Part shown: positions 1-64,000 of the stretch, one piece after another | How positions within the stretch are numbered: the stretch's first letter is position 1 | How the letters are laid out: each line of letters starts with the position of its first letter | Virus record (IMG/VR): IMGVR_UViG_3300032214_000986 | Span: 1 to 64,000 of that record | Length of the DNA: 64,000 bases | Direction: 5' to 3' (one strand) | Source of the DNA: a virus | Made by a program: the position numbers and the translations under genes | Notes under the pieces: generated by a model | The model's input: only the letters and a program-made list of their open reading frames with translations | Told to the model about the DNA's origin: nothing | Database searches by the model: none

Positions 1-189
1 GTTTTTACCTTTCAAGTCACCAACCCAAGCAAATGGGATGAATGTGTCAGGACGTAACATTTTTCCCTTAACAGGGTCCTGAATTACTTTATATATCTTT
101 GAGGATTTGTAATCGTATTCGAGTGATACGATATATTTTTCTTCGTCTTCGCCTAATAAAAAGCGTTCAATTTCTTCTTGAGGTACCAT
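1..189 (-). CDS. Gene running off the left edge (only its first 63 codons present); possibly the N-terminus of a phage family B DNA polymerase
   Basis: Not in the ORF track. ATG at 189 opens MVPQEEIERFLLGEDEEKYIVSLEYDYKSSKIYKV... with no stop to position 1. The polymerase call rests on recalled similarity to large-phage polymerase N-termini; no catalytic motif is in the window. Confidence 0.45.
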   Translation of the reverse strand, partial: MVPQEEIERFLLGEDEEKYIVSLEYDYKSSKIYKVIQDPVKGKMLRPDTFIPFAWVGDLKGKN

Positions 190-210
190 ATTTATATTTT
201 TTTAGTTTTG

Positions 211-281
211 GGTCATTATACTCACAAACATGTTGTGATTTCCCTTGACTAATAAATACGATTTATATGGTTAAATGTCAA
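211..281 (-). promoter_or_regulatory. Promoter (TTGACA-N17-TATTTAT) followed by a structured 5' leader
   Basis: Minus strand reads TTGACA (281-276), 17 nt, TATTTAT (258-252), then a leader with GTCA/TGAC and TCACA/TGTGA inverted repeats (249-212). Confidence 0.55.
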
Positions 282-631
282 ACGATATTGATATAAAGAT
301 TTTCTCTAATTGGTACAATTAGGTCCCCATTCTCTAAAATAATAGAGAATTCACCAACGTAACGACCAACCTTATTAGTGTCCTTAGCATTCCACTTGTA
401 GTATACATAATATTCTCTTGGGGAATCGGGGTTGGTTCTATACTTTTCAGTTAGGTACGCATCTTTCATAAAAATTTTTTGTATCCCGTTACTTTCTAAT
501 TTCATGGAAAACCTAATAGACGCATTATCTAAAATACTATAGAAATCTTTAGCGGCATCAGTTCTTCCGTCATAAACAACATCCATTTTTAAAATAGGTA
601 AAGTTGCGTTTTGTTTTATAAAAAATTCCAT
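278..631 (-). CDS. Virion protein, BppU-like baseplate N-terminal (Ig-like) domain
   Basis: FFIKQNATLP start and Y.W...DT..VG.Y.GEF.I...G...VP pattern typical of BppU-like domains; follows a structural gene. Confidence 0.5.
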   Translation of the reverse strand: MEFFIKQNATLPILKMDVVYDGRTDAAKDFYSILDNASIRFSMKLESNGIQKIFMKDAYLTEKYRTNPDSPREYYVYYKWNAKDTNKVGRYVGEFSIILENGDLIVPIRENLYINIV

Positions 632-643
632 ATAAATGTTATA

Positions 644-2935
644 TTAACAAGGGGGATTTAATAGGGTATATTCCGTAACTATACCACTAGCATTTATTAC
701 AACCCAATGTAACTCAGTAAAACGTGAGATAATACCATCAGCGGCAACTACAAAATGACCTTGTTGGTACGGGCTACTTGGGTCGTAATATTGACCAACA
801 AATGAACCAACATTTAAAGGCCCTGTTATAACTCCGGTTTGTCCCGCATATTGATAATTGTTGCATATAATAATTTGAGCAGCCTCTGGTGTAGCAACGT
901 AAGTAAACGAATCCCATGGTGCTAGGTCATTTTGTCTAAAACCATTCCAAAAAGTTGGTTGGGTATTAAGTGTAGGTGTAGGTGTTGGGGTTGGACTTAT
1001 AGTAGGTGTAGGTGTTGGGGTGCCCATTGTTGGTGTTGGGGTTGGTGTTGGGGTTGGTGGGATTAAACAATTGGGACACCAAAAATTAAATAATCGGTAT
1101 TGGCTCTCCAATAGTCTAAAATTATGTTGTATTGACGGAGATCCTAATGGTTCTGTATACATTCTAAATTGAGATATTCCTCCCATAAATGTCCCTCCAA
1201 AATTTTGTTCGACCAAGATATTTGTACTTAATCCACTATATGTTGTTGCAGATAAAATATTATTTGGGAATAATTCAGGGTCTTGTCTATATGGGCCATA
1301 CGGTGTTGTTGTTGACGAAAAAATTAAATGGTCATGTAAACCTTGTGACCCACCACCAAAAGATATATTAAAAGGTACCCCAATTTGTTTTTCTTTTTCG
1401 GTGTTTAATTCTCTTGGGATTATCTCCTCGAAGTTTTCAATCTCCATAAATTTATACCCATTAACGTATAACTTTAAAGTTCCCATCCTATAGAATGTAT
1501 CGTCAAACCATTTTTTATTAAAATTAACTTGATAAACTTTATTTTCTTTAGTTCCCCCGGAATGTGTTTCAGGCGGCATTATCAAATTATAAGACGTACC
1601 ATTTAATATCGATTGGTATGTAACTTTTCTAATATCATTTAATCCGCCTAAATTTAATAAGTCACAGTTTTCTATTGTTGTGTACCTCTCAAATACTGCA
1701 CTAATCATAACCCATCGGTCTTCAGTAATTGCGGTACAAACATATCCACAAACATCATAAATTGGTGGTGAACAAACTTCAGTAATTGTATAACCTGTTT
1801 GATAAGTTAAACCAGTTGTTAAACAACTTCCTGTCGTCACACAATCCCCGGTTATTTTAATGTACTTAACACACAGACTTGGATTTGCAGGACACCCGTT
1901 AAATCTTATTGACATACCGTTAGATAATACGTCAAATTTAGGGTCTAATGGTGGTACAGGAATTTGTTCCGTACAAGCACCACACCCACAACCAATATTG
2001 TGATATGCAGTTGTTGCACTTTTAGGGTAGACATTAATACAATTAGAATTAGTGGCTCCCGTATCGGAACACGCACATGTTGTTAATTCTGATAAACCTG
2101 AAGTAACTCTCGTATACCCACTATTCGACAATGGACTACCACTTGCGAAATGATAGTATTTATTCTCGGCTCTCGTACCAAAATAAAAAAACGTACCAGC
2201 GTTGTTATTATACACATCATTTAAGTATTGTTGGGTATTCGTATCCGCCGTGTAAATGTCACGAATTCTCGGTTTTAACATCATCTCAACAGTCCACCCT
2301 TTATTTACCCTTTCAGGGAATACTTCATAATCATAACCAAATAACTTATAAAACCCTTGGTAAAACCCCCCGTAAAGTTGTTGATAATAACCAATATAAG
2401 GGTCATAATCAGAAACAATATTGTATAATGTGTTTTTTGGTCTACCTGAAAAAACTTGATTGGGTGATAAAGTATAACCTGTAACCATATGAAGTTTCAT
2501 CCTCCTATCATAATAATGTGGGTGAAATTTATAATCGTTTCTAATACCCATTGAGTAGTACAAAGTGTTGCCTGACATACCGGTATATAAACCGTTATCT
2601 GTTGCAACTAAACCAACATCACAAGTACCTGTAAACGCAGAGTAACAACTTAAATCTAAATTATTTGGATTATAATAATTTTTAGAAACTATAGTTGCGC
2701 CTGAAATATATTGACCAAAACTAATACTATTTTGAGGGGAACAATCCGAACTCGTTATATCTATGTTAATTGGTAGTCTATTACCGTCATTTTCTGCAAT
2801 CAGATTAGTCGAGAAAACACTTTCTTGATTGTAATCCCCTTCATCTGCAGCTAAAGTTAAGTCAAAATATTGACCATATCTTAAATTAGATTTGTATTTT
2901 GGAAAATAATATGTATTTAGGTTCTGCGTCGGCAT
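644..2935 (-). CDS. Large virion structural protein (Cys/Thr/Gly-rich, ConA/LamG-like elements, Pro-Thr linker)
   Basis: 763 aa; WTVEMMLKP, LKLYVNG and FMGGISQFRMYTEPL resemble a split LamG-like fold; PT linker near the C-terminus; TATTTAT upstream. Confidence 0.55.
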   Translation of the reverse strand: MPTQNLNTYYFPKYKSNLRYGQYFDLTLAADEGDYNQESVFSTNLIAENDGNRLPINIDITSSDCSPQNSISFGQYISGATIVSKNYYNPNNLDLSCYSAFTGTCDVGLVATDNGLYTGMSGNTLYYSMGIRNDYKFHPHYYDRRMKLHMVTGYTLSPNQVFSGRPKNTLYNIVSDYDPYIGYYQQLYGGFYQGFYKLFGYDYEVFPERVNKGWTVEMMLKPRIRDIYTADTNTQQYLNDVYNNNAGTFFYFGTRAENKYYHFASGSPLSNSGYTRVTSGLSELTTCACSDTGATNSNCINVYPKSATTAYHNIGCGCGACTEQIPVPPLDPKFDVLSNGMSIRFNGCPANPSLCVKYIKITGDCVTTGSCLTTGLTYQTGYTITEVCSPPIYDVCGYVCTAITEDRWVMISAVFERYTTIENCDLLNLGGLNDIRKVTYQSILNGTSYNLIMPPETHSGGTKENKVYQVNFNKKWFDDTFYRMGTLKLYVNGYKFMEIENFEEIIPRELNTEKEKQIGVPFNISFGGGSQGLHDHLIFSSTTTPYGPYRQDPELFPNNILSATTYSGLSTNILVEQNFGGTFMGGISQFRMYTEPLGSPSIQHNFRLLESQYRLFNFWCPNCLIPPTPTPTPTPTMGTPTPTPTISPTPTPTPTLNTQPTFWNGFRQNDLAPWDSFTYVATPEAAQIIICNNYQYAGQTGVITGPLNVGSFVGQYYDPSSPYQQGHFVVAADGIISRFTELHWVVINASGIVTEYTLLNPPC
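970..1061 (-). repeat. Pro-Thr low-complexity repeat (coding)
   Basis: Encodes PPTPTPTPTPTMGTPTPTPTISPTPTPTPT. Confidence 0.9.
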
Positions 2936-2946
2936 ACTTTTTTATG

Positions 2947-2973
2947 ATAAATACTTTGTTTGGAGTATTTATA
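2947..2973. promoter_or_regulatory. Divergent pair of TATTTAT motifs (putative late promoters)
   Basis: ATAAATA at 2947-2953 precedes the minus gene starting at 2935; TATTTATA at 2966-2973 precedes the plus gene at 2987. Confidence 0.6.
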
Positions 2974-2986
2974 GGTAAAAGCCGGA

Positions 2987-3736
2987 ATGAAAAGTTATAA
3001 ATACTCAACAAAAGACAGAGCAGAAAGAGTTGCTAAAACTTTAGGGTGTACTGGATCTCATCATCATAATGAAAATGGTGAGAAAAAATTTATGCCGTGT
3101 AAGACTCACGAAATCTTTAAATCTAAACTAAAAAAAGATAAAAAAGATGAACAGGAAGTTACTGAACTTGTTGATACCGATGGTACTTGGTTATCATCAA
3201 GTATTGGTATTTTAGATCCGGCAAGTACAGGTATTGGGACAAAAACGACCGACCAAATAGTACAAGCAGCAAGAAATCCGAGAGACCCATTATTAAGAGG
3301 GTGGTACGGTTATTATGGTGAGGGCACAGTTAAAGAAGAAGACATGTCAAAAGCGTTCGGGTATGAGGACACAAAAGATTTAGACGCTAAAGATACGATT
3401 AAATATTTTGAAAAAAAATTAGGTGACGAGCAATCGGCAATAGAAAGAGCAGCATCATTCGGTAAAAAAGAAAAATTAGAAAAAAACGCACCTAAAAAAT
3501 TAAAAAGACTTAAAAACTTTATAGATAGATTAATCCTTAAAGAAAAAGAATTAGACGAATCTGAAGTACGTGAAGATAGAATAGTAGATAGAGATAAAAA
3601 AGATAATGATTTAACTAAAAAAAAATTAGAAGTATCTCCTCTTTTACTTAGAAATATTAGGTCAATAAAAAAAGCTGCTAAAGAAAATGGGATAACCTTT
3701 AAAGAGTTAGTACAAATAATGAAAGATGAACAGTAA
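2987..3736 (+). CDS. Hypothetical head-associated protein with N-terminal C/H motif (GCxGxHxH...MPCxxH)
   Basis: 249 aa ORF; potential metal-binding motif; many (V/L)xE sites. Confidence 0.55.
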   Translation: MKSYKYSTKDRAERVAKTLGCTGSHHHNENGEKKFMPCKTHEIFKSKLKKDKKDEQEVTELVDTDGTWLSSSIGILDPASTGIGTKTTDQIVQAARNPRDPLLRGWYGYYGEGTVKEEDMSKAFGYEDTKDLDAKDTIKYFEKKLGDEQSAIERAASFGKKEKLEKNAPKKLKRLKNFIDRLILKEKELDESEVREDRIVDRDKKDNDLTKKKLEVSPLLLRNIRSIKKAAKENGITFKELVQIMKDEQ

Positions 3737-4175
3737 TTTATACGATAGACAAGCAAAGTTACCAGAATCATTAATAAAACATTTAAAACAATGTTTTAAT
3801 TCCACCAATGGTGACACTAATACTGAAGGTTATAAAAGAAATCAAGAACTAACTAAAAGTGGTTTAGTTACTTACCAACAAATCAAAAGAATAAAAAATT
3901 GGTTTGATAGTTATAATGGTAATAAAGAAGATGCGCCATTTATTTTAAATGGTGGTGATAGAATGAATAATTGGTGTGATGAGGTTTTAAAAAATTGGAG
4001 GGGTTCTGATGATTCATCTAAAAAAATAAAATCAGATACTGGCATGCAAAACCAATATTTAGATTCACACGAAAAGAATTCTTTCAATTTAAATGATAAA
4101 CACACAACAACCGCAGATAGTTTATCAGTAACTGAAGAAATAAAAAGAATAAATAAACTTATAAAAGATATTTGA
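3726..4175 (+). CDS. Hypothetical phage protein
   Basis: 149 aa ORF overlapping the upstream gene; C-terminal VTEEIKRINKLI amphipathic motif. Confidence 0.6.
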   Translation: MNSNLYDRQAKLPESLIKHLKQCFNSTNGDTNTEGYKRNQELTKSGLVTYQQIKRIKNWFDSYNGNKEDAPFILNGGDRMNNWCDEVLKNWRGSDDSSKKIKSDTGMQNQYLDSHEKNSFNLNDKHTTTADSLSVTEEIKRINKLIKDI

Positions 4176-4176
4176 T

Positions 4177-4470
4177 ATGGCAATTCAATCAGATAAATTA
4201 GATTTTTCACAACCAAATAATGACCTATCTAAGATCGCCGAAGAGCAAAGAAAAAGACTTTTCCCAAGAAATGACTTCTCACCTGTTGACCAATATTCAT
4301 CGGTTCACCCTGACGCATTAGCAAATGGTGATAAGATTGGTAGAGGAACAGGAGTTGAGTTAGATATTTATAATAACAACATAGGTACAAGTACTGACGT
4401 TGCGGAAAGAAAAGACGACTTAAAGGTAAATAAATATTCACAAAACAACCCATATTATTCAGTACAATGA
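4177..4470 (+). CDS. Hypothetical phage protein
   Basis: 97 aa ORF tightly packed in the operon. Confidence 0.6.
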   Translation: MAIQSDKLDFSQPNNDLSKIAEEQRKRLFPRNDFSPVDQYSSVHPDALANGDKIGRGTGVELDIYNNNIGTSTDVAERKDDLKVNKYSQNNPYYSVQ

Positions 4471-4895
4471 AATTAATGAATAGTCTTAAAGGTTTAATTA
4501 CTGAGATTGCATCAATACAAGATATCCAGCACTCAATAAAAATGAAAAACGTTATGACAATAAATTATAACGGAAAAGAGTATGGTAGAGGGTATCGTGA
4601 TATCGAGCCAGTATGTTTTGGTGTTAGTAAATCAGGTAATTTTGTTTTAAGAGCTTGGGAAAGAGAGGGTTCGTCACACTCAAATAAAGTTGAAGGTAAC
4701 CCAATACCCGGATGGAGATTATTTAGAGTAGATAAAATATTGACTTACCAACTACAAGGAGATAAATTTACAGAGTCACGTCCATTGTATAACCCAAATG
4801 GTGATAAATCAATGTCTAGAGTTATTGTTAACGCAGTATTTGATAATCAGGGTAACGAGGAGGATAATATTAATAATTTAGAAAATTTAGCATAA
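4467..4895 (+). CDS. Stand-alone WYL-domain protein
   Basis: I.Y......R.IEP..FG......LRAW...GWRLFRVDKI matches the WYL pattern; no wHTH domain. Confidence 0.75.
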   Translation: MKLMNSLKGLITEIASIQDIQHSIKMKNVMTINYNGKEYGRGYRDIEPVCFGVSKSGNFVLRAWEREGSSHSNKVEGNPIPGWRLFRVDKILTYQLQGDKFTESRPLYNPNGDKSMSRVIVNAVFDNQGNEEDNINNLENLA

Positions 4896-4896
4896 T

Positions 4897-5517
4897 ATGG
4901 GAGCAGCAGAAGAATTAATGCAGAGACTCGCAGTCTCAAAAAAAATAATGGATAAACATAATGACCTAAAAAGAGGTGAGGTAAGAAACACAAATATGCC
5001 AATGGTCGAGGAATTTCAACCAACAAACGCATCGTATAATTTACCGCAAGAGTTTTTATCCGAAAACGTATCACCGAAACAAACACACGACCCTAGTCAG
5101 CCGTTAGATATGGAAAAAATTAAAAATTCAAAATTACCTGAAGAAATTAAAAGGTTAATGATAGAACAACCAATCGTACAACCTTCAACAGTAACACCAA
5201 CAATTTCAAATGATATTATTGAGGGAGCACAAAGATTAATGAATATGAATTCAAACTCCACAACACCACAAGAATATGTATCTAAGGGGGTAACAACAAA
5301 ACAACCATCACCATCACCATCTAATTTTAATATGAGTGAAATGAAATCTATGATACGTGACGTAGTTAGAGACACGGTAAGAGATGTTGTTAGAGAAGAA
5401 CTAAAAGATGCTGGTATGTTAGTTGAGTCAACTCAGAATTCAAATGAAACAATACAATTTAAAGTGGGTAATCATTTGTTCATAGGTAAAGTCAACAAAG
5501 TGAAAAAACTAAGTTAA
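4897..5517 (+). CDS. Hypothetical phage protein
   Basis: 206 aa ORF, last of the operon before a terminator. Confidence 0.65.
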   Translation: MGAAEELMQRLAVSKKIMDKHNDLKRGEVRNTNMPMVEEFQPTNASYNLPQEFLSENVSPKQTHDPSQPLDMEKIKNSKLPEEIKRLMIEQPIVQPSTVTPTISNDIIEGAQRLMNMNSNSTTPQEYVSKGVTTKQPSPSPSNFNMSEMKSMIRDVVRDTVRDVVREELKDAGMLVESTQNSNETIQFKVGNHLFIGKVNKVKKLS

Positions 5518-5519
5518 TC

Positions 5520-5545
5520 AAATCCACCTTAAGGGTGGATTTTTT
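5520..5545 (+). terminator. Rho-independent terminator
   Basis: AATCCACC-ttaag-GGTGGATT followed by a T tract. Confidence 0.8.
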
Positions 5546-5584
5546 GTTTTAAATATATTATTTTTTACTTAAATAATTTTTTAT

Positions 5585-6793
5585 ATGAGTAAAATAAGAG
5601 TATTAGTATTACCATCAGATAAGACAGGTGTTGGTAAATTTAGAAGTTTAGACCCACACATTTGTTTACAAAATAACCATTCAGATGAATTTCATGTTGA
5701 TATTGATTATGAACCAAGAGTTAATGATTTAAACTATTGGAAACAGTACGATATCGTTCATTTCCATAGAACAATCGGTCATGAGTATGAAAATTCTGTA
5801 GAATTAATAAAAAAAATTAATTCATTAGGTATTGTAACAATAGCCGACATCGACGACTATTGGTTGCCAACGAAAGAACACCCTGTACATAGTTTAGTAA
5901 TGGAACACCGTTTACATGAAAAAATTATGAACAATTTAAAAGTGGCTCAACATGTGACAACGACAACATCAGTTTTTGCAAAAGAAATATCCAAATTAAA
6001 TAAAAGTGTTCATATATTACCTAACGCGATAAACCCTAACGAACCACAATTTAAATATGAAACGGAACCTTCAGATAAGTTAAGATTTGGATGGTTAGGG
6101 GGGTCATCTCACCTTTACGATTTAAAATTATTAGATGGCACAATAAATAAATTAAAACCACAACAAGATAAATTTGAAATGTATCTATGTGGGTTCGATA
6201 CAAGAGGTACCGTTACTGAAATTAATCAGCAAACTAGAGAACAAAAACAAAGACCTATCACACCACAAGAGACTGTTTGGGCAAGGTATGAAGAAATTTT
6301 TACAAATAATTATTCTTTTGTTGACGACCAACACAAAGAATATTTAATGAGATTTGAGGATGTTCCATATGATGGTAAAACATTCTATAATAGAATTTGG
6401 ACAAAACCTGTGACTTCTTACGCATCTAATTATAGGTTATTTGACGTATCTTTAGCACCTATCAAAAATCACATTTTTAATAGAGTTAAGTCACAACTTA
6501 AAGTTATTGAGGCTGGGTTCTATAAAAAGGCAATTATCGCATCAAACATAGGTCCATATACAATAGATTTAAAACACGCACTTAAAAATGGTGAATTTAC
6601 TGATGGTAACGCACTTTTGGTTGATGAGGTTAGGAATCATAGTGATTGGTCAAAATACATGAAAAAATTAATTGATAACCCTAATTGGGCTTACGATTTA
6701 GGTCAAAGGTTATATGAAACCGTAAAAGACACTTACGACTTAAATAAAGTCACAAGAGATAGGGCGGAATTATATAAATCATTAATTAAATAA
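5585..6793 (+). CDS. Glycosyltransferase, GT-B/GT4-like
   Basis: DIDDYW, FGWLGGSSH and FDVSLAP...FNRVKSQLKVIEAG...IIAS motifs. Confidence 0.8.
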   Translation: MSKIRVLVLPSDKTGVGKFRSLDPHICLQNNHSDEFHVDIDYEPRVNDLNYWKQYDIVHFHRTIGHEYENSVELIKKINSLGIVTIADIDDYWLPTKEHPVHSLVMEHRLHEKIMNNLKVAQHVTTTTSVFAKEISKLNKSVHILPNAINPNEPQFKYETEPSDKLRFGWLGGSSHLYDLKLLDGTINKLKPQQDKFEMYLCGFDTRGTVTEINQQTREQKQRPITPQETVWARYEEIFTNNYSFVDDQHKEYLMRFEDVPYDGKTFYNRIWTKPVTSYASNYRLFDVSLAPIKNHIFNRVKSQLKVIEAGFYKKAIIASNIGPYTIDLKHALKNGEFTDGNALLVDEVRNHSDWSKYMKKLIDNPNWAYDLGQRLYETVKDTYDLNKVTRDRAELYKSLIK

Positions 6794-6795
6794 TT

Positions 6796-7251
6796 ATGGA
6801 CCAAAAAAAAGGAAAAATAGGATTCACCGCAGGTAATTTTGATTTACTCCATCCAGGATATATCTATACGTTCGAAACTGCTAAAGAAAATTGTGATTAT
6901 TTTATAGTATTCCTACAAAGAGACCCATCAGAGACAAGGTTTACTAAATATAAACCAGTCGTTCCTTTATATGAAAGATATAAAACATTGATGTCTATTA
7001 AATACGTAGATGAAGTTATTTGTTATGACGATGAAGAAGACTTACTTAGGTTAATAGAATTTTATAAACCTGATTTAAGAATTTTAGGTGATGATTATAT
7101 CGGTAAAAGATTTACAGGAGACCACCTCTCAATTGAAGTTCTTTACACGACAAGGTCACATAATTGGTCAACAACAAAAATAAAAGACCTAATAACAATA
7201 CAAACTTTAAAACAAAATCCAGAAATAATTAAAAAATTAAAAGATGATTAA
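6796..7251 (+). CDS. Cytidylyltransferase (TagD/RfaE-like)
   Basis: GNFDLLHPGY (HxGH-like), ER...L..IKYVDEV, SHNWSTT. Confidence 0.8.
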   Translation: MDQKKGKIGFTAGNFDLLHPGYIYTFETAKENCDYFIVFLQRDPSETRFTKYKPVVPLYERYKTLMSIKYVDEVICYDDEEDLLRLIEFYKPDLRILGDDYIGKRFTGDHLSIEVLYTTRSHNWSTTKIKDLITIQTLKQNPEIIKKLKDD

Positions 7252-7972
7252 TATACCTATAACAAAAATTTTATTTTTAGACATTGAAACCGTTGGTTTA
7301 TGTCGTAATTGGGAGGGGTGTAAAGAAAACCACCCTAATATTGCCGAACAATTTGTAAAATATTATGATTGGTTTTTAAAACGATTTCCTGAAGATAATG
7401 TGGAAGTAAGTGGTTTAGAAGAAGAACTACAAAAGATGAATGACGTTTATGAGAAAAGATCAGCACTTGTTCCTGAATTTGCAAAGATTGTTTGTGTGTC
7501 TATGGCATTCGTAACTAACGAAGGTATTAAACAACAAACGTTTTCCAATCACGATGAAAAACAATTGTTAATTGATGTTAGAAACTTATTGGACCGTTGT
7601 CATAAATTAGATTTTTATCTTTGTGGTCACAACCTTAAAAACTTCGATATCCCGATGTTAGCCAAACGAATGATTATCAATGGGATTATGCCATCAAAAA
7701 TGCTACCTTCATATGATACAAAACCTTGGGAAGTTAGAGCTATTGATACGAAGGAAATTTGGCAATATGGGTCATACACATCAATTGGTTCATTAGATTT
7801 GGTTTGTTCTACTATGGGTATCGAAACACCAAAGGATGGTCCTATCCACGGAGGAAATGTACATGAAGTATATTGGAACAATCAAAGTAGATTAAATGAA
7901 ATATCAGAATACTGTGAAAAGGATGTTAAAGTGTTGGTTGATTTTATAACAAAATTAAAAGAATTGAAATAA
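7244..7972 (+). CDS. DEDD 3'-5' exonuclease (PolB-exonuclease-like)
   Basis: LFLDIET, GHNLKNFDIP and YCEKDV correspond to ExoI/II/III. Confidence 0.85.
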   Translation: MINIPITKILFLDIETVGLCRNWEGCKENHPNIAEQFVKYYDWFLKRFPEDNVEVSGLEEELQKMNDVYEKRSALVPEFAKIVCVSMAFVTNEGIKQQTFSNHDEKQLLIDVRNLLDRCHKLDFYLCGHNLKNFDIPMLAKRMIINGIMPSKMLPSYDTKPWEVRAIDTKEIWQYGSYTSIGSLDLVCSTMGIETPKDGPIHGGNVHEVYWNNQSRLNEISEYCEKDVKVLVDFITKLKELK

Positions 7973-8571
7973 TGTTTGAGAGATTAAAAGAAATGAAAGA
8001 AGGTATGAAAATGGTTAAAGACCTTCAATCAAAATTCGGAAATTTAAATATGGAAAACCCAGAAGAAATGTTAAAATCTATGGGTATCACATCGGAAGAC
8101 TTAGAGTCTCATTTTACGGAGGCTATGATTAATAAAGTTCAGATGAAATACACTAACGATAGTGATAATAAAGAACCTGAATATGCTTATCAATCTGATT
8201 CTGGTTTCGATTTAAGATCGGTGGAAGACATTTGGGTTCAGGCAAATGATAGAAAATTAATACCAACAGGTTTAAGATTTGATATTCCTGATGGTTTTGA
8301 AATACAAGTAAGGTCTAAAAGTGGTTTAGCCCTAAATCAAGGTTTAATGGTTTTAAATTCGCCAGGTACTGTGGATAGTGGTTACCAAGGTGAGATTAAA
8401 GTAATAATGTTTAATACTACAAATCAAAAAATAAAAATAGAAAAGGGTCAAAAAATTGCACAAGCGGTTGTGTGTCCCGTAGTAAATGGAAGATGGATAG
8501 ATTTAATAAAAGTAGAACAACTTTCAGAAAAAGACAGAAACGATAAAGGATTTGGGAGTACAGGACTATGA
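7972..8571 (+). CDS. dut: dUTPase (trimeric) with N-terminal extension
   Basis: SGFDL, RSKSGLA, GTVDSGYQGEIKV, R...GFGSTG. Confidence 0.95.
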   Translation: MFERLKEMKEGMKMVKDLQSKFGNLNMENPEEMLKSMGITSEDLESHFTEAMINKVQMKYTNDSDNKEPEYAYQSDSGFDLRSVEDIWVQANDRKLIPTGLRFDIPDGFEIQVRSKSGLALNQGLMVLNSPGTVDSGYQGEIKVIMFNTTNQKIKIEKGQKIAQAVVCPVVNGRWIDLIKVEQLSEKDRNDKGFGSTGL

Positions 8572-9662
8572 TAACTATTGGATTTTCCACAAGAAATATT
8601 GATAAGTCTTTTATTGAGATGTTAAAGAAAACCTCCGGTGTTAGTAATACGGAGGTTATTCCTATTGAAAATAATGGGGAATATTCTTTAACTGAGGCGT
8701 ATAATAAGATACTTTCACAATCTAAAAATGATATTGTCATATTATGCCACGATGACATTTACTTCGATAGTAAAAATTGGGGTCAAAAAATCTTAAAGCA
8801 TTTTAAAAGAAATAATGATTATGGAATTTTAGGTGTTGCTGGCTCAGTTAGTTTACCAAAATCGGCAAAATGGTGGGAAGATTTCTCTAAGATGAGAGGA
8901 ATTGTAAACCACGAACATGAAGGCAAAAAGTGGGAGTCCAAGTATTCACCAAGTTTGGGGAATCAAATTGATGATGTGGTCTTAGTTGATGGTCTTTTTA
9001 TAGGGTTAAATAAAAATAACATTAAAAATAATTTTAACCCAGATGTAAAAGGATTCCATTTTTACGATGTCGATTTTTCTTTTAGAAATTATATCGAGGG
9101 AGTAAATATAGGGGTGATTTATGATGTTAGAATAACACATAAATCAATAGGTCAAACAAATGACCAATGGGAAAAGAATAGAGAACTGTTTGCCGAAAAC
9201 AATAAAAATCTATTACCAATTAAAATTAAAAAAGAGGTAAATAAAAACTCAAACTTAAAAATTTTAGTTTTCGAGAATGATTTTTATAAATGTGAGAATT
9301 TACTATCAACCCTAAAAAAAATAAAATTCACCCCATCTTTTTGTGGTATGATATACGATGAAAAGATAATTAAAAAATTAAAACTTAATAATGTAAAAAG
9401 TTTTAATATTAATGAACCTTGTGGATATAAACTTGGTGATGGGAAGTGGGGATTTAATAGTCCTAATGGATTTGTTCCTGCAGAGGCAAATAAATTATAT
9501 AAAATATCTGAAGTTAATTTTGATATCGTCCATGTTATGGATGACAACATATTACCAATTGTTAAATCACTTTACCCTAACTCCGATATTTTTTTACAAA
9601 ATAAATCATATAACTCGGAAGACGAATTAATAAACGATTATAATAATTTTTTAAATGGTTAA
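8568..9662 (+). CDS. Glycosyltransferase (GT2-like, Glyco_tranf_2_5 type)
   Basis: SLTEAYN, LCHDDI, GILGVAG, VDGLF, GFHFYDVDFS. Confidence 0.8.
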   Translation: MITIGFSTRNIDKSFIEMLKKTSGVSNTEVIPIENNGEYSLTEAYNKILSQSKNDIVILCHDDIYFDSKNWGQKILKHFKRNNDYGILGVAGSVSLPKSAKWWEDFSKMRGIVNHEHEGKKWESKYSPSLGNQIDDVVLVDGLFIGLNKNNIKNNFNPDVKGFHFYDVDFSFRNYIEGVNIGVIYDVRITHKSIGQTNDQWEKNRELFAENNKNLLPIKIKKEVNKNSNLKILVFENDFYKCENLLSTLKKIKFTPSFCGMIYDEKIIKKLKLNNVKSFNINEPCGYKLGDGKWGFNSPNGFVPAEANKLYKISEVNFDIVHVMDDNILPIVKSLYPNSDIFLQNKSYNSEDELINDYNNFLNG

Positions 9663-10446
9663 AATATTATCAGGATGGAGTAATAAAGGGGGGTCTACTT
9701 TCGCCTTTATAAATTTAACAAACGAATTAAACAAAAACGGAATAGATGCCACATTCTATGGTCCTCACAATTGGCATTTAGATAAATGTAAATCAGGATT
9801 ATTGGATAATACTTTTACACTCGATAAGGAAGATACAATAATTGTACATTTTTTAAATTTAGGTGTTAGACCTGACGTAAAAAGAGTTATCCTATCTTGC
9901 CATGAAAAGAATTTATTTGAGGTCGGAGATATGAAACCTTTTTGGGACGAAGCGGTCTTTATCAATAATAAACATAGAAACTATCATGAGAGATATACAG
10001 GACCATTTAACATTATTCCTAATTTAAGGGAACCATTAGTTAAAAATGAAAAGAGTGAAGATGTTATTGGCGTTGCAGGAGTTGTGGGTTCGATAGATGA
10101 AAATAAACAAACCCATATCTCAATTCAAAGAGCATTAAGTGATGGTAACAAAAAAGTCTATCTTTTTGGTAATGTTACAGACACCAATTACTATAACACA
10201 CAAGTCAAACCATTAATTGACGGAGATATTGTTGTTGAATATGGTTACGTATCCGACAAACAAAAAATGTACGATATGGTTAGTTCAGTTTATCTTTCGT
10301 CTAAAAGTGAAGTGGCATCCTTAGTTAAGGATGAATGTGAAAGTACCGGTACAAATTTTAAAGGTAATTATGCAACAAATAATGACTCTGAATTTTTAAC
10401 AAATGAAGAAATCATTAATAAATGGAAAAACATTTTAAAACTATGA
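9655..10446 (+). CDS. Glycosyltransferase, GT-B-like
   Basis: GGST N-terminal motif, VGSIDENKQ, YLSSKSE...V..E donor-binding pattern. Confidence 0.65.
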   Translation: MVKILSGWSNKGGSTFAFINLTNELNKNGIDATFYGPHNWHLDKCKSGLLDNTFTLDKEDTIIVHFLNLGVRPDVKRVILSCHEKNLFEVGDMKPFWDEAVFINNKHRNYHERYTGPFNIIPNLREPLVKNEKSEDVIGVAGVVGSIDENKQTHISIQRALSDGNKKVYLFGNVTDTNYYNTQVKPLIDGDIVVEYGYVSDKQKMYDMVSSVYLSSKSEVASLVKDECESTGTNFKGNYATNNDSEFLTNEEIINKWKNILKL

Positions 10447-11156
10447 TAATCGTCACTACATTATATAATGCGGAAAATTATGTTGAAAGATGTATTGGTT
10501 CATTAATGGGTCAAACATATAAAGATTTCACATGTTACATCACAGATGATTTGTCGACAGACAGAAGTGTTGATTTGGTTAAAAAAATGATATTAGGTGA
10601 CAATAGATTTATTTTAATTGAGAATCAAATTAAAATGTACCAACCCGGAAATTACGACCAGGTCATACGTAATAACCCAAATATTGGGGATAGCGAGATT
10701 ATCGTTGAGGTTGATGGTGATGATTGGTTACCTGATTCAAACACCCTTAAAAGAATACATAATACGTATGAGGATGAGAATGTTTGGATAGCGAACGGTA
10801 GTTTTAAATACTCTACAGGGGCCATGGGATTTTCTTCTAAACAAACAAATTTTGAAAATTTAAGGAACTCCAGATTTACGGCATCCCATATTAGGACTTG
10901 GAGGGCGTTTTTATGGAGAAAAATAAAAGAGGAAGATTTAAAGGATGAAAATGGAACGTATTGGAAAGTAACGGGAGATTTATCGTTTATGTTCCCAATG
11001 TTAGAAATGGCCGGTGAAAAAAGATACAAATTTATGGAAGATGTGAACTATGTTTATAACGAATTAAACCCAATCAATGACCATAAAGTGGATTTAACAT
11101 TAGTTAATGTTGTTGCCGACAAAATTAGAAAAATGAAACCGTACGAGATATTATGA
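10443..11156 (+). CDS. Glycosyltransferase family 2
   Basis: LYNAENYVERCI.S, TDDLSTD, VDGDDW. Start moved to ATG 10443 (ATGA overlap with upstream stop). Confidence 0.85.
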   Translation: MIIVTTLYNAENYVERCIGSLMGQTYKDFTCYITDDLSTDRSVDLVKKMILGDNRFILIENQIKMYQPGNYDQVIRNNPNIGDSEIIVEVDGDDWLPDSNTLKRIHNTYEDENVWIANGSFKYSTGAMGFSSKQTNFENLRNSRFTASHIRTWRAFLWRKIKEEDLKDENGTYWKVTGDLSFMFPMLEMAGEKRYKFMEDVNYVYNELNPINDHKVDLTLVNVVADKIRKMKPYEIL

Positions 11157-11932
11157 TAAGTTGTTTTTTACAGGGAGGATTAGGTAACCAATTATTTCAA
11201 ATATCAGCAACAGTATCACTATCATTAAAGAATAATATTACGTATGGTATTAATATGGATTTATGTCATACCCCAAACCAAGGGTTTACTGCGAACAAAT
11301 ACAATGAAACATTATTTAAAAACATAAATAAAATAGGTAACTACCCTTTTAAATTTATATATGACGAACCTAAATTTAGTTTCACCGAAATCCCTTTCAA
11401 AGACGAAATGATAATTAGAGGTTATTTTCAAAGTGAAAAATATTTTTTAGAAAACAAAAAAGAAATAATAGATTTATTCCACATACCTGAAGAATCAAAA
11501 ACAAAAGTTTTAGATTTTTTTAAACAAAAAAAAGTTTCAGGGACAACGACATGTGTACATGTAAGAAGAGGTGATTATTTAAAATTTGACGATTTTCATT
11601 CAGTATGTAATGAAAATTATTATAACCAAGCAATAGATTTAATCGGAGACTCAACATTTATATTTATTTCGGATGATATGGAATGGGTTAATAAAACCTT
11701 TAATTCTGAAAATTTTATAATGTCAGAATTTAATAATGAGATTGACGATTTTACGCTAATGACTATGTGTGATAATGTGATAACATCAAATAGTTCGTTT
11801 AGTTGGTGGGGTTCTTACCTAAATAAAAATAATAATAAAAAGGTGATAACACCAAACAGATGGTTTGGTCCTTCAGGTCATAAAGATATTGAAGATGTAT
11901 ATCCTAAAGATTGGATCAGACTTGATTTTTAA
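11153..11932 (+). CDS. Alpha-1,2-fucosyltransferase-like (GT11)
   Basis: GGLGNQLFQ, GYFQSEKYF, HVRRGDY, NSSFSWWG. Confidence 0.9.
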   Translation: MISCFLQGGLGNQLFQISATVSLSLKNNITYGINMDLCHTPNQGFTANKYNETLFKNINKIGNYPFKFIYDEPKFSFTEIPFKDEMIIRGYFQSEKYFLENKKEIIDLFHIPEESKTKVLDFFKQKKVSGTTTCVHVRRGDYLKFDDFHSVCNENYYNQAIDLIGDSTFIFISDDMEWVNKTFNSENFIMSEFNNEIDDFTLMTMCDNVITSNSSFSWWGSYLNKNNNKKVITPNRWFGPSGHKDIEDVYPKDWIRLDF

Positions 11933-11967
11933 TTAACCAATAACTATTTTTTTCTAAAAAAGATATT

Positions 11968-13269
11968 ATGAAAGAAATAGAAGAAATATTTTCAGACTTA
12001 ACTAATTACCTAAAAGAAAAAAAACCAAAATACCTTTACAATAAATCATTTGTTCCTGGTAAAAGTCAGGTTTTATATTCAGGACCTTATTGGGATGAAG
12101 AAGAGATAATGGCAGCAATCAAAACATTTATCACAGGTAAGTGGGTAGTTGCGGGTGAAAACGTACATAAGTTTGAAAGTGAGTTTTCTAAACTATTCGG
12201 AGTTAAATATGCACATATGGTTAACTCAGGTAGTTCCGCCAATTTAGTATTAATTGCCGCTTTAAAAAAGTTTTTTGGGTGGAATGATGGTGATGAAGTT
12301 ATAGTTTCCCCTGTTGGTTTCCCGACAACTATTTCAGTTTTAGTTCAAAATAATTTAAAACCTGTATTCATTGATATCGAATATGATACATTAAATTTTG
12401 ATGTCACAAAAATAGAAGAGAAAATAACACCTAAAACTAAAGCAATTTTTGTTTCTCCTGTATTAGGTAACGCCCCCGATATGGATTATTTAAAAAATCT
12501 TTGCGATAAATACAATCTAAAATTAGTTGGTGATAGTTGTGACTCTATTGGTTCTAAATGGGACGGAAAACATCTAAGCTCTTATTATGTTGCATGGTCT
12601 ACATCATTCTATCCCGCACACCACATATCAACAGGTGAAGGTGGTATGGTTTGTACTGATATTGCAGAATTAAAAAAACTATTTGTGAGTTTTTCATGGT
12701 GGGGTAGAGATTGTCATTGCGTTGGTTCAGCAAATCTACTTTCATGTGGGACTTGTGGTAACAGATTCGATAAATGGTTGGAGTCTTATGATGGAATTAT
12801 AGACCATAAATACGTCTTTACTAATATGGGATATAACCTTAAACCTATGGATTTACAAGGTTCGATTGGGTTAGTTCAAATTAAAAGATTCGAGGAAATA
12901 GATTTAAATAGAAAAAACAGTAAAAAAAATATTGAGTCAATCTTACTAAAACACGTAGAAGGTTTAAAAGGTGTTGGTTCATTAAGTAAGTCCGACCCGT
13001 GTTGGTTTGGTACACCTTTCATATGTGAATCAAAAACGTTAAAAGATAAATTAGTTTCGTTTTTAGAAGAAAACAAAATACAAACTAGAAATTATTTTGC
13101 TGGAAATATATTGTTACATCCGGCTTATTCACATTTGGATGAGGTAGAATTATACCCTAACTCAAACCAAGTATTAGATAAAGTTTTCTTTTTGGGGGCA
13201 TCTCCACATTACACTGATGAGGTTTTTAATTATATTAATTCCGTGTTTGAAAATAAATGGAAAAATTAA
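11968..13269 (+). CDS. rfbH: RfbH/DdhC-like NDP-4-keto-6-deoxyhexose 3-dehydratase (DegT family)
   Basis: VNSGSSANL; TSFYPAHHISTGEGG (His in place of the PLP Lys); WGRDCHC...CGTCG Fe-S-type cysteines; DHKY...GYNLK. Confidence 0.85.
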   Translation: MKEIEEIFSDLTNYLKEKKPKYLYNKSFVPGKSQVLYSGPYWDEEEIMAAIKTFITGKWVVAGENVHKFESEFSKLFGVKYAHMVNSGSSANLVLIAALKKFFGWNDGDEVIVSPVGFPTTISVLVQNNLKPVFIDIEYDTLNFDVTKIEEKITPKTKAIFVSPVLGNAPDMDYLKNLCDKYNLKLVGDSCDSIGSKWDGKHLSSYYVAWSTSFYPAHHISTGEGGMVCTDIAELKKLFVSFSWWGRDCHCVGSANLLSCGTCGNRFDKWLESYDGIIDHKYVFTNMGYNLKPMDLQGSIGLVQIKRFEEIDLNRKNSKKNIESILLKHVEGLKGVGSLSKSDPCWFGTPFICESKTLKDKLVSFLEENKIQTRNYFAGNILLHPAYSHLDEVELYPNSNQVLDKVFFLGASPHYTDEVFNYINSVFENKWKN

Positions 13270-13278
13270 TCGGAAAAA

Positions 13279-14646
13279 ATGAAAACGTTAATATTAGGTG
13301 ACGGATTATTAGGTTCGGAAATACATAATCAAACTAAGTGGGACTTTATTTCCAGAAAAAAAGATGGTATTGATATCACAGATTTTGATTCTTGGTCAGA
13401 TAAGATGAATCAATATGATATCATTATCAATTGTATAGCAAATACAAATACATATTCCACATTAAAAAAGGAACATTGGGACATAAATTATAAATTTATA
13501 TTGGATCTTATTAACTATTCTAACGAAAAAGGAAAAAAATTAGTACATATATCTACAGATTATATTTATACAGGGTCAATTGAAAATGCATCTGAAAACG
13601 ATGTTCCTGTACATTGTAATAATTGGTATGGGTACACAAAACTTTTGGGTGATGGGTTAATGCAGTTAATGTCCAAAAATTATTTATTATGTAGATGTAC
13701 ACATAAACCAAACCCGTTTCCTTACGAATCGGCATGGATTGACCAAATAGGTAATTTTGATTATGTCGATAAGATATCTTCAATAATTATTAAATTAATA
13801 AATGAAGATAGGTTTGGGGTTTATAATGTAGGTACCGAAACTAAAAATATGTACGAATTGGCTAAACAAACAAAAGAAGTTACCCCAATAAATTCCCCAA
13901 GACATGTGCCAAAAAACACATCTATGTCATTGGATAAACTTAAAAGGCCATTTTTTTCTATAACAATCCCGACATATGGGTATAATGGGAAAGGGTCGGA
14001 ATTTTTAGAACATAGTTTAAAAATTATAAGTAACCAAACATTTAAAGACTATGAGGTTATAATATCTGACCATAGTATTGACGATACGATATTAAATGTC
14101 GTAAAATCTTGGGAATCGGTTATCGATATAAAGTATTTAAAAAATGAAAATGGTAGGGGTATCATATCTCCGAACATTAATAACGCAATGAAACACAGTA
14201 ACGGTGTTTGGATTAAAGTTTTATTTCAAGATGATTTTTTATATGATAATCAATCACTGGAAAACCAATATAAATTCATAATTAAAAATACTAGTATGAA
14301 ATGGTTTATGACTAGATTTTTTCATAGTAATGATGGTAAAACATATTATAGATTATATCATCCGGTGTGGAATGACCATGTATGGGCAGGTAATAATACT
14401 ATGGGATGCCCAAGTGGATTAACCTTATTGAATGATGATTTAATATATTTTGACGAAGGATTAAATTGGTTAATGGATTGCGACTACTACCAAAGATTAT
14501 TTATAAAATATGGTGAACCTAAAATTTTGGATGGGATAACCACAGTTAACAGAACGTGGGGATCAAGACTAACCGACACAATACCTCAGAGTTTAAAAGA
14601 TAAAGAATTTAATATATTAAAATTAAAATATGATAGAACTACCTAA
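13279..14646 (+). CDS. Fusion: RmlD-like NDP-sugar reductase + GT2 glycosyltransferase
   Basis: N-half GDGLLG, HISTDYIY, YGYTK; C-half FSITIPTY, ISDHS, LFQDDF, WLMDCDYY. Confidence 0.85.
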   Translation: MKTLILGDGLLGSEIHNQTKWDFISRKKDGIDITDFDSWSDKMNQYDIIINCIANTNTYSTLKKEHWDINYKFILDLINYSNEKGKKLVHISTDYIYTGSIENASENDVPVHCNNWYGYTKLLGDGLMQLMSKNYLLCRCTHKPNPFPYESAWIDQIGNFDYVDKISSIIIKLINEDRFGVYNVGTETKNMYELAKQTKEVTPINSPRHVPKNTSMSLDKLKRPFFSITIPTYGYNGKGSEFLEHSLKIISNQTFKDYEVIISDHSIDDTILNVVKSWESVIDIKYLKNENGRGIISPNINNAMKHSNGVWIKVLFQDDFLYDNQSLENQYKFIIKNTSMKWFMTRFFHSNDGKTYYRLYHPVWNDHVWAGNNTMGCPSGLTLLNDDLIYFDEGLNWLMDCDYYQRLFIKYGEPKILDGITTVNRTWGSRLTDTIPQSLKDKEFNILKLKYDRTT

Positions 14647-15289
14647 TATAACGTTAATCGCTTTAACAAGTGTTAGAATCCCTGAAACAATTAAAGCTTT
14701 AGAGTATAGTTGTAGAGGGGTAAAATTTGGTAAGGTAAAAATAGCATCAGATATTAAACCTGATAATTTACCAGATTTTATCACACACGAATTTACTGAA
14801 AAAAGTTCAAATATTGATGAGTGGAATTATAATATAATTTATAATTTATCAAAACACATTGATACCGAATTTGCATTATTAATTCACGATAATGGATTTG
14901 TTGTGAATCCTGAATCATGGAGAGATGAATTTTTAAATTATGACTATATTGGTGCACCTTGGCCATTACCAGTTGATGATTTTTCATATAGAGACATTAA
15001 CGGAAATATAATTAGACAAGGTAATAGTGTTTCATTACGAAGTAAAAGATTATTAGATGTCCCAATCAAATTAAATTTGGAATGGAAACCGTTTCATGGT
15101 TTTACTAATGAAGATGGGTTTATATGTGTAAACTACAGACACAAATATCTTGAAGAAGGATGTAAATTTGCTGAGATTGATGTTGCAAAATATTTCTCAC
15201 ATGAAAGTATGATACCTGAAATACAGGGAATTAAACCTTTTGTCTTCCATAATTATTTGGGAACAAATAACCAATACCCAAGATTTTAA
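14630..15289 (+). CDS. DUF5672-like putative glycosyltransferase
   Basis: FLNYDYIGAPW, GNSVSLRSKRLL, NEDGF. Confidence 0.75.
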   Translation: MIELPNITLIALTSVRIPETIKALEYSCRGVKFGKVKIASDIKPDNLPDFITHEFTEKSSNIDEWNYNIIYNLSKHIDTEFALLIHDNGFVVNPESWRDEFLNYDYIGAPWPLPVDDFSYRDINGNIIRQGNSVSLRSKRLLDVPIKLNLEWKPFHGFTNEDGFICVNYRHKYLEEGCKFAEIDVAKYFSHESMIPEIQGIKPFVFHNYLGTNNQYPRF

Positions 15290-15292
15290 AAA

Positions 15293-16012
15293 ATGAATAA
15301 AATAATAACATCAGGGGCATTTTTAGTAGTAACCGACTTTGGGTTTTTACCTAAAAATTTAAGTCAATCTTGGGTTGAGGAATATACTGATAATTATCTA
15401 ATTTATGACAGAGCTCATAGATTTGAGGAATCAGATAAAATTAAACATCAAGTAAACGTTGGAGCTAACATATACGATATATTTGATTTCATTGTAACAA
15501 ACTATGAAAATTTACCAGAAATAATTATTTTTTGTAAGGGTAATGTGATTCCAAGACATTGTGGATTTGAGAAGTTTAAGAACATTATTAATAACACTGA
15601 ATTTACAACAATTGAAAATTATATTAGAGACCACCGAAGATATCGTTCTGGGATATACTCATTTGTTGATGAAACTGACGCATATCATGAAAATTCTTTT
15701 GAGGTCAATAATACAGTTGCAAATATACATAAATCTAAATATATTTTTAGTTACCAAGAAATGTTAAACAGTATATTTGAAAATCCTATATTTGGCGAAT
15801 ACATTAGATTTGCCCCCGGAGGAAATCACATTATACCAAAAAAAGACATTTTAAAATATAATAAACATTTTTATGAAACTATGAGACATTATGTTTCTTG
15901 GGACGTACAACCAGGTGAGTCATATATTTTAGAAAGAGCAATGTTTACTTTATTTAATAACAAATTTACCATTAAAGAAAAATATAAAAATGAAATTAGG
16001 GGTCTCGTATAA
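15293..16012 (+). CDS. DUF3431-like putative glycan-modifying protein
   Basis: NVG.....FIV.NY.NLP..IIF..G..F/PH, F.PGG..I..K..I, ILER pattern. Confidence 0.6.
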   Translation: MNKIITSGAFLVVTDFGFLPKNLSQSWVEEYTDNYLIYDRAHRFEESDKIKHQVNVGANIYDIFDFIVTNYENLPEIIIFCKGNVIPRHCGFEKFKNIINNTEFTTIENYIRDHRRYRSGIYSFVDETDAYHENSFEVNNTVANIHKSKYIFSYQEMLNSIFENPIFGEYIRFAPGGNHIIPKKDILKYNKHFYETMRHYVSWDVQPGESYILERAMFTLFNNKFTIKEKYKNEIRGLV

Positions 16013-16778
16013 TTTATTTGATGGTGAGGAGCTATTAGAATATTCAATTAAATCGATTAGAAATAATACTGATTTTATTTCAGTCATATATCAAGAAATA
16101 TCGTATCATGGTATAAAATGTTCTGATGGTATGTTACATTTTTTGTTAAATTTAAAAGATAAAGGTCTAATTGATGAAATTGTGTTGTTTGAACCCGATA
16201 TCACAGATACCAGTGGTGAAAACGCATCATTAAATGAAACTAAAAAAAGAAATCTTGGATTAGAAATATCAATAAAAAATGGTTGCACTCACCATATGTC
16301 AATGGATGTTGATGAATTTTATACAGAAGACCAATTTATATATATGAAAAATACTATAGAAGATGGTGATTTTAATTGTGCTGCAGTTAAACATTGTCAA
16401 TATTATAAAGATTCTATATATATTCTTAAAAATAAAGAAGAAGAATATGTTACAACTATAGAAAAAATAACTCCTGAGACAAAATATGTTTACATGGAGG
16501 ACTATCCTGTACCCGTCGACCCAACAAGAAAAACAAATAACAAAAATTGTAGAGTTTTTGATAGAAGTGAAATTGAAATGCATCACATGTCTTTTGTCAG
16601 AAAAGATATTAAGAAAAAATTAAACAATAGTGCAAGTAGAAGACATTTTAGTGATAAAACAATTAACAAAGTGGATGAATATTATAAAAATTGGAGTTTC
16701 CCAAATCCTGCTATGTGGGCTGGTGGAAATTTATTGGATGTGATTGAAGTCCCAAGATTATTTAAAATATATAATTAA
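15990..16778 (+). CDS. GT-A-fold glycosyltransferase-like protein
   Basis: ELLEYSIKSIR, KRNLGL, MDVDEFY (DxD), MHHMSFVR. Confidence 0.7.
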   Translation: MKLGVSYNLFDGEELLEYSIKSIRNNTDFISVIYQEISYHGIKCSDGMLHFLLNLKDKGLIDEIVLFEPDITDTSGENASLNETKKRNLGLEISIKNGCTHHMSMDVDEFYTEDQFIYMKNTIEDGDFNCAAVKHCQYYKDSIYILKNKEEEYVTTIEKITPETKYVYMEDYPVPVDPTRKTNNKNCRVFDRSEIEMHHMSFVRKDIKKKLNNSASRRHFSDKTINKVDEYYKNWSFPNPAMWAGGNLLDVIEVPRLFKIYN

Positions 16779-16785
16779 AAAAAAT

Positions 16786-17418
16786 ATGAATTATTTAGGT
16801 GATTTGTCTAAACAAGACTACGAAGTATTAAAAGATTTATCGTTAAATTCTAAAAATATATTAGAATTTGGCATTGGGGGTAGTACACAAATACTACGAA
16901 ATTTTAGTGATGGTAATCTAACGTCAGTTGAAACCTCCCAATTTTGGATAGACATAACAAAAAGAAATTTACAATTTTTGAAAATTGAGAAGGATGTTAC
17001 TTTTTTATTATATGATGAGTTTAACCCAAAAGTAGAACAATATGATTTAATTTTTAACGATGGGATTGATTCACTAAGAAACGAATTTGGGATTAAATTT
17101 TGGCAAAACTTAAAAGTGGGTGGTACAATTGCGTATCACGACACCAGAAGAATACAAGATATTCAAAACGTCATTAACTTAGTTAATAATTTTAAAGACG
17201 AAGTTGAATCAATTATTTTTAATAAGGACAACTCTAATATAACACTAATTAAGAAGAAAAATAAAGATGGTGTTATTTTTAATAATACCATCGATGTAAA
17301 TAAAATTTTATCAGAATCTCCATATTACGATTGGAATGATTCTGAAATGAAAATTAGGTTAAAATACGGAATCTCAGTAAATAAAGGAAACGACATACCT
17401 GATTATTTAATTGATTAA
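16786..17418 (+). CDS. Class I SAM-dependent methyltransferase
   Basis: ILEFGIGGST, YDLIFNDG, LKVGGTIAYHD. Start moved to ATG 16786. Confidence 0.8.
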   Translation: MNYLGDLSKQDYEVLKDLSLNSKNILEFGIGGSTQILRNFSDGNLTSVETSQFWIDITKRNLQFLKIEKDVTFLLYDEFNPKVEQYDLIFNDGIDSLRNEFGIKFWQNLKVGGTIAYHDTRRIQDIQNVINLVNNFKDEVESIIFNKDNSNITLIKKKNKDGVIFNNTIDVNKILSESPYYDWNDSEMKIRLKYGISVNKGNDIPDYLID

Positions 17419-17421
17419 TAT

Positions 17422-18324
17422 ATGATAACAACAAATTTAACAGGAAATTTAGGAAATCATATGTGGCAATATGCAGTATGTAGAACTGTTGCCGAAAAAT
17501 TAAAATATGAATGGGGGATTAATTCTTCACCAACCCATGACTATCACAATGGGATGAATCAAATGTATTTTATGGATATTGATTTTGGAAAACCTATTGA
17601 AAATATTCAAAATACATTTAACGAAACTTGGACCCATTATCAAGGAATTAATATAACCATGGTAGACAATAATATTTGGAATATACCTGATAATACAAAA
17701 ATATTTGGTCATAATGGAGCATTAGGTGCTAATTTACAAAGTGAAAAATATTTTGAAAATTATGAGGATAATGTTAAGAGTTGGTTTAAAATTAATGAGG
17801 AGTATGAAAATAAATATGAAAAAAAATTAAATGAGTTAGGAATTATATTAGACGAAAACACTTGTGTAATTAATTTTAGAGGAGGTGAATATAGAAGCAT
17901 ACCTCATGTTGTTTGTCGTAAAGAATATTGGAGAGACTCAATTAATCATATGTTAAGTATAAATCCAAATATGAAATTTGTAGTTATAACTGATGATCCG
18001 GAATTCGCAAATTCTTATATGCCATTTCAGATACCTTGTTATCACGATGAAATTGGATTTGATTTTTACGTAATAAATAAATCTAAATGGGTGATTTTAT
18101 CTAATTCAACATTTGGGTGGTGGGCAGCGTGGTTAAATAATAATGCAAAATTAATTTTAGCCCCAAAATATTGGGCAGCACACAATAATAGTAATGGGTA
18201 TTGGTGTGTTGGAGAATGTTATACTAAGTCTTTTCACTATGTTAATAGAAATGGGGAAATTAATGACTATGAAACCTGTAAAAAAGAATCATTAGAATTT
18301 TATAAATTAAATAATATAATATAA
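17422..18324 (+). CDS. GT11-like glycosyltransferase
   Basis: GNLGNHMWQY, NLQSEKYF, NFRGGEY, SNSTFGWWAAWL. Confidence 0.85.
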   Translation: MITTNLTGNLGNHMWQYAVCRTVAEKLKYEWGINSSPTHDYHNGMNQMYFMDIDFGKPIENIQNTFNETWTHYQGINITMVDNNIWNIPDNTKIFGHNGALGANLQSEKYFENYEDNVKSWFKINEEYENKYEKKLNELGIILDENTCVINFRGGEYRSIPHVVCRKEYWRDSINHMLSINPNMKFVVITDDPEFANSYMPFQIPCYHDEIGFDFYVINKSKWVILSNSTFGWWAAWLNNNAKLILAPKYWAAHNNSNGYWCVGECYTKSFHYVNRNGEINDYETCKKESLEFYKLNNII

Positions 18325-18327
18325 AAC

Positions 18328-19251
18328 ATGAAATTATTAGAGTATGAAGAATTACAAAGAATGGTTGACTATTCATTTGGAGACCATTCGGGAGTTTTAG
18401 GAAAGTGTCCTAATGCGTATATGAAAAAGGCTAACATTAATAATATAGAATTTATTGATAAGTTAAAAAACCATAAAAGTGACATTATGACGCTTTTTAT
18501 TGATAATATAAGATTATATAGAAGACAAATTGATTATTGTGATTGGGAAAAATTAAAACCTATTAGTCAAAATGATAGGGATTGGTTAAATCAATTCAAT
18601 GATGAGGATTTATTAGAATTATGTTCTAATTTTCCTGAAAAAAAATTTATAATTTTTACGGCATTTGAAGACACTCCTTTAGATGAATTTATTGAGGGTA
18701 AAATCCCTGATAACGTTATTTCCATTAATGCAACAAATGCGGTTTATTTAAATAAAAAAATTAACCCGATGCCCCACGGAATTGAACGAAAAATGCACAT
18801 GGGTTATAACCATCACGAAATTTTAATAAATAATATAAAAAATAATACTCCCGCCCAAAAATTATTATACGTAAATCATAGAGAAGATACGGGGACAAGA
18901 AAAAGTTTAAGAGAAATGTTTAGTGGATGGGCGACAATATCCCCTAAAGTTGATTACTCAACGTTTTTAACAGGAATTAGAGAACATAAATTTGTTCTTT
19001 GCCCTAGTGGTAATGGGATTGGGTCTGCCAGAAATTGGGAGACACTTTATTTAAAAAGAGTACCCGTATTAGAATGGCACCCATATAAAGAAAAAGTTTT
19101 TAAAGGGTTTCCAGTATTATTTGTAAATAATTATTCAGAAATCACAAAAGAATTATTAGAAAATAATATTCATTTATATGAGGAGGCTCAGAATATTAAT
19201 ATGGATAAATTAGATTTAGAAATTATCTTTAATGAAAGAACAAAAATATGA
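18328..19251 (+). CDS. Exostosin/GT47-like glycosyltransferase
   Basis: KFVLCPSGNG....R.WE.LY...VPV C-terminal motif. Confidence 0.7.
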   Translation: MKLLEYEELQRMVDYSFGDHSGVLGKCPNAYMKKANINNIEFIDKLKNHKSDIMTLFIDNIRLYRRQIDYCDWEKLKPISQNDRDWLNQFNDEDLLELCSNFPEKKFIIFTAFEDTPLDEFIEGKIPDNVISINATNAVYLNKKINPMPHGIERKMHMGYNHHEILINNIKNNTPAQKLLYVNHREDTGTRKSLREMFSGWATISPKVDYSTFLTGIREHKFVLCPSGNGIGSARNWETLYLKRVPVLEWHPYKEKVFKGFPVLFVNNYSEITKELLENNIHLYEEAQNINMDKLDLEIIFNERTKI

Positions 19252-19994
19252 TATACGATTGCTTTACATTTTTTAATGAATTAGATTTATTAGAAATAAG
19301 ATTAAATATACTTGACGAATATACTGATTATTTTGTTATTGGAGAATCATATGAAACATTTAGCGGATTAAAAAAACCTCTTTATTATTATGAAAATAGA
19401 GAAAGATTTGAAAAGTGGAATGACAAAATTATCCATATAATTCATCCTGATTTTGAAACTAAAAATTCATTTGAAAGAGCTAGCTTTCAAAAAGAAAATC
19501 TAAAATTGGGTTTAAAAAATGCATCAGACGAGGATATTATTTATTTTGGGGATACTGATGAAATTTGGAAACCAAAAGTTATTGATGATAAAGTTTATAA
19601 CCTAAAACAAAAAAATTATTCATATTATTTAAATAATCGTTCAAGCGAACAATGGGTTGGTACTATTGTTTCAAAATATAAAAATATTAAAAACGGTAGT
19701 TTAAATTATTTTAGAGCTAACCATACTAATGAATTGGATGATGGTGGGTGGCATTTCACAAATATGGGAGGATATGAACAAGTAATAAAAAAACTTGAAT
19801 CTTATGACCACCAAGAATTTAATAACGACTACATAAAATCTCAAATAAAACATAAAATTGACAATAATTTAGATTACGTAGGTAGAAGATTTGACTGGTT
19901 AGGAAACCCATTTCAATTTAAAATTGACGAATCGGGACTCCCTGAATTTATATTAAATAATAAATTAAGATATAAACACATGATAAAATCATAA
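19248..19994 (+). CDS. GT17-like glycosyltransferase
   Basis: IYDCFTFFNELDLLEIRL, ES..TFSG..KPL, DTDEI, GGWHFT. Confidence 0.85.
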   Translation: MIYDCFTFFNELDLLEIRLNILDEYTDYFVIGESYETFSGLKKPLYYYENRERFEKWNDKIIHIIHPDFETKNSFERASFQKENLKLGLKNASDEDIIYFGDTDEIWKPKVIDDKVYNLKQKNYSYYLNNRSSEQWVGTIVSKYKNIKNGSLNYFRANHTNELDDGGWHFTNMGGYEQVIKKLESYDHQEFNNDYIKSQIKHKIDNNLDYVGRRFDWLGNPFQFKIDESGLPEFILNNKLRYKHMIKS

Positions 19995-20971
19995 TGAAAA
20001 GGGCTTTAATTACAGGAATTAATGGTCAAGATGGATCATATCTTGCTGAATTACTTTTAGAAAAAGGTTATGAGGTGTGGGGAACAGTAAAAAGAAATTC
20101 TGTTTCTGAAACACAGTCTTCAAGAATTGAAAACCTAAGGGACAGTAATTTAATTCATCTTGAGTATGCAGATTTAACTGATATGTCATCTTTAGTAAGA
20201 GTACTTTCAATATCCCAACCAGATGAGGTTTATAATTTAGCTGCCCAATCACATGTTAGAATTAGTTTTGACCAACCGGTATATACGGCAAATGTTACAG
20301 GTGTCGGTACATTAAATCTATTAGAGTCTGTAAGATTAGTTTCACCACATTCAAAAATTTACCAAGCATCTTCTTCTGAAATGTTCGGGAACACAATCGA
20401 TGAAGATGGATATCAAAGAGAAACAACCCCAATGAATCCGGTATCACCATACGGTTGTGCAAAGGTATTTTCATATAATATTTGTAGGAACTACAGAAAT
20501 TCATACGGAATGAAAATTTGGAATGGTATCCTATTCAACCACGAATCACCAAGAAGAGGAACTAATTTTGTCACGAATAAAGTTGTTAAAGCTGCAGTCA
20601 GAATAAGTTTAGGTTTACAGGATAAATTGCACATAGGTAATTTGTCAGCAACAAGAGATTGGGGACATGCAAAAGATTACGTTTATGCTATGTGGTTAAT
20701 GTTACAATCCGACAAACCGGAAGATTATGTATGTTCAACCGGGGTCTCACATTCAGTACAAGATTTATGTAGTTATGTGTTTAGTTCATTGGGTTTAGAT
20801 TATCAAAAATACATTGTTGTCGATGAAAAACATTTTAGACCTGAAGAACTTGAGAATCTGAAAGGGGACTCATCAAAATTGAGAAAAGAATTGATGTGGC
20901 AACCCGAATATACATTCGAAAGTATGTTAGATGAAATGATAAATTATTGGTTAGAATATTATGGAAAATAA
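19994..20971 (+). CDS. gmd: GDP-mannose 4,6-dehydratase
   Basis: ALITGINGQDGSYLAE, NLAAQSHV, YQASSSEMFG, SPYGCAK, FNHESPRRG, RDWGHAKDYV. Confidence 0.97.
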   Translation: MKRALITGINGQDGSYLAELLLEKGYEVWGTVKRNSVSETQSSRIENLRDSNLIHLEYADLTDMSSLVRVLSISQPDEVYNLAAQSHVRISFDQPVYTANVTGVGTLNLLESVRLVSPHSKIYQASSSEMFGNTIDEDGYQRETTPMNPVSPYGCAKVFSYNICRNYRNSYGMKIWNGILFNHESPRRGTNFVTNKVVKAAVRISLGLQDKLHIGNLSATRDWGHAKDYVYAMWLMLQSDKPEDYVCSTGVSHSVQDLCSYVFSSLGLDYQKYIVVDEKHFRPEELENLKGDSSKLRKELMWQPEYTFESMLDEMINYWLEYYGK

Positions 20972-21878
20972 TATATTAGTTACCGGTGGTAATGGGTTAG
21001 TTGGTTCTGAATTCGTGGGGGACCATTATTTTAAACCTTCGTCAAAGGTTTACGATTTACGTAGAACGGAAGACACGAATAGATTGATGTTAAAGGGTTT
21101 TGATAGTATCATACATTGTGCAGCTAAAGTTGGTGGTGTAGGAGGTAACATGAACTTTAAGGGTGATTTTTTTTATGATAACATTATGATGAATACTAAT
21201 ATCATCGAAGGTGCCAGAATGTCGGGGGTAAAAAATTTAGTGGCATTTTTATCCACCTGTGTTTTTCCCGATAACGTAGAATACCCATTAACAGAATCAA
21301 AAATACATTTAGGCCCACCACACACATCAAATGATGCATATGCATATGCGAAAAGAATGACAGACATACAAATAAGAGCATATAGAGAACAATACGGTTT
21401 AAACTATAAGTCAGTAATACCTTGTAACATTTATGGTCCTAACGACAACTATGACATCGTAAATGGTCATGTTCTACCGTCTCTAATACATAAATGTTAT
21501 TTAGCAAGGGAGAATAAAACCCCTTTGTCAATTTGGGGGTCAGGAAAACCATTAAGAGAATTTATCTTTAGTAAAGATGTTGCTAAATTAACAGAATGGG
21601 TTCTCCATAATTATAATGAAAATGAACCAATTATATTATCCACATCTGAAGAAATTTCAATTATGGATATGGTTGACATAATTGTTGAGTTGATGAACTT
21701 TAAGGGGAATGTCATATTCGATTCGTCTAAACCTGACGGGCAATTTAGAAAACCATCGGATAATTCCAAAATAAAACATTATTTACCGGATTTTAAATTC
21801 ACACCAATATATGAAGGTTTGAAAGAAACTATTGAGTATTTTGAAAATCATTATAATGTTATAAGAAAAAATGGATAA
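20961..21878 (+). CDS. fcl: GDP-L-fucose synthase
   Basis: TGGNGLVG, AAKVGG, STCVFP, YAYAKR, NIYGPNDN, WGSGKPLREF; adjacent to gmd. Confidence 0.95.
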   Translation: MENNILVTGGNGLVGSEFVGDHYFKPSSKVYDLRRTEDTNRLMLKGFDSIIHCAAKVGGVGGNMNFKGDFFYDNIMMNTNIIEGARMSGVKNLVAFLSTCVFPDNVEYPLTESKIHLGPPHTSNDAYAYAKRMTDIQIRAYREQYGLNYKSVIPCNIYGPNDNYDIVNGHVLPSLIHKCYLARENKTPLSIWGSGKPLREFIFSKDVAKLTEWVLHNYNENEPIILSTSEEISIMDMVDIIVELMNFKGNVIFDSSKPDGQFRKPSDNSKIKHYLPDFKFTPIYEGLKETIEYFENHYNVIRKNG

Positions 21879-22317
21879 ACAAAAAAGAACTATAGGTATT
21901 ACTTGCTCGACTTTTGATCTTTTACACGCAGGCCACATTATAATGTTAGAAGAGTGTAAAAAATATTGCGATTACCTAATTTGTGGGCTTCAGGTGGACC
22001 CAACCATCGATAGACCTGAAAAAAATAAACCAATTCAAACTTTAGTAGAAAGATATATACAACTTGATTCCGTAGAATATGTGGATAAAATCATTCCTTA
22101 TTGTACTGAAGAGGAGTTGATTACAATTTTTTCTTCTTTGGATTTAGATGTAAGAATAATAGGTGAGGAGTATAAGGATAGTAACTTCACAGGAAAAGAT
22201 GTTTGTTTGAAAAGAAATATCAAATTAATTTATAATAAAAGAGACCACGACTTTTCAACAACCAGTTTAAGACAAAGGATTTACACACAAGAATCCAATA
22301 AAAGATTTGTAAAATAA
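21871..22317 (+). CDS. Glycerol-3-phosphate cytidylyltransferase-like
   Basis: TFDLLHAGH, YLICGLQ.DP, R.HDFSTT.LR. Confidence 0.85.
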   Translation: MDKQKRTIGITCSTFDLLHAGHIIMLEECKKYCDYLICGLQVDPTIDRPEKNKPIQTLVERYIQLDSVEYVDKIIPYCTEEELITIFSSLDLDVRIIGEEYKDSNFTGKDVCLKRNIKLIYNKRDHDFSTTSLRQRIYTQESNKRFVK

Positions 22318-22320
22318 AAT

Positions 22321-23064
22321 ATGACGACAAGAAGAAAGACAACCACAGTGCAGGAAGACCAGTCAGCACCAAAAACATTTTCAAAAAAAGACTTAATTAA
22401 CTCGGTAATAAAGAAAAAACAAAAGAGCAAATTTTTGTCAGACAACCAAAAAGAATATTATGATATGTTGATTGATAATCAAATAACCATATGTTCAGGA
22501 CCGGCGGGTGTAGGTAAGAGTTATATTTCGATGAAAGCTGCGGTGGACTTACTAATGGACCCTAATAATGCGTATGAGAAAATTATTATTGTTAGACCTG
22601 CTGTTGAAGCTGAAGAAAAATTAGGTTCTTTACCAGGAAACTTAGAGGAAAAATTAGACCCATATATTTTCCCATCGTATTATCTACTAAATAAAATTAT
22701 AGGTAAAGACGCTAGAGAAAAATTAAAAAGTCACGAAATTATAGAAGTTTTCGCATTGGCCTATATGAGGGGTATGAATATCGATAATTCAATACTAATA
22801 TTTGAAGAAGCACAAAATGCAACACCTAATCAAATGAAATTACTATTGACAAGGATAGGGTTTAATAGTAAATTCTTTATATCGGGAGATTTAGAACAAA
22901 CTGACAGATATAAAGATAAAAAACATTCAGGTTTATACGACGCATTACAAAGATTTAACGGGATATCCGATATTGGTGTTTATGATTTTAAAAACGCCAA
23001 AAACGTTAGAAACCCATTAATCAGTAAAATTTTAGTGAAATACGATGAAGAGAATAGGGATTGA
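22321..23064 (+). CDS. phoH: PhoH-family ATPase
   Basis: GPAGVGKS, RPAVEAEEKLGSLPG, YMRG, EEAQN, LLTRIG, GDLEQTD, VRNPLI. Confidence 0.95.
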   Translation: MTTRRKTTTVQEDQSAPKTFSKKDLINSVIKKKQKSKFLSDNQKEYYDMLIDNQITICSGPAGVGKSYISMKAAVDLLMDPNNAYEKIIIVRPAVEAEEKLGSLPGNLEEKLDPYIFPSYYLLNKIIGKDAREKLKSHEIIEVFALAYMRGMNIDNSILIFEEAQNATPNQMKLLLTRIGFNSKFFISGDLEQTDRYKDKKHSGLYDALQRFNGISDIGVYDFKNAKNVRNPLISKILVKYDEENRD

Positions 23065-23701
23065 GATTAACGGAGTTTTAAGGGATACCATAGGTAAGTT
23101 CACTCAAATTTATGAACACAATATGTTGAGTGATGATGAAACTGATTCCGTAGATAAAACTTATGAACTTAAGTTTTCAGGTGGTCCTGAAGATATTACA
23201 GAAAATACCGAGATTAATAATTTTAAATATGAATTATTAAGTGAGGTTGAGTCTTTAAATCTTAGGTCTCATTTCGCATTCAAAGACGAAGATGAGTTAT
23301 ATTCTTTTATGTATGAGGATTTCGTAATGCAGATATTTGGACATGCTGGATCAACCGAAACTTTTACTTTTAACGATTTAAATGAGATATATTTAAATCA
23401 TAGAGACAATAAAGAATTATTAATAGTTTCTGATGAAATTGGTAAATCTAAACCGGCATCATTATTCTTTTTATCAAAATTTGGTTGTCTATTAGAGAAA
23501 GTAAAATTTTATTCAAACACTACAATTAATACACTATGGGATGAGGTGGATGTGTTATTAACGGCCAATCCTGATTTAATCATTAATCACCCAAAAGATA
23601 AAGTTGTCGTAAAATTTTTAACGGCATATAATAAAAATGTTGATTCTGAATATGAAATTAAATCATTAAAAGAATTTGACGAAATAATAGAAAAATTATG
23701 A
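23045..23701 (+). CDS. HAD-like (5'-nucleotidase-type) protein, catalytic motif degenerate
   Basis: RIGIEINGVLRD resembles I.iD.DGVL.D; C-terminal AYNK. Confidence 0.5.
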   Translation: MKRIGIEINGVLRDTIGKFTQIYEHNMLSDDETDSVDKTYELKFSGGPEDITENTEINNFKYELLSEVESLNLRSHFAFKDEDELYSFMYEDFVMQIFGHAGSTETFTFNDLNEIYLNHRDNKELLIVSDEIGKSKPASLFFLSKFGCLLEKVKFYSNTTINTLWDEVDVLLTANPDLIINHPKDKVVVKFLTAYNKNVDSEYEIKSLKEFDEIIEKL

Positions 23702-23988
23702 GTTTGTTAAAATTTTTAGGAGAAAATTATTACATAGACGTTGATGAGTTAGAGGAACAAGTGAGTATGTTTAACTCAAAATTACCTCTTATTTCGGGGG
23801 AAACCGAAAACGAACAACAAATTAGTGTGACGAGATATGAAACGTTTAAAAATCTAATCGAAGTCATATTAACAGAAAGGGAAGAACTAGATGATACTTT
23901 AGGGATACACGGAGCAAAAGATTTATCAATACCGTTTAAAATATCATTTAATACACTATTAATAAATAAAATAATAAAAACACTTTAA
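23698..23988 (+). CDS. Hypothetical phage protein
   Basis: 96 aa ORF with ATGA coupling. Confidence 0.65.
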   Translation: MSLLKFLGENYYIDVDELEEQVSMFNSKLPLISGETENEQQISVTRYETFKNLIEVILTEREELDDTLGIHGAKDLSIPFKISFNTLLINKIIKTL

Positions 23989-23989
23989 A

Positions 23990-25054
23990 ATGGAGTTAGA
24001 AAAAATTCAAAAGATTGAGTCTTCGGTGGAAACCTTAAGATCAAAAAAATCCAGGATTTATTTTTTGGTACAAGACACAAAAGGTAACCCTAAAGCGTCT
24101 GTTAGACATATCTATGACATCGCATTAACGTTATTTAATAATGGGTTTAACCCAACAATTATTCACGAAACCAATGATTATAAAGGAGTATCAGAATGGT
24201 TAGGTGACCAATATGAGGTATTACCTCACCAATCAATCGATGGTCAAAATTTAGCAATATCCCCTGAAGATTTTATTATTATTCCGGAGATTTATGCACA
24301 TGTAATGGAACAAATTAAAAATTTCCCTTGTGCTAAAATAGTACTTTGTCAAGCATATGACCACATGTTAGAGACTTTACCTCCTGGTGTTAGTTGGTCA
24401 CAGTATGGGTTTACTAAATGTATAACTACTTCAGAATTTCAAAAGAAATATGTTTCAGAAATTATGAGAAGTGGTTCATTCGACGTATTGTTACCTAATA
24501 TCCCAACCACCTTTACTAAGAAAGATAAACCATCTAAACCTATTATTGCTATTCACACTAGAGACCCTAGAGACACCGCAAAAGTAATTAAAAGTTTTTA
24601 TTTAAAATACCCACAATTTAGATGGATTACTTTTAGAGATATGAGAGGTATTAAACAAGATGACTTCGCTAAATTTTTAAGTGAATCGTTTGTTTCAGTT
24701 TGGGTTGACATTGAGTCTGGTTTCGGTACATTCCCGATTGAATCTATGATTTGTGGTACACCGGTTATTGGAAAGATTCCTAATCTAAAACCAGAGTGGA
24801 TGCAAGAATCAAATGGTTTGTGGATTAACCAAACTAACGAGTTGATTGATGTCATTGCCAATTTTACTCAAAATTGGTTGGAGGATAATATCGCAGACTC
24901 ATTATATGAGAATATGGATATTACAGGTAAAGAATACCAAAACGAAGAAAACTTCAGAAATTCTGTACTTAATTTGTTTAACGAATATTTTGACACAAGA
25001 AGACAAACATTTGAAGACCAATTAGAAAAAATAAAAGAATCAGTAGAAAAATAA
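23990..25054 (+). CDS. Glycosyltransferase, GT-B-like
   Basis: DFIIIPE and ESGFGTFPIESMICGTPVIG. Confidence 0.8.
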   Translation: MELEKIQKIESSVETLRSKKSRIYFLVQDTKGNPKASVRHIYDIALTLFNNGFNPTIIHETNDYKGVSEWLGDQYEVLPHQSIDGQNLAISPEDFIIIPEIYAHVMEQIKNFPCAKIVLCQAYDHMLETLPPGVSWSQYGFTKCITTSEFQKKYVSEIMRSGSFDVLLPNIPTTFTKKDKPSKPIIAIHTRDPRDTAKVIKSFYLKYPQFRWITFRDMRGIKQDDFAKFLSESFVSVWVDIESGFGTFPIESMICGTPVIGKIPNLKPEWMQESNGLWINQTNELIDVIANFTQNWLEDNIADSLYENMDITGKEYQNEENFRNSVLNLFNEYFDTRRQTFEDQLEKIKESVEK

Positions 25055-25061
25055 TATTATT

Positions 25062-25874
25062 ATGGAAGTAAAAAACAATTTTAACGTATCTGTGATTTTA
25101 CCTTTAAGTTCATCACTTGTAAAATCATTTGAAGATTTATTAGAAAAAGCAATTAAATCTTTAGAAAACCAAGTAATTGGTATAAATGAACTTGTCATTG
25201 TACATTCAAAAGAGGAGTCATTAAAAAACTCATTATCTAAGATTAATTTTGGGGAATTAAATGTAAAGATGGTGGAAAACGAAGGTTCTACCGATTTCGC
25301 ATCTCAAGTTAATTTAGGAGTTAAAGAAGCGAGTAGTAAGTGGATTTCTATTTTAGAATTCGATGATGAATACGCATCTATATGGTTCAAAAATGTTGAC
25401 CGTTTTGTTAAGGCATATTCTGATGTTGATGCTTTTTTACCTTTAGTTGTTGACATTGACGATAAGGGAGTATTTGCAGGATTCACCAATGAAGCAACTT
25501 TCGCTGTTAGTTTAAACTCTGAGATGGGTTATTTAACTAACGATGTTTTACAGGCTTACCAAAATTTCCAATCAAGTGGGATGGTAATTAAAAAAGACAC
25601 ATTTTTAGAAAATGGAGGATTAAAACCGTCCATTAAACTAACATTTGTTTATGAGATGTTTTTAAGACTTACGTATAATTCCGTAAAAATTATGACAATC
25701 CCAAGAATTGGTTACAAACACATGAACATGAGAGAAGGTTCTATTTTTTGGAATTACAAATTTGGTGAAGAAAAATTAGGAGATAAGGAAGTTTTATTTT
25801 GGCTGGAGTCCGCAAAAAAAGAACATTTCTTTACTTCTGACAGAGACATAAAATTTGTACCAGAAACTATTTAA
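25062..25874 (+). CDS. Glycosyltransferase family 2-like
   Basis: VSVILP, NLGV....SKWISILEFDD, F...GG. Confidence 0.75.
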   Translation: MEVKNNFNVSVILPLSSSLVKSFEDLLEKAIKSLENQVIGINELVIVHSKEESLKNSLSKINFGELNVKMVENEGSTDFASQVNLGVKEASSKWISILEFDDEYASIWFKNVDRFVKAYSDVDAFLPLVVDIDDKGVFAGFTNEATFAVSLNSEMGYLTNDVLQAYQNFQSSGMVIKKDTFLENGGLKPSIKLTFVYEMFLRLTYNSVKIMTIPRIGYKHMNMREGSIFWNYKFGEEKLGDKEVLFWLESAKKEHFFTSDRDIKFVPETI

Positions 25875-26617
25875 TGTTATTAAATCTCGAAAATGAAAAA
25901 TCAGTAGAGGAAACGCAAAAGACGAACGCAAAAAGTAAAAATTATTTTGATGTTCGTGAGGAACAAGCAGTTAGAGATTATATAGTTGCGGAAAATTATG
26001 AAGATAGGGAAAGAATTTATAATACTTACTTAAGGGAACCATTAGATAAAATGATTGAGTCCATTATAAGAAGGTATAAATTGTATCGAAAAGATATGGA
26101 CTACAACGATGTTCATAGTGATACCCATTCTTTTTTAATGACTAAAGTTGAGAAGTTTAAGCCGGCTAAAAATAAGAAGGCTTATTCTTATTTTGGTACT
26201 ATATGTAAGAACTACTTAATGGGTCAAATTTTAAAAGACCAAAAAGATATGAATCGAAAAATATCGTATGAGGACATTTCAGCAACACTAGAAAACAGAC
26301 CGGATATGGTTTATTATTTAGAATTTGAAAAGATAGATGCTGAAAAAATTATAGATGTGTTTTTAAAAGATTTAAAAAATTACATTTCAAAAAACATAGA
26401 TAATGAAAATGAATTAAAGTTAGGTTACGCGTTAGTTGAGTTATTCGATAATTACGGTAATATATTCATAGGTAACGATAATAATAAGTTTAATAAAAAC
26501 ATTGTATTACTATCACTTAGAGAAATGACTAATTTAAATACTAAAGAAATTAGGATTTATCTAAAAAAATATAAAGTACTTTATTTGGAAACACTTAAGA
26601 AGATACATAACGAATAA
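25874..26617 (+). CDS. Sigma-factor-like protein, probable T4 gp55-type late sigma
   Basis: Region-2-like KFKPAKNKKAYSYFGTICKNYL resembles the gp55 F.P.K....aYF..I pattern; lies just before structural genes. Confidence 0.7.
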   Translation: MLLNLENEKSVEETQKTNAKSKNYFDVREEQAVRDYIVAENYEDRERIYNTYLREPLDKMIESIIRRYKLYRKDMDYNDVHSDTHSFLMTKVEKFKPAKNKKAYSYFGTICKNYLMGQILKDQKDMNRKISYEDISATLENRPDMVYYLEFEKIDAEKIIDVFLKDLKNYISKNIDNENELKLGYALVELFDNYGNIFIGNDNNKFNKNIVLLSLREMTNLNTKEIRIYLKKYKVLYLETLKKIHNE

Positions 26618-26640
26618 TAATCTTTTTAATATTTATAGTT

Positions 26641-27006
26641 ATGAACAGAACTAGAAAAAAAGAAATATCCTTAAATAAGGATTCGGTATTAGGTCTCATG
26701 CAAGAAATTTATAATGAGTTGGTTGAACAAAGAGCAACCGCAATTAGAATTCAAAATAAAATGCTTGGGATGTTGAAGGACCCTGAAGATATGACTTTAA
26801 TAGGTCCCGTAATCAAGGAACAACAAAAAATCGTTAACGACACCATAGAAAAGAAATTAACTCTTTCAAAACTACAATCAACAATATGGGAGAAGTCCAA
26901 TAACAATAAAGAAGAGAATTTCTCATTATCTGATATGGATGAGGACGTTCTTCAAAATTTAATCAAAAAAGATGTGGATAACACAACTAGTGGTTATAAA
27001 ATGTAA
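26641..27006 (+). CDS. Hypothetical coiled-coil phage protein
   Basis: 121 aa ORF; TATTTATA 3 nt upstream. Confidence 0.65.
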   Translation: MNRTRKKEISLNKDSVLGLMQEIYNELVEQRATAIRIQNKMLGMLKDPEDMTLIGPVIKEQQKIVNDTIEKKLTLSKLQSTIWEKSNNNKEENFSLSDMDEDVLQNLIKKDVDNTTSGYKM

Positions 27007-27008
27007 TT

Positions 27009-28949
27009 ATGGGTTTAGATAACGATAAAGATAAGGAAACGATAAAAAGTAAGATTGCGGCTTACAAAACTCTTAATGCCGAAAAGAAAAAAGAGGCCGA
27101 GGAAAAGAGGAAAGCTAATAAGAATGAGAGAGAACAGAAAAAATCTGAACTCGTTCAGCAGATTGCAGAAAAGAAAGAAAAATTAAAACAAGCCAAAGAC
27201 CAATACTCCAATCAATTAAAAGACCTTTTAGAAATCTATAAGGAAATTTTACCTAAAAATACAGGAGGTAATTCTTTAGGCGTTTTAAGTACATTATTTT
27301 TGGAGGCTGCAGAAAATACCAAATCAAGAATAGTACAAATCCTTGTCGATGAGATGTTATCAACTTTAGGGTGTTCAGAGGAACAAACATATAATAGTTT
27401 TATAAATGTGCCAATTTATATTGATGTAAAAACAGTGGACCTTTATAAAATTTTAAAGAAAGATCCTTCAGACCCATCAGTTAAATTCTTTTATGAGCAA
27501 TCGGAAACACCTAATGGTACAGTACCATATTCAATGAATTTACAATTGTATAAAAGATTACAATCAAACGTAAGTTTTTCTCAAGAGTACGGTAACAAAT
27601 ATATTGGAGCATCGGGACAACAGTTATTTGATTTACAATACGTAACATCTTACGTTAATTCATCACAACAAACAATAACGGGAGACTTTTTTAAAGTAAC
27701 ATTACAGGCACAACAAAACGCAAACCTCACTGTTAGTCAATTTTTATTTGATTATTTCACAAGTATTGAAATTTTCAATATGGACACTTTAACGGCCAAC
27801 ATAATGAATTTTTTAACTGGTGCGTTTGACATTGGTAACTCTAATGAGGACCAAACAGAAAGAATGAAATTCATTACTTTTATGTTAAGAATTATGGGTA
27901 TTTGTACTGACCCTAATAAAAAAATAGATGTTTCAGGTGTTGCTAAAATACCCGAATTAGATCTAATTGACGATGATTTTTTTACTATTAGTAATTTAGA
28001 AAAAAGAACCATTGAAAACCAAGTTAATTTAAAAACTAATGGATTAGTGGAATTTGAAAGTTGTGGCAATATAAAACTCCCAACAAACCCAACTGCGGTT
28101 GATAATGTCCTTACGGATATTATTTCTGCAAATACCACTAAAGATAAAATCGATAGTTTACTAAAAGGTATCAATGACATTAGTAATGACCCTAACTGGC
28201 AAAATTCGGGAGGGTTATCCATTAATATTAATGGTGAAATGTTGGTTAACGTTATCTTAAATTTACCTTTAATTTTATTACAAAGTATTTTAACACCTAA
28301 AGTGATGTTAGGGTTTATGATAATGATTAAGTCTATTTTATATAACGTAGACGTATCATTTAACAACCTAACAGAATTCTGTCTTAAATTTAAAAAGATA
28401 GTGGTTAACCTACAAAGAAAATTGTTTTCAATTTTTGTGGAGGAATTATTTAATGTAATTAAAAAAGAAATTAAAAAGTTAGTCGAGGGGTTATTATTAG
28501 ACATCGTCAACGAGGCAAAGAATAAACAAATTGCTATGTACTCAACTATTATTTATGTATTACTCCAATTGGCTAACGCGATAATAGATTATGGTAACTG
28601 TAAAAGTGTGATAGATGAGGTTTTGAAACTTCTTAACTTAGGTTTATCTCAATTAAATTTAGGGTTACCTATGTTTGCCTTAGCTGCGGCAAATTTATTA
28701 GGTGGGATATCCGACACTAGAGCATATTCTAACGTTATTGAAGGTTTACAAAAAGCGGGAATACCGACAGATGATAATGGAGACGGGACACCTAATTTAA
28801 TGAATGCATCATTCAAAGGAATGATAACAGGAATGAATAAAGAACAGGCGGAAAATGGTAAAACTGAAATATTTATACCACCATTAACAGTGGTTTCTTT
28901 AGGTGCCGGAATAACAAAACCAGCAAAAGGTTATGGTAAATCTTATTAA
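27009..28949 (+). CDS. Hypothetical (probably virion/baseplate-associated) protein
   Basis: 646 aa ORF; N-terminal coiled coil, hydrophobic helical C-half; precedes a gp5-like gene. Confidence 0.55.
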   Translation: MGLDNDKDKETIKSKIAAYKTLNAEKKKEAEEKRKANKNEREQKKSELVQQIAEKKEKLKQAKDQYSNQLKDLLEIYKEILPKNTGGNSLGVLSTLFLEAAENTKSRIVQILVDEMLSTLGCSEEQTYNSFINVPIYIDVKTVDLYKILKKDPSDPSVKFFYEQSETPNGTVPYSMNLQLYKRLQSNVSFSQEYGNKYIGASGQQLFDLQYVTSYVNSSQQTITGDFFKVTLQAQQNANLTVSQFLFDYFTSIEIFNMDTLTANIMNFLTGAFDIGNSNEDQTERMKFITFMLRIMGICTDPNKKIDVSGVAKIPELDLIDDDFFTISNLEKRTIENQVNLKTNGLVEFESCGNIKLPTNPTAVDNVLTDIISANTTKDKIDSLLKGINDISNDPNWQNSGGLSININGEMLVNVILNLPLILLQSILTPKVMLGFMIMIKSILYNVDVSFNNLTEFCLKFKKIVVNLQRKLFSIFVEELFNVIKKEIKKLVEGLLLDIVNEAKNKQIAMYSTIIYVLLQLANAIIDYGNCKSVIDEVLKLLNLGLSQLNLGLPMFALAAANLLGGISDTRAYSNVIEGLQKAGIPTDDNGDGTPNLMNASFKGMITGMNKEQAENGKTEIFIPPLTVVSLGAGITKPAKGYGKSY

Positions 28950-28951
28950 TT

Positions 28952-29158
28952 ATGAAATCAGAAGAAGCATTAGAATTACTTAAAGATTATAAAAATAAAT
29001 CAAATAAGGAATTAACAGACCTGTTAGATTTCCTACAAGAAGATTTTGAAAAAACTAAGGACTTACTAGTTAAGTTAACTTACCATTTAGATACTACAGA
29101 AAAAAGTTATAATAAAATTTTAGAAGAATACAAGAAACGTTCTACACATAATGGATAA
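28952..29158 (+). CDS. Small coiled-coil hypothetical protein
   Basis: 68 aa ORF packed in the operon. Confidence 0.6.
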   Translation: MKSEEALELLKDYKNKSNKELTDLLDFLQEDFEKTKDLLVKLTYHLDTTEKSYNKILEEYKKRSTHNG

Positions 29159-30722
29159 TGTAAAACCAACAACAGACCAGTTTAGTCTTGACATGACCCA
29201 AAATATTTTTTGGGGTGAGTGTATAAGTTCGGACGACCCTTTAATGTTAGGTCGAGTTAGAGTTGCACCATTAAACGAAAACTTCGGTCAAAGGGAGGGT
29301 TCAGCAAAAGATTATGACCCGTTTGGTTCCCCAAATAAAAATGGACCATGGTCAGATAAAGACCCGTTCATATTTTTACCATACTTACCTTTCTTCATTA
29401 ATCAAATACCACAACCTAAAGAAAGGGTTATGTTATTTTATTTTGATAGAAGAAAAAGAAGCGGTAGAAATAAATTTTACATGATAGCACCTTATTCGTC
29501 TCCACTAACTATTGGTTTTGAAGATAGTAAATCATCGAGAACAAATTTAGATGACGGGTATTCGAATTCTAAACAAAGTTACCCAACAATAAAAGATGCT
29601 GATGGTAAGTATAAAAATCCAGAACAAAATTCAGGGTTATTCTCAGAACCATTAGACATATCAATTAATGGTAGAGATAGTGCGGACATGATACTTAAAA
29701 AAAATGAAGTATTATTAAGAGCCGGTAAACACCAACCATTTGAAAAGGGTCAAATCCCCATCATCAATAATAAGAGAGCATTTTTACAACTTTCTAATTT
29801 TGATAAAAAGACTACTTTTGGTCCTGAAGAGCAATATGAAAAAATAACACAAAGAAAAGAACAGATTAAATTCATTATCGAATATTATTGTGTTACAACA
29901 AATACTCAAGTTGATTCATTCACAGGAGGAGTAAATATTTATCAAATACCCGAAGGTGATATTAAATACGAATTACAAGTCGGTGTTTTTGATGTCGGTA
30001 CAAATTATACAGGTGAGACCAATCTTATTTATAACAAACAGATAATAGGTAAACCTATCGATGAGTTTTCAAATATAATTAATCAAGTCATTATTGATTT
30101 TAAGGATAGACCTGAATCATTAGTTTCGGTTTCGGATGGTGAACAATTTACTTATTATTATAGACCTGATTCTACAATACGTTCAATTGTTAGTGACTTT
30201 ACAGGGACAATTGATGTTGTGTCGGTAACTAACATGACTAATTTGGTTTCCAAAATTAGGGTTTCATCTGCAGATATAATCACGGGGTACGGTTTAGTAA
30301 TTAACAAAAACTTAGATAAAAACTTACCTATCGATAAAATCACAGAAACAATTTCACCGGCAACTACTGAAAAAATTAATAACACTACAGGTATAGTTGG
30401 GGCGGATTCATTGTATTTTATATCACATGAAACAAAAATAGAAGGTAAAGAAAGGGTTAATATTGATAATACAGTTTACGGTATTGATGTAGATACGGTG
30501 ATTAATAATATAGAACCGAATACCTCCCCTATGGTTAGAGGAGATGAACTGATGGAGTTACTACAACTAATAGTAGAGTTTTTAGTTACCCATGACCACC
30601 CATACCCAATGTTACCACCAACACCGATTTCTAAATCCTCTCAAATTTCAACACAATCAGTGTTAGCTAAAATGCAAGAGGCTTACGATAAAGTATTAAA
30701 TAAAAAAATTCGAATTAATTAA
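29151..30722 (+). CDS. Baseplate hub/spike protein, gp5/VgrG OB-fold-like
   Basis: G.C....DPLMLGRVRV...P...P...E.V N-terminal pattern; C-terminal VRGDEL...L..H.HP. Confidence 0.65.
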   Translation: MDNVKPTTDQFSLDMTQNIFWGECISSDDPLMLGRVRVAPLNENFGQREGSAKDYDPFGSPNKNGPWSDKDPFIFLPYLPFFINQIPQPKERVMLFYFDRRKRSGRNKFYMIAPYSSPLTIGFEDSKSSRTNLDDGYSNSKQSYPTIKDADGKYKNPEQNSGLFSEPLDISINGRDSADMILKKNEVLLRAGKHQPFEKGQIPIINNKRAFLQLSNFDKKTTFGPEEQYEKITQRKEQIKFIIEYYCVTTNTQVDSFTGGVNIYQIPEGDIKYELQVGVFDVGTNYTGETNLIYNKQIIGKPIDEFSNIINQVIIDFKDRPESLVSVSDGEQFTYYYRPDSTIRSIVSDFTGTIDVVSVTNMTNLVSKIRVSSADIITGYGLVINKNLDKNLPIDKITETISPATTEKINNTTGIVGADSLYFISHETKIEGKERVNIDNTVYGIDVDTVINNIEPNTSPMVRGDELMELLQLIVEFLVTHDHPYPMLPPTPISKSSQISTQSVLAKMQEAYDKVLNKKIRIN

Positions 30723-30745
30723 GTATTTATAGATAAAACAAAAAA

Positions 30746-32224
30746 ATGTCTATTTATAAATCTTATTTCGATAAATCGAATACAATAATCTATAATTCTT
30801 ACACCAACACTGGTAGAAACCCCATTGTTGAATTATTCTATGGTAGAGTAGATAATATTGCGGTCCCTAAAGGGTATAGTAGATATATTTTTGATTTAGA
30901 TTTAACTAATTTAACATCACAAATACGATCAGGAGTCATATCGACAGGTTGTACGTCAGCAATGACACACACTCTAAGAATGACAAATACTTCATTTTTT
31001 GATAATGAATTACTTAATACAAAAACATCTCAAGGTAGAAGAAGAGCAACATCATTTGATTTGGTTTTATTTAGAATACCTAAAGTTTCAGGTTCAACAG
31101 GATCCCCTCAAGTGTGGGATAGTGGTGTTGGTTACGATTACTATGACTTTGGGGTTACGAACTTAAACGATAGGGCATTTTCACAAAGAGCATCTAATTG
31201 GTTTGAAACAACAACTCTTTCAGGTTGGTCACATAATGGTATATACGACAACACAAATTCATTAACCGGATTAACAGGTTTAAATTTTTCAGCACTAACT
31301 ATTGTCGATGTTCAACATTTTGAATTTGGAAATGAAGATGTCGAGTTTGATATGTCAAGAGAGATAAACGGAATCATACATGGTACGATTACTGGTACGA
31401 CCGGATGGGGAATCGCATATTACCCACAACTTGAAAATATTACGGGTTTAACTGAAAACTATTCAGTTGGGTTCTTCTCACCTCACACACAAACATTTTA
31501 CGAACCTTATTTAGAGACATCATATAATGATTTGATTTTAGATAATAGATCCAATTTCTATGCGGGTAACGATAATAATCTTTATTTATATGCGTACAGT
31601 AATGGTAACTACATTAACTTCGATACAAATCCTCGTGTTAATATCATAGATTCGACTGGTGAGTATGTATCAGGTTTTACGGGACTTTCTACATGTTTAG
31701 TAACAAAAGGTGTTTACAAGGTAAATATTACAGGATTAACAGCCAATACTGTACCATGTCTTTACACAGATGAATGGAGTGGTTTGACTGTTAATGGTGT
31801 GAAATTAGATAATGTTGAGAATGAGTTTGTTTTACTACCTAAAAATGGTAATTTTAAAATAGGTACAACAACAGAAACCCCATCACTTTATGGGTTTGAT
31901 TTTGATGGTATTAAACAAAATGAAAAGATATTAAATACGGATGTTAGGAAGGTTAACGTCACAATTAAAAAAGCATATACCGCTAGTCAACCATTAGATA
32001 ATGTTGAGGCATATTATAGAATATATGTTAGAGAAGGTGCGAATACTGAAGTACAGGTGCAAGATTGGACCAGAATTAATAAAACGTTTGACGGTTATTA
32101 TTTTATGTTTGACACTACAGATAAAATACCTAATGAATATTTTATAGACATTAAAGTAAATTCAGATAGAAATATCGACACATATAAAAAGGAATTACAA
32201 TTCCAAATAGTAAATAAAAAGTAA
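30746..32224 (+). CDS. Virion structural protein (beta-rich)
   Basis: 492 aa, rich in Thr/Ser/Gly/Asn/Tyr; TATTTATA upstream at 30724. Confidence 0.55.
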   Translation: MSIYKSYFDKSNTIIYNSYTNTGRNPIVELFYGRVDNIAVPKGYSRYIFDLDLTNLTSQIRSGVISTGCTSAMTHTLRMTNTSFFDNELLNTKTSQGRRRATSFDLVLFRIPKVSGSTGSPQVWDSGVGYDYYDFGVTNLNDRAFSQRASNWFETTTLSGWSHNGIYDNTNSLTGLTGLNFSALTIVDVQHFEFGNEDVEFDMSREINGIIHGTITGTTGWGIAYYPQLENITGLTENYSVGFFSPHTQTFYEPYLETSYNDLILDNRSNFYAGNDNNLYLYAYSNGNYINFDTNPRVNIIDSTGEYVSGFTGLSTCLVTKGVYKVNITGLTANTVPCLYTDEWSGLTVNGVKLDNVENEFVLLPKNGNFKIGTTTETPSLYGFDFDGIKQNEKILNTDVRKVNVTIKKAYTASQPLDNVEAYYRIYVREGANTEVQVQDWTRINKTFDGYYFMFDTTDKIPNEYFIDIKVNSDRNIDTYKKELQFQIVNKK

Positions 32225-32226
32225 TC

Positions 32227-32688
32227 ATGGATAATTTAAGTTTAATCATTAGAAAAGTATTAAAAGAAGAACATATGGAGATGAAGAGATATATGTTCTT
32301 TTCAAATTTACAACAAATAAGAAGACAGGCAGACCTTTTATTAGACCTTGACCATTCACAAATTGAAGAAATATTGGAAAAGGGTCATGATTGGGCTGAT
32401 GACCACATTACCGTTTCTAAAGAAAATTTAGACCAAGTTTTTGATTTTTTAATGAATGAAACAAAAAAAGAAGGTATGGAACTTTCTATGAATATCGATG
32501 ATAAAGATATGATGGAGGAAGGTCGTAAAAAATCAGGTACAAAATTATGTGCTAGAGGTAAGGCCGCCGCTAAATCAAAATTTGATGTATACCCAAGCGC
32601 ATATGCTAATGGTTACGCAGTACAAGTTTGTAAAGGCACAAAACCTGGTTTAGATGGTAAGAAACATTGTTCAGGTGCCTATTGTTAA
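32227..32688 (+). CDS. Hypothetical protein with phage YPSAYA domain
   Basis: C-terminal KLCARGKAAAKSKFDVYPSAYANGYAVQVCKG; N-terminal IIRKVLKEE. Confidence 0.65.
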   Translation: MDNLSLIIRKVLKEEHMEMKRYMFFSNLQQIRRQADLLLDLDHSQIEEILEKGHDWADDHITVSKENLDQVFDFLMNETKKEGMELSMNIDDKDMMEEGRKKSGTKLCARGKAAAKSKFDVYPSAYANGYAVQVCKGTKPGLDGKKHCSGAYC

Positions 32689-33410
32689 AGACTTTTTAAA
32701 ATATTTTTAATTACAATTTCTAAGGACTCTTTTTGGGTCCTTTTGTTTTTTGGTTTGTATGATGTCATAATTGGTTTTTGTCCTTTACCTGTCTGAGTAT
32801 CTTTTTTTTCTGCGTTTCTTTTTTGTTGACATGCTGATTTTTTTTCCGAATCAGACATTTTAGATGCAACCCCTACCGCTCTACATTTTGGGTATCCCTT
32901 ACTATCAGCATCAGGCCTTCCACATGGAGGATGTTTACCATCAACTTTTCTACAAATATTAACCCATGGGCCTTTTGGTTGTTTAGACCCCTTAGGTTTC
33001 TTTTTAGTACCAAACCAAACCCCTAAATCCTCATTTAGATTTATCTTATCTAAGTCTACCCACTCTTTAATGGGTACTATCTTAGAATTTTTACCAGGGT
33101 AACGGTTTATGGGGTTCCCATCTCCGTCACTAGAAGTTGCGTTAGGGTGATTTTTAATGTAATTATATATTTTTTTGGCTTTTTTTTCTTCTTTATCTAT
33201 TTGTTTTTTACTTCTTTCCATTTTACCGTCGTAAGAATCATACGCTAAATCAGGACTTTTGTATTTTGAGTCTTCAACCGTAAATGGTGCTAATACGTTT
33301 TTTTCAAAATATCTTTCACCAGGAAGTAAAGGTGCGATATAACTACCTCTCGACCCTGTGCTTGTTGATGTCACCTCATTTAATACTTTTTTTATAATGT
33401 CCTCTATCAT
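32685..33410 (-). CDS. Hypothetical protein with basic Cys-containing domain
   Basis: EDLGVWF...WVNIC...PPCGR...YPKCR motif recalled from T4-like phages; N-terminal IIKKVLNE. Confidence 0.65.
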   Translation of the reverse strand: MIEDIIKKVLNEVTSTSTGSRGSYIAPLLPGERYFEKNVLAPFTVEDSKYKSPDLAYDSYDGKMERSKKQIDKEEKKAKKIYNYIKNHPNATSSDGDGNPINRYPGKNSKIVPIKEWVDLDKINLNEDLGVWFGTKKKPKGSKQPKGPWVNICRKVDGKHPPCGRPDADSKGYPKCRAVGVASKMSDSEKKSACQQKRNAEKKDTQTGKGQKPIMTSYKPKNKRTQKESLEIVIKNILKSL

Positions 33411-33431
33411 ACTAATAAATATATGGAAAAT

Positions 33432-33460
33432 AAAAAAGGAGACATTTCTGTCTCCTTTTT
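33432..33460. terminator. Rho-independent terminator downstream of the major capsid gene
   Basis: AAAAAGGAGACA-tttc-TGTCTCCTTTTT. Confidence 0.85.
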
Positions 33461-33480
33461 CTTATTCAGTTTAGAATAGA

Positions 33481-35307
33481 TTATCTCAATTCTCTCAAGT
33501 CAAACGTACGAACTCCATCGACAGTGATTTTACCATAGAAACGGTTGTTAACCATTTTCTTAGCGTATCTTGTCATAATACCTTTGATAGGTGTGAAGTT
33601 GAACGGGTTGTACATTGTAGGTGTTAATTGTAGAGGAACGTACGGTGCGTAAACATATCCTGTATCAAGTAAAGATGTCCCTTTGTGTCCTAACAATACT
33701 GTGTTTGGTGGGAAGTAAGGGTCACGGTATACTTGGTAACGTCCAGCTAATGTACCAACTCTTTCAATACCCATATTGTACTGATCTTGCTCAGGAGACG
33801 CGTTAGATACGTGGAAGTATTCTAAATCATCAAAAATTGCAGAAATCTCAGAAGAAACAACGATCCAGTTAGCTCCACCTCTTAATGTAGATTTGTGGAT
33901 TTGTGCTGAAATTTGGTTGATTGCCGTAATCAACGTTTGGTTCCAATCTTTTTGAGTATACTGAGTTAATGGGTTAGCAGATGTACCTCTTTTCCATCCG
34001 TTGTAATCCCAACGTAATGACCAAGCCGCACCTTTACGTAAGTCACGTAAAATTTCACGGTCGATTTCAGCAGCCACTTGTTCAGATAATAAAGCTGTTA
34101 ATTCAGCCTCAGCATCGATGTTATGGAATGCAGAAACGTCTTGTGCCAATTCAGGAGACCATTGTGCTCTTAATTTTCTTTCAGTAACAGATACTGTAAC
34201 TGACTCAAGGTCGAAAGATACTTCACCGATTTCATCTTCGAATTCCATTTCTTTGTATCTTTTGAAAGTACATGTAAATGCACCACCAGCAGAAGCAAGA
34301 CCTGTGATAGGTAAAGTGAATCCTGAATAACCATCTAAAGAGTTAGCTCCGATAGAAGCAGGTACTTGACAGTCAACTTCTAAATAGATGATACCGTCTT
34401 GAGAACATAAGTTGTCATAAGCTCCACCGTTACCTGTTGAAGACCATGTTGTACTTGTTTGTGTTCCGTACTGTACGATACCTTTACCATATTTTTGAGT
34501 CACAACTCTAAATAATAAGTCACTTGCACCTAAACCTGAGAAACCGTTAGCTCCAGCTTGTACTGCGTTTACTTGTAAATCAGATAAGAACGCCTCGTTG
34601 TCCATTTCTTGACCATCAGGTCCGATTAATTTACCAGCACCTGCGTTAGAGAATCCGGACATACCGATTAATACTTTTCTGTATTCACCAGCTGTGTACG
34701 CTGAAGAAACTAATGCCCCGTTAGACCACGCAACAGTACCTACTGCAGAAGTTGTGATTGCAGTGTAAGCACCTTTAGAGTAATCAAATAAACCAGCTGG
34801 ATCCAATGTAGGCTCATTACCTTCATAGAATAAATCATACAAGTTAGTGTTACCATAAGTAGAAGTACTACCGTAACCTTGTCCTTGTGTAGCTGTAGCA
34901 TCACCAACTAAGTTAGTTGGAGAACCAACTGGTGGGTAATGTTGTACTTGGTTAGCAGCCGCTGCTTGATAACCTTGGATTTTAGGTACGAAGTAGAACA
35001 ATTTACCGATAGGTAAGTTCATAGCTTGTACAGAAACTAAGTCGTTAGCTAATAATTTAGAGAACACACGTCTTACGATAGGGAAAACTACAGTTTCGAA
35101 AGAACCTGAACTATCAGAAGATGCTGCCTCGTTAATCAAATGCGACGCTTGGTTTTCATACAATTGCGCCATATTTTCTTTAATGTGTCCTTTAAGACCA
35201 TCTAGGAACCCTAATTTGTCCCATTTGTTAATTGTGTCTTCTTTGATAACTTTAAGGTGTTTCAACCCGATGTTACCTACAAGACCTGATTCTAATAATG
35301 CTCCCAT
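33481..35307 (-). CDS. gp23: Major capsid protein (T4 gp23-like)
   Basis: FPIVRRVF, VSVQAMNLPIG, RKLRAQWSPELAQD, EIDREIL, YAPYVPL, GIMTRYA. Confidence 0.97.
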   Translation of the reverse strand: MGALLESGLVGNIGLKHLKVIKEDTINKWDKLGFLDGLKGHIKENMAQLYENQASHLINEAASSDSSGSFETVVFPIVRRVFSKLLANDLVSVQAMNLPIGKLFYFVPKIQGYQAAAANQVQHYPPVGSPTNLVGDATATQGQGYGSTSTYGNTNLYDLFYEGNEPTLDPAGLFDYSKGAYTAITTSAVGTVAWSNGALVSSAYTAGEYRKVLIGMSGFSNAGAGKLIGPDGQEMDNEAFLSDLQVNAVQAGANGFSGLGASDLLFRVVTQKYGKGIVQYGTQTSTTWSSTGNGGAYDNLCSQDGIIYLEVDCQVPASIGANSLDGYSGFTLPITGLASAGGAFTCTFKRYKEMEFEDEIGEVSFDLESVTVSVTERKLRAQWSPELAQDVSAFHNIDAEAELTALLSEQVAAEIDREILRDLRKGAAWSLRWDYNGWKRGTSANPLTQYTQKDWNQTLITAINQISAQIHKSTLRGGANWIVVSSEISAIFDDLEYFHVSNASPEQDQYNMGIERVGTLAGRYQVYRDPYFPPNTVLLGHKGTSLLDTGYVYAPYVPLQLTPTMYNPFNFTPIKGIMTRYAKKMVNNRFYGKITVDGVRTFDLRELR

Positions 35308-35343
35308 TTTATTTTTTTTAATTTGAGTTTATTTATTGTTTAT

Positions 35344-36897
35344 TTATTTAATTTTTGTCATCAAATCTCTCATTCTCATGAATTGAGGATTTTCATACGT
35401 TTTACTTTCAATCAAATTAGCGGCAGAACCGTTAGCTGGTGTTCTGTTAACTTTTGTCTGTACAGACTCAGTAACCACCTCACTTGATTTACCATCTATT
35501 TCATTTTTGATTGATTTGTAAAGATTTTTAGATTCCTTGATAGATTCAACTCCGTCGAATCTTCTTAGTATATTTATCTTTTCTTGTTTTGTTGTTGAAT
35601 GTTCAGTGAATAATCTAGTAGCGTAAGCCAAATTTGAATTAAATACTGCAACTTCATTTAATTTAGTTCTAAAGAAATTTAAAGCTTTTTTGTATTCTTC
35701 ATTTTTCTCTTGTAATAAATTCAATTCGTTATTTACAGATTCTTTTCTTAATTGACTTGGTGCAGCAACTCTATCTCTTTCAGCTCTACGTTTGTACGTC
35801 ATAGTTCTTGACGCTTCAGTAGTTTCAGGTTCCATCATTCCTTCAGTAGTTTCAATATCAACCATATCAACATCTTCTTCCATGTCCCATCCTTCGAATG
35901 TTTCTTCCATTTCAGTTTCAGTTACTCCATGTTTAATTTTACCATAATTGAATTTAGGACCTTTACCTTTCTTTTCAGATTTTGTTCCGTCAGCCATATC
36001 TTCTTTAAACCCTTTGTTGTTTACAGTAGATTTAGCAAAACCGTTACCAACTTTACCCATTCCAATTCCAATTGCTTTAAATGCTTCTACGACTGATTCT
36101 AATTCTTGTTGGTCAATTTCATAAACTTGTTCAGTTTCTTCACCACCAAAATTATCAACTTCGATAGAGTCTAAATCAAAAAAGTCTGAATCTTCTTCCA
36201 ATTCATAATCTTTATAATGTCCGTCTACATCTCCAATTTTGTGACCGTCATGTCTTTTATAGTCATGCTCATCTCCACCCCATTCTTCGTTGTTTTCGTA
36301 ACCCTCTTCGATTTCTTCATCTACATTCATCTCCAATTCGTAAATAACACCTTCTTCTAAGTCTGCCATTGGTTCTTCCATGTTATCGTCAACGCCATTC
36401 ATTTGGATAAGATATTCTTCATCGTTTTCAGTATCAGATAAGTGGATATAATCATCCTCTTTTTTTACAATGATACCGTCTTCGTCACCCATAGCTTTGA
36501 AAACTTTCAAAATTTCTTCTGGGCTTGCGGATGTCATATCCAATGGAGGCATCTCCATTTCATTATCACCATCGAACTCAAAGTCATCCATTTCAACTTC
36601 GTTGTCATCAACGTCGTCAACAGATACTTCAGCCTCTGGCTCTTCTTCACCTTCAAAATCACCCATTTCATCTTCTACGCCAACTTCCTCAGGATTTTCA
36701 TCCTCAGGTGCGTCTTGTTCAAAAAGTGTTTTTTTAGATTGTTTCGAACCCACAATAGATTCTTTTATTAATTCACTGATTTCTTCCTTCATCGTCGAAG
36801 CAAGTATTCCTTTTGCATTTTCACTAATAGCGTTTTCAACGGCTTTAATTTGTAATAAAGCGTTTTCAACTATTGATCCTGTTTTTTCTATACTCAT
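35344..36897 (-). CDS. Prohead core/scaffolding protein
   Basis: Very acidic; sits between protease and capsid genes; C-terminal coiled coil LNEVAVFNSNLAYATRLF and RMRDLM end. Start moved to ATG 36897. Confidence 0.75.
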   Translation of the reverse strand: MSIEKTGSIVENALLQIKAVENAISENAKGILASTMKEEISELIKESIVGSKQSKKTLFEQDAPEDENPEEVGVEDEMGDFEGEEEPEAEVSVDDVDDNEVEMDDFEFDGDNEMEMPPLDMTSASPEEILKVFKAMGDEDGIIVKKEDDYIHLSDTENDEEYLIQMNGVDDNMEEPMADLEEGVIYELEMNVDEEIEEGYENNEEWGGDEHDYKRHDGHKIGDVDGHYKDYELEEDSDFFDLDSIEVDNFGGEETEQVYEIDQQELESVVEAFKAIGIGMGKVGNGFAKSTVNNKGFKEDMADGTKSEKKGKGPKFNYGKIKHGVTETEMEETFEGWDMEEDVDMVDIETTEGMMEPETTEASRTMTYKRRAERDRVAAPSQLRKESVNNELNLLQEKNEEYKKALNFFRTKLNEVAVFNSNLAYATRLFTEHSTTKQEKINILRRFDGVESIKESKNLYKSIKNEIDGKSSEVVTESVQTKVNRTPANGSAANLIESKTYENPQFMRMRDLMTKIK

Positions 36898-37005
36898 TTG
36901 TTTTGTAAAAAGCAATGCGTTATGCGTTTATTTTACAGATAAATATATACGTTTTTAAAAAAAATCCTTTTTTGGGACAATTAACAGAAAAAAACTTGTA
37001 TAAAT

Positions 37006-37036
37006 AAAAAAAGGGACACCTTTGGTATCCCTTTTT
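37006..37036. terminator. Rho-independent terminator
   Basis: AAAAAGGGACACC-ttt-GGTATCCCTTTTT, downstream of the minus-strand gene ending at 37054. Confidence 0.8.
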
Positions 37037-37053
37037 ATTAGTATGTTATGTAA

Positions 37054-37263
37054 TTACTCAATAACCTCATCAATCTTACTTTCAACGATTGCAGTGATTC
37101 TCCAATCCATTGTGTAACTTTCATACACTTTAGTAACTTTAGCTTCGACATCGGTTGGTGAAAACCCTCTTACTAATTTTTCTTCTTTAATTTTTTTAAT
37201 TTTTCCTGTGTTCTCGTCAGCCATATCAGTAGTGATTTTAGCTATAAAATATTTTTCATCCAT
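37054..37263 (-). CDS. DUF4494-like protein
   Basis: YF.AKI......G..KK..E..LV...S.T..EA.V resembles the Bacteroidota DUF4494 N-terminus. Confidence 0.6.
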   Translation of the reverse strand: MDEKYFIAKITTDMADENTGKIKKIKEEKLVRGFSPTDVEAKVTKVYESYTMDWRITAIVESKIDEVIE

Positions 37264-37275
37264 AATTTAAAGTTT

Positions 37276-37983
37276 TTATTTTAAATAATCGGATAATCTT
37301 TTCATTAAGTCAACTGATTTTTCCAATCCACCACCATTAAAAGTGTTTGTGTCATGTTCTGCCAATTTTTCTTCGTACTTAGGTCTGTCCTCTTTATTTA
37401 AATAAAGATACGCACCAGGGGTGGATGGGGAAGAAACCAAATCAAAACAAATTAATTCAAAATCTTCTTGTACTTCATTTTGTTCTCCTCTTTTAACTAA
37501 GGAACCAACACCTCTAGATGATACACCCATAGTAACACCTTGTCTCATTAGATTAGCCGCAACATCACCTTTAGATGAAACCACACCTCTCTCATGGAAA
37601 CCTGGTGTAGTTAACAATTTAATCTTACCCATTAAAACGTTACCTTCCCACCATATATCAGTAATTAAATGTGAAACCCTATCTAAATCTATCAGAGATG
37701 ATTCAGGGTGATTTAATTCTGAAATAGCCATACCACGATTAATAACTTCTTTGTATTTGTCGGCTTCTCTTTTTAATATTTTTTCAGGATATACTCGTCC
37801 GTTTCTATTTGGTACCCCATATTTTTGTAAAGTAGCATAAAACACAAACGGTTTAGAGTGTTCTAATTGACCATATGATTCTTTTATCACGTCGGTGTTT
37901 CTCATATCGTTTGGGTTAATATACCCAGCATCCCATTCTACTAAAATGCCCTTACCACTATCACTTGGTCCTAATATTCTCAT
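37276..37983 (-). CDS. gp21: Prohead maturation protease (T4 gp21-like)
   Basis: NRNGRVYP, ELNHP, VSH, GVSSRGVGS, DLVSSPSTPGA. Confidence 0.95.
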   Translation of the reverse strand: MRILGPSDSGKGILVEWDAGYINPNDMRNTDVIKESYGQLEHSKPFVFYATLQKYGVPNRNGRVYPEKILKREADKYKEVINRGMAISELNHPESSLIDLDRVSHLITDIWWEGNVLMGKIKLLTTPGFHERGVVSSKGDVAANLMRQGVTMGVSSRGVGSLVKRGEQNEVQEDFELICFDLVSSPSTPGAYLYLNKEDRPKYEEKLAEHDTNTFNGGGLEKSVDLMKRLSDYLK

Positions 37984-38004
37984 AATTGTTTTTTAGAATA
38001 AATA

Positions 38005-38454
38005 TTAGCAACTTATCGTTTCTTTAACTTTTGTTTTACTTAGCGTGAAAAACTTAGAATTTTTTAAGTCGTCAAGATATATGGATTTTAAAATGTTTTT
38101 AATTTTTTCTCTTAAAATTAGTGATTTAAAATTGAGATTTTGATTATGAACAAATAAGGTTATTTCTAAATTCATAAAACTTTTTTTGTTCTTTTGAATC
38201 CCACTTGTTCGTAAATCTAAATCGACTATTTGTTTTTTCTCAAAAGAGGTATGGTCGGACACCTCTAAAAGAGTGTGTTGTATTTGTCTTTTTATATGTC
38301 CTGTAATTTTATTCCAATTATCAAAGTCATCTAAAGGTTCGACCCATGTTTGTAATACTATGTATATTGATTTTAAATTTTTAGAGTCGACTGTACCGTA
38401 GTGACATTTTGCATCATCAAAAATGTTTAATTTTGATGTTTTTCCTTTTTTCAT
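38005..38454 (-). CDS. Hypothetical phage protein
   Basis: 149 aa ORF divergent from bS21. Confidence 0.65.
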   Translation of the reverse strand: MKKGKTSKLNIFDDAKCHYGTVDSKNLKSIYIVLQTWVEPLDDFDNWNKITGHIKRQIQHTLLEVSDHTSFEKKQIVDLDLRTSGIQKNKKSFMNLEITLFVHNQNLNFKSLILREKIKNILKSIYLDDLKNSKFFTLSKTKVKETISC

Positions 38455-38561
38455 TTTTCATTCCTTAAAAGTTTATTCGTTTACCAAAGTATAGTTAAAA
38501 ATAAACTTGTTGTCAAAATTTAAAAAATTCCTTATATTTATATGTAAAAAAAGAAAAAATT

Positions 38562-38750
38562 ATGATTATAGTCCCAGTTAAAAATCCAAGTTCGATTGAG
38601 CAAGCACTCAAACAATATAAATTTAAAATTTATAAAACAAAACAACTTGAGAAATTAAGGGACCGACAAGAATTTACAAAAAATTCAGTTAAAAAAAGGG
38701 AACAACATAAAAAGGCGGTTTACCTACAAAAAAAGAAATCAGAATTATAA
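38562..38750 (+). CDS. rpsU: 30S ribosomal protein bS21 (phage-encoded)
   Basis: MIIVPVK...SIEQALKQYK.K..KTKQL..LRDRQEFTK.SVKKR....KAVY closely follows the Bacteroidota bS21 pattern. Confidence 0.92.
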   Translation: MIIVPVKNPSSIEQALKQYKFKIYKTKQLEKLRDRQEFTKNSVKKREQHKKAVYLQKKKSEL

Positions 38751-39473
38751 TCCACCATTTAATTTTCTCAACTTATATAAGTTATAATGGTCAATTTTTG
38801 CATTATTAACTTTATTAATCGTATTTTCAATAGCCAAAGATAATTCTTTATCTGTAGATTCGTTAAGATTTGTTTTTAAGTTGTTTAAGATACTTTCCTT
38901 CAAAGACTCAATTTCAGTTTTAACATCTTCAATATTAATTGATAGTAATGACGTTAATTCTTTTCTGTCAGACTCATCTAAGGATTCGATATTTTTAGTT
39001 ATAGAATCATTAGCAGCTCGAACCACTGATGATAACGGTAAATTAAAATTAGCAACTTCTGTTTTAACTTCTTCACTGATTAAGGTATTTTTAATATTTT
39101 TTTTAGATTCTAATACAACTTCTAAATTTCTAATAGAACGATTATAAATAGTTGTATCAATATCAGAATAGTCGTTCTTATGTTCCATAACTACAGAATC
39201 AATCCAATTACTTACTCGACCTAAAGAGTTTTGATTACTCTCGATTAACACTTGGCTGTATTCTACAGATTCATTTAAATAGTCATCGGCGATTGATTTA
39301 TCTAAACCTTTTTTAGATGATAAATCATCGTATATATAATAAAGTTCCGCAACGTCCTTGTTTTCTAAAACCATAGATTTAAATTGTTTCATAAATGATT
39401 TAAATTCTGGTTTTCCATAAAGGTTTACCGTAGCATATTCTATTTTTGTTTTAATTGTACCAAAAGTATTCAT
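38745..39473 (-). CDS. Hypothetical head-module protein
   Basis: 242 aa helical ORF directly downstream of the portal gene; TATTTATA upstream. Confidence 0.65.
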   Translation of the reverse strand: MNTFGTIKTKIEYATVNLYGKPEFKSFMKQFKSMVLENKDVAELYYIYDDLSSKKGLDKSIADDYLNESVEYSQVLIESNQNSLGRVSNWIDSVVMEHKNDYSDIDTTIYNRSIRNLEVVLESKKNIKNTLISEEVKTEVANFNLPLSSVVRAANDSITKNIESLDESDRKELTSLLSINIEDVKTEIESLKESILNNLKTNLNESTDKELSLAIENTINKVNNAKIDHYNLYKLRKLNGGL

Positions 39474-39493
39474 AGTGTTTTATATTATAAATA

Positions 39494-41326
39494 TTACTTA
39501 TCTAATAAAGATTTCAACTTATCGTCTATTTCAACCAAAGAGTTACTACCTTTAGAAAAATCTAACGTATCAGAAGAGTTAAACAACCTATCCTCAACTA
39601 AAAGGTCTAATCCTTTAATATTAAAGTTTTCAGGTGTTACTCCACCCCCTTCAGGTGCCGGTGGTGGTGTTTCCGCCCCTCCACCCATTGGTGCTTCTCC
39701 ACCTGGTGGTGGACCCATTGACTCTCCACCCATCGGTGCTTCACCACCTGCATCTCCACCTTCAGCTGCCGGTTCGCCTTCTTTTTTACCGTACAACAGG
39801 TCAATATTATCAAATAAACCTGTTTTAGTAATAACTTCAGCAGTTTTAGCTAATTCGGCAGAAACGGCTCTTTCTACTCTTTGTTGTTGAATGTCTAATC
39901 TAATCTCTTCATCAGAAAACCCTAATATGTGTTTCTTAGCCCAAGAAGCGGATACAGGTGCAACACTATTAGCTATCTCAGCAACAGCATCTTTATAAAG
40001 TAAAATCTTTTCTTTCCAAAGTTCAATAGAAAGTAATTCTGATTGTTTGGAAGGATTGTGTAAACCTAATGTAAAGTTTGTTAATTCGTCTTCAAAACCT
40101 AAAAGGAATAAATGAACGATTGCTATTTTATTAAGTTCCGCAATCATAGATTTTTGAATTCTATTGATTGTTCGAGCAAAACGAATATCTAATAAAGACA
40201 AATTTTTACCATCACCCACAGCCTCTTCAAATCCCAAATATGCTTTAGGTATTCTTAATGCCGTTACCAATTTCTTTTGGATATATTCAATATCGGCAAT
40301 TTCGGCCAAGTTTGTCCCACCCGGTAATGTTTCTATTGGGTTTGTTGCTGCCGCGTCTCTAACAGGGATAAAGTAATCTTGGTCTACCGCCATTTGATTA
40401 TATCTCATATCAACATTACCTGTTGATGGATCGGCAATTTGGTCTCTTTTAAATTTATTAGCAACTCTTTGTACGTATGGGTCAACATCCTTGTCATCCA
40501 TGTTACCAACAAATACTTTAAATACTCTTCTTTCAGGTGCTCTTGATACTCGATATATTAACATCGCATCTTCAGATAGTAAAAGTTGTTTCCATATACG
40601 ACGTGCTTTCTCTAACATGGATGTACCGTAAGGTAGTTTTCTATCGTCCCCTAATATTCTAAAGTGAGCAATCTCCCATGTGTTAAATTCCATGTTTTTT
40701 TCTTTCCATGTGAACTTCAACGCATCGTTTTCCATTTCTTGTGAATACTTGTCAGGTTGGAATCTCATTCCTTTTTCTAAACGTTCTATTTGAATGTTAG
40801 GTAACTGTTGACAACCTACGATACCTTTTTCAGGGTCTAACTTTAAGTAAACAAAATTATCACCAAATTTACATGTGTTTCTTGTCCACATAGGTAAATT
40901 AGTATTGATGTCTAACTTATTAACAAATAAATCAATTAAAACAGATTTTATCCTTTTTGATTCAGAATAAACTTTTAATATTAAACCGTCTTGGTCAGGT
41001 GTCGTGGATTCTTCAGAATAAATGTCTAATGCTGCCGATATTTCAGGAGTGTACTCCATAGATTCATAATCATAATATGAAGCCATTCTCGTTGGTTCAT
41101 AATAAACCGCCTGTTGGTATAGGTTACTCTCAACCTTTTGCCATTGTTTACCAATGTACATTGTTTGTTGAGCTTGTAATTTTTCTTTTTCAAATTCAGA
41201 CTTATCTGTTGTTTTTAGAAGTTCTTTCTTATCAAATTTGAAAACCGGCGATTGTTGGTCTAATGTGGCATTTGGCCCAAAAGTCCTACTCAATCTTTGC
41301 CATACGGTTAGTTTTTGTTCTGACAT
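39494..41326 (-). CDS. gp20: Portal protein (T4 gp20-like)
   Basis: PEISAALDIY, EDAMLIYRVSRAPERRVF, DYFIP, TLPGG, ALRIPK, FARTINRIQ. Confidence 0.95.
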   Translation of the reverse strand: MSEQKLTVWQRLSRTFGPNATLDQQSPVFKFDKKELLKTTDKSEFEKEKLQAQQTMYIGKQWQKVESNLYQQAVYYEPTRMASYYDYESMEYTPEISAALDIYSEESTTPDQDGLILKVYSESKRIKSVLIDLFVNKLDINTNLPMWTRNTCKFGDNFVYLKLDPEKGIVGCQQLPNIQIERLEKGMRFQPDKYSQEMENDALKFTWKEKNMEFNTWEIAHFRILGDDRKLPYGTSMLEKARRIWKQLLLSEDAMLIYRVSRAPERRVFKVFVGNMDDKDVDPYVQRVANKFKRDQIADPSTGNVDMRYNQMAVDQDYFIPVRDAAATNPIETLPGGTNLAEIADIEYIQKKLVTALRIPKAYLGFEEAVGDGKNLSLLDIRFARTINRIQKSMIAELNKIAIVHLFLLGFEDELTNFTLGLHNPSKQSELLSIELWKEKILLYKDAVAEIANSVAPVSASWAKKHILGFSDEEIRLDIQQQRVERAVSAELAKTAEVITKTGLFDNIDLLYGKKEGEPAAEGGDAGGEAPMGGESMGPPPGGEAPMGGGAETPPPAPEGGGVTPENFNIKGLDLLVEDRLFNSSDTLDFSKGSNSLVEIDDKLKSLLDK

Positions 41327-41363
41327 GTGTTTTTATTTTAAAAATAATATGGTAAGCATTAAA

Positions 41364-43142
41364 TTAAACCCTTTTACCACTGAATAACCATAAATACTTT
41401 TGATAATCGCTTTTGGATACTGTATTTGGTTGATTACCATAACCATAATTTGGAGTAACAGGTAAACTTGGGTTAAAATTAGAATATGAATTTTGGTTTT
41501 CGTTTGATTGTACTGACCATGATTCTAACATGGCTTTTGTTTGTTCTGTTGCTTTTTCTAATTGTGCAAATGACGTTTCACCAACAAATATAGCCATAGC
41601 AAATGCCATTATTAAGTCATCGTGTTGACCTTTTTGGTGGTCAGGTCTACCATTGACATAAACAAAAGTGTTTAGTTCGTTAAATAACCTTTGGGACCTT
41701 AATGCAAAATCAAATCTTAATGCTTCCTCAAAGGCTTGAATAATTAAAACTCGTTTAGAATTGAAATTAATTCCCGGTATTTTATCTTGGGATTTTGGAT
41801 CCCATTTCCATTTATCCGCAGGATTAACCCCATCTATGTATAAATTTTTATATCCTAATTCTTGTAATTTTCTAGATGTTGACACACCCATACCCCCGGT
41901 AATATCGGTAACTATAAATGCATTATACATCGTGGCCCACTTATATGCGATTTCAGCCAAAACGTCAGGAGGGACTTTTCCGATATACTCTAAAACTTGT
42001 TCTCTACCATCAAAATCAATAATTGACATTGTACTGAAATCCTCACTATCTCCTCTTGAAACGTCAACACCCATAATATAACGGTGACCCTGCACAGGTT
42101 CTTTCCATTGCCAAACGGCGCCACCCATAAATTTATTCTCAGGTTCCCTTATGTGATTCTCTTTAATTTTTTTCATAGTTTCAGCGGGAATAACACTATC
42201 CCCCGAACCTAAAAAGTTACATTCAAGCTCTTGTGATATTTTTCTTTTATCAAACTTTAACTTTTTGGCCATTGCCTCAAACCAAGTACTATAAGGTTTA
42301 TATCCCTCATGTTCTACTTTCTTTTTAATGTCCTCAAAGTCCCTATCACTTACTTTGATATCTGAATAATCTATTGTAATTTCATCATCTTTATAATCCC
42401 CTCGATTTAACATGTAGTGAACGATATCGTTACATTTAATAAGTTTTAAATCTTTAGAGTAACGAGGGTCACGGAACCAATACATTTCAGTAATTTTAAA
42501 GTCATTCATTCCTTTAACCGCCTGACTATATATTGAATAGTAAATTGGGTCAAATCCATTTGGTGTTGAGATAACAATTACTTTACCTCCTGTAGATAGG
42601 GAGGCCATACATGCAGACCAAAAGTCCTCGTCGGCATTGATGTAAGCCGCCTCATCGAATATTAATATTGTTGGGGTATACCCACGTAAAGCATCTTTTG
42701 ATGTTGCTACTGCTTTAACTTCACACCCATTAGTTAACTTAAAGTGTCTTTGTGAGTTTTTTTCATTCGAGAAGGTAACCCCTAACCAAGAAGGCCATTG
42801 GTCAACAAAGGCACGGACCTTATTCCCCATTTCCATGGCGGTGTCCATTTTGTTAGCAATAATTAGGATTTTTTCTGGCTTTGATTTTTTGGCGAATACC
42901 AATCTTTTTGATGCCCAAGCGGATGTTACGGTAGATACACCAGCTTGTCTATACTTTAATGCGATATTTTCCTCACAAGTATCGTAATCCTTAACCAATG
43001 TAACTTGGTCATTAAATAACTCTAACGGTACGTATTGTGATTGTGTATTATCGTAAGTTTGTAAATATGTTTTTAACGCATACGGTGTGTCGTTTACGCA
43101 CTTAGCATATTCTAATAATATTTGTTCTTTTGATAGTGACAT
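41364..43142 (-). CDS. terL: Terminase large subunit
   Basis: KYRQAGVST Walker A variant, LIFDEAA Walker B, ISTPNG, QELEC.F, GVDVSRG, HDDLIMA. Confidence 0.96.
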   Translation of the reverse strand: MSLSKEQILLEYAKCVNDTPYALKTYLQTYDNTQSQYVPLELFNDQVTLVKDYDTCEENIALKYRQAGVSTVTSAWASKRLVFAKKSKPEKILIIANKMDTAMEMGNKVRAFVDQWPSWLGVTFSNEKNSQRHFKLTNGCEVKAVATSKDALRGYTPTILIFDEAAYINADEDFWSACMASLSTGGKVIVISTPNGFDPIYYSIYSQAVKGMNDFKITEMYWFRDPRYSKDLKLIKCNDIVHYMLNRGDYKDDEITIDYSDIKVSDRDFEDIKKKVEHEGYKPYSTWFEAMAKKLKFDKRKISQELECNFLGSGDSVIPAETMKKIKENHIREPENKFMGGAVWQWKEPVQGHRYIMGVDVSRGDSEDFSTMSIIDFDGREQVLEYIGKVPPDVLAEIAYKWATMYNAFIVTDITGGMGVSTSRKLQELGYKNLYIDGVNPADKWKWDPKSQDKIPGINFNSKRVLIIQAFEEALRFDFALRSQRLFNELNTFVYVNGRPDHQKGQHDDLIMAFAMAIFVGETSFAQLEKATEQTKAMLESWSVQSNENQNSYSNFNPSLPVTPNYGYGNQPNTVSKSDYQKYLWLFSGKRV

Positions 43143-43148
43143 TCATTA

Positions 43149-43694
43149 TTATTTTCTTCTTATTGTTTTAAGAAGTTCACCTTTAGTGGTATGAGGGGGT
43201 AAATGTTTTTCAATAATATTCAAAATACTTTCCTCAATATTTTTTACATCAACTTCATGTTCCTCATCCGTTTTTTCCTGTTCCATAGCATAAATCGGTA
43301 ACCCTTTGTGTTTTGTAGATGCAAAATCCTCGAGGTCTTTTTTTGACATATCTTTAGCCATGTCTTTAACTTTTTTAGATACTTTAGATTTTGGAGTATC
43401 ACCTTTTTTAACTGACAGAGCTAACCCCATTATTTTTTGTTGTTGTTTTGAGACGGATTTTTCATTAACATCTTCCTCTCCAAGTTCTTCCTCATATGTG
43501 ACAAAAGGTTTTTTTTCTGATTTAGCCTTCTCAATTGATGCCGTATCTGCTTTTGGTATGTTTAATGTACCTGTAGATTGCTCAGAAATTCTATTATAAA
43601 GTGCACTTAATTGTACATCATTTAATTTCTCAATAGTATTAATTGAAAATCCTTCATGAAGAAGTTTCGCTATTTTAGGATTCATGTGTTTCAT
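43149..43694 (-). CDS. Head-associated protein containing a DUF3008-like motif
   Basis: KSVSKQQQKIMGLAL...MSKKDLEDFASTKHKGLP. Start is ATG 43694 or 43685. Confidence 0.65.
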   Translation of the reverse strand: MKHMNPKIAKLLHEGFSINTIEKLNDVQLSALYNRISEQSTGTLNIPKADTASIEKAKSEKKPFVTYEEELGEEDVNEKSVSKQQQKIMGLALSVKKGDTPKSKVSKKVKDMAKDMSKKDLEDFASTKHKGLPIYAMEQEKTDEEHEVDVKNIEESILNIIEKHLPPHTTKGELLKTIRRK

Positions 43695-44094
43695 CAATTA
43701 CTAAATTTTTTTCCCATTTTAATACGATATCTCTCTCGTATAATTTATTTTCAATGTCCTCAACAGTTTCACCATATTGGAAGACAAGTCTTTTATGTTT
43801 TGATATAACTAAGTCATCGCTATCTGATTTTTCCCAAGCCAAACTTATTACACCATCAATAGCATCTACGACTCCGAAATAGTCAGATTCTTGTATTAAT
43901 TCTAATGATATATTAGAATTTTTTAAAACCCCTACTTTTTTTATGTAATGAATGTCAGGAGGTAATGGTTTACCAGATGCAGGTTCCGAACCCCAGTCCT
44001 CACCCCATACATCGTCCAAGTCAGAAAAGATGAATTCATAAATGTTATCACCTTTAAAGTTTGGTCCAAGTTCATTTACATAAACTAAAATCAT
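43675..44094 (-). CDS. Hypothetical phage protein
   Basis: 139 aa ORF overlapping both neighbours. Confidence 0.65.
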   Translation of the reverse strand: MILVYVNELGPNFKGDNIYEFIFSDLDDVWGEDWGSEPASGKPLPPDIHYIKKVGVLKNSNISLELIQESDYFGVVDAIDGVISLAWEKSDSDDLVISKHKRLVFQYGETVEDIENKLYERDIVLKWEKNLVIDETHES

Positions 44095-45368
44095 ATAATG
44101 TCACCTGTTGTGTTAACTTTTATATTTTTTCCGTTTAACGAAAAAACTAAATTTTGTTTATTAGTTTTACCAATGAATTTAGCATTCACATTCTCACTTA
44201 AAAATCTTTTTGCTGTATTCAGTTGTTTAACCGATTCACTCATTCTTTCAATTTCGTTTTTTACCTCGATACTAACTAATTTATTTTTAATAAAATTTTT
44301 CTTATTTTTTTCTTCGTGTAATTTTTTTTCTTCGTCAGTTACCACAAAATATTTAGATAAAACATCCTCAACAGATTCTTTAAAATTTTCTACAGGTGCA
44401 GGTTCTTCCATAGACGGTTCACCCATTTCAGGTTCTCCCATACCCATTTCAGGTTCTTCCATATCAAAATCACCCATATCGTCTTCACCTGACAAATCTA
44501 ATTCACCTTCACCTTCCATACCATACTCATCGGAATCTTCAAATTTTGATAGAATATCGTCTTTGTCATCCTCATCCAAATTATCTAAATCAATGGACGA
44601 TAGGATAGAATTAATAACGTATTTAATGTCTTGAGAATCCAATCCTTTATCTTTGTCAAATGCTCTTATTTTTTGACTTAATTTACCTGTTAATCTTTGG
44701 ATTGATTTTAAACCGGATGGTCCTTGTGGTTGTTCGTCATCCATTTCAGGTTCTTCCATACCCATTTCAGGTTCTTCCATACCCATTTCAGGTTCTTCCA
44801 TACCCATTTCAGGTTCTTCCATACCCATTTCAGGTCCACCTTCAGCAGATGGCATTCCCATATCTTCACCACCTTCTACAGGAGGCATTGCAGCATCACC
44901 TTCAGGTGCTGGTGCTTCGGGAGCCGGAGGTAACGCAGCTTCCGGTTCAGGTGCTGGTTCCTCTACAGGGGTTTTTGGTTTAGGTGTTTTTAAAATGAAT
45001 TTTTTTTTTACCTCTTGTTCACCAATAAGAGGGGTTTCGAATACATTACCTGTTACTCGATTAACTTCTGACGCAACTAAATTTAGTTTTTTCATTGCCT
45101 CAGAATATGATCTATAGTATTTTCTATTTTTCATCGGGTCAGAATAATCTAACTCAGATTCGTTAATACCTTTTTTAAGAATATAACCTGATTTTTCTTT
45201 AACTATACCATAAGTCATACCATCAGCCAATGTGATAGTATAATTAGTAGTTGAAGGTCCGTCAGTTTCGTTTTTAGATGTCTCATTATAACGAGCAATT
45301 TCCATAATTCTCTTTAACTTATCGATTCCTTGTAATTTTTCACTACCTAGTGGTTTGATATCTGCCAT
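44091..45368 (-). CDS. Acidic head-associated protein with MGMEEPE repeats
   Basis: 425 aa; long Pro/Glu/Met low-complexity region; many (I/L)xE sites. Confidence 0.65.
   Translation of the reverse strand: MADIKPLGSEKLQGIDKLKRIMEIARYNETSKNETDGPSTTNYTITLADGMTYGIVKEKSGYILKKGINESELDYSDPMKNRKYYRSYSEAMKKLNLVASEVNRVTGNVFETPLIGEQEVKKKFILKTPKPKTPVEEPAPEPEAALPPAPEAPAPEGDAAMPPVEGGEDMGMPSAEGGPEMGMEEPEMGMEEPEMGMEEPEMGMEEPEMDDEQPQGPSGLKSIQRLTGKLSQKIRAFDKDKGLDSQDIKYVINSILSSIDLDNLDEDDKDDILSKFEDSDEYGMEGEGELDLSGEDDMGDFDMEEPEMGMGEPEMGEPSMEEPAPVENFKESVEDVLSKYFVVTDEEKKLHEEKNKKNFIKNKLVSIEVKNEIERMSESVKQLNTAKRFLSENVNAKFIGKTNKQNLVFSLNGKNIKVNTTGDII
44741..44835. repeat. 21-bp perfect tandem repeat, about 4.5 copies (coding MGMEEPE)
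   Basis: CCATTTCAGGTTCTTCCATAC repeated; related copies at about 44420-44462. Confidence 0.95.
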
Positions 45369-45382
45369 TTGTATTTTGTTTT

Positions 45383-45583
45383 TTAATTGTTTAGTCCATT
45401 AAATCCGCCCAAAGCAACCGAATTACATTGTAACGAAACTACGTCAGTTGCCTTAGAAACATTATCACTCCAAACTGGTTTTGGGGTTGTAAAAGTAACG
45501 ATGGTACCTGTGGTTGCTCCTGTACCAGGAACGTAACCCGTAACGACAGTCGTGTAATAAGATGTACATGCAGTTGTAGACAT
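45383..45583 (-). CDS. Small Thr-rich protein, probably virion-associated
   Basis: 66 aa; TATTTATA upstream at 45598-45605. Confidence 0.6.
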   Translation of the reverse strand: MSTTACTSYYTTVVTGYVPGTGATTGTIVTFTTPKPVWSDNVSKATDVVSLQCNSVALGGFNGLNN

Positions 45584-45629
45584 AATAATTTTTTCTATAT
45601 AAATATATTGTAACTTTAGAATTTACAAT

Positions 45630-46403
45630 TTATTCCGGTTTTTCTTGCTCTAATGATAATTTTTTATCTGCAAATTTATTTTTAAAGTCTTCTAATTTAG
45701 AAATATACCCATTTCTTCTTAGGTATTTGAACACTAAATTCTCATACGAAAACTCACCTTCTTTTTTAAGTCCGCAGGTTCTATACTTTCTTAATTTTTC
45801 TCTATACTTTTTTACTAAAGCAACCGCATCTTCTAAATTTTCATCCTGAGCGTTTTCAATTGCCCCATCAATAATATTCATCCATTGATTTGCCTTTTCT
45901 CTAATGATTTTTTCATCAACTTTAAAATTTTCCTTCTCAGGTATTTGTTCCCAATTATTATTCAATATTGAGTACATACCCGCACTAGCATTACTTTCGT
46001 TAATGTCCTCAACATACAGTTCAGTTTCATAACCTTTAATTCTGATGTCGTGAGCGGAATTAAATATTGTTTTCTTAAGTCTAAAAAGTTCTTTATACAA
46101 TTCTTCTTTATCTCCACCTTCTTTAAAATCCATTATTACATGAATATCAAAATCTGAAAATTCAGACCAATTATACCCAGCTAACGAACCGACAAGTAAA
46201 ATATCATGAACAAAAAAATCAACATCCAAATAATCTATGAATAACTCCGCAACCTTAAGTAACCTTTTTCTAATTTCCGGTTTTAATTTATAAAATTGAG
46301 CTTCGGTATCTCCCATGTATTTTTCATTTGGTAAGTACCACACATCGGGGTTTAATTCATCTTGAAGATAAAAACTACTAATAATTTTTTTATCGTTTGT
46401 CAT
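45630..46403 (-). CDS. Pol-beta superfamily nucleotidyltransferase
   Basis: LVGSLAGYNWSEFSDFDIH (hGS...DxD) and a third acidic residue in ELYVED. Confidence 0.8.
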   Translation of the reverse strand: MTNDKKIISSFYLQDELNPDVWYLPNEKYMGDTEAQFYKLKPEIRKRLLKVAELFIDYLDVDFFVHDILLVGSLAGYNWSEFSDFDIHVIMDFKEGGDKEELYKELFRLKKTIFNSAHDIRIKGYETELYVEDINESNASAGMYSILNNNWEQIPEKENFKVDEKIIREKANQWMNIIDGAIENAQDENLEDAVALVKKYREKLRKYRTCGLKKEGEFSYENLVFKYLRRNGYISKLEDFKNKFADKKLSLEQEKPE

Positions 46404-46425
46404 AACTATAAATACCTAAAAGATA

Positions 46426-46674
46426 TTAATTATCCAATTTTTTGTATTTGTAGGCTTTAGAAATTTGTGTGTTAAAGAATTTTCCTTGTGATTCGGATAA
46501 CCTAAATTGAGCATAAATATTATGAGGAACCTCCTCATATTCATATCTCATACCATTTTTAAATTGAGTTATTAATTTTTTAGTTTCAGAATCATATTCT
46601 GTTAAAATCAAATTACTTGATTCAATCTCACAAATAATTTTTGTTCCGTCTATTGTTGTTCTTTTAATCGCCAT
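46426..46674 (-). CDS. KTSC-domain protein
   Basis: SSNL....YD.....L...F.NG..Y.Y..VP...Y..F....S.GKFFN..I. Confidence 0.9.
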   Translation of the reverse strand: MAIKRTTIDGTKIICEIESSNLILTEYDSETKKLITQFKNGMRYEYEEVPHNIYAQFRLSESQGKFFNTQISKAYKYKKLDN

Positions 46675-46969
46675 TTGGTTTTCTTAATGGAGTTATGTCA
46701 TCTATATGACTAAGTTTATCCATAATGTAATAATGGACTTCGTTTCCGTCAACATTAAACCCATAATCTTTAATTGTTTGAAAAATCTCACGCATTTTTG
46801 GTTGAAATTTGGAGTGCAACACTAATAAGTCTTGAGGAAAATAACTTGGACTTAATAAAACTTCCTCCGACCATTCCTCTCTTTGGAATATTTTTCTCAT
46901 GTCAAAATAATCTTGTTCTAAATCTTTTGTCAATTCCAAAGCGTCTACAAATTTTCTCCATGAATCCAT
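46664..46969 (-). CDS. Hypothetical phage protein
   Basis: 101 aa ORF; TATTTAT 4 nt upstream. Confidence 0.6.
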   Translation of the reverse strand: MDSWRKFVDALELTKDLEQDYFDMRKIFQREEWSEEVLLSPSYFPQDLLVLHSKFQPKMREIFQTIKDYGFNVDGNEVHYYIMDKLSHIDDITPLRKPNGD

Positions 46970-47042
46970 ATCAATAAATACTATAATTCGTCAAACAATT
47001 GATTATTTGGTTCAATATTACTAATTTTTAAAAAAACAACAT

Positions 47043-49085
47043 ATGAACGATACTTTAGACAATAACGAAAAATCAAAAAACAAAAATCAAGACGGGTCAT
47101 CAAGAACCCCCGTATTAGATAATTTTTCAAGGGATTTAATTAAACAAGCACAAGAAGGTAAACTTGATCCTGTTATTGGTCGCGATGACGAAATTAATAG
47201 AATTGCTCAAATCCTATCAAGACGTAAAAAAAATAATCCTATCATTTTAGGTGAACCTGGTTGTGGTAAAACGGCAATAGTTGAGGGTTTAGCTAAAAAA
47301 ATATTTGAGGGTGATTGTCCACAAAATTTATCAAGTAAACGAATAGTGTCTTTAGATATGACATCAATTGTTGCAGGAACAAAATACCGTGGTCAATTCG
47401 AGGAAAGAATGAAAGTTATTATTGAAGAACTTTATGCTAACCCTGATATTATTATCTTTATTGATGAAATTCACACAATGATTGGTGCTGGTAACGCTTC
47501 GGGCTCAATGGACGCATCCAACATATTTAAACCCGCTCTTTCTCGTGGTGAGTTACAATGTATTGGAGCGACAACATTAGAAGAATATAGAAAAAATATT
47601 GAGAAGGATGGGGCGTTAGAAAGACGTTTCCAAAAGGTAATGGTTGACCCAGCAACTAAAGAAGAAACTTTAGAAATTTTACAACAATCAAAAGACAGAT
47701 ATGAAAATCACCACAAAGTATCTTACAGTGATGATATCTTAAAACTATGTGTTGATTTAGCAGACCGTTACATCACTGACCGTGAATTTCCAGATAAAGC
47801 ATTCGATATCATCGATGAGGTTGGTGCTCGATCACAAGTGGAAATCAAACTTCCTGAAATTATTGAAGAATTAAAACTACAAGTTCAAAAAATAAAAGAA
47901 GAGAAGTTAGATGTTATTAATAAACAAAAGTACGAGGAGGCTGCAAATCTTAGAGATAAAGAACGAAAAATATTAGCCGACTTAGCAAGAGAAAAAGAGG
48001 ATTTTGAAAAAAACAGAGACCAAAACAAACGAGTGGTTACTGAAGATGTTGTATATGATGTTGTTTCATTAATGACTAAAATTCCAATCAATAAAATTAC
48101 AACTGACGAAACACAACAACTTATTTCTTTAAGAGAAACATTATCAAGTAAAGTAATTGGTCAAGATGATGCGGTAGCAAAGATTTCAAGAGCTATCCAA
48201 AGAAATAAAGTGGGATTAAGTGACCCTAAAAAACCAATCTTTAGTGGTTTATTAATTGGTAATTCAGGTGTTGGTAAAACTGAATTGGCTAAACAATTGG
48301 CTAAACATATGTTCGGTAGTGAAGATGCACTTATCAGATTAGATATGAGTGAATTTTCAGATAAGATTGCAACGTCAAAATTAACAGGCACATCTCCAGG
48401 TTATGTTGGGTATGAGGATGGGTCACCATTCTTAAATAAAATTAAAAACAAACCTTATTCTGTTATTCTTTTAGATGAAATAGAAAAAGCACATCCTGAA
48501 ATCTTTAACGTATTTTTACAAATGTTAGATGAAGGGTTTTTAACCGACGGACATGGAAGAAAAATCAACTTTAAAAATTGTATAATCTTAATGACATCTA
48601 ACGTTGGTACTCGTGTCGTACAGGAATTTGGTACAGGTGTCGGGTTTTCAACAAACACAAAAACTGAAAGAGCTGACGATGAGGTTAAATCAATTTTAGA
48701 AAAAGAATTATTTAAGAAGTTCGCACCTGAGTTTATTAATCGTTTTGATGACATCGTTTATTTTAAAGATTTAAATAAAGATGATTTATTGAAGATTGTT
48801 GAATTAGAATTAAATAAGTTTTATGAGAGAATCGGACAACTTGAATTTTTAGTACAGGTGGAAGATAGTCTAAAAAACCATTTGATTGAGGTTGGTACTG
48901 ATACAAGGTTTGGAGCACGTATACTAAAACGTACTGTACAAAAATGGGTAGATGATGCAATTACAGAAAAGATTTTAACGGATAATCCAGAAAAAGGATC
49001 AACATTTGTTTTAACGTATAATGAAAAGGATAAAAAAACTGACGTTAAAATAAAAAAACCAACAAAAAGAAAAACAAAACAGTAA
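47043..49085 (+). CDS. clpC: ClpC-like Hsp100 AAA+ ATPase lacking the N-terminal Clp-repeat domain
   Basis: [24 protein letters not shown]-like [40 protein letters not shown] ClpP-docking loop, GARILKR. Confidence 0.9.
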
Positions 49086-49113
49086 AAAGTTTTTTAATTG
49101 TTAAAAAGTTTCT

Positions 49114-49121
49114 TACATTTG
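49114..49121 (+). promoter_or_regulatory. Bacteroidota-type -7 promoter element (TAnnTTTG)
   Basis: TACATTTG 14 nt before the ATG at 49136. Confidence 0.5.
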
Positions 49122-49135
49122 TAGAAACATATATT

Positions 49136-50182
49136 ATGAATATAGATAAATTTAAAGAACTTCTTTCAGTACCGTCAAAAACATATCAAGAAGAAGATAT
49201 GGTTGGGTTCATTTGTGATGAATTAGAGTCCATTGAGGGGGTTACCTTTTATCGTGATGATATGATGAATATCTACGCAACTAAAGGTGTGTTAGAAGAA
49301 GGTGAATTTTATCCTATGTTCGTTGCTCATACCGATACCGTACACACAAAGATTGATAAAATCATTGTTAAAGAGGAAAAACTTAAACGACCAAATACGT
49401 TTGGTAAAACGTTTGACGATACATTAGTAGATGTATTGAAGGCATATGACGAAGAAGGTAATCCTACAGGTATCGGTGGTGATGATAAATGTGGAATTTT
49501 CATTTGTTTAGAATTACTTAAACAATTAGATAAAGTAAAAGTTGGTTTATTCGTATCTGAAGAAACCGGTTGCCACGGGTCTTCAAAATGTGACGTTTCA
49601 TTTTTAGAAGATGTTGGTTATATCACGCAATACGATGCTCCTGGTAATCACTTAATTACCGAGATTTGCTCGGGGGTTCGTTTGTTTGAACGTGATAGTG
49701 AATTCTTTGAAAAAAGTATTTCAGTTATTGAAAATGCTTTTGGAAATGAAATGTTGGTTCAATCTCACCCTTATACTGACGTTTCACAATTAAAGAAAAA
49801 GGTTGACGTTTCTTGTATTAACATGTCTTGTGGTTACTACAACATGCACACAAAAGAAGAATTTATTTCTATTGATGATGTAGAACGTGCTATCGAGGCT
49901 GGTAAAAATATGGTATTCATCTTGGGATTAAATAAATACCAATACGAATACAAACCTATCGTTTACACAAAAAACACAATTTTTAACACTCTTTTTGATG
50001 ATGAAGTCGAAGAAGACGAAGATGATGTGTTTTTTCACCAGTTGGAGACTCTTGACGTTGAGGAAAATAAAGACGGAATAACAATTATGGATCCGTTTGA
50101 CAATAATGTCATGTTTATAAATGACGACGATTTAGTTTACTTATATGAAATAATTAAAGAAAGATTACTTAAAAAATATTAA
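49136..50182 (+). CDS. M20/M28/M42-type zinc peptidase
   Basis: VAHTDTVH, IGGDDKCG, SEETGC, YTD, GYYNMHT. Confidence 0.85.
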   Translation: MNIDKFKELLSVPSKTYQEEDMVGFICDELESIEGVTFYRDDMMNIYATKGVLEEGEFYPMFVAHTDTVHTKIDKIIVKEEKLKRPNTFGKTFDDTLVDVLKAYDEEGNPTGIGGDDKCGIFICLELLKQLDKVKVGLFVSEETGCHGSSKCDVSFLEDVGYITQYDAPGNHLITEICSGVRLFERDSEFFEKSISVIENAFGNEMLVQSHPYTDVSQLKKKVDVSCINMSCGYYNMHTKEEFISIDDVERAIEAGKNMVFILGLNKYQYEYKPIVYTKNTIFNTLFDDEVEEDEDDVFFHQLETLDVEENKDGITIMDPFDNNVMFINDDDLVYLYEIIKERLLKKY

Positions 50183-51315
50183 TTTTTTCTATAATCCATT
50201 GGGTTAAATAAACTTTCGTTGTAAACCATATTTAGGATATCGTCAGTATAAGACTCTCCGTATTTGGTAATATATGTTTTTCTGTTAGTAAGTGCGTATT
50301 TCACTTTTAGGGTTTCTTTATCAACACTTTTAACCATTAGTGTAACATCACTATTTGGTATTTTAACATACTGGTCAAATCCGATTGTTGAGTTAATTTT
50401 ATCAATTATCGAAAAATATTTTTTCATAGTCTCATCATTAGCATCCTCAAGTACTCTGTCTCTAAAGTTTTCTAAATCGTTATCGGCGTTGTGGATAAAC
50501 GAAGCATCAAACTCTTCATTATTCCAAATATTATATTGTATTTCATAATATTCAGGTAAGTGGGATATGGGTTCTTTTTCAATTGCCATAAATAATAAAT
50601 CAAGAAGATTGTCTTCTTCAGTACCAAAACGAGGATATAACATAATCGCATCTCCCCAATGTAATTTATATTTCCAAAAACAATACTTTTCAGAATACCT
50701 TTCAATACCAACAGGGGTTAAACAATTACAATAAGTATCCTCAATATATTTTCCAACTTCACCATCAACCGCAGCAACACTAGCATCTACCCAAGTACCC
50801 GTTAAATCATCAGATATTCTATTATCCACCTGTTCTAAAAATGAGCACACATTTTCAGGGTTATTTATTTTTAATTTTTTATCATTACCCACATCAAAAG
50901 ATTTTAAAAGACCTGGTTGAATAATTTTTGCAACATCGTAAATAATTTGTAAATGGTCTGAGTTTAAAGCTTCAACAATAATACCCTCTCTCCAGTCATC
51001 ATAAGATCTATCATCAAAATCCCAAGTCCAATTTCCACGGTACATAGAATCGTAATAACCCGCTTCATAATATCCATCAGTATTTTCTTCAGAATAATAA
51101 TCAGGAAAAAAGAATCTTAAATACTCCTCTAACCCATCAAAAGTAAACATTAAACCGTCTTGTTCTACAGTGATTATATTGCTAAAATCGTTACCTTCAG
51201 AATTATAAAACTCAACTTCACTAGGGCTTATTTTTCTTTTATTAAGTGCAAGAATTTTTTGAAAGTCGTTTAACTCTTCTTCTTCTTGTTCAAAAATCCT
51301 TAAAATTTTTTTCAT
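50179..51315 (-). CDS. Hypothetical acidic protein
   Basis: Start moved to ATG 51315 (MKKILRIFEQEEE), which has TATTTATA 5 nt upstream; the longer ORF start lies inside the tmRNA. Confidence 0.7.
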   Translation of the reverse strand: MKKILRIFEQEEEELNDFQKILALNKRKISPSEVEFYNSEGNDFSNIITVEQDGLMFTFDGLEEYLRFFFPDYYSEENTDGYYEAGYYDSMYRGNWTWDFDDRSYDDWREGIIVEALNSDHLQIIYDVAKIIQPGLLKSFDVGNDKKLKINNPENVCSFLEQVDNRISDDLTGTWVDASVAAVDGEVGKYIEDTYCNCLTPVGIERYSEKYCFWKYKLHWGDAIMLYPRFGTEEDNLLDLLFMAIEKEPISHLPEYYEIQYNIWNNEEFDASFIHNADNDLENFRDRVLEDANDETMKKYFSIIDKINSTIGFDQYVKIPNSDVTLMVKSVDKETLKVKYALTNRKTYITKYGESYTDDILNMVYNESLFNPMDYRKN

Positions 51316-51381
51316 ATATTTATAAATATATTGTTTAATATAAAGTTTTATACTATCTTTACAATAGTTCTTTGAAAGTAT

Positions 51382-51779
51382 GGGGGTGTTTTTGGATTTG
51401 ACAGGTATTGGCTGAGGAATAAGGGCACGTGGGGACTGAACTAATCTCCTTAAAAACTGGTTTATTTTTTTAGACGGCAACGTTTTGAACAACCTTGAGA
51501 CTTTGGGACTTATCTCAACTCAAGAAGTTACTGTAGCTTAATTTAAGTACGGCAACGGGGGGTCGGTGGACACATAACCTAGCAACAGAAGTCTTTAAGG
51601 TGTGGTTTCTACCCAAAAAGAAACAAAAACGGGTGTGGTTCCCCGTAAGAACTACCACCGTCGCTGAGCGGTGTGAAAACTCAGATATTTCGGAAGGTAT
51701 GACAAACCTTGACCTAAACGTGTAGTCCTTATCTGACAGGATAGGCTGGACCGGGGTTCGAGTCCCCGCACCTCCACCA
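51382..51779 (+). ncRNA. ssrA: tmRNA (transfer-messenger RNA)
   Basis: 5' GGGGGTG pairs with 3' CACCTCC (G3-U wobble, Ala identity) followed by ACCA; GGATTTGAC near the 5' end; T-arm CGGGG-TTCGAGT-CCCCG; internal tag frame 51476-51541 GNVLNNLETLGLISTQEVTVA*. Confidence 0.95.
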
Positions 51780-51784
51780 ATTTT

Positions 51785-51817
51785 AAACCTCATCTTCGGA
51801 TGGGGTTTTATTTTTTT
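51785..51817 (+). terminator. Rho-independent terminator after the tmRNA
   Basis: AAACCTCATC-TTCG-GATGGGGTTT (cUUCGg loop) followed by a T tract. Confidence 0.85.
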
Positions 51818-51846
51818 AAAAAAAAACAAATATATTTTTAAAAACC

Positions 51847-51877
51847 TTTGGAAATCTAAATAAAAACAATATCTTTG
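51847..51877 (+). promoter_or_regulatory. Bacteroidota primary-sigma promoter (-33 TTTG / -7 TAnnTTTG)
   Basis: TTTG 51847-51850, 19-nt spacer, TATCTTTG 51870-51877. Confidence 0.7.
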
Positions 51878-51915
51878 TAGTGTAATCATTTATAAACCCT
51901 TTAAAAAAAAAGTAT

Positions 51916-52359
51916 ATGAAAAATTTAATCGTTGCAACATTCGTCTTTTTATTCTCACTTTCATTAAATGCACAAAAACAATACAACTTTTTTAGTGTAT
52001 ACGGGTTTGACTACTACGACATTACAGGTAAAAACATGAAGTCTGAAGATGTGTTAAAAGGTAAAAATCTTGGTACTACCTTTTCTTCAAACGGTTTCAA
52101 TCACTACACCATTAATTTGGAAACTAAAACTTTCACACACAACTACGTATCTTTGGAGAACGGAACTGAAGACCGTAAAGAAGATGTGAGTACAATCACA
52201 AACTTAGTTGAAACACCAAAGTTCATCAAATTCGATGTTAATACTGAGGACTTTGGTAAAATGACTTTGGTTATCAATAAAGTTACCACAACAGATGTTG
52301 ATTTGGTAGTTGTCTTTAAAGAGTCTAATAAGACATACGCAGCAGTCTTTAACAAATAG
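51916..52359 (+). CDS. Exported protein with Sec signal peptide
   Basis: MKNLIVATFVFLFSLSLNA|Q signal peptide; own promoter and terminator. Confidence 0.75.
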   Translation: MKNLIVATFVFLFSLSLNAQKQYNFFSVYGFDYYDITGKNMKSEDVLKGKNLGTTFSSNGFNHYTINLETKTFTHNYVSLENGTEDRKEDVSTITNLVETPKFIKFDVNTEDFGKMTLVINKVTTTDVDLVVVFKESNKTYAAVFNK

Positions 52360-52360
52360 A

Positions 52361-52395
52361 AATAAAAAAACCCTCTTATGGAGGGTTTTTTTATT
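52361..52395. terminator. Bidirectional terminator between convergent genes
   Basis: AATAAAAAAACCCTC-ttatg-GAGGGTTTTTTTATT. Confidence 0.88.
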
Positions 52396-52411
52396 TATTT
52401 AAAATTTTAAC

Positions 52412-52900
52412 TTATTTTACTAAAGCCATTGCTTCTTTTGCTCCAGCAACAACATTCATAGGTGATCCTGCAGATGGAGAACTTGGTTGTCCTTTTGAAT
52501 CACAGTACGCTCTTACCGCTTTATCAATAGCACCACCTTTTGAGAATACGTATGTACTACCACCTTCAAAAAGGTCAGCAGAACTTCTTGGGCTTAAGTT
52601 AGCAGGGTTTTGACTTACACCATCAATCTCTTTTCCACATCCAGCGTAAAGTACGATACCACCTTTAACTACAACTTCACCATTATTTTTAATTCTCATA
52701 CCGTTGAATTTAACTTGTGCTGTAGCAACACCTCTGTGTCCAGAACCAGGAGCTACTGTTGGTTGTGATAACGCAATAGCGTAACCTTGCATGTCTCGGC
52801 TATATCCAGCATCAACGATAGGTTGTGTTTTTTGTTCTTCGATAACTCGTTTAACGATTCTTGTTAAATCTGATTCCGTTAGTCTAATAATTTTTTTCAT
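52412..52900 (-). CDS. Hypothetical protein with MKKIIRLTESDLTRIVKRVIEE leader (putative internal head protein)
   Basis: 162 aa ORF; amphipathic leader; TATTTATA upstream at 52940-52947. Confidence 0.7.
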   Translation of the reverse strand: MKKIIRLTESDLTRIVKRVIEEQKTQPIVDAGYSRDMQGYAIALSQPTVAPGSGHRGVATAQVKFNGMRIKNNGEVVVKGGIVLYAGCGKEIDGVSQNPANLSPRSSADLFEGGSTYVFSKGGAIDKAVRAYCDSKGQPSSPSAGSPMNVVAGAKEAMALVK

Positions 52901-53008
52901 AATTTAGTTTTATTTTTATTGTTTTTATTATCTTTTACATATAAATATACTATATGCTTAAAAAAATACATTCATTAATGAATTTCATATAAATATTTTA
53001 ATTTTAAA

Positions 53009-53284
53009 TTAACCCCCCATTGGTGGATTAGGGTCTGTCCATTCTGATGTTGCCAAAATAACCAATATTTCCTCATAAGTGTAAGGACCGTCTTTTGTAG
53101 TTAGATTAGATACACATTCCGGCATTACACCGTCCCACTTAACGAATGTTTTTGTTTCATCAACCGATTTTCTAACGGTCTCTTCAGATGTCTCCAATAC
53201 TTGTGCGAAGTCAATCTGTTCTAATTCCGATACGTTAAATATCATGAATTCTCTGTTTTCGTAATCTTGTAATTGTGTTTCCAT
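53009..53284 (-). CDS. Small acidic protein accompanying fibre genes (chaperone/cap-like)
   Basis: IDFAQVLETS.ETVRKS.D.TKTFVKW...P...GPYT.EEI.....EW; follows a LamG protein. Confidence 0.55.
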   Translation of the reverse strand: METQLQDYENREFMIFNVSELEQIDFAQVLETSEETVRKSVDETKTFVKWDGVMPECVSNLTTKDGPYTYEEILVILATSEWTDPNPPMGG

Positions 53285-53297
53285 ATTTTATAAATAG

Positions 53298-54986
53298 TTA
53301 TAATCCAAATCTTGATTTTTGAGCGTTATAGTTTTGTAGAACCTCATTACTACTTAGAGGTCGATTATAAATCTGAGTTAACGCAACATTACCACTCCAA
53401 TAGTTACTCACCGATGTGTTGTTAATTCTGCCAACACCTAAAACTCTTGCACTATCTCCTGTTGAAAAGGTACCAAAATTATTAGGGGTATCAAACGAAA
53501 TTCCATTTTTATAAAATTGACAATTCGTCCCATTCCCAACACAAGTAACAAGCACCCAATTATTATCAGTGAAAAAATTATTTTTAGTTTGATTAAGAGT
53601 AAATTGACCTGAAGTCCCATACGTTATTGACAACCACAATCTTCCAGAAGTGGCAGAATGACCTAAATAGAATCCTTTAGAACCGGCAGTTCCATCATTA
53701 TTACCCATAAAATATCTTGCGGTTGTTAAATCACTAAGTTTAACCCAGGCACTGATTGTAAAAATACCCGTATTTTGTATGAACGAAAATGTTGACGTAG
53801 TTCCTATGTTTGTGACATAATCATCAACTCCATCAAAAACTATAGACCCTCCGCCATCTGTACTATATGTTGGACCATTTGTTAATGTTCCGGTACCTCC
53901 GCTCACTCCACTAATGTTATTCCAAGTTGTACCTGTACCGGGATATGACACACCATATCCCGCATCCAAATAATTAACCAATCCATTTGTCACTATGTTT
54001 TCACCCAAGAATCTTGGGAATTGTGCTTGGTAGTTTTGTAAAACTTCCGTTGAGGATATTTCTCTATTGTAGATTTTGGTTGTTGAAATATTACCAATAA
54101 GGTCATCACCTATTTGTAAATTATAGGTATTAGTTGATAAATTACCAGAACCAACAGGATTACCCTGAGAAACCCCATTAATATAAAGTCTCCCTCCGTT
54201 AGAATATGTCCATACTACGTTACACCATTGATTTAATGGAATAACCCCACTATCAGGAGAAACAATTCCCCATACACCTCCTCTAGTTGCTAATACTCTT
54301 ATTATATTTGGGCTATATGTTCCTGCAAAGTATAATTGGAAATTACCGTCTAATGTTCCGTTATATTTCTTTAAAAAATTTATAGAGTAAGTATCTGTCC
54401 TATAACTGGTGGGATAAAACCAACAATCTACCGATATGTTGTTTGCAATATCTAATGAATTACTATCCGATACTGTAATTATATCATCAACACCATCAAA
54501 CACGATTGATCCACCTTTGGTTGGGTTATAAGTCGGTCCATTAGTTAGTGTACCATTATTTCCACTATAGGATAAATCATACAAGGTTGTTCCCGATCTC
54601 GAATATGATGGTGTAAATCCTGCGTCAAGATTTAACACCAACCCATTTGTGACTATAGATTCATAATCCTTATTTACACAAACATTATTTGTTTGCGTTG
54701 CATACCAATTCAAGCATTGGGTTATTCCCGTAAATGTTTGTCCCGCTAAATTATTTGTAAATGTTATCAATTCCGCATCGTTATTTGCCGAATAAAAACT
54801 TATATTACTTTCTTGACTTGCATTATATTGATATACAGTATACCCACTAACGACAGGACTAACCCCATTGTATGTTTTTGTAACATTTGATGGGCCTTTA
54901 CCGACATCACCAGTACCAATAAAGAAATTACCTTTCTTTAATGAAAATGTGTCTCCTGTTGTTGAATATTTTATTGTATTTGGCAT
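53298..54986 (-). CDS. Fibre/receptor-binding protein with two LamG (ConA-like) domains
   Basis: Two copies of IVTNGLV..LDAG...SY...GTT....GTLTNGPTY....GGSIVFDGVDD...IYNR..SS.EVLQNY. Confidence 0.8.
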   Translation of the reverse strand: MPNTIKYSTTGDTFSLKKGNFFIGTGDVGKGPSNVTKTYNGVSPVVSGYTVYQYNASQESNISFYSANNDAELITFTNNLAGQTFTGITQCLNWYATQTNNVCVNKDYESIVTNGLVLNLDAGFTPSYSRSGTTLYDLSYSGNNGTLTNGPTYNPTKGGSIVFDGVDDIITVSDSNSLDIANNISVDCWFYPTSYRTDTYSINFLKKYNGTLDGNFQLYFAGTYSPNIIRVLATRGGVWGIVSPDSGVIPLNQWCNVVWTYSNGGRLYINGVSQGNPVGSGNLSTNTYNLQIGDDLIGNISTTKIYNREISSTEVLQNYQAQFPRFLGENIVTNGLVNYLDAGYGVSYPGTGTTWNNISGVSGGTGTLTNGPTYSTDGGGSIVFDGVDDYVTNIGTTSTFSFIQNTGIFTISAWVKLSDLTTARYFMGNNDGTAGSKGFYLGHSATSGRLWLSITYGTSGQFTLNQTKNNFFTDNNWVLVTCVGNGTNCQFYKNGISFDTPNNFGTFSTGDSARVLGVGRINNTSVSNYWSGNVALTQIYNRPLSSNEVLQNYNAQKSRFGL

Positions 54987-54989
54987 ATA

Positions 54990-55244
54990 TTAATTATCGT
55001 ATCCGTATGTCTCATTATTATCAATTATTTTCCATATTGAATGGAAGTTACTTGTCGGTCTTTCAACCAATAATTCATCAACATAATCCCACCAAGAATT
55101 AAGTTGTTGTTCTGTCAATGTTGAAGAACATTGACCTCTATAAATTACACCATATGGTTGTTCTTGATTCAATTGTATAGTGCTAACGTTACTGTTGAAT
55201 TGAATTATTTGGTCATCTGTTGTTTTAAATTCTACCTGTCTCAT
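54990..55244 (-). CDS. Hypothetical protein
   Basis: 84 aa ORF between two fibre genes, ATGA coupling. Confidence 0.6.
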   Translation of the reverse strand: MRQVEFKTTDDQIIQFNSNVSTIQLNQEQPYGVIYRGQCSSTLTEQQLNSWWDYVDELLVERPTSNFHSIWKIIDNNETYGYDN

Positions 55245-57013
55245 TTTACCATTATCATATATTGATTTGTCCCACCATAAGTTAATCCGTTAGAAACGTA
55301 TGTTCCAAAATCATAAACACCTCCAGTATTTGTGGAACCACCACACCAAGGTCCCGAATAATAAAAGTTCGCACCGCAATATACGGTAGACATTGACGTT
55401 GGGGTACCTCCATAACCGGCAAACCCACAACAATCCCTCATATAATAAATATTATTATTAGTCGCCGTTGTTGTATATCCAATAGCTCCCTGCATTCCAG
55501 GAAAACTTGTTGTACCATAAACTGCGGTGTTGCTTTTTAATGTTGATGTTGAGTAAGATTGTTGAGTGTCTGACCCAAAAAAAGTTGAGTAGGTTACGTT
55601 ATATTTATATATGAATGGACCCCAAGTATTATCAAAATTTGTTCTTTGATTGCCGTAAATATAAGATGTAAAAGTTGTATTTCCGTCCCATATTTCACCC
55701 CAACCTAATTGATACGCTTGTGAGAAATCATTTATACTACCTATGGAACCACCTTTCCATCCCCAATTCTCACCATTATAATTTACGGTACTTGAGTGAC
55801 TTCTGGCAACTAACATCCATCCACCACCATCTGTGGTCATATCACAATAAACTTGATATGGAGATGAGTTTGACCCTCCGGGATAAACCCAATATAAACC
55901 ATCATATCCTGCGAGTTGTGGAAATGTGTCTATAATATCTTTACAAGTTTTACAATTTGTGAATGCTTTTTGACCACCATACCTAAAATTACTCAAAACT
56001 TCTGATGCAGATAACGATCTATTGTATATTGAAAATTGTGCAATGTTACCTTTTAATGGGTTTATAGTTGATGAGTAGTTAGATCTACCAATATTTAATG
56101 TTCTTGACGATGGCCCTGAATAATAATTTCCTTGATTTGCGTTACCGCTCCCACCCCCTCTTAATGTTGTTGTAGAAGCAACACCATTTATGTACCATTG
56201 ACCTACTTTATCCGGATTTTGACAAGTAAATGTACAATGTGTCCATTCGGTACCAATCGTATTATCGTTTGTTGACCCGGCAATTAGACGATAATTTAAA
56301 ATAGAGCCCGTAACTTGGAATCTTATACAATTATCCCCATATCCCGAAATACCATACTCAGCAATAATAAAAAACCCTTTTTCGGCGTTAGTTAAAGTAT
56401 TACCCGCAACTACATATCTGGTATTATTTGCAAATTTTTTAATCCAAAACGAAACTGAAAACGTTCCAGCTGAAAAAATATAGTTATAATCACTAGTCGT
56501 ACCAATATCATTAATATAATCATCGACACCATCAAATGCAATACTACCACCGTTTGTTGTACTAAATGTAGGGCTATTCGTTAAAGTTCCATTATTGGTT
56601 CTAGCGATATCATACCAAGTAGTGTTAGTCGTTGGGTATGACGGTGTAAATCCCGCATCCATTAATAAATCTAACCCCGATGTTTTAATAGCATCATAAT
56701 CAATATTTAAAACCATTTTATCAGTTTGTGTCATGAACCAACTTAGACATTCGGCAACCGTCGTATAATTTTGAGATGCAATTCTATTAGTAAGAATTAT
56801 AAGTTCAGAATCAGAATTAGCTGCGTAAATGGCAGGTCCATTAGTTGATTTATTAAGATACACTGCGTAACCACCTCTTACGGGTGAAAGTCCATGCCAA
56901 AAACCGGTAGTGCTCGTAGGACCTTTACCAACGTCATTTGTCCCGATCCAAAAGTTACCTTTTTTTAATGCCAATGTTTCTGTACTTGCGTTATATTTAA
57001 ACGTATTCGCCAT
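55241..57013 (-). CDS. Fibre/receptor-binding protein: LamG + fibrinogen-like domain
   Basis: One LamG unit, then TCKDI...DGLYWVYP...VYCDMTTDGGGWMLVAR fibrinogen-type motif. Confidence 0.8.
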   Translation of the reverse strand: MANTFKYNASTETLALKKGNFWIGTNDVGKGPTSTTGFWHGLSPVRGGYAVYLNKSTNGPAIYAANSDSELIILTNRIASQNYTTVAECLSWFMTQTDKMVLNIDYDAIKTSGLDLLMDAGFTPSYPTTNTTWYDIARTNNGTLTNSPTFSTTNGGSIAFDGVDDYINDIGTTSDYNYIFSAGTFSVSFWIKKFANNTRYVVAGNTLTNAEKGFFIIAEYGISGYGDNCIRFQVTGSILNYRLIAGSTNDNTIGTEWTHCTFTCQNPDKVGQWYINGVASTTTLRGGGSGNANQGNYYSGPSSRTLNIGRSNYSSTINPLKGNIAQFSIYNRSLSASEVLSNFRYGGQKAFTNCKTCKDIIDTFPQLAGYDGLYWVYPGGSNSSPYQVYCDMTTDGGGWMLVARSHSSTVNYNGENWGWKGGSIGSINDFSQAYQLGWGEIWDGNTTFTSYIYGNQRTNFDNTWGPFIYKYNVTYSTFFGSDTQQSYSTSTLKSNTAVYGTTSFPGMQGAIGYTTTATNNNIYYMRDCCGFAGYGGTPTSMSTVYCGANFYYSGPWCGGSTNTGGVYDFGTYVSNGLTYGGTNQYMIMVK

Positions 57014-57069
57014 TAATCTTTATTAGATAAATACTTTGTTTTTAAATAACAAATACCTATATTTTTACT

Positions 57070-59670
57070 ATGGAAAAACTGCTTTTTATTGCCCCTCACT
57101 TATCAACAGGGGGGTTACCTCAAGTTTTGGTTAATAAAATTGAGTTATTAAAAAATGATTACATTATTAAATGTGTAGAATGGGATTGGACAGGCGATGC
57201 ATTTGTTATTCAAAAAAACAGAGTTAAAGAACATATTGGTCCTGAGAACCTTATAACTTTAGGTGAAGATAAAACAAAACTTTTTGATATTATTTCAGAT
57301 TTTAATCCTGACTTAATTTGTTTGGAGGAGTTTTGTGAACACTTCATACCTGAAGAAATTAATAAAAAACTATTTTCAAAAGATAGGTCATATAAATTAT
57401 TTGAAACGACTCACGATTCAAGCATTCCCGTAACAAACAAAAGATGGTTCCCTGATAAGTTTATTTTTGTCAGCCCATTCAATGCGTTTAGATACTCTAT
57501 GTTTGACGTTCCTTATGATATTATCGAATACCCAATAGATGCGGTGACACCAAATAAAGAATGGGCACAAGAACAATTAATGCTTGACCCCAATTTTAAA
57601 CATGTAGTCATTGTTGGTTTATTCACCGAAAGAAAAAACCAAGCATATGCATTTGAAATGGCAAGAAGAGTAATTGGTCAAAATATATTATTTCATTTCA
57701 TTGGGAATCAAGCCGATAATTTCGCACATTACTGGTTACCATTAATGGGTAATAAACCAGGTAACTGTATTGTATGGGGTGAACGAAATGACGTGGACAC
57801 TTTTTTACAGGCATCTGACTTATTTTTATTCCCGTCAAAAGGAGACAGAAATAATAAAGAATTAAACCCGATAGCAATAAAGGAAGCTATCAAATATGAA
57901 TTACCGATGATGATGTTCAATTTGGATGTTTATTGTGGTAAGTACAATAATAACCAAAAAATTAAATTTATGAGTGGAGACATCACCCAAGACACAAACA
58001 CATTATTAGGTATGTTAGGTAAAAATGATATTTTATCATTGTTTAGTTTATCGTACGAATCGAATGAAAATAAAATTAATATTCATTATAACCACACAGG
58101 GTCTAATGATATTAATGTTGTTGTAAAATGTATGACATCAAACGCACCGATGTATTGGTTCAACTTAAATTTTACAGAACCTTTAACTTATTTCGTTATT
58201 CCGATACCGACTAGCGTTATGAAATTTGAAGGTATGAAAAACTTTAGAGGTTTTTCAGTTGAGTTTTATAGTAATGGTGATAACACGTATTTGGGTAAAA
58301 AGGAAGTAGTTGTTAATAACGTATACCCTAATATACCAAGATTTAATTTTAAACCGTTCGATTGTAACTATGTAAATTATCACGAATTCTTTATCGATAA
58401 ATGTTTTAGTGGTTTAGGGTTGGAAAATTTGGACACTGTTATTGATATTGGTGCTAACGTAGGATTGTTCGCAAAATACATGTACTCAATAAATACCAAA
58501 AAAGTTATTTTGGTTGAAGCTAACCCTTATTTAAGAGAAAGTATAGAAACATTATTAGACACAGATAATGAAAAATCGGTAATATACATGAATCCTATTT
58601 ATGGCGAAAAGACAACTATTCCATTTAGATTCTCAATGGAAAACACTACTATCGGGTCTAATTATTTTGGTACTGACCACGATAGTTATAGTCAATTAAC
58701 AAATGTAATTGATTGTGAAACAATCACATTAGATGAGATTTTAAAAGATAATAATTATGAACGAATCTCATTATTAAAATGTGATATTGAGGGTGGTGAG
58801 TATCCTTTCTTTGAGTCCGTTACCGATGAACAAATCCAACTTGTTGATAGATTCATGATTGAGTTTCATGGTAATGTTAATCATGAAATTGACCCAATAT
58901 TAGAAAAACTTGAAAGAAATGATTATGAATATGAAATTATTTTATTCGAGATGGGTAGGCAAATCCGTTCACACAAGGGTATCGAACACGGAGTTATTTT
59001 TGCAAAACCAAAAAGTAAAAGAGATAAAAAACCAGGGTCAATTAATGGGTCGGTTTATCAAGTAACTAAAGATTTTGAACAAGCGCTTTGTGATTATACC
59101 GGTGCACCTTACGCAGTCACCGTGGATAACCAAAGTAACGCATTGTTTTTGGCATTAATGTATGAGAAGATTAAAGGGAAAACAATTAGAATCCCATCTA
59201 GAACATATCCTTCAGTACCTTGTGAAATTATACACGCAGGAGGCAAAGTAGAGTTTGAAGATTTTGGAGGTACAACGTTAAAAGGAGCATACCAACTACA
59301 ACCAACCAAAGTTTGGGATAGTGCGTTAAGATTTACTTCAGATATGTACATTCATAATTCACATATGTGTTTATCATTTACCGGACCTTATAAACATTTA
59401 AAACTTGGTAAGGGTGGTGCTATTCTTACGGATGATTACGAAGCATACAAATGGTTTAAACGAGCAAGATATTCAGGTAGAAACGAATGTTCTTACCATG
59501 AGGATGAATTAGATATGTTGGGTTGGAATTTTTATATGTTACCGGAATTGGCGTCTCGTGGACTTCTACTTATGAACCAATTCTATAAAGTTGACGGATC
59601 CCCTAAACATAATGAGGATTTGGAATTACCTTATCCTGACCTATCCAAATTTGACGTATACAAAAAATAA
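57070..59670 (+). CDS. Fusion: GT4-like glycosyltransferase + FkbM methyltransferase + DegT-type PLP enzyme
   Basis: HLSTGGLPQ...VGLFTERKNQ...SDLFLFPS...IKEA; VIDIGANVGLF...LLKCDIEGGE...IEFH; FEQALCDYTGAPYAV...WDSA...SFTGPYKHLKLGKGGAIL. Confidence 0.85.
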   Translation: MEKLLFIAPHLSTGGLPQVLVNKIELLKNDYIIKCVEWDWTGDAFVIQKNRVKEHIGPENLITLGEDKTKLFDIISDFNPDLICLEEFCEHFIPEEINKKLFSKDRSYKLFETTHDSSIPVTNKRWFPDKFIFVSPFNAFRYSMFDVPYDIIEYPIDAVTPNKEWAQEQLMLDPNFKHVVIVGLFTERKNQAYAFEMARRVIGQNILFHFIGNQADNFAHYWLPLMGNKPGNCIVWGERNDVDTFLQASDLFLFPSKGDRNNKELNPIAIKEAIKYELPMMMFNLDVYCGKYNNNQKIKFMSGDITQDTNTLLGMLGKNDILSLFSLSYESNENKINIHYNHTGSNDINVVVKCMTSNAPMYWFNLNFTEPLTYFVIPIPTSVMKFEGMKNFRGFSVEFYSNGDNTYLGKKEVVVNNVYPNIPRFNFKPFDCNYVNYHEFFIDKCFSGLGLENLDTVIDIGANVGLFAKYMYSINTKKVILVEANPYLRESIETLLDTDNEKSVIYMNPIYGEKTTIPFRFSMENTTIGSNYFGTDHDSYSQLTNVIDCETITLDEILKDNNYERISLLKCDIEGGEYPFFESVTDEQIQLVDRFMIEFHGNVNHEIDPILEKLERNDYEYEIILFEMGRQIRSHKGIEHGVIFAKPKSKRDKKPGSINGSVYQVTKDFEQALCDYTGAPYAVTVDNQSNALFLALMYEKIKGKTIRIPSRTYPSVPCEIIHAGGKVEFEDFGGTTLKGAYQLQPTKVWDSALRFTSDMYIHNSHMCLSFTGPYKHLKLGKGGAILTDDYEAYKWFKRARYSGRNECSYHEDELDMLGWNFYMLPELASRGLLLMNQFYKVDGSPKHNEDLELPYPDLSKFDVYKK

Positions 59671-59671
59671 T

Positions 59672-60466
59672 ATGTATAATAACAAAAAAATTTCATTAGC
59701 CATAACATCATCTAAAAGATTTGAGTTACTACAAATGACTATTCGTGGTTTTGTCACATTTTGTAATGATTTAGATATTATCGATAATATTATATTTTTT
59801 GATGATTCATCGTCAAATATTGATAAAATTAATATGGAACGACTATTACGAGACAAGTTTCCAAATAAAAATATAATAGTAACTCATTTTTATAAAAATT
59901 CTTTTGAGGATGGATACAGACATTCAAGAATTTTAAATGAAATGAGAAAAAAATTAATTGAGACTGAAACTGATTACTTTTTTATGTTGGAGGATGATTA
60001 TCTCTTTGTTAATCATTTTTACATAAAAGAAGCTATAGACATATTAGAAAACAATGAAGAATATGGGTATGTGGGGTTTTCACAATCTTATAAAAATTTT
60101 CCACCTGAAATCCAACCTAAAATTATTGGTGACTTCTGGGAATGGTATTACGATACCGAAAAACCTATAAACGAACATCTATTTTTAGATGAGGTTTCTG
60201 CCACCCAAACAATGATTCCAAATATTTGGATGATGTATACAAATTGGCCTAGTTTCTCACTTAGACCCGGTATTAACCACACAGAAAGATTTTTAAGTAT
60301 CGGTGAATTTTCGACAGACTACGATACAAATGAAATGAGAACCGAGTTGGAGTTTGCAATAAGATGGTCAAAAAAATATAAAAGTCTTTGTCATAAAAAC
60401 TTTCATATAATAAATTTAGCGTGGGACTCAACTAAAAGTTCATACAATTTAAATAATAGTAATTAA
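59672..60466 (+). CDS. GT-A-fold glycosyltransferase-like protein
   Basis: ITSSKRFELL, FDDS, YFFMLEDDY, FSLRPG. Start moved to ATG 59672. Confidence 0.7.
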   Translation: MYNNKKISLAITSSKRFELLQMTIRGFVTFCNDLDIIDNIIFFDDSSSNIDKINMERLLRDKFPNKNIIVTHFYKNSFEDGYRHSRILNEMRKKLIETETDYFFMLEDDYLFVNHFYIKEAIDILENNEEYGYVGFSQSYKNFPPEIQPKIIGDFWEWYYDTEKPINEHLFLDEVSATQTMIPNIWMMYTNWPSFSLRPGINHTERFLSIGEFSTDYDTNEMRTELEFAIRWSKKYKSLCHKNFHIINLAWDSTKSSYNLNNSN

Positions 60467-61767
60467 TGGATTTTAATAATTTATGGGAAAAATGTTTAAG
60501 ATATAATATTGAACAAAAACCCGAGGAGTTTAAACAATTTTTAGAGGTTTTAGGTAACCAAAAGAATAAAAAATATGCACTAGAGATTGGGTCAAATTAT
60601 GGTGGGACTTCATACGCATTATGTCATATATATGATTATGTAATATCTTTAGATATCAAACATCATGAAAATTTTGATAAGATAAAGGAGGAGTTCCCAA
60701 ACTACAACTATATAATTTCAGACTCAACATTAAATGATACTGTTAAAATTATTAAAAATTTAGGTATTGTGTTTGATTTTATATTCATTGATGGCGACCA
60801 CTCATATGACGGTGTTAAAAACGATTATGATAAGTATAAACAATTTTTATCCCACGATGGGTTTTTAGGTTTTCATGACATCATACCAAGTGAAGAAACA
60901 GAAAAACATAATATTTTTGTACATAAGTTCTTTAAAGAATTAAAAGAAACTTACAACGAAGTGTATGAATTCGTCGCAACAGAAAAAAACCCAATTTATA
61001 GAAAAGATAATTTATTTCATAAAATATTAGAAAATCAACCGTACGACATTTGGGGGGGTATCGGGTTAATAAAAAATAATAAGGTTTCTATTTTCTCACA
61101 CAACTACCTAGACAACGATTGGTATAATATACTTAACAACCAACTTTTTAAATTAAAAAATAGTGGCCTTTATAAAAGATCTGACAAAATTTATTTAGGG
61201 GTTTATTCCACCCAAAAAAATAATATTAAAATTTTTAAAGATATTATTTTAGGATTCGATGAGGATTTAAAAATTGAGGTCGTGGTTTTTGATAATAATT
61301 TGTCAGAATATGGGACGTTAACCCTTTTACAAAATTATTGTAAAATTAACCCGAATTCTACTGTTTTATATTACCATACTAAAGGGTCGTCTAGAGAAAA
61401 AAATTATTATATAGATTCTTGGAGAGAGTGTTTAGAATATTTTTGTATAGAGGAGTGGTTACGGCCGTTAAAAGACATATTAAATAAAGAGTGTGACGTG
61501 TGCGGGTCACTATACGTTGAGTCATTTAAATTTCTTGATTATCATTTACAAAATTATTTTTCTGGTAATTTTTGGTGGTCATCTTCTAATCATATTAACA
61601 CCTTAGAACAAATCACAAAATTACATCACAATAGTAATGGTGAAAGAATTAATTCAGAACTATGGGTAGGTACTAAACCGCATTATTGGAAAAGTTACTA
61701 TAACGAGAATGTTTCGTCGTGGTATGAACATTATTTTGACCCAAAAAAATATAAAATAAATATATGA
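60466..61767 (+). CDS. Fusion: SAM methyltransferase (Methyltransf_24-like) + putative glycosyltransferase-like domain
   Basis: LEIGSNYGGT, FIDGDHSYDGV..D, GFHDI; C-half EYGTL, LYYHTKG, FSGNFWW. Confidence 0.8.
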   Translation: MDFNNLWEKCLRYNIEQKPEEFKQFLEVLGNQKNKKYALEIGSNYGGTSYALCHIYDYVISLDIKHHENFDKIKEEFPNYNYIISDSTLNDTVKIIKNLGIVFDFIFIDGDHSYDGVKNDYDKYKQFLSHDGFLGFHDIIPSEETEKHNIFVHKFFKELKETYNEVYEFVATEKNPIYRKDNLFHKILENQPYDIWGGIGLIKNNKVSIFSHNYLDNDWYNILNNQLFKLKNSGLYKRSDKIYLGVYSTQKNNIKIFKDIILGFDEDLKIEVVVFDNNLSEYGTLTLLQNYCKINPNSTVLYYHTKGSSREKNYYIDSWRECLEYFCIEEWLRPLKDILNKECDVCGSLYVESFKFLDYHLQNYFSGNFWWSSSNHINTLEQITKLHHNSNGERINSELWVGTKPHYWKSYYNENVSSWYEHYFDPKKYKINI

Positions 61768-62345
61768 AAAGGGCGATAATAGGTTATGGTGGACACGCAA
61801 GAGAGGTGATGTCCCAAATGGGTGAAAAAATACCTTGTTTTGTTGAGGATGAGTTTTATTTTCCACAAAATAATGTCTTTCCATTATCAGAATTCAATCA
61901 TAATGAATATGAAGTAATGGTTGCTATTGCGGATACAAACGTTAGAAAAAGAATCGTTGATAGATTACCAATTGACACTAAATTTTTTACTTTTATACAC
62001 CCAAATTCATTAATTGGTGAAAATGTGATAATAGGGGATGGTTCATTTATCGGGGCTTACTCAATATTAACAATTGATATAAAGATGGGTAATCACTCAA
62101 TACTTAATCGATTTAATCAGATAGGTCATGACTCGTTTATTGGTGATTATTTTAGTATGATGCCAGGAGCAATAATTTCAGGTAATGTAAAAATAGGGAA
62201 TAAGGTATATTTGGGTACCAACTCATCAATAAAGGAAAAAATCACCATAACCGATGATGTTATTATCGGATTAAATAGCGGTGTCGTTAAAGACATAACA
62301 GAAATGGGTACTTATGTTGGGGTACCAGTTAAAAAAATTAAATAA
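61764..62345 (+). CDS. PglD/NeuD-like sugar acetyltransferase
   Basis: GYGGHAREV, FIHP, hexapeptide repeats, IGHD, VGVP. Confidence 0.9.
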   Translation: MKRAIIGYGGHAREVMSQMGEKIPCFVEDEFYFPQNNVFPLSEFNHNEYEVMVAIADTNVRKRIVDRLPIDTKFFTFIHPNSLIGENVIIGDGSFIGAYSILTIDIKMGNHSILNRFNQIGHDSFIGDYFSMMPGAIISGNVKIGNKVYLGTNSSIKEKITITDDVIIGLNSGVVKDITEMGTYVGVPVKKIK

Positions 62346-64000
62346 TGAAAAAATTATCAGTATTGGTTCCAAGTTATAATTTTGGTGAATTTATAACCGA
62401 TTGTGTTGACTCGATATATAATCAAAAAACAAATTTTGATTTTGAAGTTATTGTTAGAGATGATAAATCTAATGATAACACAAATGAAAAATTAGAACTT
62501 TTAAAAGAAAAATACCCGAGTATCATCATACTTGATGGGTCGGTAAATTTAGGAGCATTTCATAATATAAAATTACTTTATGAAAGTGCAAACTCGGAGT
62601 ATGTTGCATATCTTGACGGTGACGATATGTTTGGTGACACGGACAAACTACAAAGACAGGTGGAATTTTTAGATACCCACCCGGAATATGTTATGCACTT
62701 TACAGGTACTCGATACTTGAAACAAGATGGTACTATTTTTCCAAACGATTCGAGATTAATATGTTCTGTTAAAGATATTATAACAATTTATGATTTATTA
62801 GAATCTAATTATGTTGGGTTTGGTAGAATGTTTAGAAAACTACCCAATATTTTTAAAGAAAAGTATTCCGATTTACCGTATGTTGATTGGCCAACAAGTT
62901 ATGAGTTAAGTAAGTACGGATCAATATTCTATGAAGATTTTTTTGGTGGTTTGTATAGGATATCAAGTACAGGTATATACTCAACATTAAGTGAAGAAGA
63001 AAAACAATCGGGAGCTAACTTAGTTCGTAAAGTGATTAATGATGATTACATGTTAGAAAATATGAAACCAATCACAATCATAGATTGTTTTATACACACA
63101 AACGAAGTTTTAAATAAACTACGTCTTTCGTTACATAATTTAAAAAAATACGGTAATAAAATACTATTAGTTACCAATACTACCCCACCACAGGATATAA
63201 TTGAAAGTGTTGATTTTTTGTTTTACAACACAGAAAATAAACTATTCGAGGAGGAATATGAAAACGTCGGGTTAGTTGATTTGTGGAAGGCATATGATAT
63301 GATAGTCATCCACGAAATCACTAAAGACATACAAAGACACGGGTTGTCAGTAATGTGTAACCTTTTTAATAGTTTGGATATTGCAAAATCCTTAGGTTTT
63401 ACACACTTCCAAAGAATTGAGGTTGATGACATGTTCACAGATGATGGTTACGATTATATGATGACAGTACCTAATAAATGTGTAGAACAAAATAAAAAAT
63501 CATTATTTTATATTAATGAGGGAAGAGATATATCATTTCATTATTTCTTCTCTGAAATTGACTTCTTTTTAAATAATGTGAATAGGGTTACTGATGAAAA
63601 ATCATATAGGGATTATGTTAGAAAAAACGGATACGGAAATGATTTTATAAATGTTGAAAAGTATGTTTATAACAACTTACTTAAAACAGGGTTATCAGAC
63701 ATACTTGTAAGGAACGGTGAGGATGACATGGATTCAGATTTTCCTAACACATTATGGAATAGCATTTCAACTCAATCTAATTTACCAACAAAATTTAATG
63801 GATGTTCGACTAAAATTTATAGGGTAGAGGGGTCAACGAATCTTTCAGTATTAAGTTTCAATTATAATGATTTTCAATCATTAAGGAAGATTGTTGTTTG
63901 TTTTGAAAATAATGAAATTACAATACACCACAGACTTGATTATGACGGAGCATGGATGTATAATATTTTTGAAGATGAGATTAAAAAAATAAAAGTATAT
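62345..64000 (+). CDS. Glycosyltransferase family 2 with additional C-terminal domain (runs off the right edge)
   Basis: Not in the ORF track. TAATG overlap; MKKLSVLVPSYNFGEFITDCVDSI..., RDDKSND, YLDGDD, KLQRQV.FL; no stop seen before the window end. Confidence 0.85.
   Translation, partial: MKKLSVLVPSYNFGEFITDCVDSIYNQKTNFDFEVIVRDDKSNDNTNEKLELLKEKYPSIIILDGSVNLGAFHNIKLLYESANSEYVAYLDGDDMFGDTDKLQRQVEFLDTHPEYVMHFTGTRYLKQDGTIFPNDSRLICSVKDIITIYDLLESNYVGFGRMFRKLPNIFKEKYSDLPYVDWPTSYELSKYGSIFYEDFFGGLYRISSTGIYSTLSEEEKQSGANLVRKVINDDYMLENMKPITIIDCFIHTNEVLNKLRLSLHNLKKYGNKILLVTNTTPPQDIIESVDFLFYNTENKLFEEEYENVGLVDLWKAYDMIVIHEITKDIQRHGLSVMCNLFNSLDIAKSLGFTHFQRIEVDDMFTDDGYDYMMTVPNKCVEQNKKSLFYINEGRDISFHYFFSEIDFFLNNVNRVTDEKSYRDYVRKNGYGNDFINVEKYVYNNLLKTGLSDILVRNGEDDMDSDFPNTLWNSISTQSNLPTKFNGCSTKIYRVEGSTNLSVLSFNYNDFQSLRKIVVCFENNEITIHHRLDYDGAWMYNIFEDEIKKIKVY

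What the first reader, a model, noticed from the sequence alone, without database searches (positions are those of the whole stretch)
644..54986. Candidate phage-encoded virion O-glycosylation system with a [ST]-[GA]-x-[ST] sequon
Seen (hand counts, approximate): the tetrapeptide [ST][GA]x[ST] (SGAT, TGYT, SAFT, TGLT, SGFT...) occurs about 16 times in 644-2935 (16 of about 26 [ST][GA] dipeptides have S/T at +3), about 13 times in 30746-32224 (13 of about 21) and about 10 times in fibre 53298-54986. It occurs 4 times in the capsid protein, all in its variable central region (TAIT, SAYT, SGFS, SGFT), and twice in the 66-aa protein at 45383. The 680-aa ClpC has about one. The same window encodes roughly 15-18 glycosyltransferase-like proteins and sugar-nucleotide enzymes. 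Established: some mycobacteriophages glycosylate virions with their own GTs; cytoplasmic protein GTs such as Aah/TibC exist; the Bacteroidota O-glycosylation sequon is D-[ST]-[AILVMT], which differs. Inference: the motif is an acceptor sequon for a phage initiating GT that coats outer virion proteins with a complex glycan.
Basis: partly seen in the sequence, partly recalled or inferred. Interest (0 to 1): 0.9.

Follow-up and report, generated by a model that had tools for sequence, protein, structure and literature searches.

The report
Ser/Thr-Gly-x-Ser/Thr tag on phage proteins
A large uncultured freshwater phage writes the four-residue word Ser/Thr-Gly/Ala-x-Ser/Thr far too often into a few of its late particle-type proteins, in a lineage that is also rich in sugar-transfer genes, so the word may mark sugar-attachment sites, but no chemistry shows this and no single enzyme could be tied to it.

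Summary
The counts are exact. The motif is strongly enriched in two orphan late proteins: 644-2935 has 16 against 2.8 expected, and 30746-32224 has 13 against 1.7. Enrichment is weak in fibre 53298-54986 (10 against 4.1). It is not significant in the capsid protein or the 66-aa protein.

The motif is not required by the fold. Of 109 full-length family representatives, 29 carry none. Motif-rich relatives mostly place it at other positions. Two unrelated proteins gain it in the same lineages. Those lineages hold more GT2 genes (rho 0.73). All of this rests on about one deep split, with only 2 independent pairs.

A true TibC-type protein O-glycosyltransferase lies just past the window. It sits in a cassette with giant (Gly-x-Ser)n fibres. 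That cassette is missing at the expected position in three relatives that keep the motif.

Verdict: the tag is real and lineage-specific. A glycosylation sequon is the best reading, at about 0.4, and is unproven. The scan has noted similar motifs on other phage DNA before (AI notes, not independent evidence).

The parts
644..2935 (-). 763-aa orphan late protein, the richest motif carrier (16 sites). It has a conserved body (about residues 1-625), a Pro-Thr linker, and a variable C-terminal domain.
   Evidence: Counts. There are 1253 database homologues, covering 82% of the query with variable lengths. The family median is 14 motifs in the body. Pfam finds nothing. The AF2 model has pLDDT 66 and gives only weak ConA-like jelly-roll fold hits, E above 0.009. 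TATTTAT lies 11 nt upstream.
30746..32224 (+). 492-aa orphan late protein with 13 motif sites. The C-terminal half is made of tandem Ig/FN3-like sandwiches.
   Evidence: Counts. At least 2853 homologues. AF2 pLDDT is 66, with fold hits to titin, RbmA and FN3 tandems. BFVD returns only uncharacterised phage proteins. The family is bimodal for the motif.
33481..35307 (-). T4 gp23-type major capsid protein (608 aa). Four motif sites lie in its central insertion. Not significantly enriched.
   Evidence: Pfam Gp23 6e-72. 4 observed against 2.4 expected. All four sites have a hydrophobic x (4 against 0.84, z 3.4). Site 328 keeps the pattern in 70 of 70 relatives with varying letters.
53298..54986 (-). 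Fibre-like protein with two Laminin_G_3 modules. Weak motif excess (10 against 4.1).
   Evidence: Its paralogue 55241-57013 has 2 against 5.0 expected.
45383..45583 (-). 66-aa Thr-rich protein with two motif sites, no more than composition gives.
   Evidence: 2 against 0.94 expected, p 0.24.
2987..22317 (+). Co-directional glycan-gene cluster. It holds GT2-type genes (8568, 10422, C-terminal half of 13279), two GT11 genes (11153, 17422), a GT17-like gene (19248), DUF5672 and DUF3431 proteins, a DegT aminotransferase (11968), an RmlD-like domain, GDP-mannose 4,6-dehydratase (19994), an epimerase (20961), and two small nucleotidyltransferases (6796, 21871). A dUTPase and an exonuclease are interspersed.
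   Evidence: Pfam. The nucleotidyltransferases best match rfaE domain II and TagD, both far below cut-off. No hydrophobic 19-mer occurs in any ORF of the cluster.
23990..25874 (+). Two conserved glycosyltransferase-like genes (23990-25054, GT-B-like; 25062-25874, GT2) just upstream of the late block 26641-32688.
   Evidence: Pfam; PDB sequence hits. Both are present in 58 of 58 close relatives with at least 6.3 kb of upstream sequence. They are also present in 27 of 38 loci whose 30746 homologue has at most 1 motif.
57070..64000 (+). Start of a second sugar operon: a GT4-FkbM-DegT fusion, a methyltransferase, a PglD-like acetyltransferase and a GT2. It continues past the window to a 706-aa GT4 + TibC-like protein at genome 64074-66194. 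It converges on two giant (Gly-x-Ser)n fibre genes at genome 66830-76066.
   Evidence: Pfam. TibC PDB match 2e-60 with four aligned iron-finger cysteines. Fibre translation; 289 and 345 motif hits.

Best explanation
The word hydrophobic-[ST]-[GA]-x-[ST] is a lineage-specific tag laid onto loops, mostly at strand borders. It marks a few late, particle-type proteins of this roughly 300-kb far-T4-like phage, chiefly 644-2935 and 30746-32224. The capsid insertion and one fibre carry it faintly.

The most likely use is as an acceptor site for cytoplasmic O-glycosylation by soluble phage enzymes. The many other transferases and the GDP-fucose and amino-sugar genes would then extend the glycan.

Shown: the enrichment, its specificity, that the fold does not require it, its joint appearance in unrelated proteins, and the presence of a TibC-type protein glycosyltransferase.

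Inferred: that the tag is glycosylated at all, and which enzyme starts the chain. The two conserved transferases 23990 and 25062 are not tied to it. The TibC-type enzyme is most likely dedicated first to the (Gly-x-Ser)n fibres, whose repeat is the same word in polymer form.
For: (1) The enrichment is real and specific: z 8.3 and 8.9, shifted patterns flat, and no DNA word. Among 72 T4 ORFs, including all fibre, baseplate, Hoc and capsid genes, no structural protein exceeds z 2.2.

(2) The fold does not need it.
- Of 109 full-length representatives of the 30746 family, 29 have no motif. 44 of 110 rows (query included) have 4 or more.
- Well-supported branches force at least 11 switches.
- For 12 of the 13 query sites, only 1-5 of 43 other motif-rich representatives keep the pattern at that column.
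- Five query sites lie in insertions that the motif-poor clade lacks.
- 264 instances spread over 50 column clusters.

(3) Unrelated proteins change together. The 644 homologue has a mean of 15.3 motifs (n=12) where the 30746 homologue has at least 4, and 2.2 (n=14) where it has at most 1; rho 0.76. The capsid shows 5.1 against 2.3 expected in rich lineages and 3.0 against 1.9 in poor ones. PhoH and the 23990 transferase show no excess.

(4) Motif load follows GT2 gene count across 38 records (rho 0.73; 0.77 per 100 kb). Four motif-free genomes that are 96-100% complete have 0-1 GT2 hit and no GDP-mannose dehydratase-grade hit.

(5) The enzymology is present. There is a TibC-type domain with all four iron-finger cysteines. 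No hydrophobic segment occurs in any glycan-cluster ORF, and no Bac_transf hit was found. Published TibC sites are serines followed by Gly or Ala (PMC4358343, passages). [quoted passage not shown] Motif position 0 is in coil in 26 of 29 sites of the two models.

(6) The same word is the repeat unit of the giant fibres. These pair with TibC-type genes here, in cultured Microcystis phage Mel-JY01, and in 12 of 51 non-duplicate IMG/VR loci. A (G-x-[ST])n ORF occurs in 16 of all 80 such loci and in 0 of 160 control loci.
Against: - No chemical evidence exists.
- The comparative signals rest on roughly one deep split: 2 independent pairs, sign test p 1. Within each clade, the motif loads of the two proteins do not track each other.
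- No enzyme co-varies with the motif. 23990 and 25062 occur in 27 of 38 motif-poor loci. Homologues of 5585 and 8568 occur in 4 of 5 and 3 of 5 complete motif-poor genomes.
- The TibC-type gene is missing from the covered syntenic region of three relatives whose 30746 homologues still carry 7, 4 and 11 motifs.
- There are exceptions to the GT link: a record with 0 motifs and 4 GT2 hits, and one with 2 motifs and 5 GT2 hits.
- Motif S/T residues are no better conserved than other S/T in the 30746 family (p 0.97) and only modestly better in the 644 family (p 0.008).
- Hydrophobic residues at -1 and often at +2 suggest partly buried, structural positions.
- TibC was reported to modify Ser, not Thr, whereas about half of the sites here start with Thr.
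- The models are of medium confidence (pLDDT 66) and no coordinates were available, so exposure is not shown.
- Virion location of the two proteins is only inferred.
Confidence: 0.4

Rival explanations
1. The word is a structural or assembly element with no modification. Examples would be a Ser/Thr-capped turn with a small residue at the start or end of a beta-strand. One lineage adopted it in a few interacting particle proteins, for instance to build a shared interface. The sugar genes would serve something else.
For: - Hydrophobic residues flank the word: 11 of 13 sites in 30746-32224 have one at -1.
- Many sites sit exactly at coil-to-strand borders.
- Seven hot-spot column clusters hold 125 of 264 instances.
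- Motif S/T residues are not specially conserved.
- No glycosyltransferase co-varies.
- The motif persists without the TibC cassette.
Against: - Homologues of the same fold do without it: 29 of 109 have none.
- Positions turn over between motif-rich relatives.
- Two unrelated folds gain it together.
- T4 structural proteins, including Ig-like Hoc, show nothing similar.
- G and A interchange at single sites, which argues against a positive-phi glycine turn. That argument is my inference.
Confidence: 0.3
2. The glycan clusters act on targets other than these proteins: host envelope glycans, phage DNA, or only the (Gly-x-Ser)n fibres. Their presence alongside the motif in one lineage would then be coincidence of descent.
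For: - The association has only 2 independent contrasts.
- The conserved pair 23990/25062 is kept by motif-free lineages.
- 23990 is nearest in sequence to PDB entry 8xsg, deposited as a 'putative glycosyltransferase'. A paper on a glucoside glucosyltransferase holds that code, but only its search listing was seen.
- The TibC operon and the fibres are lost or replaced as one 24-kb cassette.
- TibC-type genes sit beside repeat fibres in other phages.
Against: - No membrane protein, polyprenyl-phosphate transferase, flippase-like or polymerase-like ORF was found in 120 kb. That is only about 40% of the genome.
- No thymidylate-synthase-type hydroxymethylase was found in the same 120 kb.
- GDP-fucose synthesis and two GT11 genes are not known parts of DNA modification. 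That statement rests on my recall.
Confidence: 0.3
3. The tag is read by something other than a glycosyltransferase: another modification enzyme, or a docking partner such as the lectin-like fibres of the same phage.
For: It shares the lineage-specific, multi-protein pattern of the best explanation. No initiating transferase could be assigned. The phage encodes several lectin-type modules: Laminin_G_3, Fibrinogen_C and a ConA-like body.
Against: No kinase or other modifying enzyme was seen among the Pfam-scanned genes. The only protein-modifying enzyme identified is the TibC-type transferase.
Confidence: 0.08

Closest known systems
TibC/TibA and Aah/AIDA-I: bacterial autotransporter heptosyltransferases (BAHT) of E. 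coli
   Same: A soluble cytoplasmic enzyme O-glycosylates many Ser residues of a beta-rich surface protein. The phage protein at genome 64074-66194 matches TibC at 2e-60, with the four iron-finger cysteines aligned. Reported TibC sites are Ser followed by Gly or Ala. The acceptor is a strand-loop-strand element rather than a strict sequence.
   Different: - The domain here is fused behind a GT4 domain.
- It lies next to collagen-like (Gly-x-Ser)n fibre genes, not an autotransporter.
- Half of the motif sites begin with Thr.
- The motif on the core proteins persists in relatives that lack the enzyme at the syntenic place.
- The donor sugar is unknown.
Virion glycosylation of mycobacteriophages (Che8, Corndog, Myrna) by phage-encoded glycosyltransferases
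   Same: Phage-encoded transferases near structural genes decorate particle proteins. I saw this only as cited in a passage of PMC12619734. The primary paper was not held.
   Different: There, the glycans are reported at the C-termini of capsid and tail-tube subunits. Here the capsid C-terminus has no Ser/Thr tract, and the candidate sites are internal loops of other proteins, written as a four-residue word.
BclA-type collagen-like glycoproteins of Bacillus and Clostridioides spores
   Same: Gly-x-Thr/Ser triplet fibres serve as dense O-glycan carriers with dedicated transferases. The basis is my recall plus search listings, for example PMC7157674 on SgtA and BclA3.
   Different: This applies to the giant fibres at genome 66830-76066, not to the globular motif carriers. 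The repeats here lack proline, and the neighbouring enzyme is of BAHT type.
Chlorovirus PBCV-1 capsid glycosylation by virus-encoded enzymes
   Same: The virus carries its own GDP-fucose pathway and soluble transferases and glycosylates its capsid at atypical sites in the cytoplasm. The basis is recall; only titles and abstracts were seen (PMC5408694, PMC9614988).
   Different: That system is eukaryotic, and its glycans are N-linked. There is no shared motif.
General O-glycosylation of Bacteroidota, sequon D-[ST]-[AILVMT]
   Same: A short sequon marks many proteins. The nearest cultured relatives by capsid sequence (about 42% identity) include Flavobacterium phages, so the host may belong to this phylum.
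   Different: Particle proteins are made in the cytoplasm.

Membership tests
BAHT (TibC/Aah) protein O-heptosyltransferases; applies to the 706-aa protein at genome 64074-66194 | Sequence homology to the TibC catalytic GT-B domain | tested here: met
   phmmer against PDB: 4rb4/4rap, E 2e-60, query residues 391-705 aligned to TibC 63-386.
BAHT (TibC/Aah) | Iron-finger of four cysteines (TibC Cys339, 342, 358, 370 per PMC4358343) | tested here: met
   All four cysteines align in the printed alignment. The residue numbers come from the paper passage.
BAHT (TibC/Aah) | Encoded next to its autotransporter substrate | tested here: not met
   The neighbours are two (Gly-x-Ser)n fibre genes. No autotransporter was seen in the scanned genes.
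BAHT (TibC/Aah) | Uses ADP-heptose; forms a dodecamer | not testable with these tools
   Two small nucleotidyltransferases best match rfaE domain II, at 69 and 68 bits against a cut-off of 181.5, nearly tied with TagD. This is inconclusive for heptose supply.
Glycosylation sequon (acceptor word of a transferase) | Occurs more often than composition predicts in the target proteins only | tested here: met
   z 8.3 and 8.9 in two proteins. 64 of the other 69 window ORFs have z below 2. T4 control.
Glycosylation sequon | Solvent-exposed position | tested here: inconclusive
   Position 0 is in coil in 26 of 29 sites, but the models have pLDDT 66 and no coordinates were returned. Hydrophobic flanks argue for partial burial.
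Glycosylation sequon | Presence follows presence of the enzyme across genomes | tested here: inconclusive
   GT2 count against motif load gives rho 0.73, but with only 2 independent pairs. The named candidates and the TibC-type gene do not follow the motif.
Glycosylation sequon | Sugar found on the residue | not testable with these tools
   This needs mass spectrometry.
Fibronectin-III E-F loop word (x-T-G-L-x, recalled) | The motif sits once per FN3/Ig domain, in those domains | tested here: not met
   The Ig/FN3-like sandwiches are in the C-terminal half. Yet only 6 of 264 motif instances in 44 motif-rich representatives fall beyond query residue 350. Same-fold homologues lack the word.
Mycobacteriophage-type virion glycosylation | Ser/Thr-rich C-terminal extension on the capsid or tail-tube subunit | tested here: not met
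   The capsid C-terminus, read, has no such tract. The tail tube was not identified.

The most novel reading that the evidence does not exclude
A large clade of uncultured jumbo phages uses a written O-glycosylation code, [ST]-[GA]-x-[ST]. The code is shared between globular particle proteins and proline-free (Gly-x-Ser)n fibres. Soluble phage enzymes, including BAHT-type transferases, would read it. Sites would be gained and lost over evolution much as N-glycan sequons are on animal-virus envelope proteins.
Probability: 0.3. Interest if true: 0.85.

Novelty: new variant of a known kind. Interest (0 to 1): 0.6.

Why it matters
If the tag is an acceptor site, it would be the first sequence-defined O-glycosylation code on phage particles. 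Sugar coats of uncultured phages could then be predicted from sequence alone. It would extend a transferase family known only from bacterial adhesins to phage particles. It would also give a handle on how large aquatic phages mask or tune their surfaces, affecting adsorption, stickiness and escape from host or grazer recognition.

The comparative pattern is unusual whatever its cause: a fold that exists with and without the word, positional turnover, and joint gain in unrelated proteins.

My searches listed no paper describing a BAHT-type enzyme or such a motif in phages. Only those two searches support that statement.

Tried and rejected
**Explanations tested and rejected**
- DNA-level word (restriction or promoter-like): rejected, because codons at the 33 sites vary.
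- General property of beta-rich phage structural proteins: rejected by T4. Across 72 ORFs the highest value was the helicase UvsW, z 4.6, and structural proteins stayed at or below 2.2. It is also rejected by the non-enriched neighbours 27009-28949, 29151-30722 and 35344-36915 and their families.
- FN3 E-F loop explanation: rejected.
- Fold-intrinsic motif: rejected.
- The two motif-rich proteins being paralogues: no similarity, best BLASTP E 0.57.
- Extra purifying selection on motif Ser/Thr: not found in the 30746 family and modest in the 644 family.

**Enzyme candidates tested**
- 23990 and 25062 as motif-specific enzymes: rejected.
- 5585 and 8568: homologues are present in motif-poor complete genomes. 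In the motif-poor records that match, the 8568 homologue is a short frame of 231-251 aa, some with internal stops. In 12 of the 13 matching records whose 30746 homologue has at least 4 motifs, and in the two matching records with 1-2 motifs, it is a frame of 498-670 aa. I did not follow this up.
- TibC-type enzyme as the starter for the core proteins: not supported. It was found in 5 of 19 motif-bearing records and in 0 of 10 motif-free records. Most of these records are fragments.

**Function searches that gave nothing useful**
- Function of the two proteins: Pfam, PHROGs, PDB fold search, BFVD and the ESM Atlas gave no named function.
- tblastn of 30746, 23990 and 25062 against cultured phages: no match.

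**Literature limits**
- No paper on Mel-JY01 was found.
- The primary mycobacteriophage paper is not held.
- Lu et al. 2014, which defines TibA heptosylation motifs, was not seen.
- Supplements are closed, so site lists in supplements of PMC4358343 and PMC5000012 could bear on the acceptor word.

Complex prediction, read laying, the look-up of sequencing runs and the RNA tools were not used.

**Rows dropped**
- One search kept 109 of the 150 listed representatives (length 430-520 aa).
- One search dropped 29 of 80 loci as exact duplicates of the core.
- Searches used only records of at least 90 kb.

Full report
**What the window is.**
The window is the first 64 kb of a 120,084-base viral contig, estimated about 40% complete, which implies a genome near 300 kb. 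It encodes:
- a T4 gp23-type capsid protein, a gp20-type portal and a T4-type large terminase;
- an S77 prohead protease and a Clp-type ATPase.

The nearest cultured capsid sequences are about 42% identical over 55% of the protein. They are Flavobacterium phage immuto and Microcystis phage Mel-JY01; Rhodothermus phage RM378 follows at 37%.

**The observation.**
Every hand count was reproduced.
- Two proteins stand out among 71 window ORFs and 134 contig ORFs: 644-2935 (16 against 2.8 expected) and 30746-32224 (13 against 1.7).
- Beyond the window, two giant fibres whose (Gly-x-Ser)n repeat is the word itself also score.
- The fibre 53298-54986 is marginal.
- The capsid protein, the 66-aa protein, the paralogous fibre 55241-57013 and the neighbouring late proteins are not enriched.
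- The word is specific. S/T at +2 or +4 is not favoured. A hydrophobic residue precedes it in 11 of 13 and 8 of 16 sites, and x is often hydrophobic.
- Codons vary, so the signal is in the protein.
- T4 shows nothing comparable in any structural protein.

**What the carriers are.**
Both proteins are orphans in Pfam and PHROGs, yet both belong to very large environmental families.
- 30746-32224 ends in tandem Ig/FN3-like sandwiches.
- 644-2935 has a weakly ConA-like jelly-roll body rich in invariant cysteines, then a Pro-Thr linker, then a variable C-terminal domain.
It precedes 37 of 134 genes, nearly all in the structural parts of the contig.
- Their presence in the particle is inferred, not shown.

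**Is the word needed by the fold? No.**
A profile search of 1.84 billion representatives found 719 family clusters.
- Among the 109 full-length proteins of the 150 listed, 29 have no motif, 42 have at most one, and 43 have four or more. 38% have z above 3.
- The tree needs 22 changes of the motif-rich label, and well-supported branches force at least 11.
- For 12 of the 13 query sites, only 1-5 of 43 other motif-rich representatives carry the pattern at that column.
- Five query sites lie in insertions absent from the motif-poor clade.
- At other sites the poor clade keeps the frame but not the word.
- Across 44 motif-rich rows, 264 instances fall in 50 column clusters, with seven hot spots holding 125 instances. 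Almost none lie in the C-terminal Ig-like part.

This is the behaviour of a tag laid over a scaffold, not of a fold signature. Alignment error in variable loops at about 30% identity is a caveat.

**Do unrelated proteins change together? Yes, at clade level.**
- In 29 records that hold both genes, the 644 homologue carries 7-20 motifs (mean 15.3, mean z 9.5, n=12) where the 30746 homologue has at least 4. It carries 0-5 (mean 2.2, n=14) where the 30746 homologue has at most 1; rho 0.76.
- The capsid protein and 29151-30722 show a mild twofold excess only in the rich lineages. PhoH and the 23990 transferase show none.
- Within each clade there is no correlation, so this is essentially one evolutionary contrast.

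**Link to sugar genes.**
- In the window, Pfam supports 11 GT-type or GT-associated genes and 7 sugar-nucleotide or tailoring enzymes. These include GDP-mannose dehydratase, an epimerase, two GT11 genes and two DegT domains.
- No ORF of either cluster has a hydrophobic 19-mer, and no Bac_transf hit exists in the contig. This fits assembly on a soluble acceptor, but 60% of the genome is unseen.
- Across 38 records, the motif load of the 30746 homologue follows GT2 gene count (rho 0.73) and density (rho 0.77).
- Four motif-free genomes that are 96-100% complete have 0-1 GT2 hit and no strong GDP-mannose dehydratase hit.
- The tree yields only two independent pairs (sign test p 1). There are exceptions in both directions.

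**Which enzyme? None could be assigned.**
- The conserved pair 23990/25062 is present in 58 of 58 close relatives with enough upstream sequence. It is also present in 27 of 38 motif-poor loci.
- Homologues of 5585 (no family, highly conserved) and 8568 occur in motif-poor complete genomes.
- Following notes of other first readers on this genome, I tested the 706-aa protein just past the window. Its C-terminal half is a clear TibC relative (2e-60) with the four iron-finger cysteines.
- Published TibC sites are serines followed by Gly or Ala. [quoted passage not shown] Heptosylated TibA peptides are rich in hydrophobic-S-G-G-S (passages of PMC4358343 and PMC3835316). This resembles the word here.
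- Genetically, however, the enzyme belongs to a cassette. In one relative, the whole stretch corresponding to 52.4-76 kb is replaced by about 6 kb of other sequence. That stretch holds two fibres, the second sugar operon and both giant fibres.
- In three relatives with the syntenic region covered, the enzyme is absent while the 30746 homologue keeps 7, 4 and 11 motifs. In four relatives that have the enzyme, the counts are 13, 9, 13 and 8.
- The enzyme recurs next to (Gly-Thr/Ser-Ser)n ORFs in cultured Mel-JY01. There the repeat ORF is unannotated, on the + strand, under a − strand CDS.
- A (G-x-[ST])n ORF of that kind lies within 10 kb in 16 of 80 IMG/VR loci, against 0 of 160 control loci. 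A motif-rich ORF (z at least 5) lies within 10 kb in 12 of the 51 non-duplicate loci.

The enzyme's first substrate is therefore most likely the repeat fibres.

**Reading.**
The tag is real, protein-specific and lineage-specific, and it behaves like a sequon. An O-glycosylation acceptor word is the best single explanation (about 0.4). The starter enzyme is unidentified, the comparative support is phylogenetically thin, and a purely structural or interface role (about 0.3) is not excluded. The rival readings overlap, so these numbers are not meant to sum to one.

The scan's earlier AI notes describe similar [S/T]-G-x-T or Ser-Gly tags and the TibC-fibre pairing in other phage genomes. I read them after my own tests. 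They agree with my results but are not independent evidence.

Noticed in passing
window 644-2935 (-), residues about 625-655 and onward: A Pro-Thr repeat linker separates the conserved body from a C-terminal domain that differs between relatives. Homologue lengths run 530-1004 aa with 82% query cover. This layout is typical of a swappable binding module.
   Followed up: partly
window 644-2935 (-), residues about 287-400: A cluster of invariant cysteines (C287, C289, C299, C318, C365, C371, C396 in 54 aligned homologues) lies inside the motif-dense stretch. It may be a disulfide or metal knot.
   Followed up: no
L087 (Mel-JY01 record) 635-3052 +: An 805-aa ORF with a long (Gly-Thr/Ser-Ser)n tract and a globular C-terminus is not annotated. 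The record instead annotates a − strand CDS at 739-2298 over the repeat. This is probably a strand mis-call.
   Followed up: partly
genome 52412-76066, compared with L084-L086: One relative keeps synteny on both sides but replaces this 24-kb block with about 6 kb that includes a 1517-aa ORF. The block holds two lectin-type fibres, the second sugar operon and both giant fibres. It behaves as a host-range-type cassette.
   Followed up: partly
window 8568-9662 and 9655-10446 (+): In 12 of the 13 matching records whose 30746 homologue has at least 4 motifs, and in the two matching records with 1-2 motifs, the 8568 homologue is one open frame of 498-670 aa. In the matching motif-poor records it is a frame of 231-251 aa, and three of those have internal stops. 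In this window it looks split into two genes.
   Followed up: no
window 6796-7251 and 21871-22317 (+): Two small nucleotidyltransferases best match the heptose-1-phosphate adenylyltransferase domain of HldE. Both are far below cut-off and nearly tied with glycerol-3-phosphate cytidylyltransferase. They could supply a nucleotide sugar to the TibC-type enzyme.
   Followed up: partly
window 25874-26617 (+): A conserved 247-aa protein with a weak Sigma70 region 2 hit (E 0.005) lies between the two conserved transferases and the late block. It is present in 59 of 80 related loci. It is a candidate late sigma factor.
   Followed up: no
window 55241-57013 (-): A fibre paralogue carries a C-terminal fibrinogen-like globular domain (Pfam Fibrinogen_C, 1.5e-7), which is unusual in a phage.
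   Followed up: no
window 33481-35307 (-): The capsid protein is 608 aa. A central stretch of about 230 residues is not covered by the Gp23 model or by cultured relatives, which cover 53-55% in two pieces. It is a lineage-specific insertion domain.
   Followed up: partly
window 5585-6793 (+): A 402-aa protein with no family in Pfam or NCBIfam is conserved at 41-83% identity in 24 of 37 related records, including motif-poor complete genomes. It is a core gene of unknown function. No family search found a glycosyltransferase domain in it.
   Followed up: partly

Follow-up and report, generated by a model that had tools for sequence, protein, structure and literature searches.

What does a phage do with some 20 kb of sugar-building genes, and on what is the resulting glycan assembled? 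The question is raised by a locus within the window, a stretch of 64,000 nucleotides (positions 1 to 64,000 of the IMG/VR virus record IMGVR_UViG_3300032214_000986) belonging to a 120-kb contig, which covers about 40% of the genome of a T4-core phage of about 300 kb. A T4-type major capsid protein, portal, prohead protease and large terminase are encoded at 33–43 kb, identifying the sequence as that of a phage, and the host is probably a member of the Bacteroidota. Mis-assembled host sequence is not borne out as an explanation for the locus, given its even GC content (0.27–0.34 across the island) and the recurrence of its backbone genes in 80 viral contigs (gmd identity 75–94%). According to the reading favoured here, which stands about an even chance of being right, the island supplies the sugars and builds the chains within a wholly cytoplasmic glycosylation system, encoded by the phage, whose acceptors are virion-surface proteins.

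The presence of a glycan-assembly island of about 20 kb, as originally predicted, is confirmed: soluble sugar-building enzymes lie in one compact array of 26 genes on the + strand (5585–26617), with 16 overlaps and nine gaps of 1–35 nt at its 25 junctions (Table 1). Searches of Pfam, NCBIfam and PHROGs supported the GT2, GT17, DUF5672 and gmd genes, both GT11 genes, the RmlD-GT2 fusion and the two cytidylyltransferase-like genes. The array has at least eight well-supported glycosyltransferase genes, together with gmd, an fcl-like gene, an E1/RfbH-type 3-dehydrase gene and two small nucleotidyltransferase genes; in all, at least 11 transferase genes are counted. The rfbH and fcl assignments stand as homologies, both scoring below the family cut-off, and the claimed methyltransferase is weak, its sole candidate being the ORF at 16744. 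Neither the GT47-like gene (18328) nor the “late sigma” gene (25874) of the original prediction was confirmed, the latter falling below the Sigma70_r2 cut-off and giving no match in a PDB sequence search. The array also contains genes left out of the original prediction, for a PolB-exo-like exonuclease (7244) and a dUTPase (7972), neither of them a glycan gene, as well as PhoH (22321) and DUF3431 (15293), and six of its ORFs have a weak family match (23990) or none (9655, 15990, 16744, 23045 and 23698).

Table 1. Features of the glycan locus and its surroundings (window positions, unless marked as contig positions; a single number is the start of a gene).
Feature	Position	Strand	Remarks
Candidate acceptor, 763 aa	644..2935	-	16 [ST]-[GA]-x-[ST] motifs vs 2.7 expected; Pro-Thr linker
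Intrinsic-terminator-like hairpin	5520..5542	+	10-bp stem, then T run; directly 5' of island
Glycosyltransferase, GT-B type	5585..6793	+	First in array; phrog_7162 E 9e-44; Pfam GT1 only E 0.016
Small nucleotidyltransferase, CTP_transf_like	6796..7251	+	Candidate CDP-alcohol type or heptose-1-P adenylyltransferase
PolB-exo-like 3'-5' exonuclease (7244), dUTPase (7972)	7244..8571	+	Non-glycan; conserved left flank of variable cassette
Glyco_tranf_2_5 GT-A enzyme	8568..9662	+	Family match
Variable part of cassette	9655..19994	+	Genes in only 0–36/80 relatives, identity mostly low
ORF	9655	+	No family match
GT2	10422	+	Family match
GT11	11153	+	Family match
RfbH/E1-like 3-dehydrase	11968	+	363 bits, cut-off 423
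RmlD N-half fused to GT2	13279	+	Family match
DUF5672	14630	+	Family match
DUF3431	15293	+	Absent from original prediction
ORF	15990	+	No family match
ORF	16744	+	No family match; methyltransferase PHROG only E 7e-4
GT11, second copy	17422	+	Family match
Weak GT47/RXYLT1-like ORF	18328	+	E 0.01 only
GT17	19248	+	Family match
gmd	19994	+	PF16363 E 2e-120; in 80/80 relatives
fcl-like reductase/epimerase	20961	+	223 bits, cut-off 500; in 72/80 relatives
gmd and fcl-like block	19994..21878	+	GDP-6-deoxyhexose supply, most likely GDP-fucose
Second small nucleotidyltransferase	21871..22317	+	Cytidylyltransferase-like
PhoH (22321), conserved ORFs of 218 aa (23045) and 96 aa (23698)	22321..23988	+	No family match for the two ORFs
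Backbone transferase, 354 aa	23990	+	Weak GT-B-like; in 71/80 relatives
Backbone transferase, GT2, 270 aa	25062..25874	+	In 70/80 relatives
Sigma-like protein	25874..26617	+	End of array; Sigma70_r2 E 0.005, below cut-off; in 68/80 relatives
TATTTAT promoter-like motif	26630..26636	+	Opens next transcription unit
Candidate acceptor, 492 aa	30746..32224	+	13 [ST]-[GA]-x-[ST] motifs vs 1.6 expected, in low-confidence loops
Second glycan cluster, 57–66 kb	57070..64000 in window	+	GT4/FkbM methyltransferase/DegT-N fusion, unknown ORF, methyltransferase, NeuD/PglD-type acetyltransferase, GT2; ends in TibC/Aah-type gene beyond window
GT2 of second cluster	62345-64072 (contig)	+	GtrB-like match phrog_841; no transmembrane segment
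GT4 + TibC/Aah-type O-heptosyltransferase, 706 aa	64074-66194 (contig)	+	Outside window
Two giant collagen-like fibre genes	66830-70819 and 70925-76066 (contig)	-	Faced by TibC-like gene

Across the 80 related viral contigs, a hypervariable cassette precedes a conserved backbone that runs from gmd to the sigma-like gene; the backbone genes are kept in 65–80 of the 80 relatives, versus 0–36 for the genes at 8.5–20 kb. A Glyco_tranf_2_5 homologue heads the glycan genes in all 14 cassettes compared (14/14), and is the first ORF after the dUTPase gene in 10 of them. These cassettes contain 132 ORFs, 78 of which have a Pfam family at E <= 1e-5, including 40 glycosyltransferases by our own count; the families represented are GT2, 6, 7, 10, 11, 25, 31, GT-D, FkbM, sulfo-, pyruvyl- and acetyltransferases, and DegT. 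Such variation is what one expects of an exposed surface under selection, and the glycan coat on virion proteins would most likely differ from strain to strain.

The absence of lipid-carrier, flippase and polymerase genes, first noted for the window, is borne out more widely. Each search covered five records (the contig itself and relatives, including two rated 100% complete by CheckV) and gave no match to Bac_transf, Polysacc_synt (Wzx), Wzy_C, Glycos_transf_4 (WecA) or PMT_2; the same searches hit 9–13 of 14 control genomes. WbaP/WecA, Wzx, Wzy and GT-C families were seen neither in the contig, with its roughly 40% of the genome, nor in two complete and three partial relatives, and the search for export genes beyond the window yielded none in the 120-kb contig or its relatives. 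A Kyte-Doolittle scan of the 132 ORFs of the contig revealed hydrophobic segments in nine, with a maximum of three, overlapping, segments per ORF (27009-28949), and no multi-pass protein.

A protein-directed enzyme is present in the same phage. The second glycan cluster ends in a gene whose product scores 275 bits on TIGR04414 (cut-off 200), matches TibC with E 2e-60 (PDB 4rap/4rb4) and retains D110, K230, C339, C342, C358 and C370; D110, K230 and four iron-binding cysteines are the residues named for TibC (PMC4358343). As in TibC, catalytic, sugar-binding and iron-finger residues are kept, and the C-terminal half of the 706-aa protein passes the family model, marking it as a true member of the TibC/Aah family of cytoplasmic protein O-glycosyltransferases. 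As in the TibC-TibA and Aah-AIDA-I systems of Escherichia coli, which have autotransporter heptosyltransferases (PMC4358343), the enzyme gene adjoins that of its presumed substrate. Unlike TibC and Aah, the enzyme carries a fused GT4 domain, and its presumed substrate is a proline-free Gly-Ser/Thr-Ser repeat of triple-helix type rather than a beta-helix adhesin; its gene lies outside the island. The fibres have 342 and 383 Gly-X-Y triplets, with Gly-Ser/Thr-Ser repeats and 48–50% Ser+Thr. Within 10 kb of the TibC-like gene, 43 of 80 viral loci have Ser/Thr-rich runs of 20 triplets or more, and dereplication at 80% identity leaves the pairing in 13 of 25 clusters, the other 12 having no collagen-like run within this distance; such runs were found near none of 80 terminase loci and none of 80 gmd loci. 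In five records, collagen occurs exactly where the TibC-like match exceeds the cut-off (G000, G002 and G008; not G005 or G006).

The idea of stepwise assembly in the cytoplasm on a soluble acceptor, as originally put forward, gains from the TibC-like enzyme and the missing export genes, but the relatives divide on it: G005 (complete) and G006 retain the gmd island and have no collagen-like gene, with a weak TibC-like match in G005 (120 bits) and none in G006. The fibre system and the island can therefore be independent of each other. Furthermore, transferases acting on undecaprenyl-linked intermediates are commonly soluble too, and missing export genes are weak evidence on their own, because soluble transferases can use the lipid-linked intermediates of the host. 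The phage enzymes might add fucose and other sugars to such intermediates of lipopolysaccharide, capsule or the Bacteroidota general O-glycosylation glycan, the work being completed by the initiating transferase, flippase and ligase of the host. This would alter the surface of the infected cell, for example blocking superinfection or keeping progeny off debris. Such remodelling is the main rival reading, which we consider unlikely, albeit with a real chance of being correct. GT2, GT11, GT25, DegT, gmd/fcl and RfbH-type genes are of the kind usually met in O-antigen and capsule loci, and the island survives in relatives lacking the fibre or TibC-like module. The island begins after a terminator, is interspersed with the early-type exonuclease, dUTPase and PhoH genes, and contains no intergenic copy of TATTTAT, the motif preceding structural genes and borne by the 1329-aa fibre gene; its signals and gene mix would also be compatible with an early role, for example in modifying the host or DNA. 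Comparable clusters of GT2/GT11-type transferases, epimerases and a TagD-like enzyme in cyanophages P-SSM2, S-SCSM1 and S-SCSM2R, also T4-core phages, have been read as host-surface (cell-wall) or DNA modification, a putative function, with 13 transferases described as possibly the highest number for a marine phage (PMC12801897). The available text of that paper discusses no TibC-like enzyme or collagen-like fibre, both of which are present here. Against host remodelling, cassette turnover at a gmd identity of 75–94% is hard to square with a surface lasting only until lysis, the sole GtrB-like match (phrog_841, 62345-64072) lacks a transmembrane segment, and the same genome carries a proven type of protein-directed transferase. 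O-antigen conversion, where known, is a trait of temperate phages, and Pfam scans of the contig revealed no integrase or other lysogeny gene.

If virion proteins are the acceptors, the activated sugars made by the soluble enzymes would include a 3-deoxygenated hexose and a GDP-6-deoxyhexose, with fucose the likeliest, and perhaps ADP-heptose or a CDP-alcohol. The presence of gmd, an fcl-like gene and two GT11 genes makes fucose plausible. For the 3,6-dideoxyhexose once suggested, the E1-type dehydrase has its His and Cys signatures, but the partners RfbF, RfbG and E3 were not seen. The two nucleotidyltransferases are ambiguous between CDP-alcohol and ADP-heptose synthesis, as judged by similarity: they match TagD and ethanolamine-phosphate cytidylyltransferase in PDB with 55–71 bits, versus 28–31 bits for HldC, and are 30–35% identical to an rfaE-domain-II-like enzyme (107 bits) of G008, a complete relative with TibC-like and collagen genes, for which the PDB ranking also places TagD/ethanolamine-phosphate cytidylyltransferase above HldC. 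G008 additionally encodes GmhA (239 bits) and a heptose-7-P kinase (302 bits), pointing to an ADP-heptose route. The conserved Glyco_tranf_2_5 enzyme would act first on the protein, followed, sugar by sugar, by the strain-specific GT2, GT11, GT17 and other enzymes. The separate 57–66 kb module would prime Ser/Thr residues of the two giant fibres via its GT4-fused O-heptosyltransferase, and its methyl- and acetyltransferases would tailor the product.

DNA had also been named as a possible acceptor, and glycans on a hydroxylated pyrimidine could protect against restriction, as in T4, RB69 and DLP3. Nucleotide-metabolism genes (exonuclease, dUTPase, PhoH) are indeed interleaved in the island, G005, G006 and G008 each have a thymidylate-synthase homologue, and T4-like phages are reported to cluster several DNA glycosyltransferases with sugar-nucleotide genes (PMC13326640). 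However, the G006 homologue is a canonical ThyA (QRSVDTFLGLPFN), and those of G005 and G006 keep Asp169 and Asn177, lacking both the D169N replacement that marks 5-hydroxy-dCMP synthases and a change at Asn177 of the kind linked to specificity for cytosine; their best PDB matches are ordinary thymidylate synthases. The contig itself, with about 40% of the genome, has no such homologue, and at least 11 transferases, plus the sulfo- and pyruvyltransferases of relatives, far exceed the one to three DNA sugars described (PMC13326640). DNA as acceptor is thus unsupported, and it is the least probable of the readings considered.

Chloroviruses encode gmd and GDP-fucose synthase. Like the phage, they and the Megavirinae have sugar-nucleotide pathways and transferase clusters, with clade-specific decoration of capsid proteins or fibrils (PMC10117803, PMC9614988), but their hosts are eukaryotic and their capsids unrelated, whereas here the host is bacterial and variation occurs among close strains at one fixed locus. 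Virion proteins of mycobacteriophages are glycosylated (Freeman et al., 2023, Cell Host Microbe, via PMC12619734), by soluble phage transferases in the cytoplasm and with no export machinery, as proposed here. That system is described as having few transferases, acting on C-termini of capsid and tail-tube subunits in siphoviruses of Actinobacteria (PMC12619734); here, a myovirus-type phage of about 300 kb combines sugar-nucleotide pathways and at least 11 transferase genes with a hypervariable cassette, and its capsid protein has no Ser/Thr-rich C-terminal tail. The ‘Moraphages’, freshwater jumbo phages of Bacteroidota (200–307 kb), resemble this lineage by description, in size, habitat type, predicted host phylum, chaperone genes and four core glycosyltransferase orthogroups; the available text mentions the transferases only briefly and describes no island, cassette or acceptor (PMC12619734).

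Candidate acceptors for the island glycan are two phage-specific proteins of 492 and 763 aa, in which [ST]-[GA]-x-[ST] motifs are enriched 6–8-fold (z 8–10), an enrichment persisting in homologues at 71–73% identity. The motif-rich stretches are low-pLDDT loops, and Pro-Thr linkers occur in three proteins. The abundance of such exposed Ser/Thr-rich virion candidates argues against a target outside the virion, for instance a small molecule or cytoplasmic proteins of the host, modified in host takeover. Nothing specific favours this alternative, allowed by the missing membrane machinery and the non-late look of the operon, and we know of no precedent for a 20-kb strain-variable cassette serving a non-virion soluble acceptor; it is very improbable. 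The 492-aa protein gave a low-quality model (pLDDT 60.6), with a C-terminal half resembling Ig/FN3 and generic Ig/FN3 fold matches, and the AF2 model of the Glyco_tranf_2_5 enzyme (8568; pLDDT 77) gives Foldseek matches to generic GT-A folds.

The window covers the first 64 kb of one viral record of 120,084 bp (the contig; 33% GC, no terminal repeat). The completeness of the contig was estimated at 40% (CheckV), so the full genome is probably close to 300 kb in size. A T4-type capsid protein, portal, prohead protease and large terminase are all encoded. The GenBank phages nearest to the capsid protein (37-46% identity) are Flavobacterium phage immuto, Microcystis phage Mel-JY01, Rhodothermus phage RM378 and uncultured huge phages. 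The Pfam match of this 608-aa gp23-type protein spans only residues 342-595, and the approximately 340 extra N-terminal residues include Ser/Thr/Gly-rich stretches. A type IX secretion CHU_C domain and an SprB repeat, host-like features of Bacteroidota found in phage proteins, point to a host from this phylum. This lineage may coincide with the "moraphages" or be closely allied to them (PMC12619734). The contig also carries a set of chaperone and protease genes, encoding a ClpB/Hsp100-type double AAA protein, an M42/M20-like peptidase, an FKBP-type isomerase and a DnaJ-type zinc-finger protein.

The glycan genes lie in one plus-strand array of 26 ORFs (the island, 5585-26617), with 25 junctions consisting of 16 overlaps and nine gaps of 1-35 nt. 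The best terminator-like hairpin of the region (5520-5542) directly precedes this array. Genes were assigned with Pfam, NCBIfam and PHROGs, and their positions are listed in the table. The island of glycan genes described in the original prediction was confirmed and extended. Three of the assigned functions lack firm support: the "GT47-like" gene (18328; E 0.01) and the "methyltransferase" (sole candidate at 16744; E 7e-4) lie below the usual thresholds, and the "late sigma" gene at 25874 has only sub-threshold Pfam/NCBIfam matches and no match in a PDB sequence search.

Table. Positions of the glycan genes and of other features of the contig (start or range).
Feature	Position	Strand	Remarks
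GT-B-type transferase	5585	+	PHROG E 9e-44
Small cytidylyltransferase-like enzymes	6796 and 21871	+	
PolB-exo-like exonuclease	7244	+	
dUTPase	7972	+	
Glyco_tranf_2_5	8568	+	
GT2	10422 and 25062	+	
GT11	11153 and 17422	+	both above cut-off
DegT-family enzyme (E1/RfbH-like)	11968	+	
RmlD N-half fused to GT2	13279	+	
DUF5672	14630	+	
DUF3431	15293	+	
GT17	19248	+	
gmd	19994	+	PF16363 E 2e-120; TIGR01472 396 bits (cut-off 415)
fcl-like	20961	+	223 bits (cut-off 500)
PhoH	22321	+	
Weak GT-B-like ORF	23990	+	
Weakly sigma-like ORF	25874	+	
763-aa protein	644-2935	-	candidate acceptor
492-aa protein	30746-32224	+	candidate acceptor
gp23-type major capsid protein	33481-35307	-	608 aa
Chaperone/protease gene set	47043-50182	+	
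Chaperone/protease gene set	contig 100981-101433	+	
Chaperone/protease gene set	contig 102396-103229	-	
Laminin_G_3 proteins	53298-54986 and 55241-57013	-	
GT4/FkbM/DegT-N fusion	from 57070	+	866 aa
ORF without family	59591-60466	+	overlaps 866-aa fusion by 80 nt
Methyltransferase	within 57070-66194	+	third gene
NeuD/PglD-type acetyltransferase	within 57070-66194	+	fourth gene
GT2	62345-64072	+	575 aa
GT4/TibC-like protein	contig 64074-66194	+	706 aa; just past window
Pro-Thr-repeat protein	contig 66199-66828	-	also Cys-rich C-terminal domain
Collagen-like fibre genes	contig 66830-70819 and 70925-76066	-	1329 and 1713 aa
Pro-Thr-repeat protein	contig 76082-77179	-	
PKD domain with CHU_C sorting domain, and SprB repeat	contig 91192-93423, 113254-114249	-	
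TATTTAT (examples)	2953(-), 2966(+), 26630(+), 30724(+), 36945(-), 38004(-), 39493(-), 57033(-)		

A gmd query of IMG/VR returned 271 relatives, 80 of which (75-94% identical) were kept. The part of the island from gmd onwards (gmd, fcl-like gene, PhoH, two small ORFs, two transferases, sigma-like gene and next ORF) is present in 65-80 of these 80 relatives; the genes at 8.5-20 kb are found in 0-36 of them, mostly at paralogue-level identity. The dUTPase gene lies 5.2-9.5 kb upstream of gmd in 21 of the 80 loci and 11.4 kb upstream here; in the remaining loci it was out of reach of the 10-kb flank searched. The stretch between these two genes (the cassette) was scanned in 14 distinct relatives (132 ORFs), a fifteenth locus, L175 (10 ORFs), having been dropped because its coordinates duplicate those of L171. 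A Glyco_tranf_2_5 enzyme, alone or fused to GT2/GT4, heads the glycan genes in all 14 cassettes. A structural model of the enzyme encoded here (pLDDT 77) gave no indication of acceptor type, with generic GT-A matches only in Foldseek; the best predicted fold match was majastridin (TM 0.46/0.65), and scores against polypeptide GalNAc-transferases and collagen glycosyltransferases were approximately 0.3-0.4. A family could be assigned at E <= 1e-5 to 78 of the 132 cassette ORFs, of which 40 fall into glycosyltransferase families (hand count). The transferases vary from phage to phage (GT2, GT6, GT7C, GT10, GT11, GT25, Fringe/GT31, GT-D), and are accompanied by FkbM and other methyltransferases, sulfotransferases, a pyruvyl transferase, acetyltransferases, DegT enzymes and epimerases. 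The island is, thus, a fixed locus with a swappable middle, its backbone being conserved and the enzyme mix between dUTPase and gmd differing in each phage.

A hydropathy scan of the 132 ORFs of the contig (about 40% of the genome) revealed no multi-pass membrane protein. Relatives were also searched, because the contig is incomplete; they included G005 (304 kb) and G008 (373 kb, with terminal repeats), both rated 100% complete. Five records were covered per family search. For Bac_transf there were two such sets, one made up of the contig and four partial relatives and the other of five relatives, G005 and G008 among them; Polysacc_synt, Wzy_C, Glycos_transf_4 and PMT_2 were sought in the contig, G005, G008 and two partial relatives. 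The initiating transferases Bac_transf (PF02397) and Glycos_transf_4 (PF00953) were found in none of the five records per search (the controls gave 10 and 12 of 14 genomes), and the flippase Polysacc_synt (PF01943), the polymerase/ligase Wzy_C (PF04932) and PMT_2 were each found in none of five; the same five family searches matched 9-13 of the 14 control genomes. A Wzx/Wzy-dependent O-antigen or capsule pathway, with its initiating transferase, flippase and polymerase/ligase, is therefore not represented in the five records of each search. The membrane-anchored GtrB, GtrA flippase and multi-pass serotype-specific transferase of Gtr-type O-antigen conversion were not found either, the single GtrB-like PHROG match being the GT2 domain of 62345-64072 (E 2e-10), which has no hydrophobic segment. 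The predicted lack of lipid-carrier, flippase and polymerase genes was borne out well past the window, in the 132 contig ORFs and in relatives including G005 and G008.

A second glycan cluster begins at 57070 and ends with a 706-aa protein, the C-terminal half of which matches TIGR04414 (TibC/Aah, BAHT) with 275.4 bits for a cut-off of 200 (277.5 bits in the genome search). This protein aligns to TibC (4rap/4rb4) with an E-value of 2e-60, and Asp110, Lys230 and Cys 339/342/358/370 (TibC numbering) are identical in the alignment. Asp110 of TibC is catalytic, Lys230 binds the sugar and the four cysteines form an iron finger (PMC4358343). Members of this family use ADP-heptose to modify Ser in their substrates and form dodecameric rings. 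The TibC-like gene faces two collagen-like fibre genes encoding 342 and 383 Gly-X-Y triplets, mostly GSS/GTS, with 48-50% Ser+Thr. A Ser/Thr-rich run of at least 20 triplets was found within 10 kb at 43 of 80 TibC-like loci in IMG/VR, corresponding to 17 of 31 clusters after dereplication at 95% identity and 13 of 25 at 80%. None of 80 terminase loci and none of 80 gmd loci had such a run, although the weight of these controls is limited because they are close relatives of this phage, not random phage DNA. In the genome-level searches, the records with collagen repeats (G000, G002 and G008) are precisely those in which a TibC-like gene scores above cut-off; G005 and G006 lack such repeats. Phage-encoded cytoplasmic protein glycosylation is well founded for this fibre module. 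Heptose is a credible donor in these phages, given that G008 encodes GmhA, a heptose-7-phosphate kinase and an rfaE-domain-II-like enzyme; these genes lie at three separate places (L248:3187-3786, L249:1628-2596, L250:86-499) and make up most of the ADP-heptose pathway. In the contig itself, two ambiguous nucleotidyltransferases are the only candidates found for a heptose supply.

Several other features of this region were recorded. The DegT part of the 866-aa fusion covers only the first ~75 profile positions of the aminotransferase and may be a remnant or a new fold, or result from a frameshift; tblastn with two DegT proteins, run to look for a frameshift at 59.6 kb that would join it to the following ORF, matched nothing there. 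Long Pro-Thr-repeat proteins flank the collagen-like genes. The cluster is adjoined by paralogous virion-type proteins with ConA-like lectin (Laminin_G_3) domains, one of which also has a fibrinogen C-terminal-like domain; they are possible glycan-binding receptor proteins.

The acceptor of the island need not be that of the fibre module: in G005 and G006 the gmd island is present although a fibre gene and a strong TibC-like gene are missing, so the island does not depend on this module. The proposal of a soluble virion-protein acceptor is supported in part: it is well founded for the fibres, and cytoplasmic protein glycosylation by the island is plausible. Its main rival is the remodelling of host lipid-linked glycans by soluble phage transferases, because soluble enzymes can use the lipid-linked intermediates of the host and similar clusters of cyanophages have been read in this way (PMC12801897), despite the absence of Gtr-type membrane proteins, the lack of lysogeny genes in scans of the contig, the turnover of the cassette from strain to strain and the presence of a protein-directed enzyme. 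DNA, suggested in the original prediction as another possible acceptor, would involve glycosylation of hydroxylated pyrimidines by the island enzymes. DNA hypermodification can be recognized by a thymidylate-synthase homologue with D169N or a cytosine-specific signature (PMC13326640). The homologues of G005 and G006 retain Asp169 and Asn177 and resemble ordinary ThyA, and the contig (~40% of the genome) has no such homologue; no hypermodification signature in these records supports this part of the prediction.

Returning to proteins as acceptors, two lineage-specific proteins of 492 and 763 aa are candidates on the basis of their composition. They contain 13 and 16 [ST]-[GA]-x-[ST] motifs, against 1.6 and 2.7 expected (z 8-10), a 6-8-fold enrichment, often as S/T-G-L/Y/F-S/T. 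Homologues at 71-73% identity retain the enrichment, which weakens in distant homologues; relative to the latter, the motif-rich stretches of the 492-aa protein are insertions, and they are low-confidence loops in a weak model. Neither protein has a tblastn match among GenBank phages, and the 492-aa protein falls in ESM Atlas into viral clusters without protein names only. Its fold provided no identity (AF2 pLDDT 60.6; generic tandem Ig/FN3 matches in Foldseek). In mycobacteriophages, virion glycans are carried by the Ser/Thr-rich C-termini of capsid and tail-tube subunits, whereas the capsid protein here ends in "...TFDLRELR" and has no such tail.

Of 60 upstream regions, 30 contain the motif TATTTAT, roughly 13-fold over background, in most cases 7-30 nt ahead of the start codon and oriented with the gene. 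Many genes are preceded by it, among them structural genes, both candidate acceptors, the 1329-aa fibre gene and the gene that follows the sigma-like ORF. There is no intergenic TATTTAT within the island, which suggests that the island lies outside this presumably late regulon. Such timing fits enzymes made before virion proteins, and equally an early host- or DNA-directed role. A scan for the T4 late promoter TATAAATA was uninformative (24 matches, 16 expected), a Bacteroidota-type -33/-7 pattern occurred six times (6.6 expected) and a sigma-70 scan fell below the shuffle mean.

As for the sugars, gmd, the fcl-like gene and the two GT11 genes (Pfam, NCBIfam) are the candidate GDP-L-fucose genes of the contig, with another GDP-6-deoxyhexose being a possible product, since the fcl-like protein scores well below its cut-off. 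The DegT-family enzyme at 11968 is nearer to the E1/RfbH 3-dehydrase (278 bits to E1, 3bcx) than to ColD (157 bits). It retains the "YPAHH" active-site His that replaces the PLP-binding Lys, and Cys residues aligned with the Fe-S ligands of E1. The predicted 3,6-dideoxyhexose stands as far as these dehydrase signatures go, but Pfam/NCBIfam scans of the ORFs of the contig (~40% of the genome) found no RfbF-type glucose-1-P cytidylyltransferase, CDP-glucose 4,6-dehydratase or E3 reductase; host enzymes could substitute for these partners. Both island nucleotidyltransferases match a PHROG annotated as heptose adenylyltransferase (E 1e-33) and are 30-35% identical to the rfaE-domain-II-like enzyme of G008, and the rfaE-II and TagD models of NCBIfam score about equally on them. 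PDB ranking places TagD and ethanolamine-phosphate cytidylyltransferase first, but does not discriminate between substrates, as the heptose-linked enzyme of G008 ranks likewise. These two enzymes may link the island to the heptose-using fibre module.

Tentatively, and with somewhat less than even confidence, the island can be read as a "glycotype" locus of widespread ~300-kb freshwater Bacteroidota phages, in which one fixed dUTPase-gmd site exchanges complete sets of soluble transferases together with methyl-, sulfo-, pyruvyl-, acetyl- and amino-tailoring enzymes, the virion proteins of each strain thereby receiving a different complex fucose-containing glycan made wholly in the cytoplasm. 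This would be the bacterial-virus counterpart of the giant-virus glycocalyx and of bacterial O-antigen serotypes, a virus-encoded virion glycosylation system notable for its size, fixed hypervariable cassette and abundance in environmental phages. If lake phages carry strain-specific glycan coats made by 10-15 enzymes of their own, virion glycosylation would count as a major trait, and a variable one, in large phages of the environment, rather than a curiosity confined to mycobacteriophages and giant viruses. A coat of this kind would affect how hosts are recognized, how stable the particle is, how it sticks to mucus or exopolysaccharide and how grazers or host defences recognize it.

The conserved flanks and swappable middle make the island locus testable, and its cassettes are a source, as soluble enzymes, of families usually studied in eukaryotes (GT6, 7, 10, 11, 17, 31). 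The TibC-like enzyme and the Gly-Ser/Thr-Ser fibre form a clear candidate enzyme-substrate pair that could be co-expressed in E. coli. A literature search, with most subscription journals outside its coverage, turned up nothing published on phage TibC-like enzymes, on collagen-like phage fibres that are glycosylated or on an island of this type. Microcystis phage Mel-JY01 encodes, in its structural module (L005:4750-8430), a GT4/TibC-like fusion of 1226 aa whose sole annotation is "methyltransferase FkbM", and this cultured cyanophage could serve as an experimental model for phage TibC-like enzymes.
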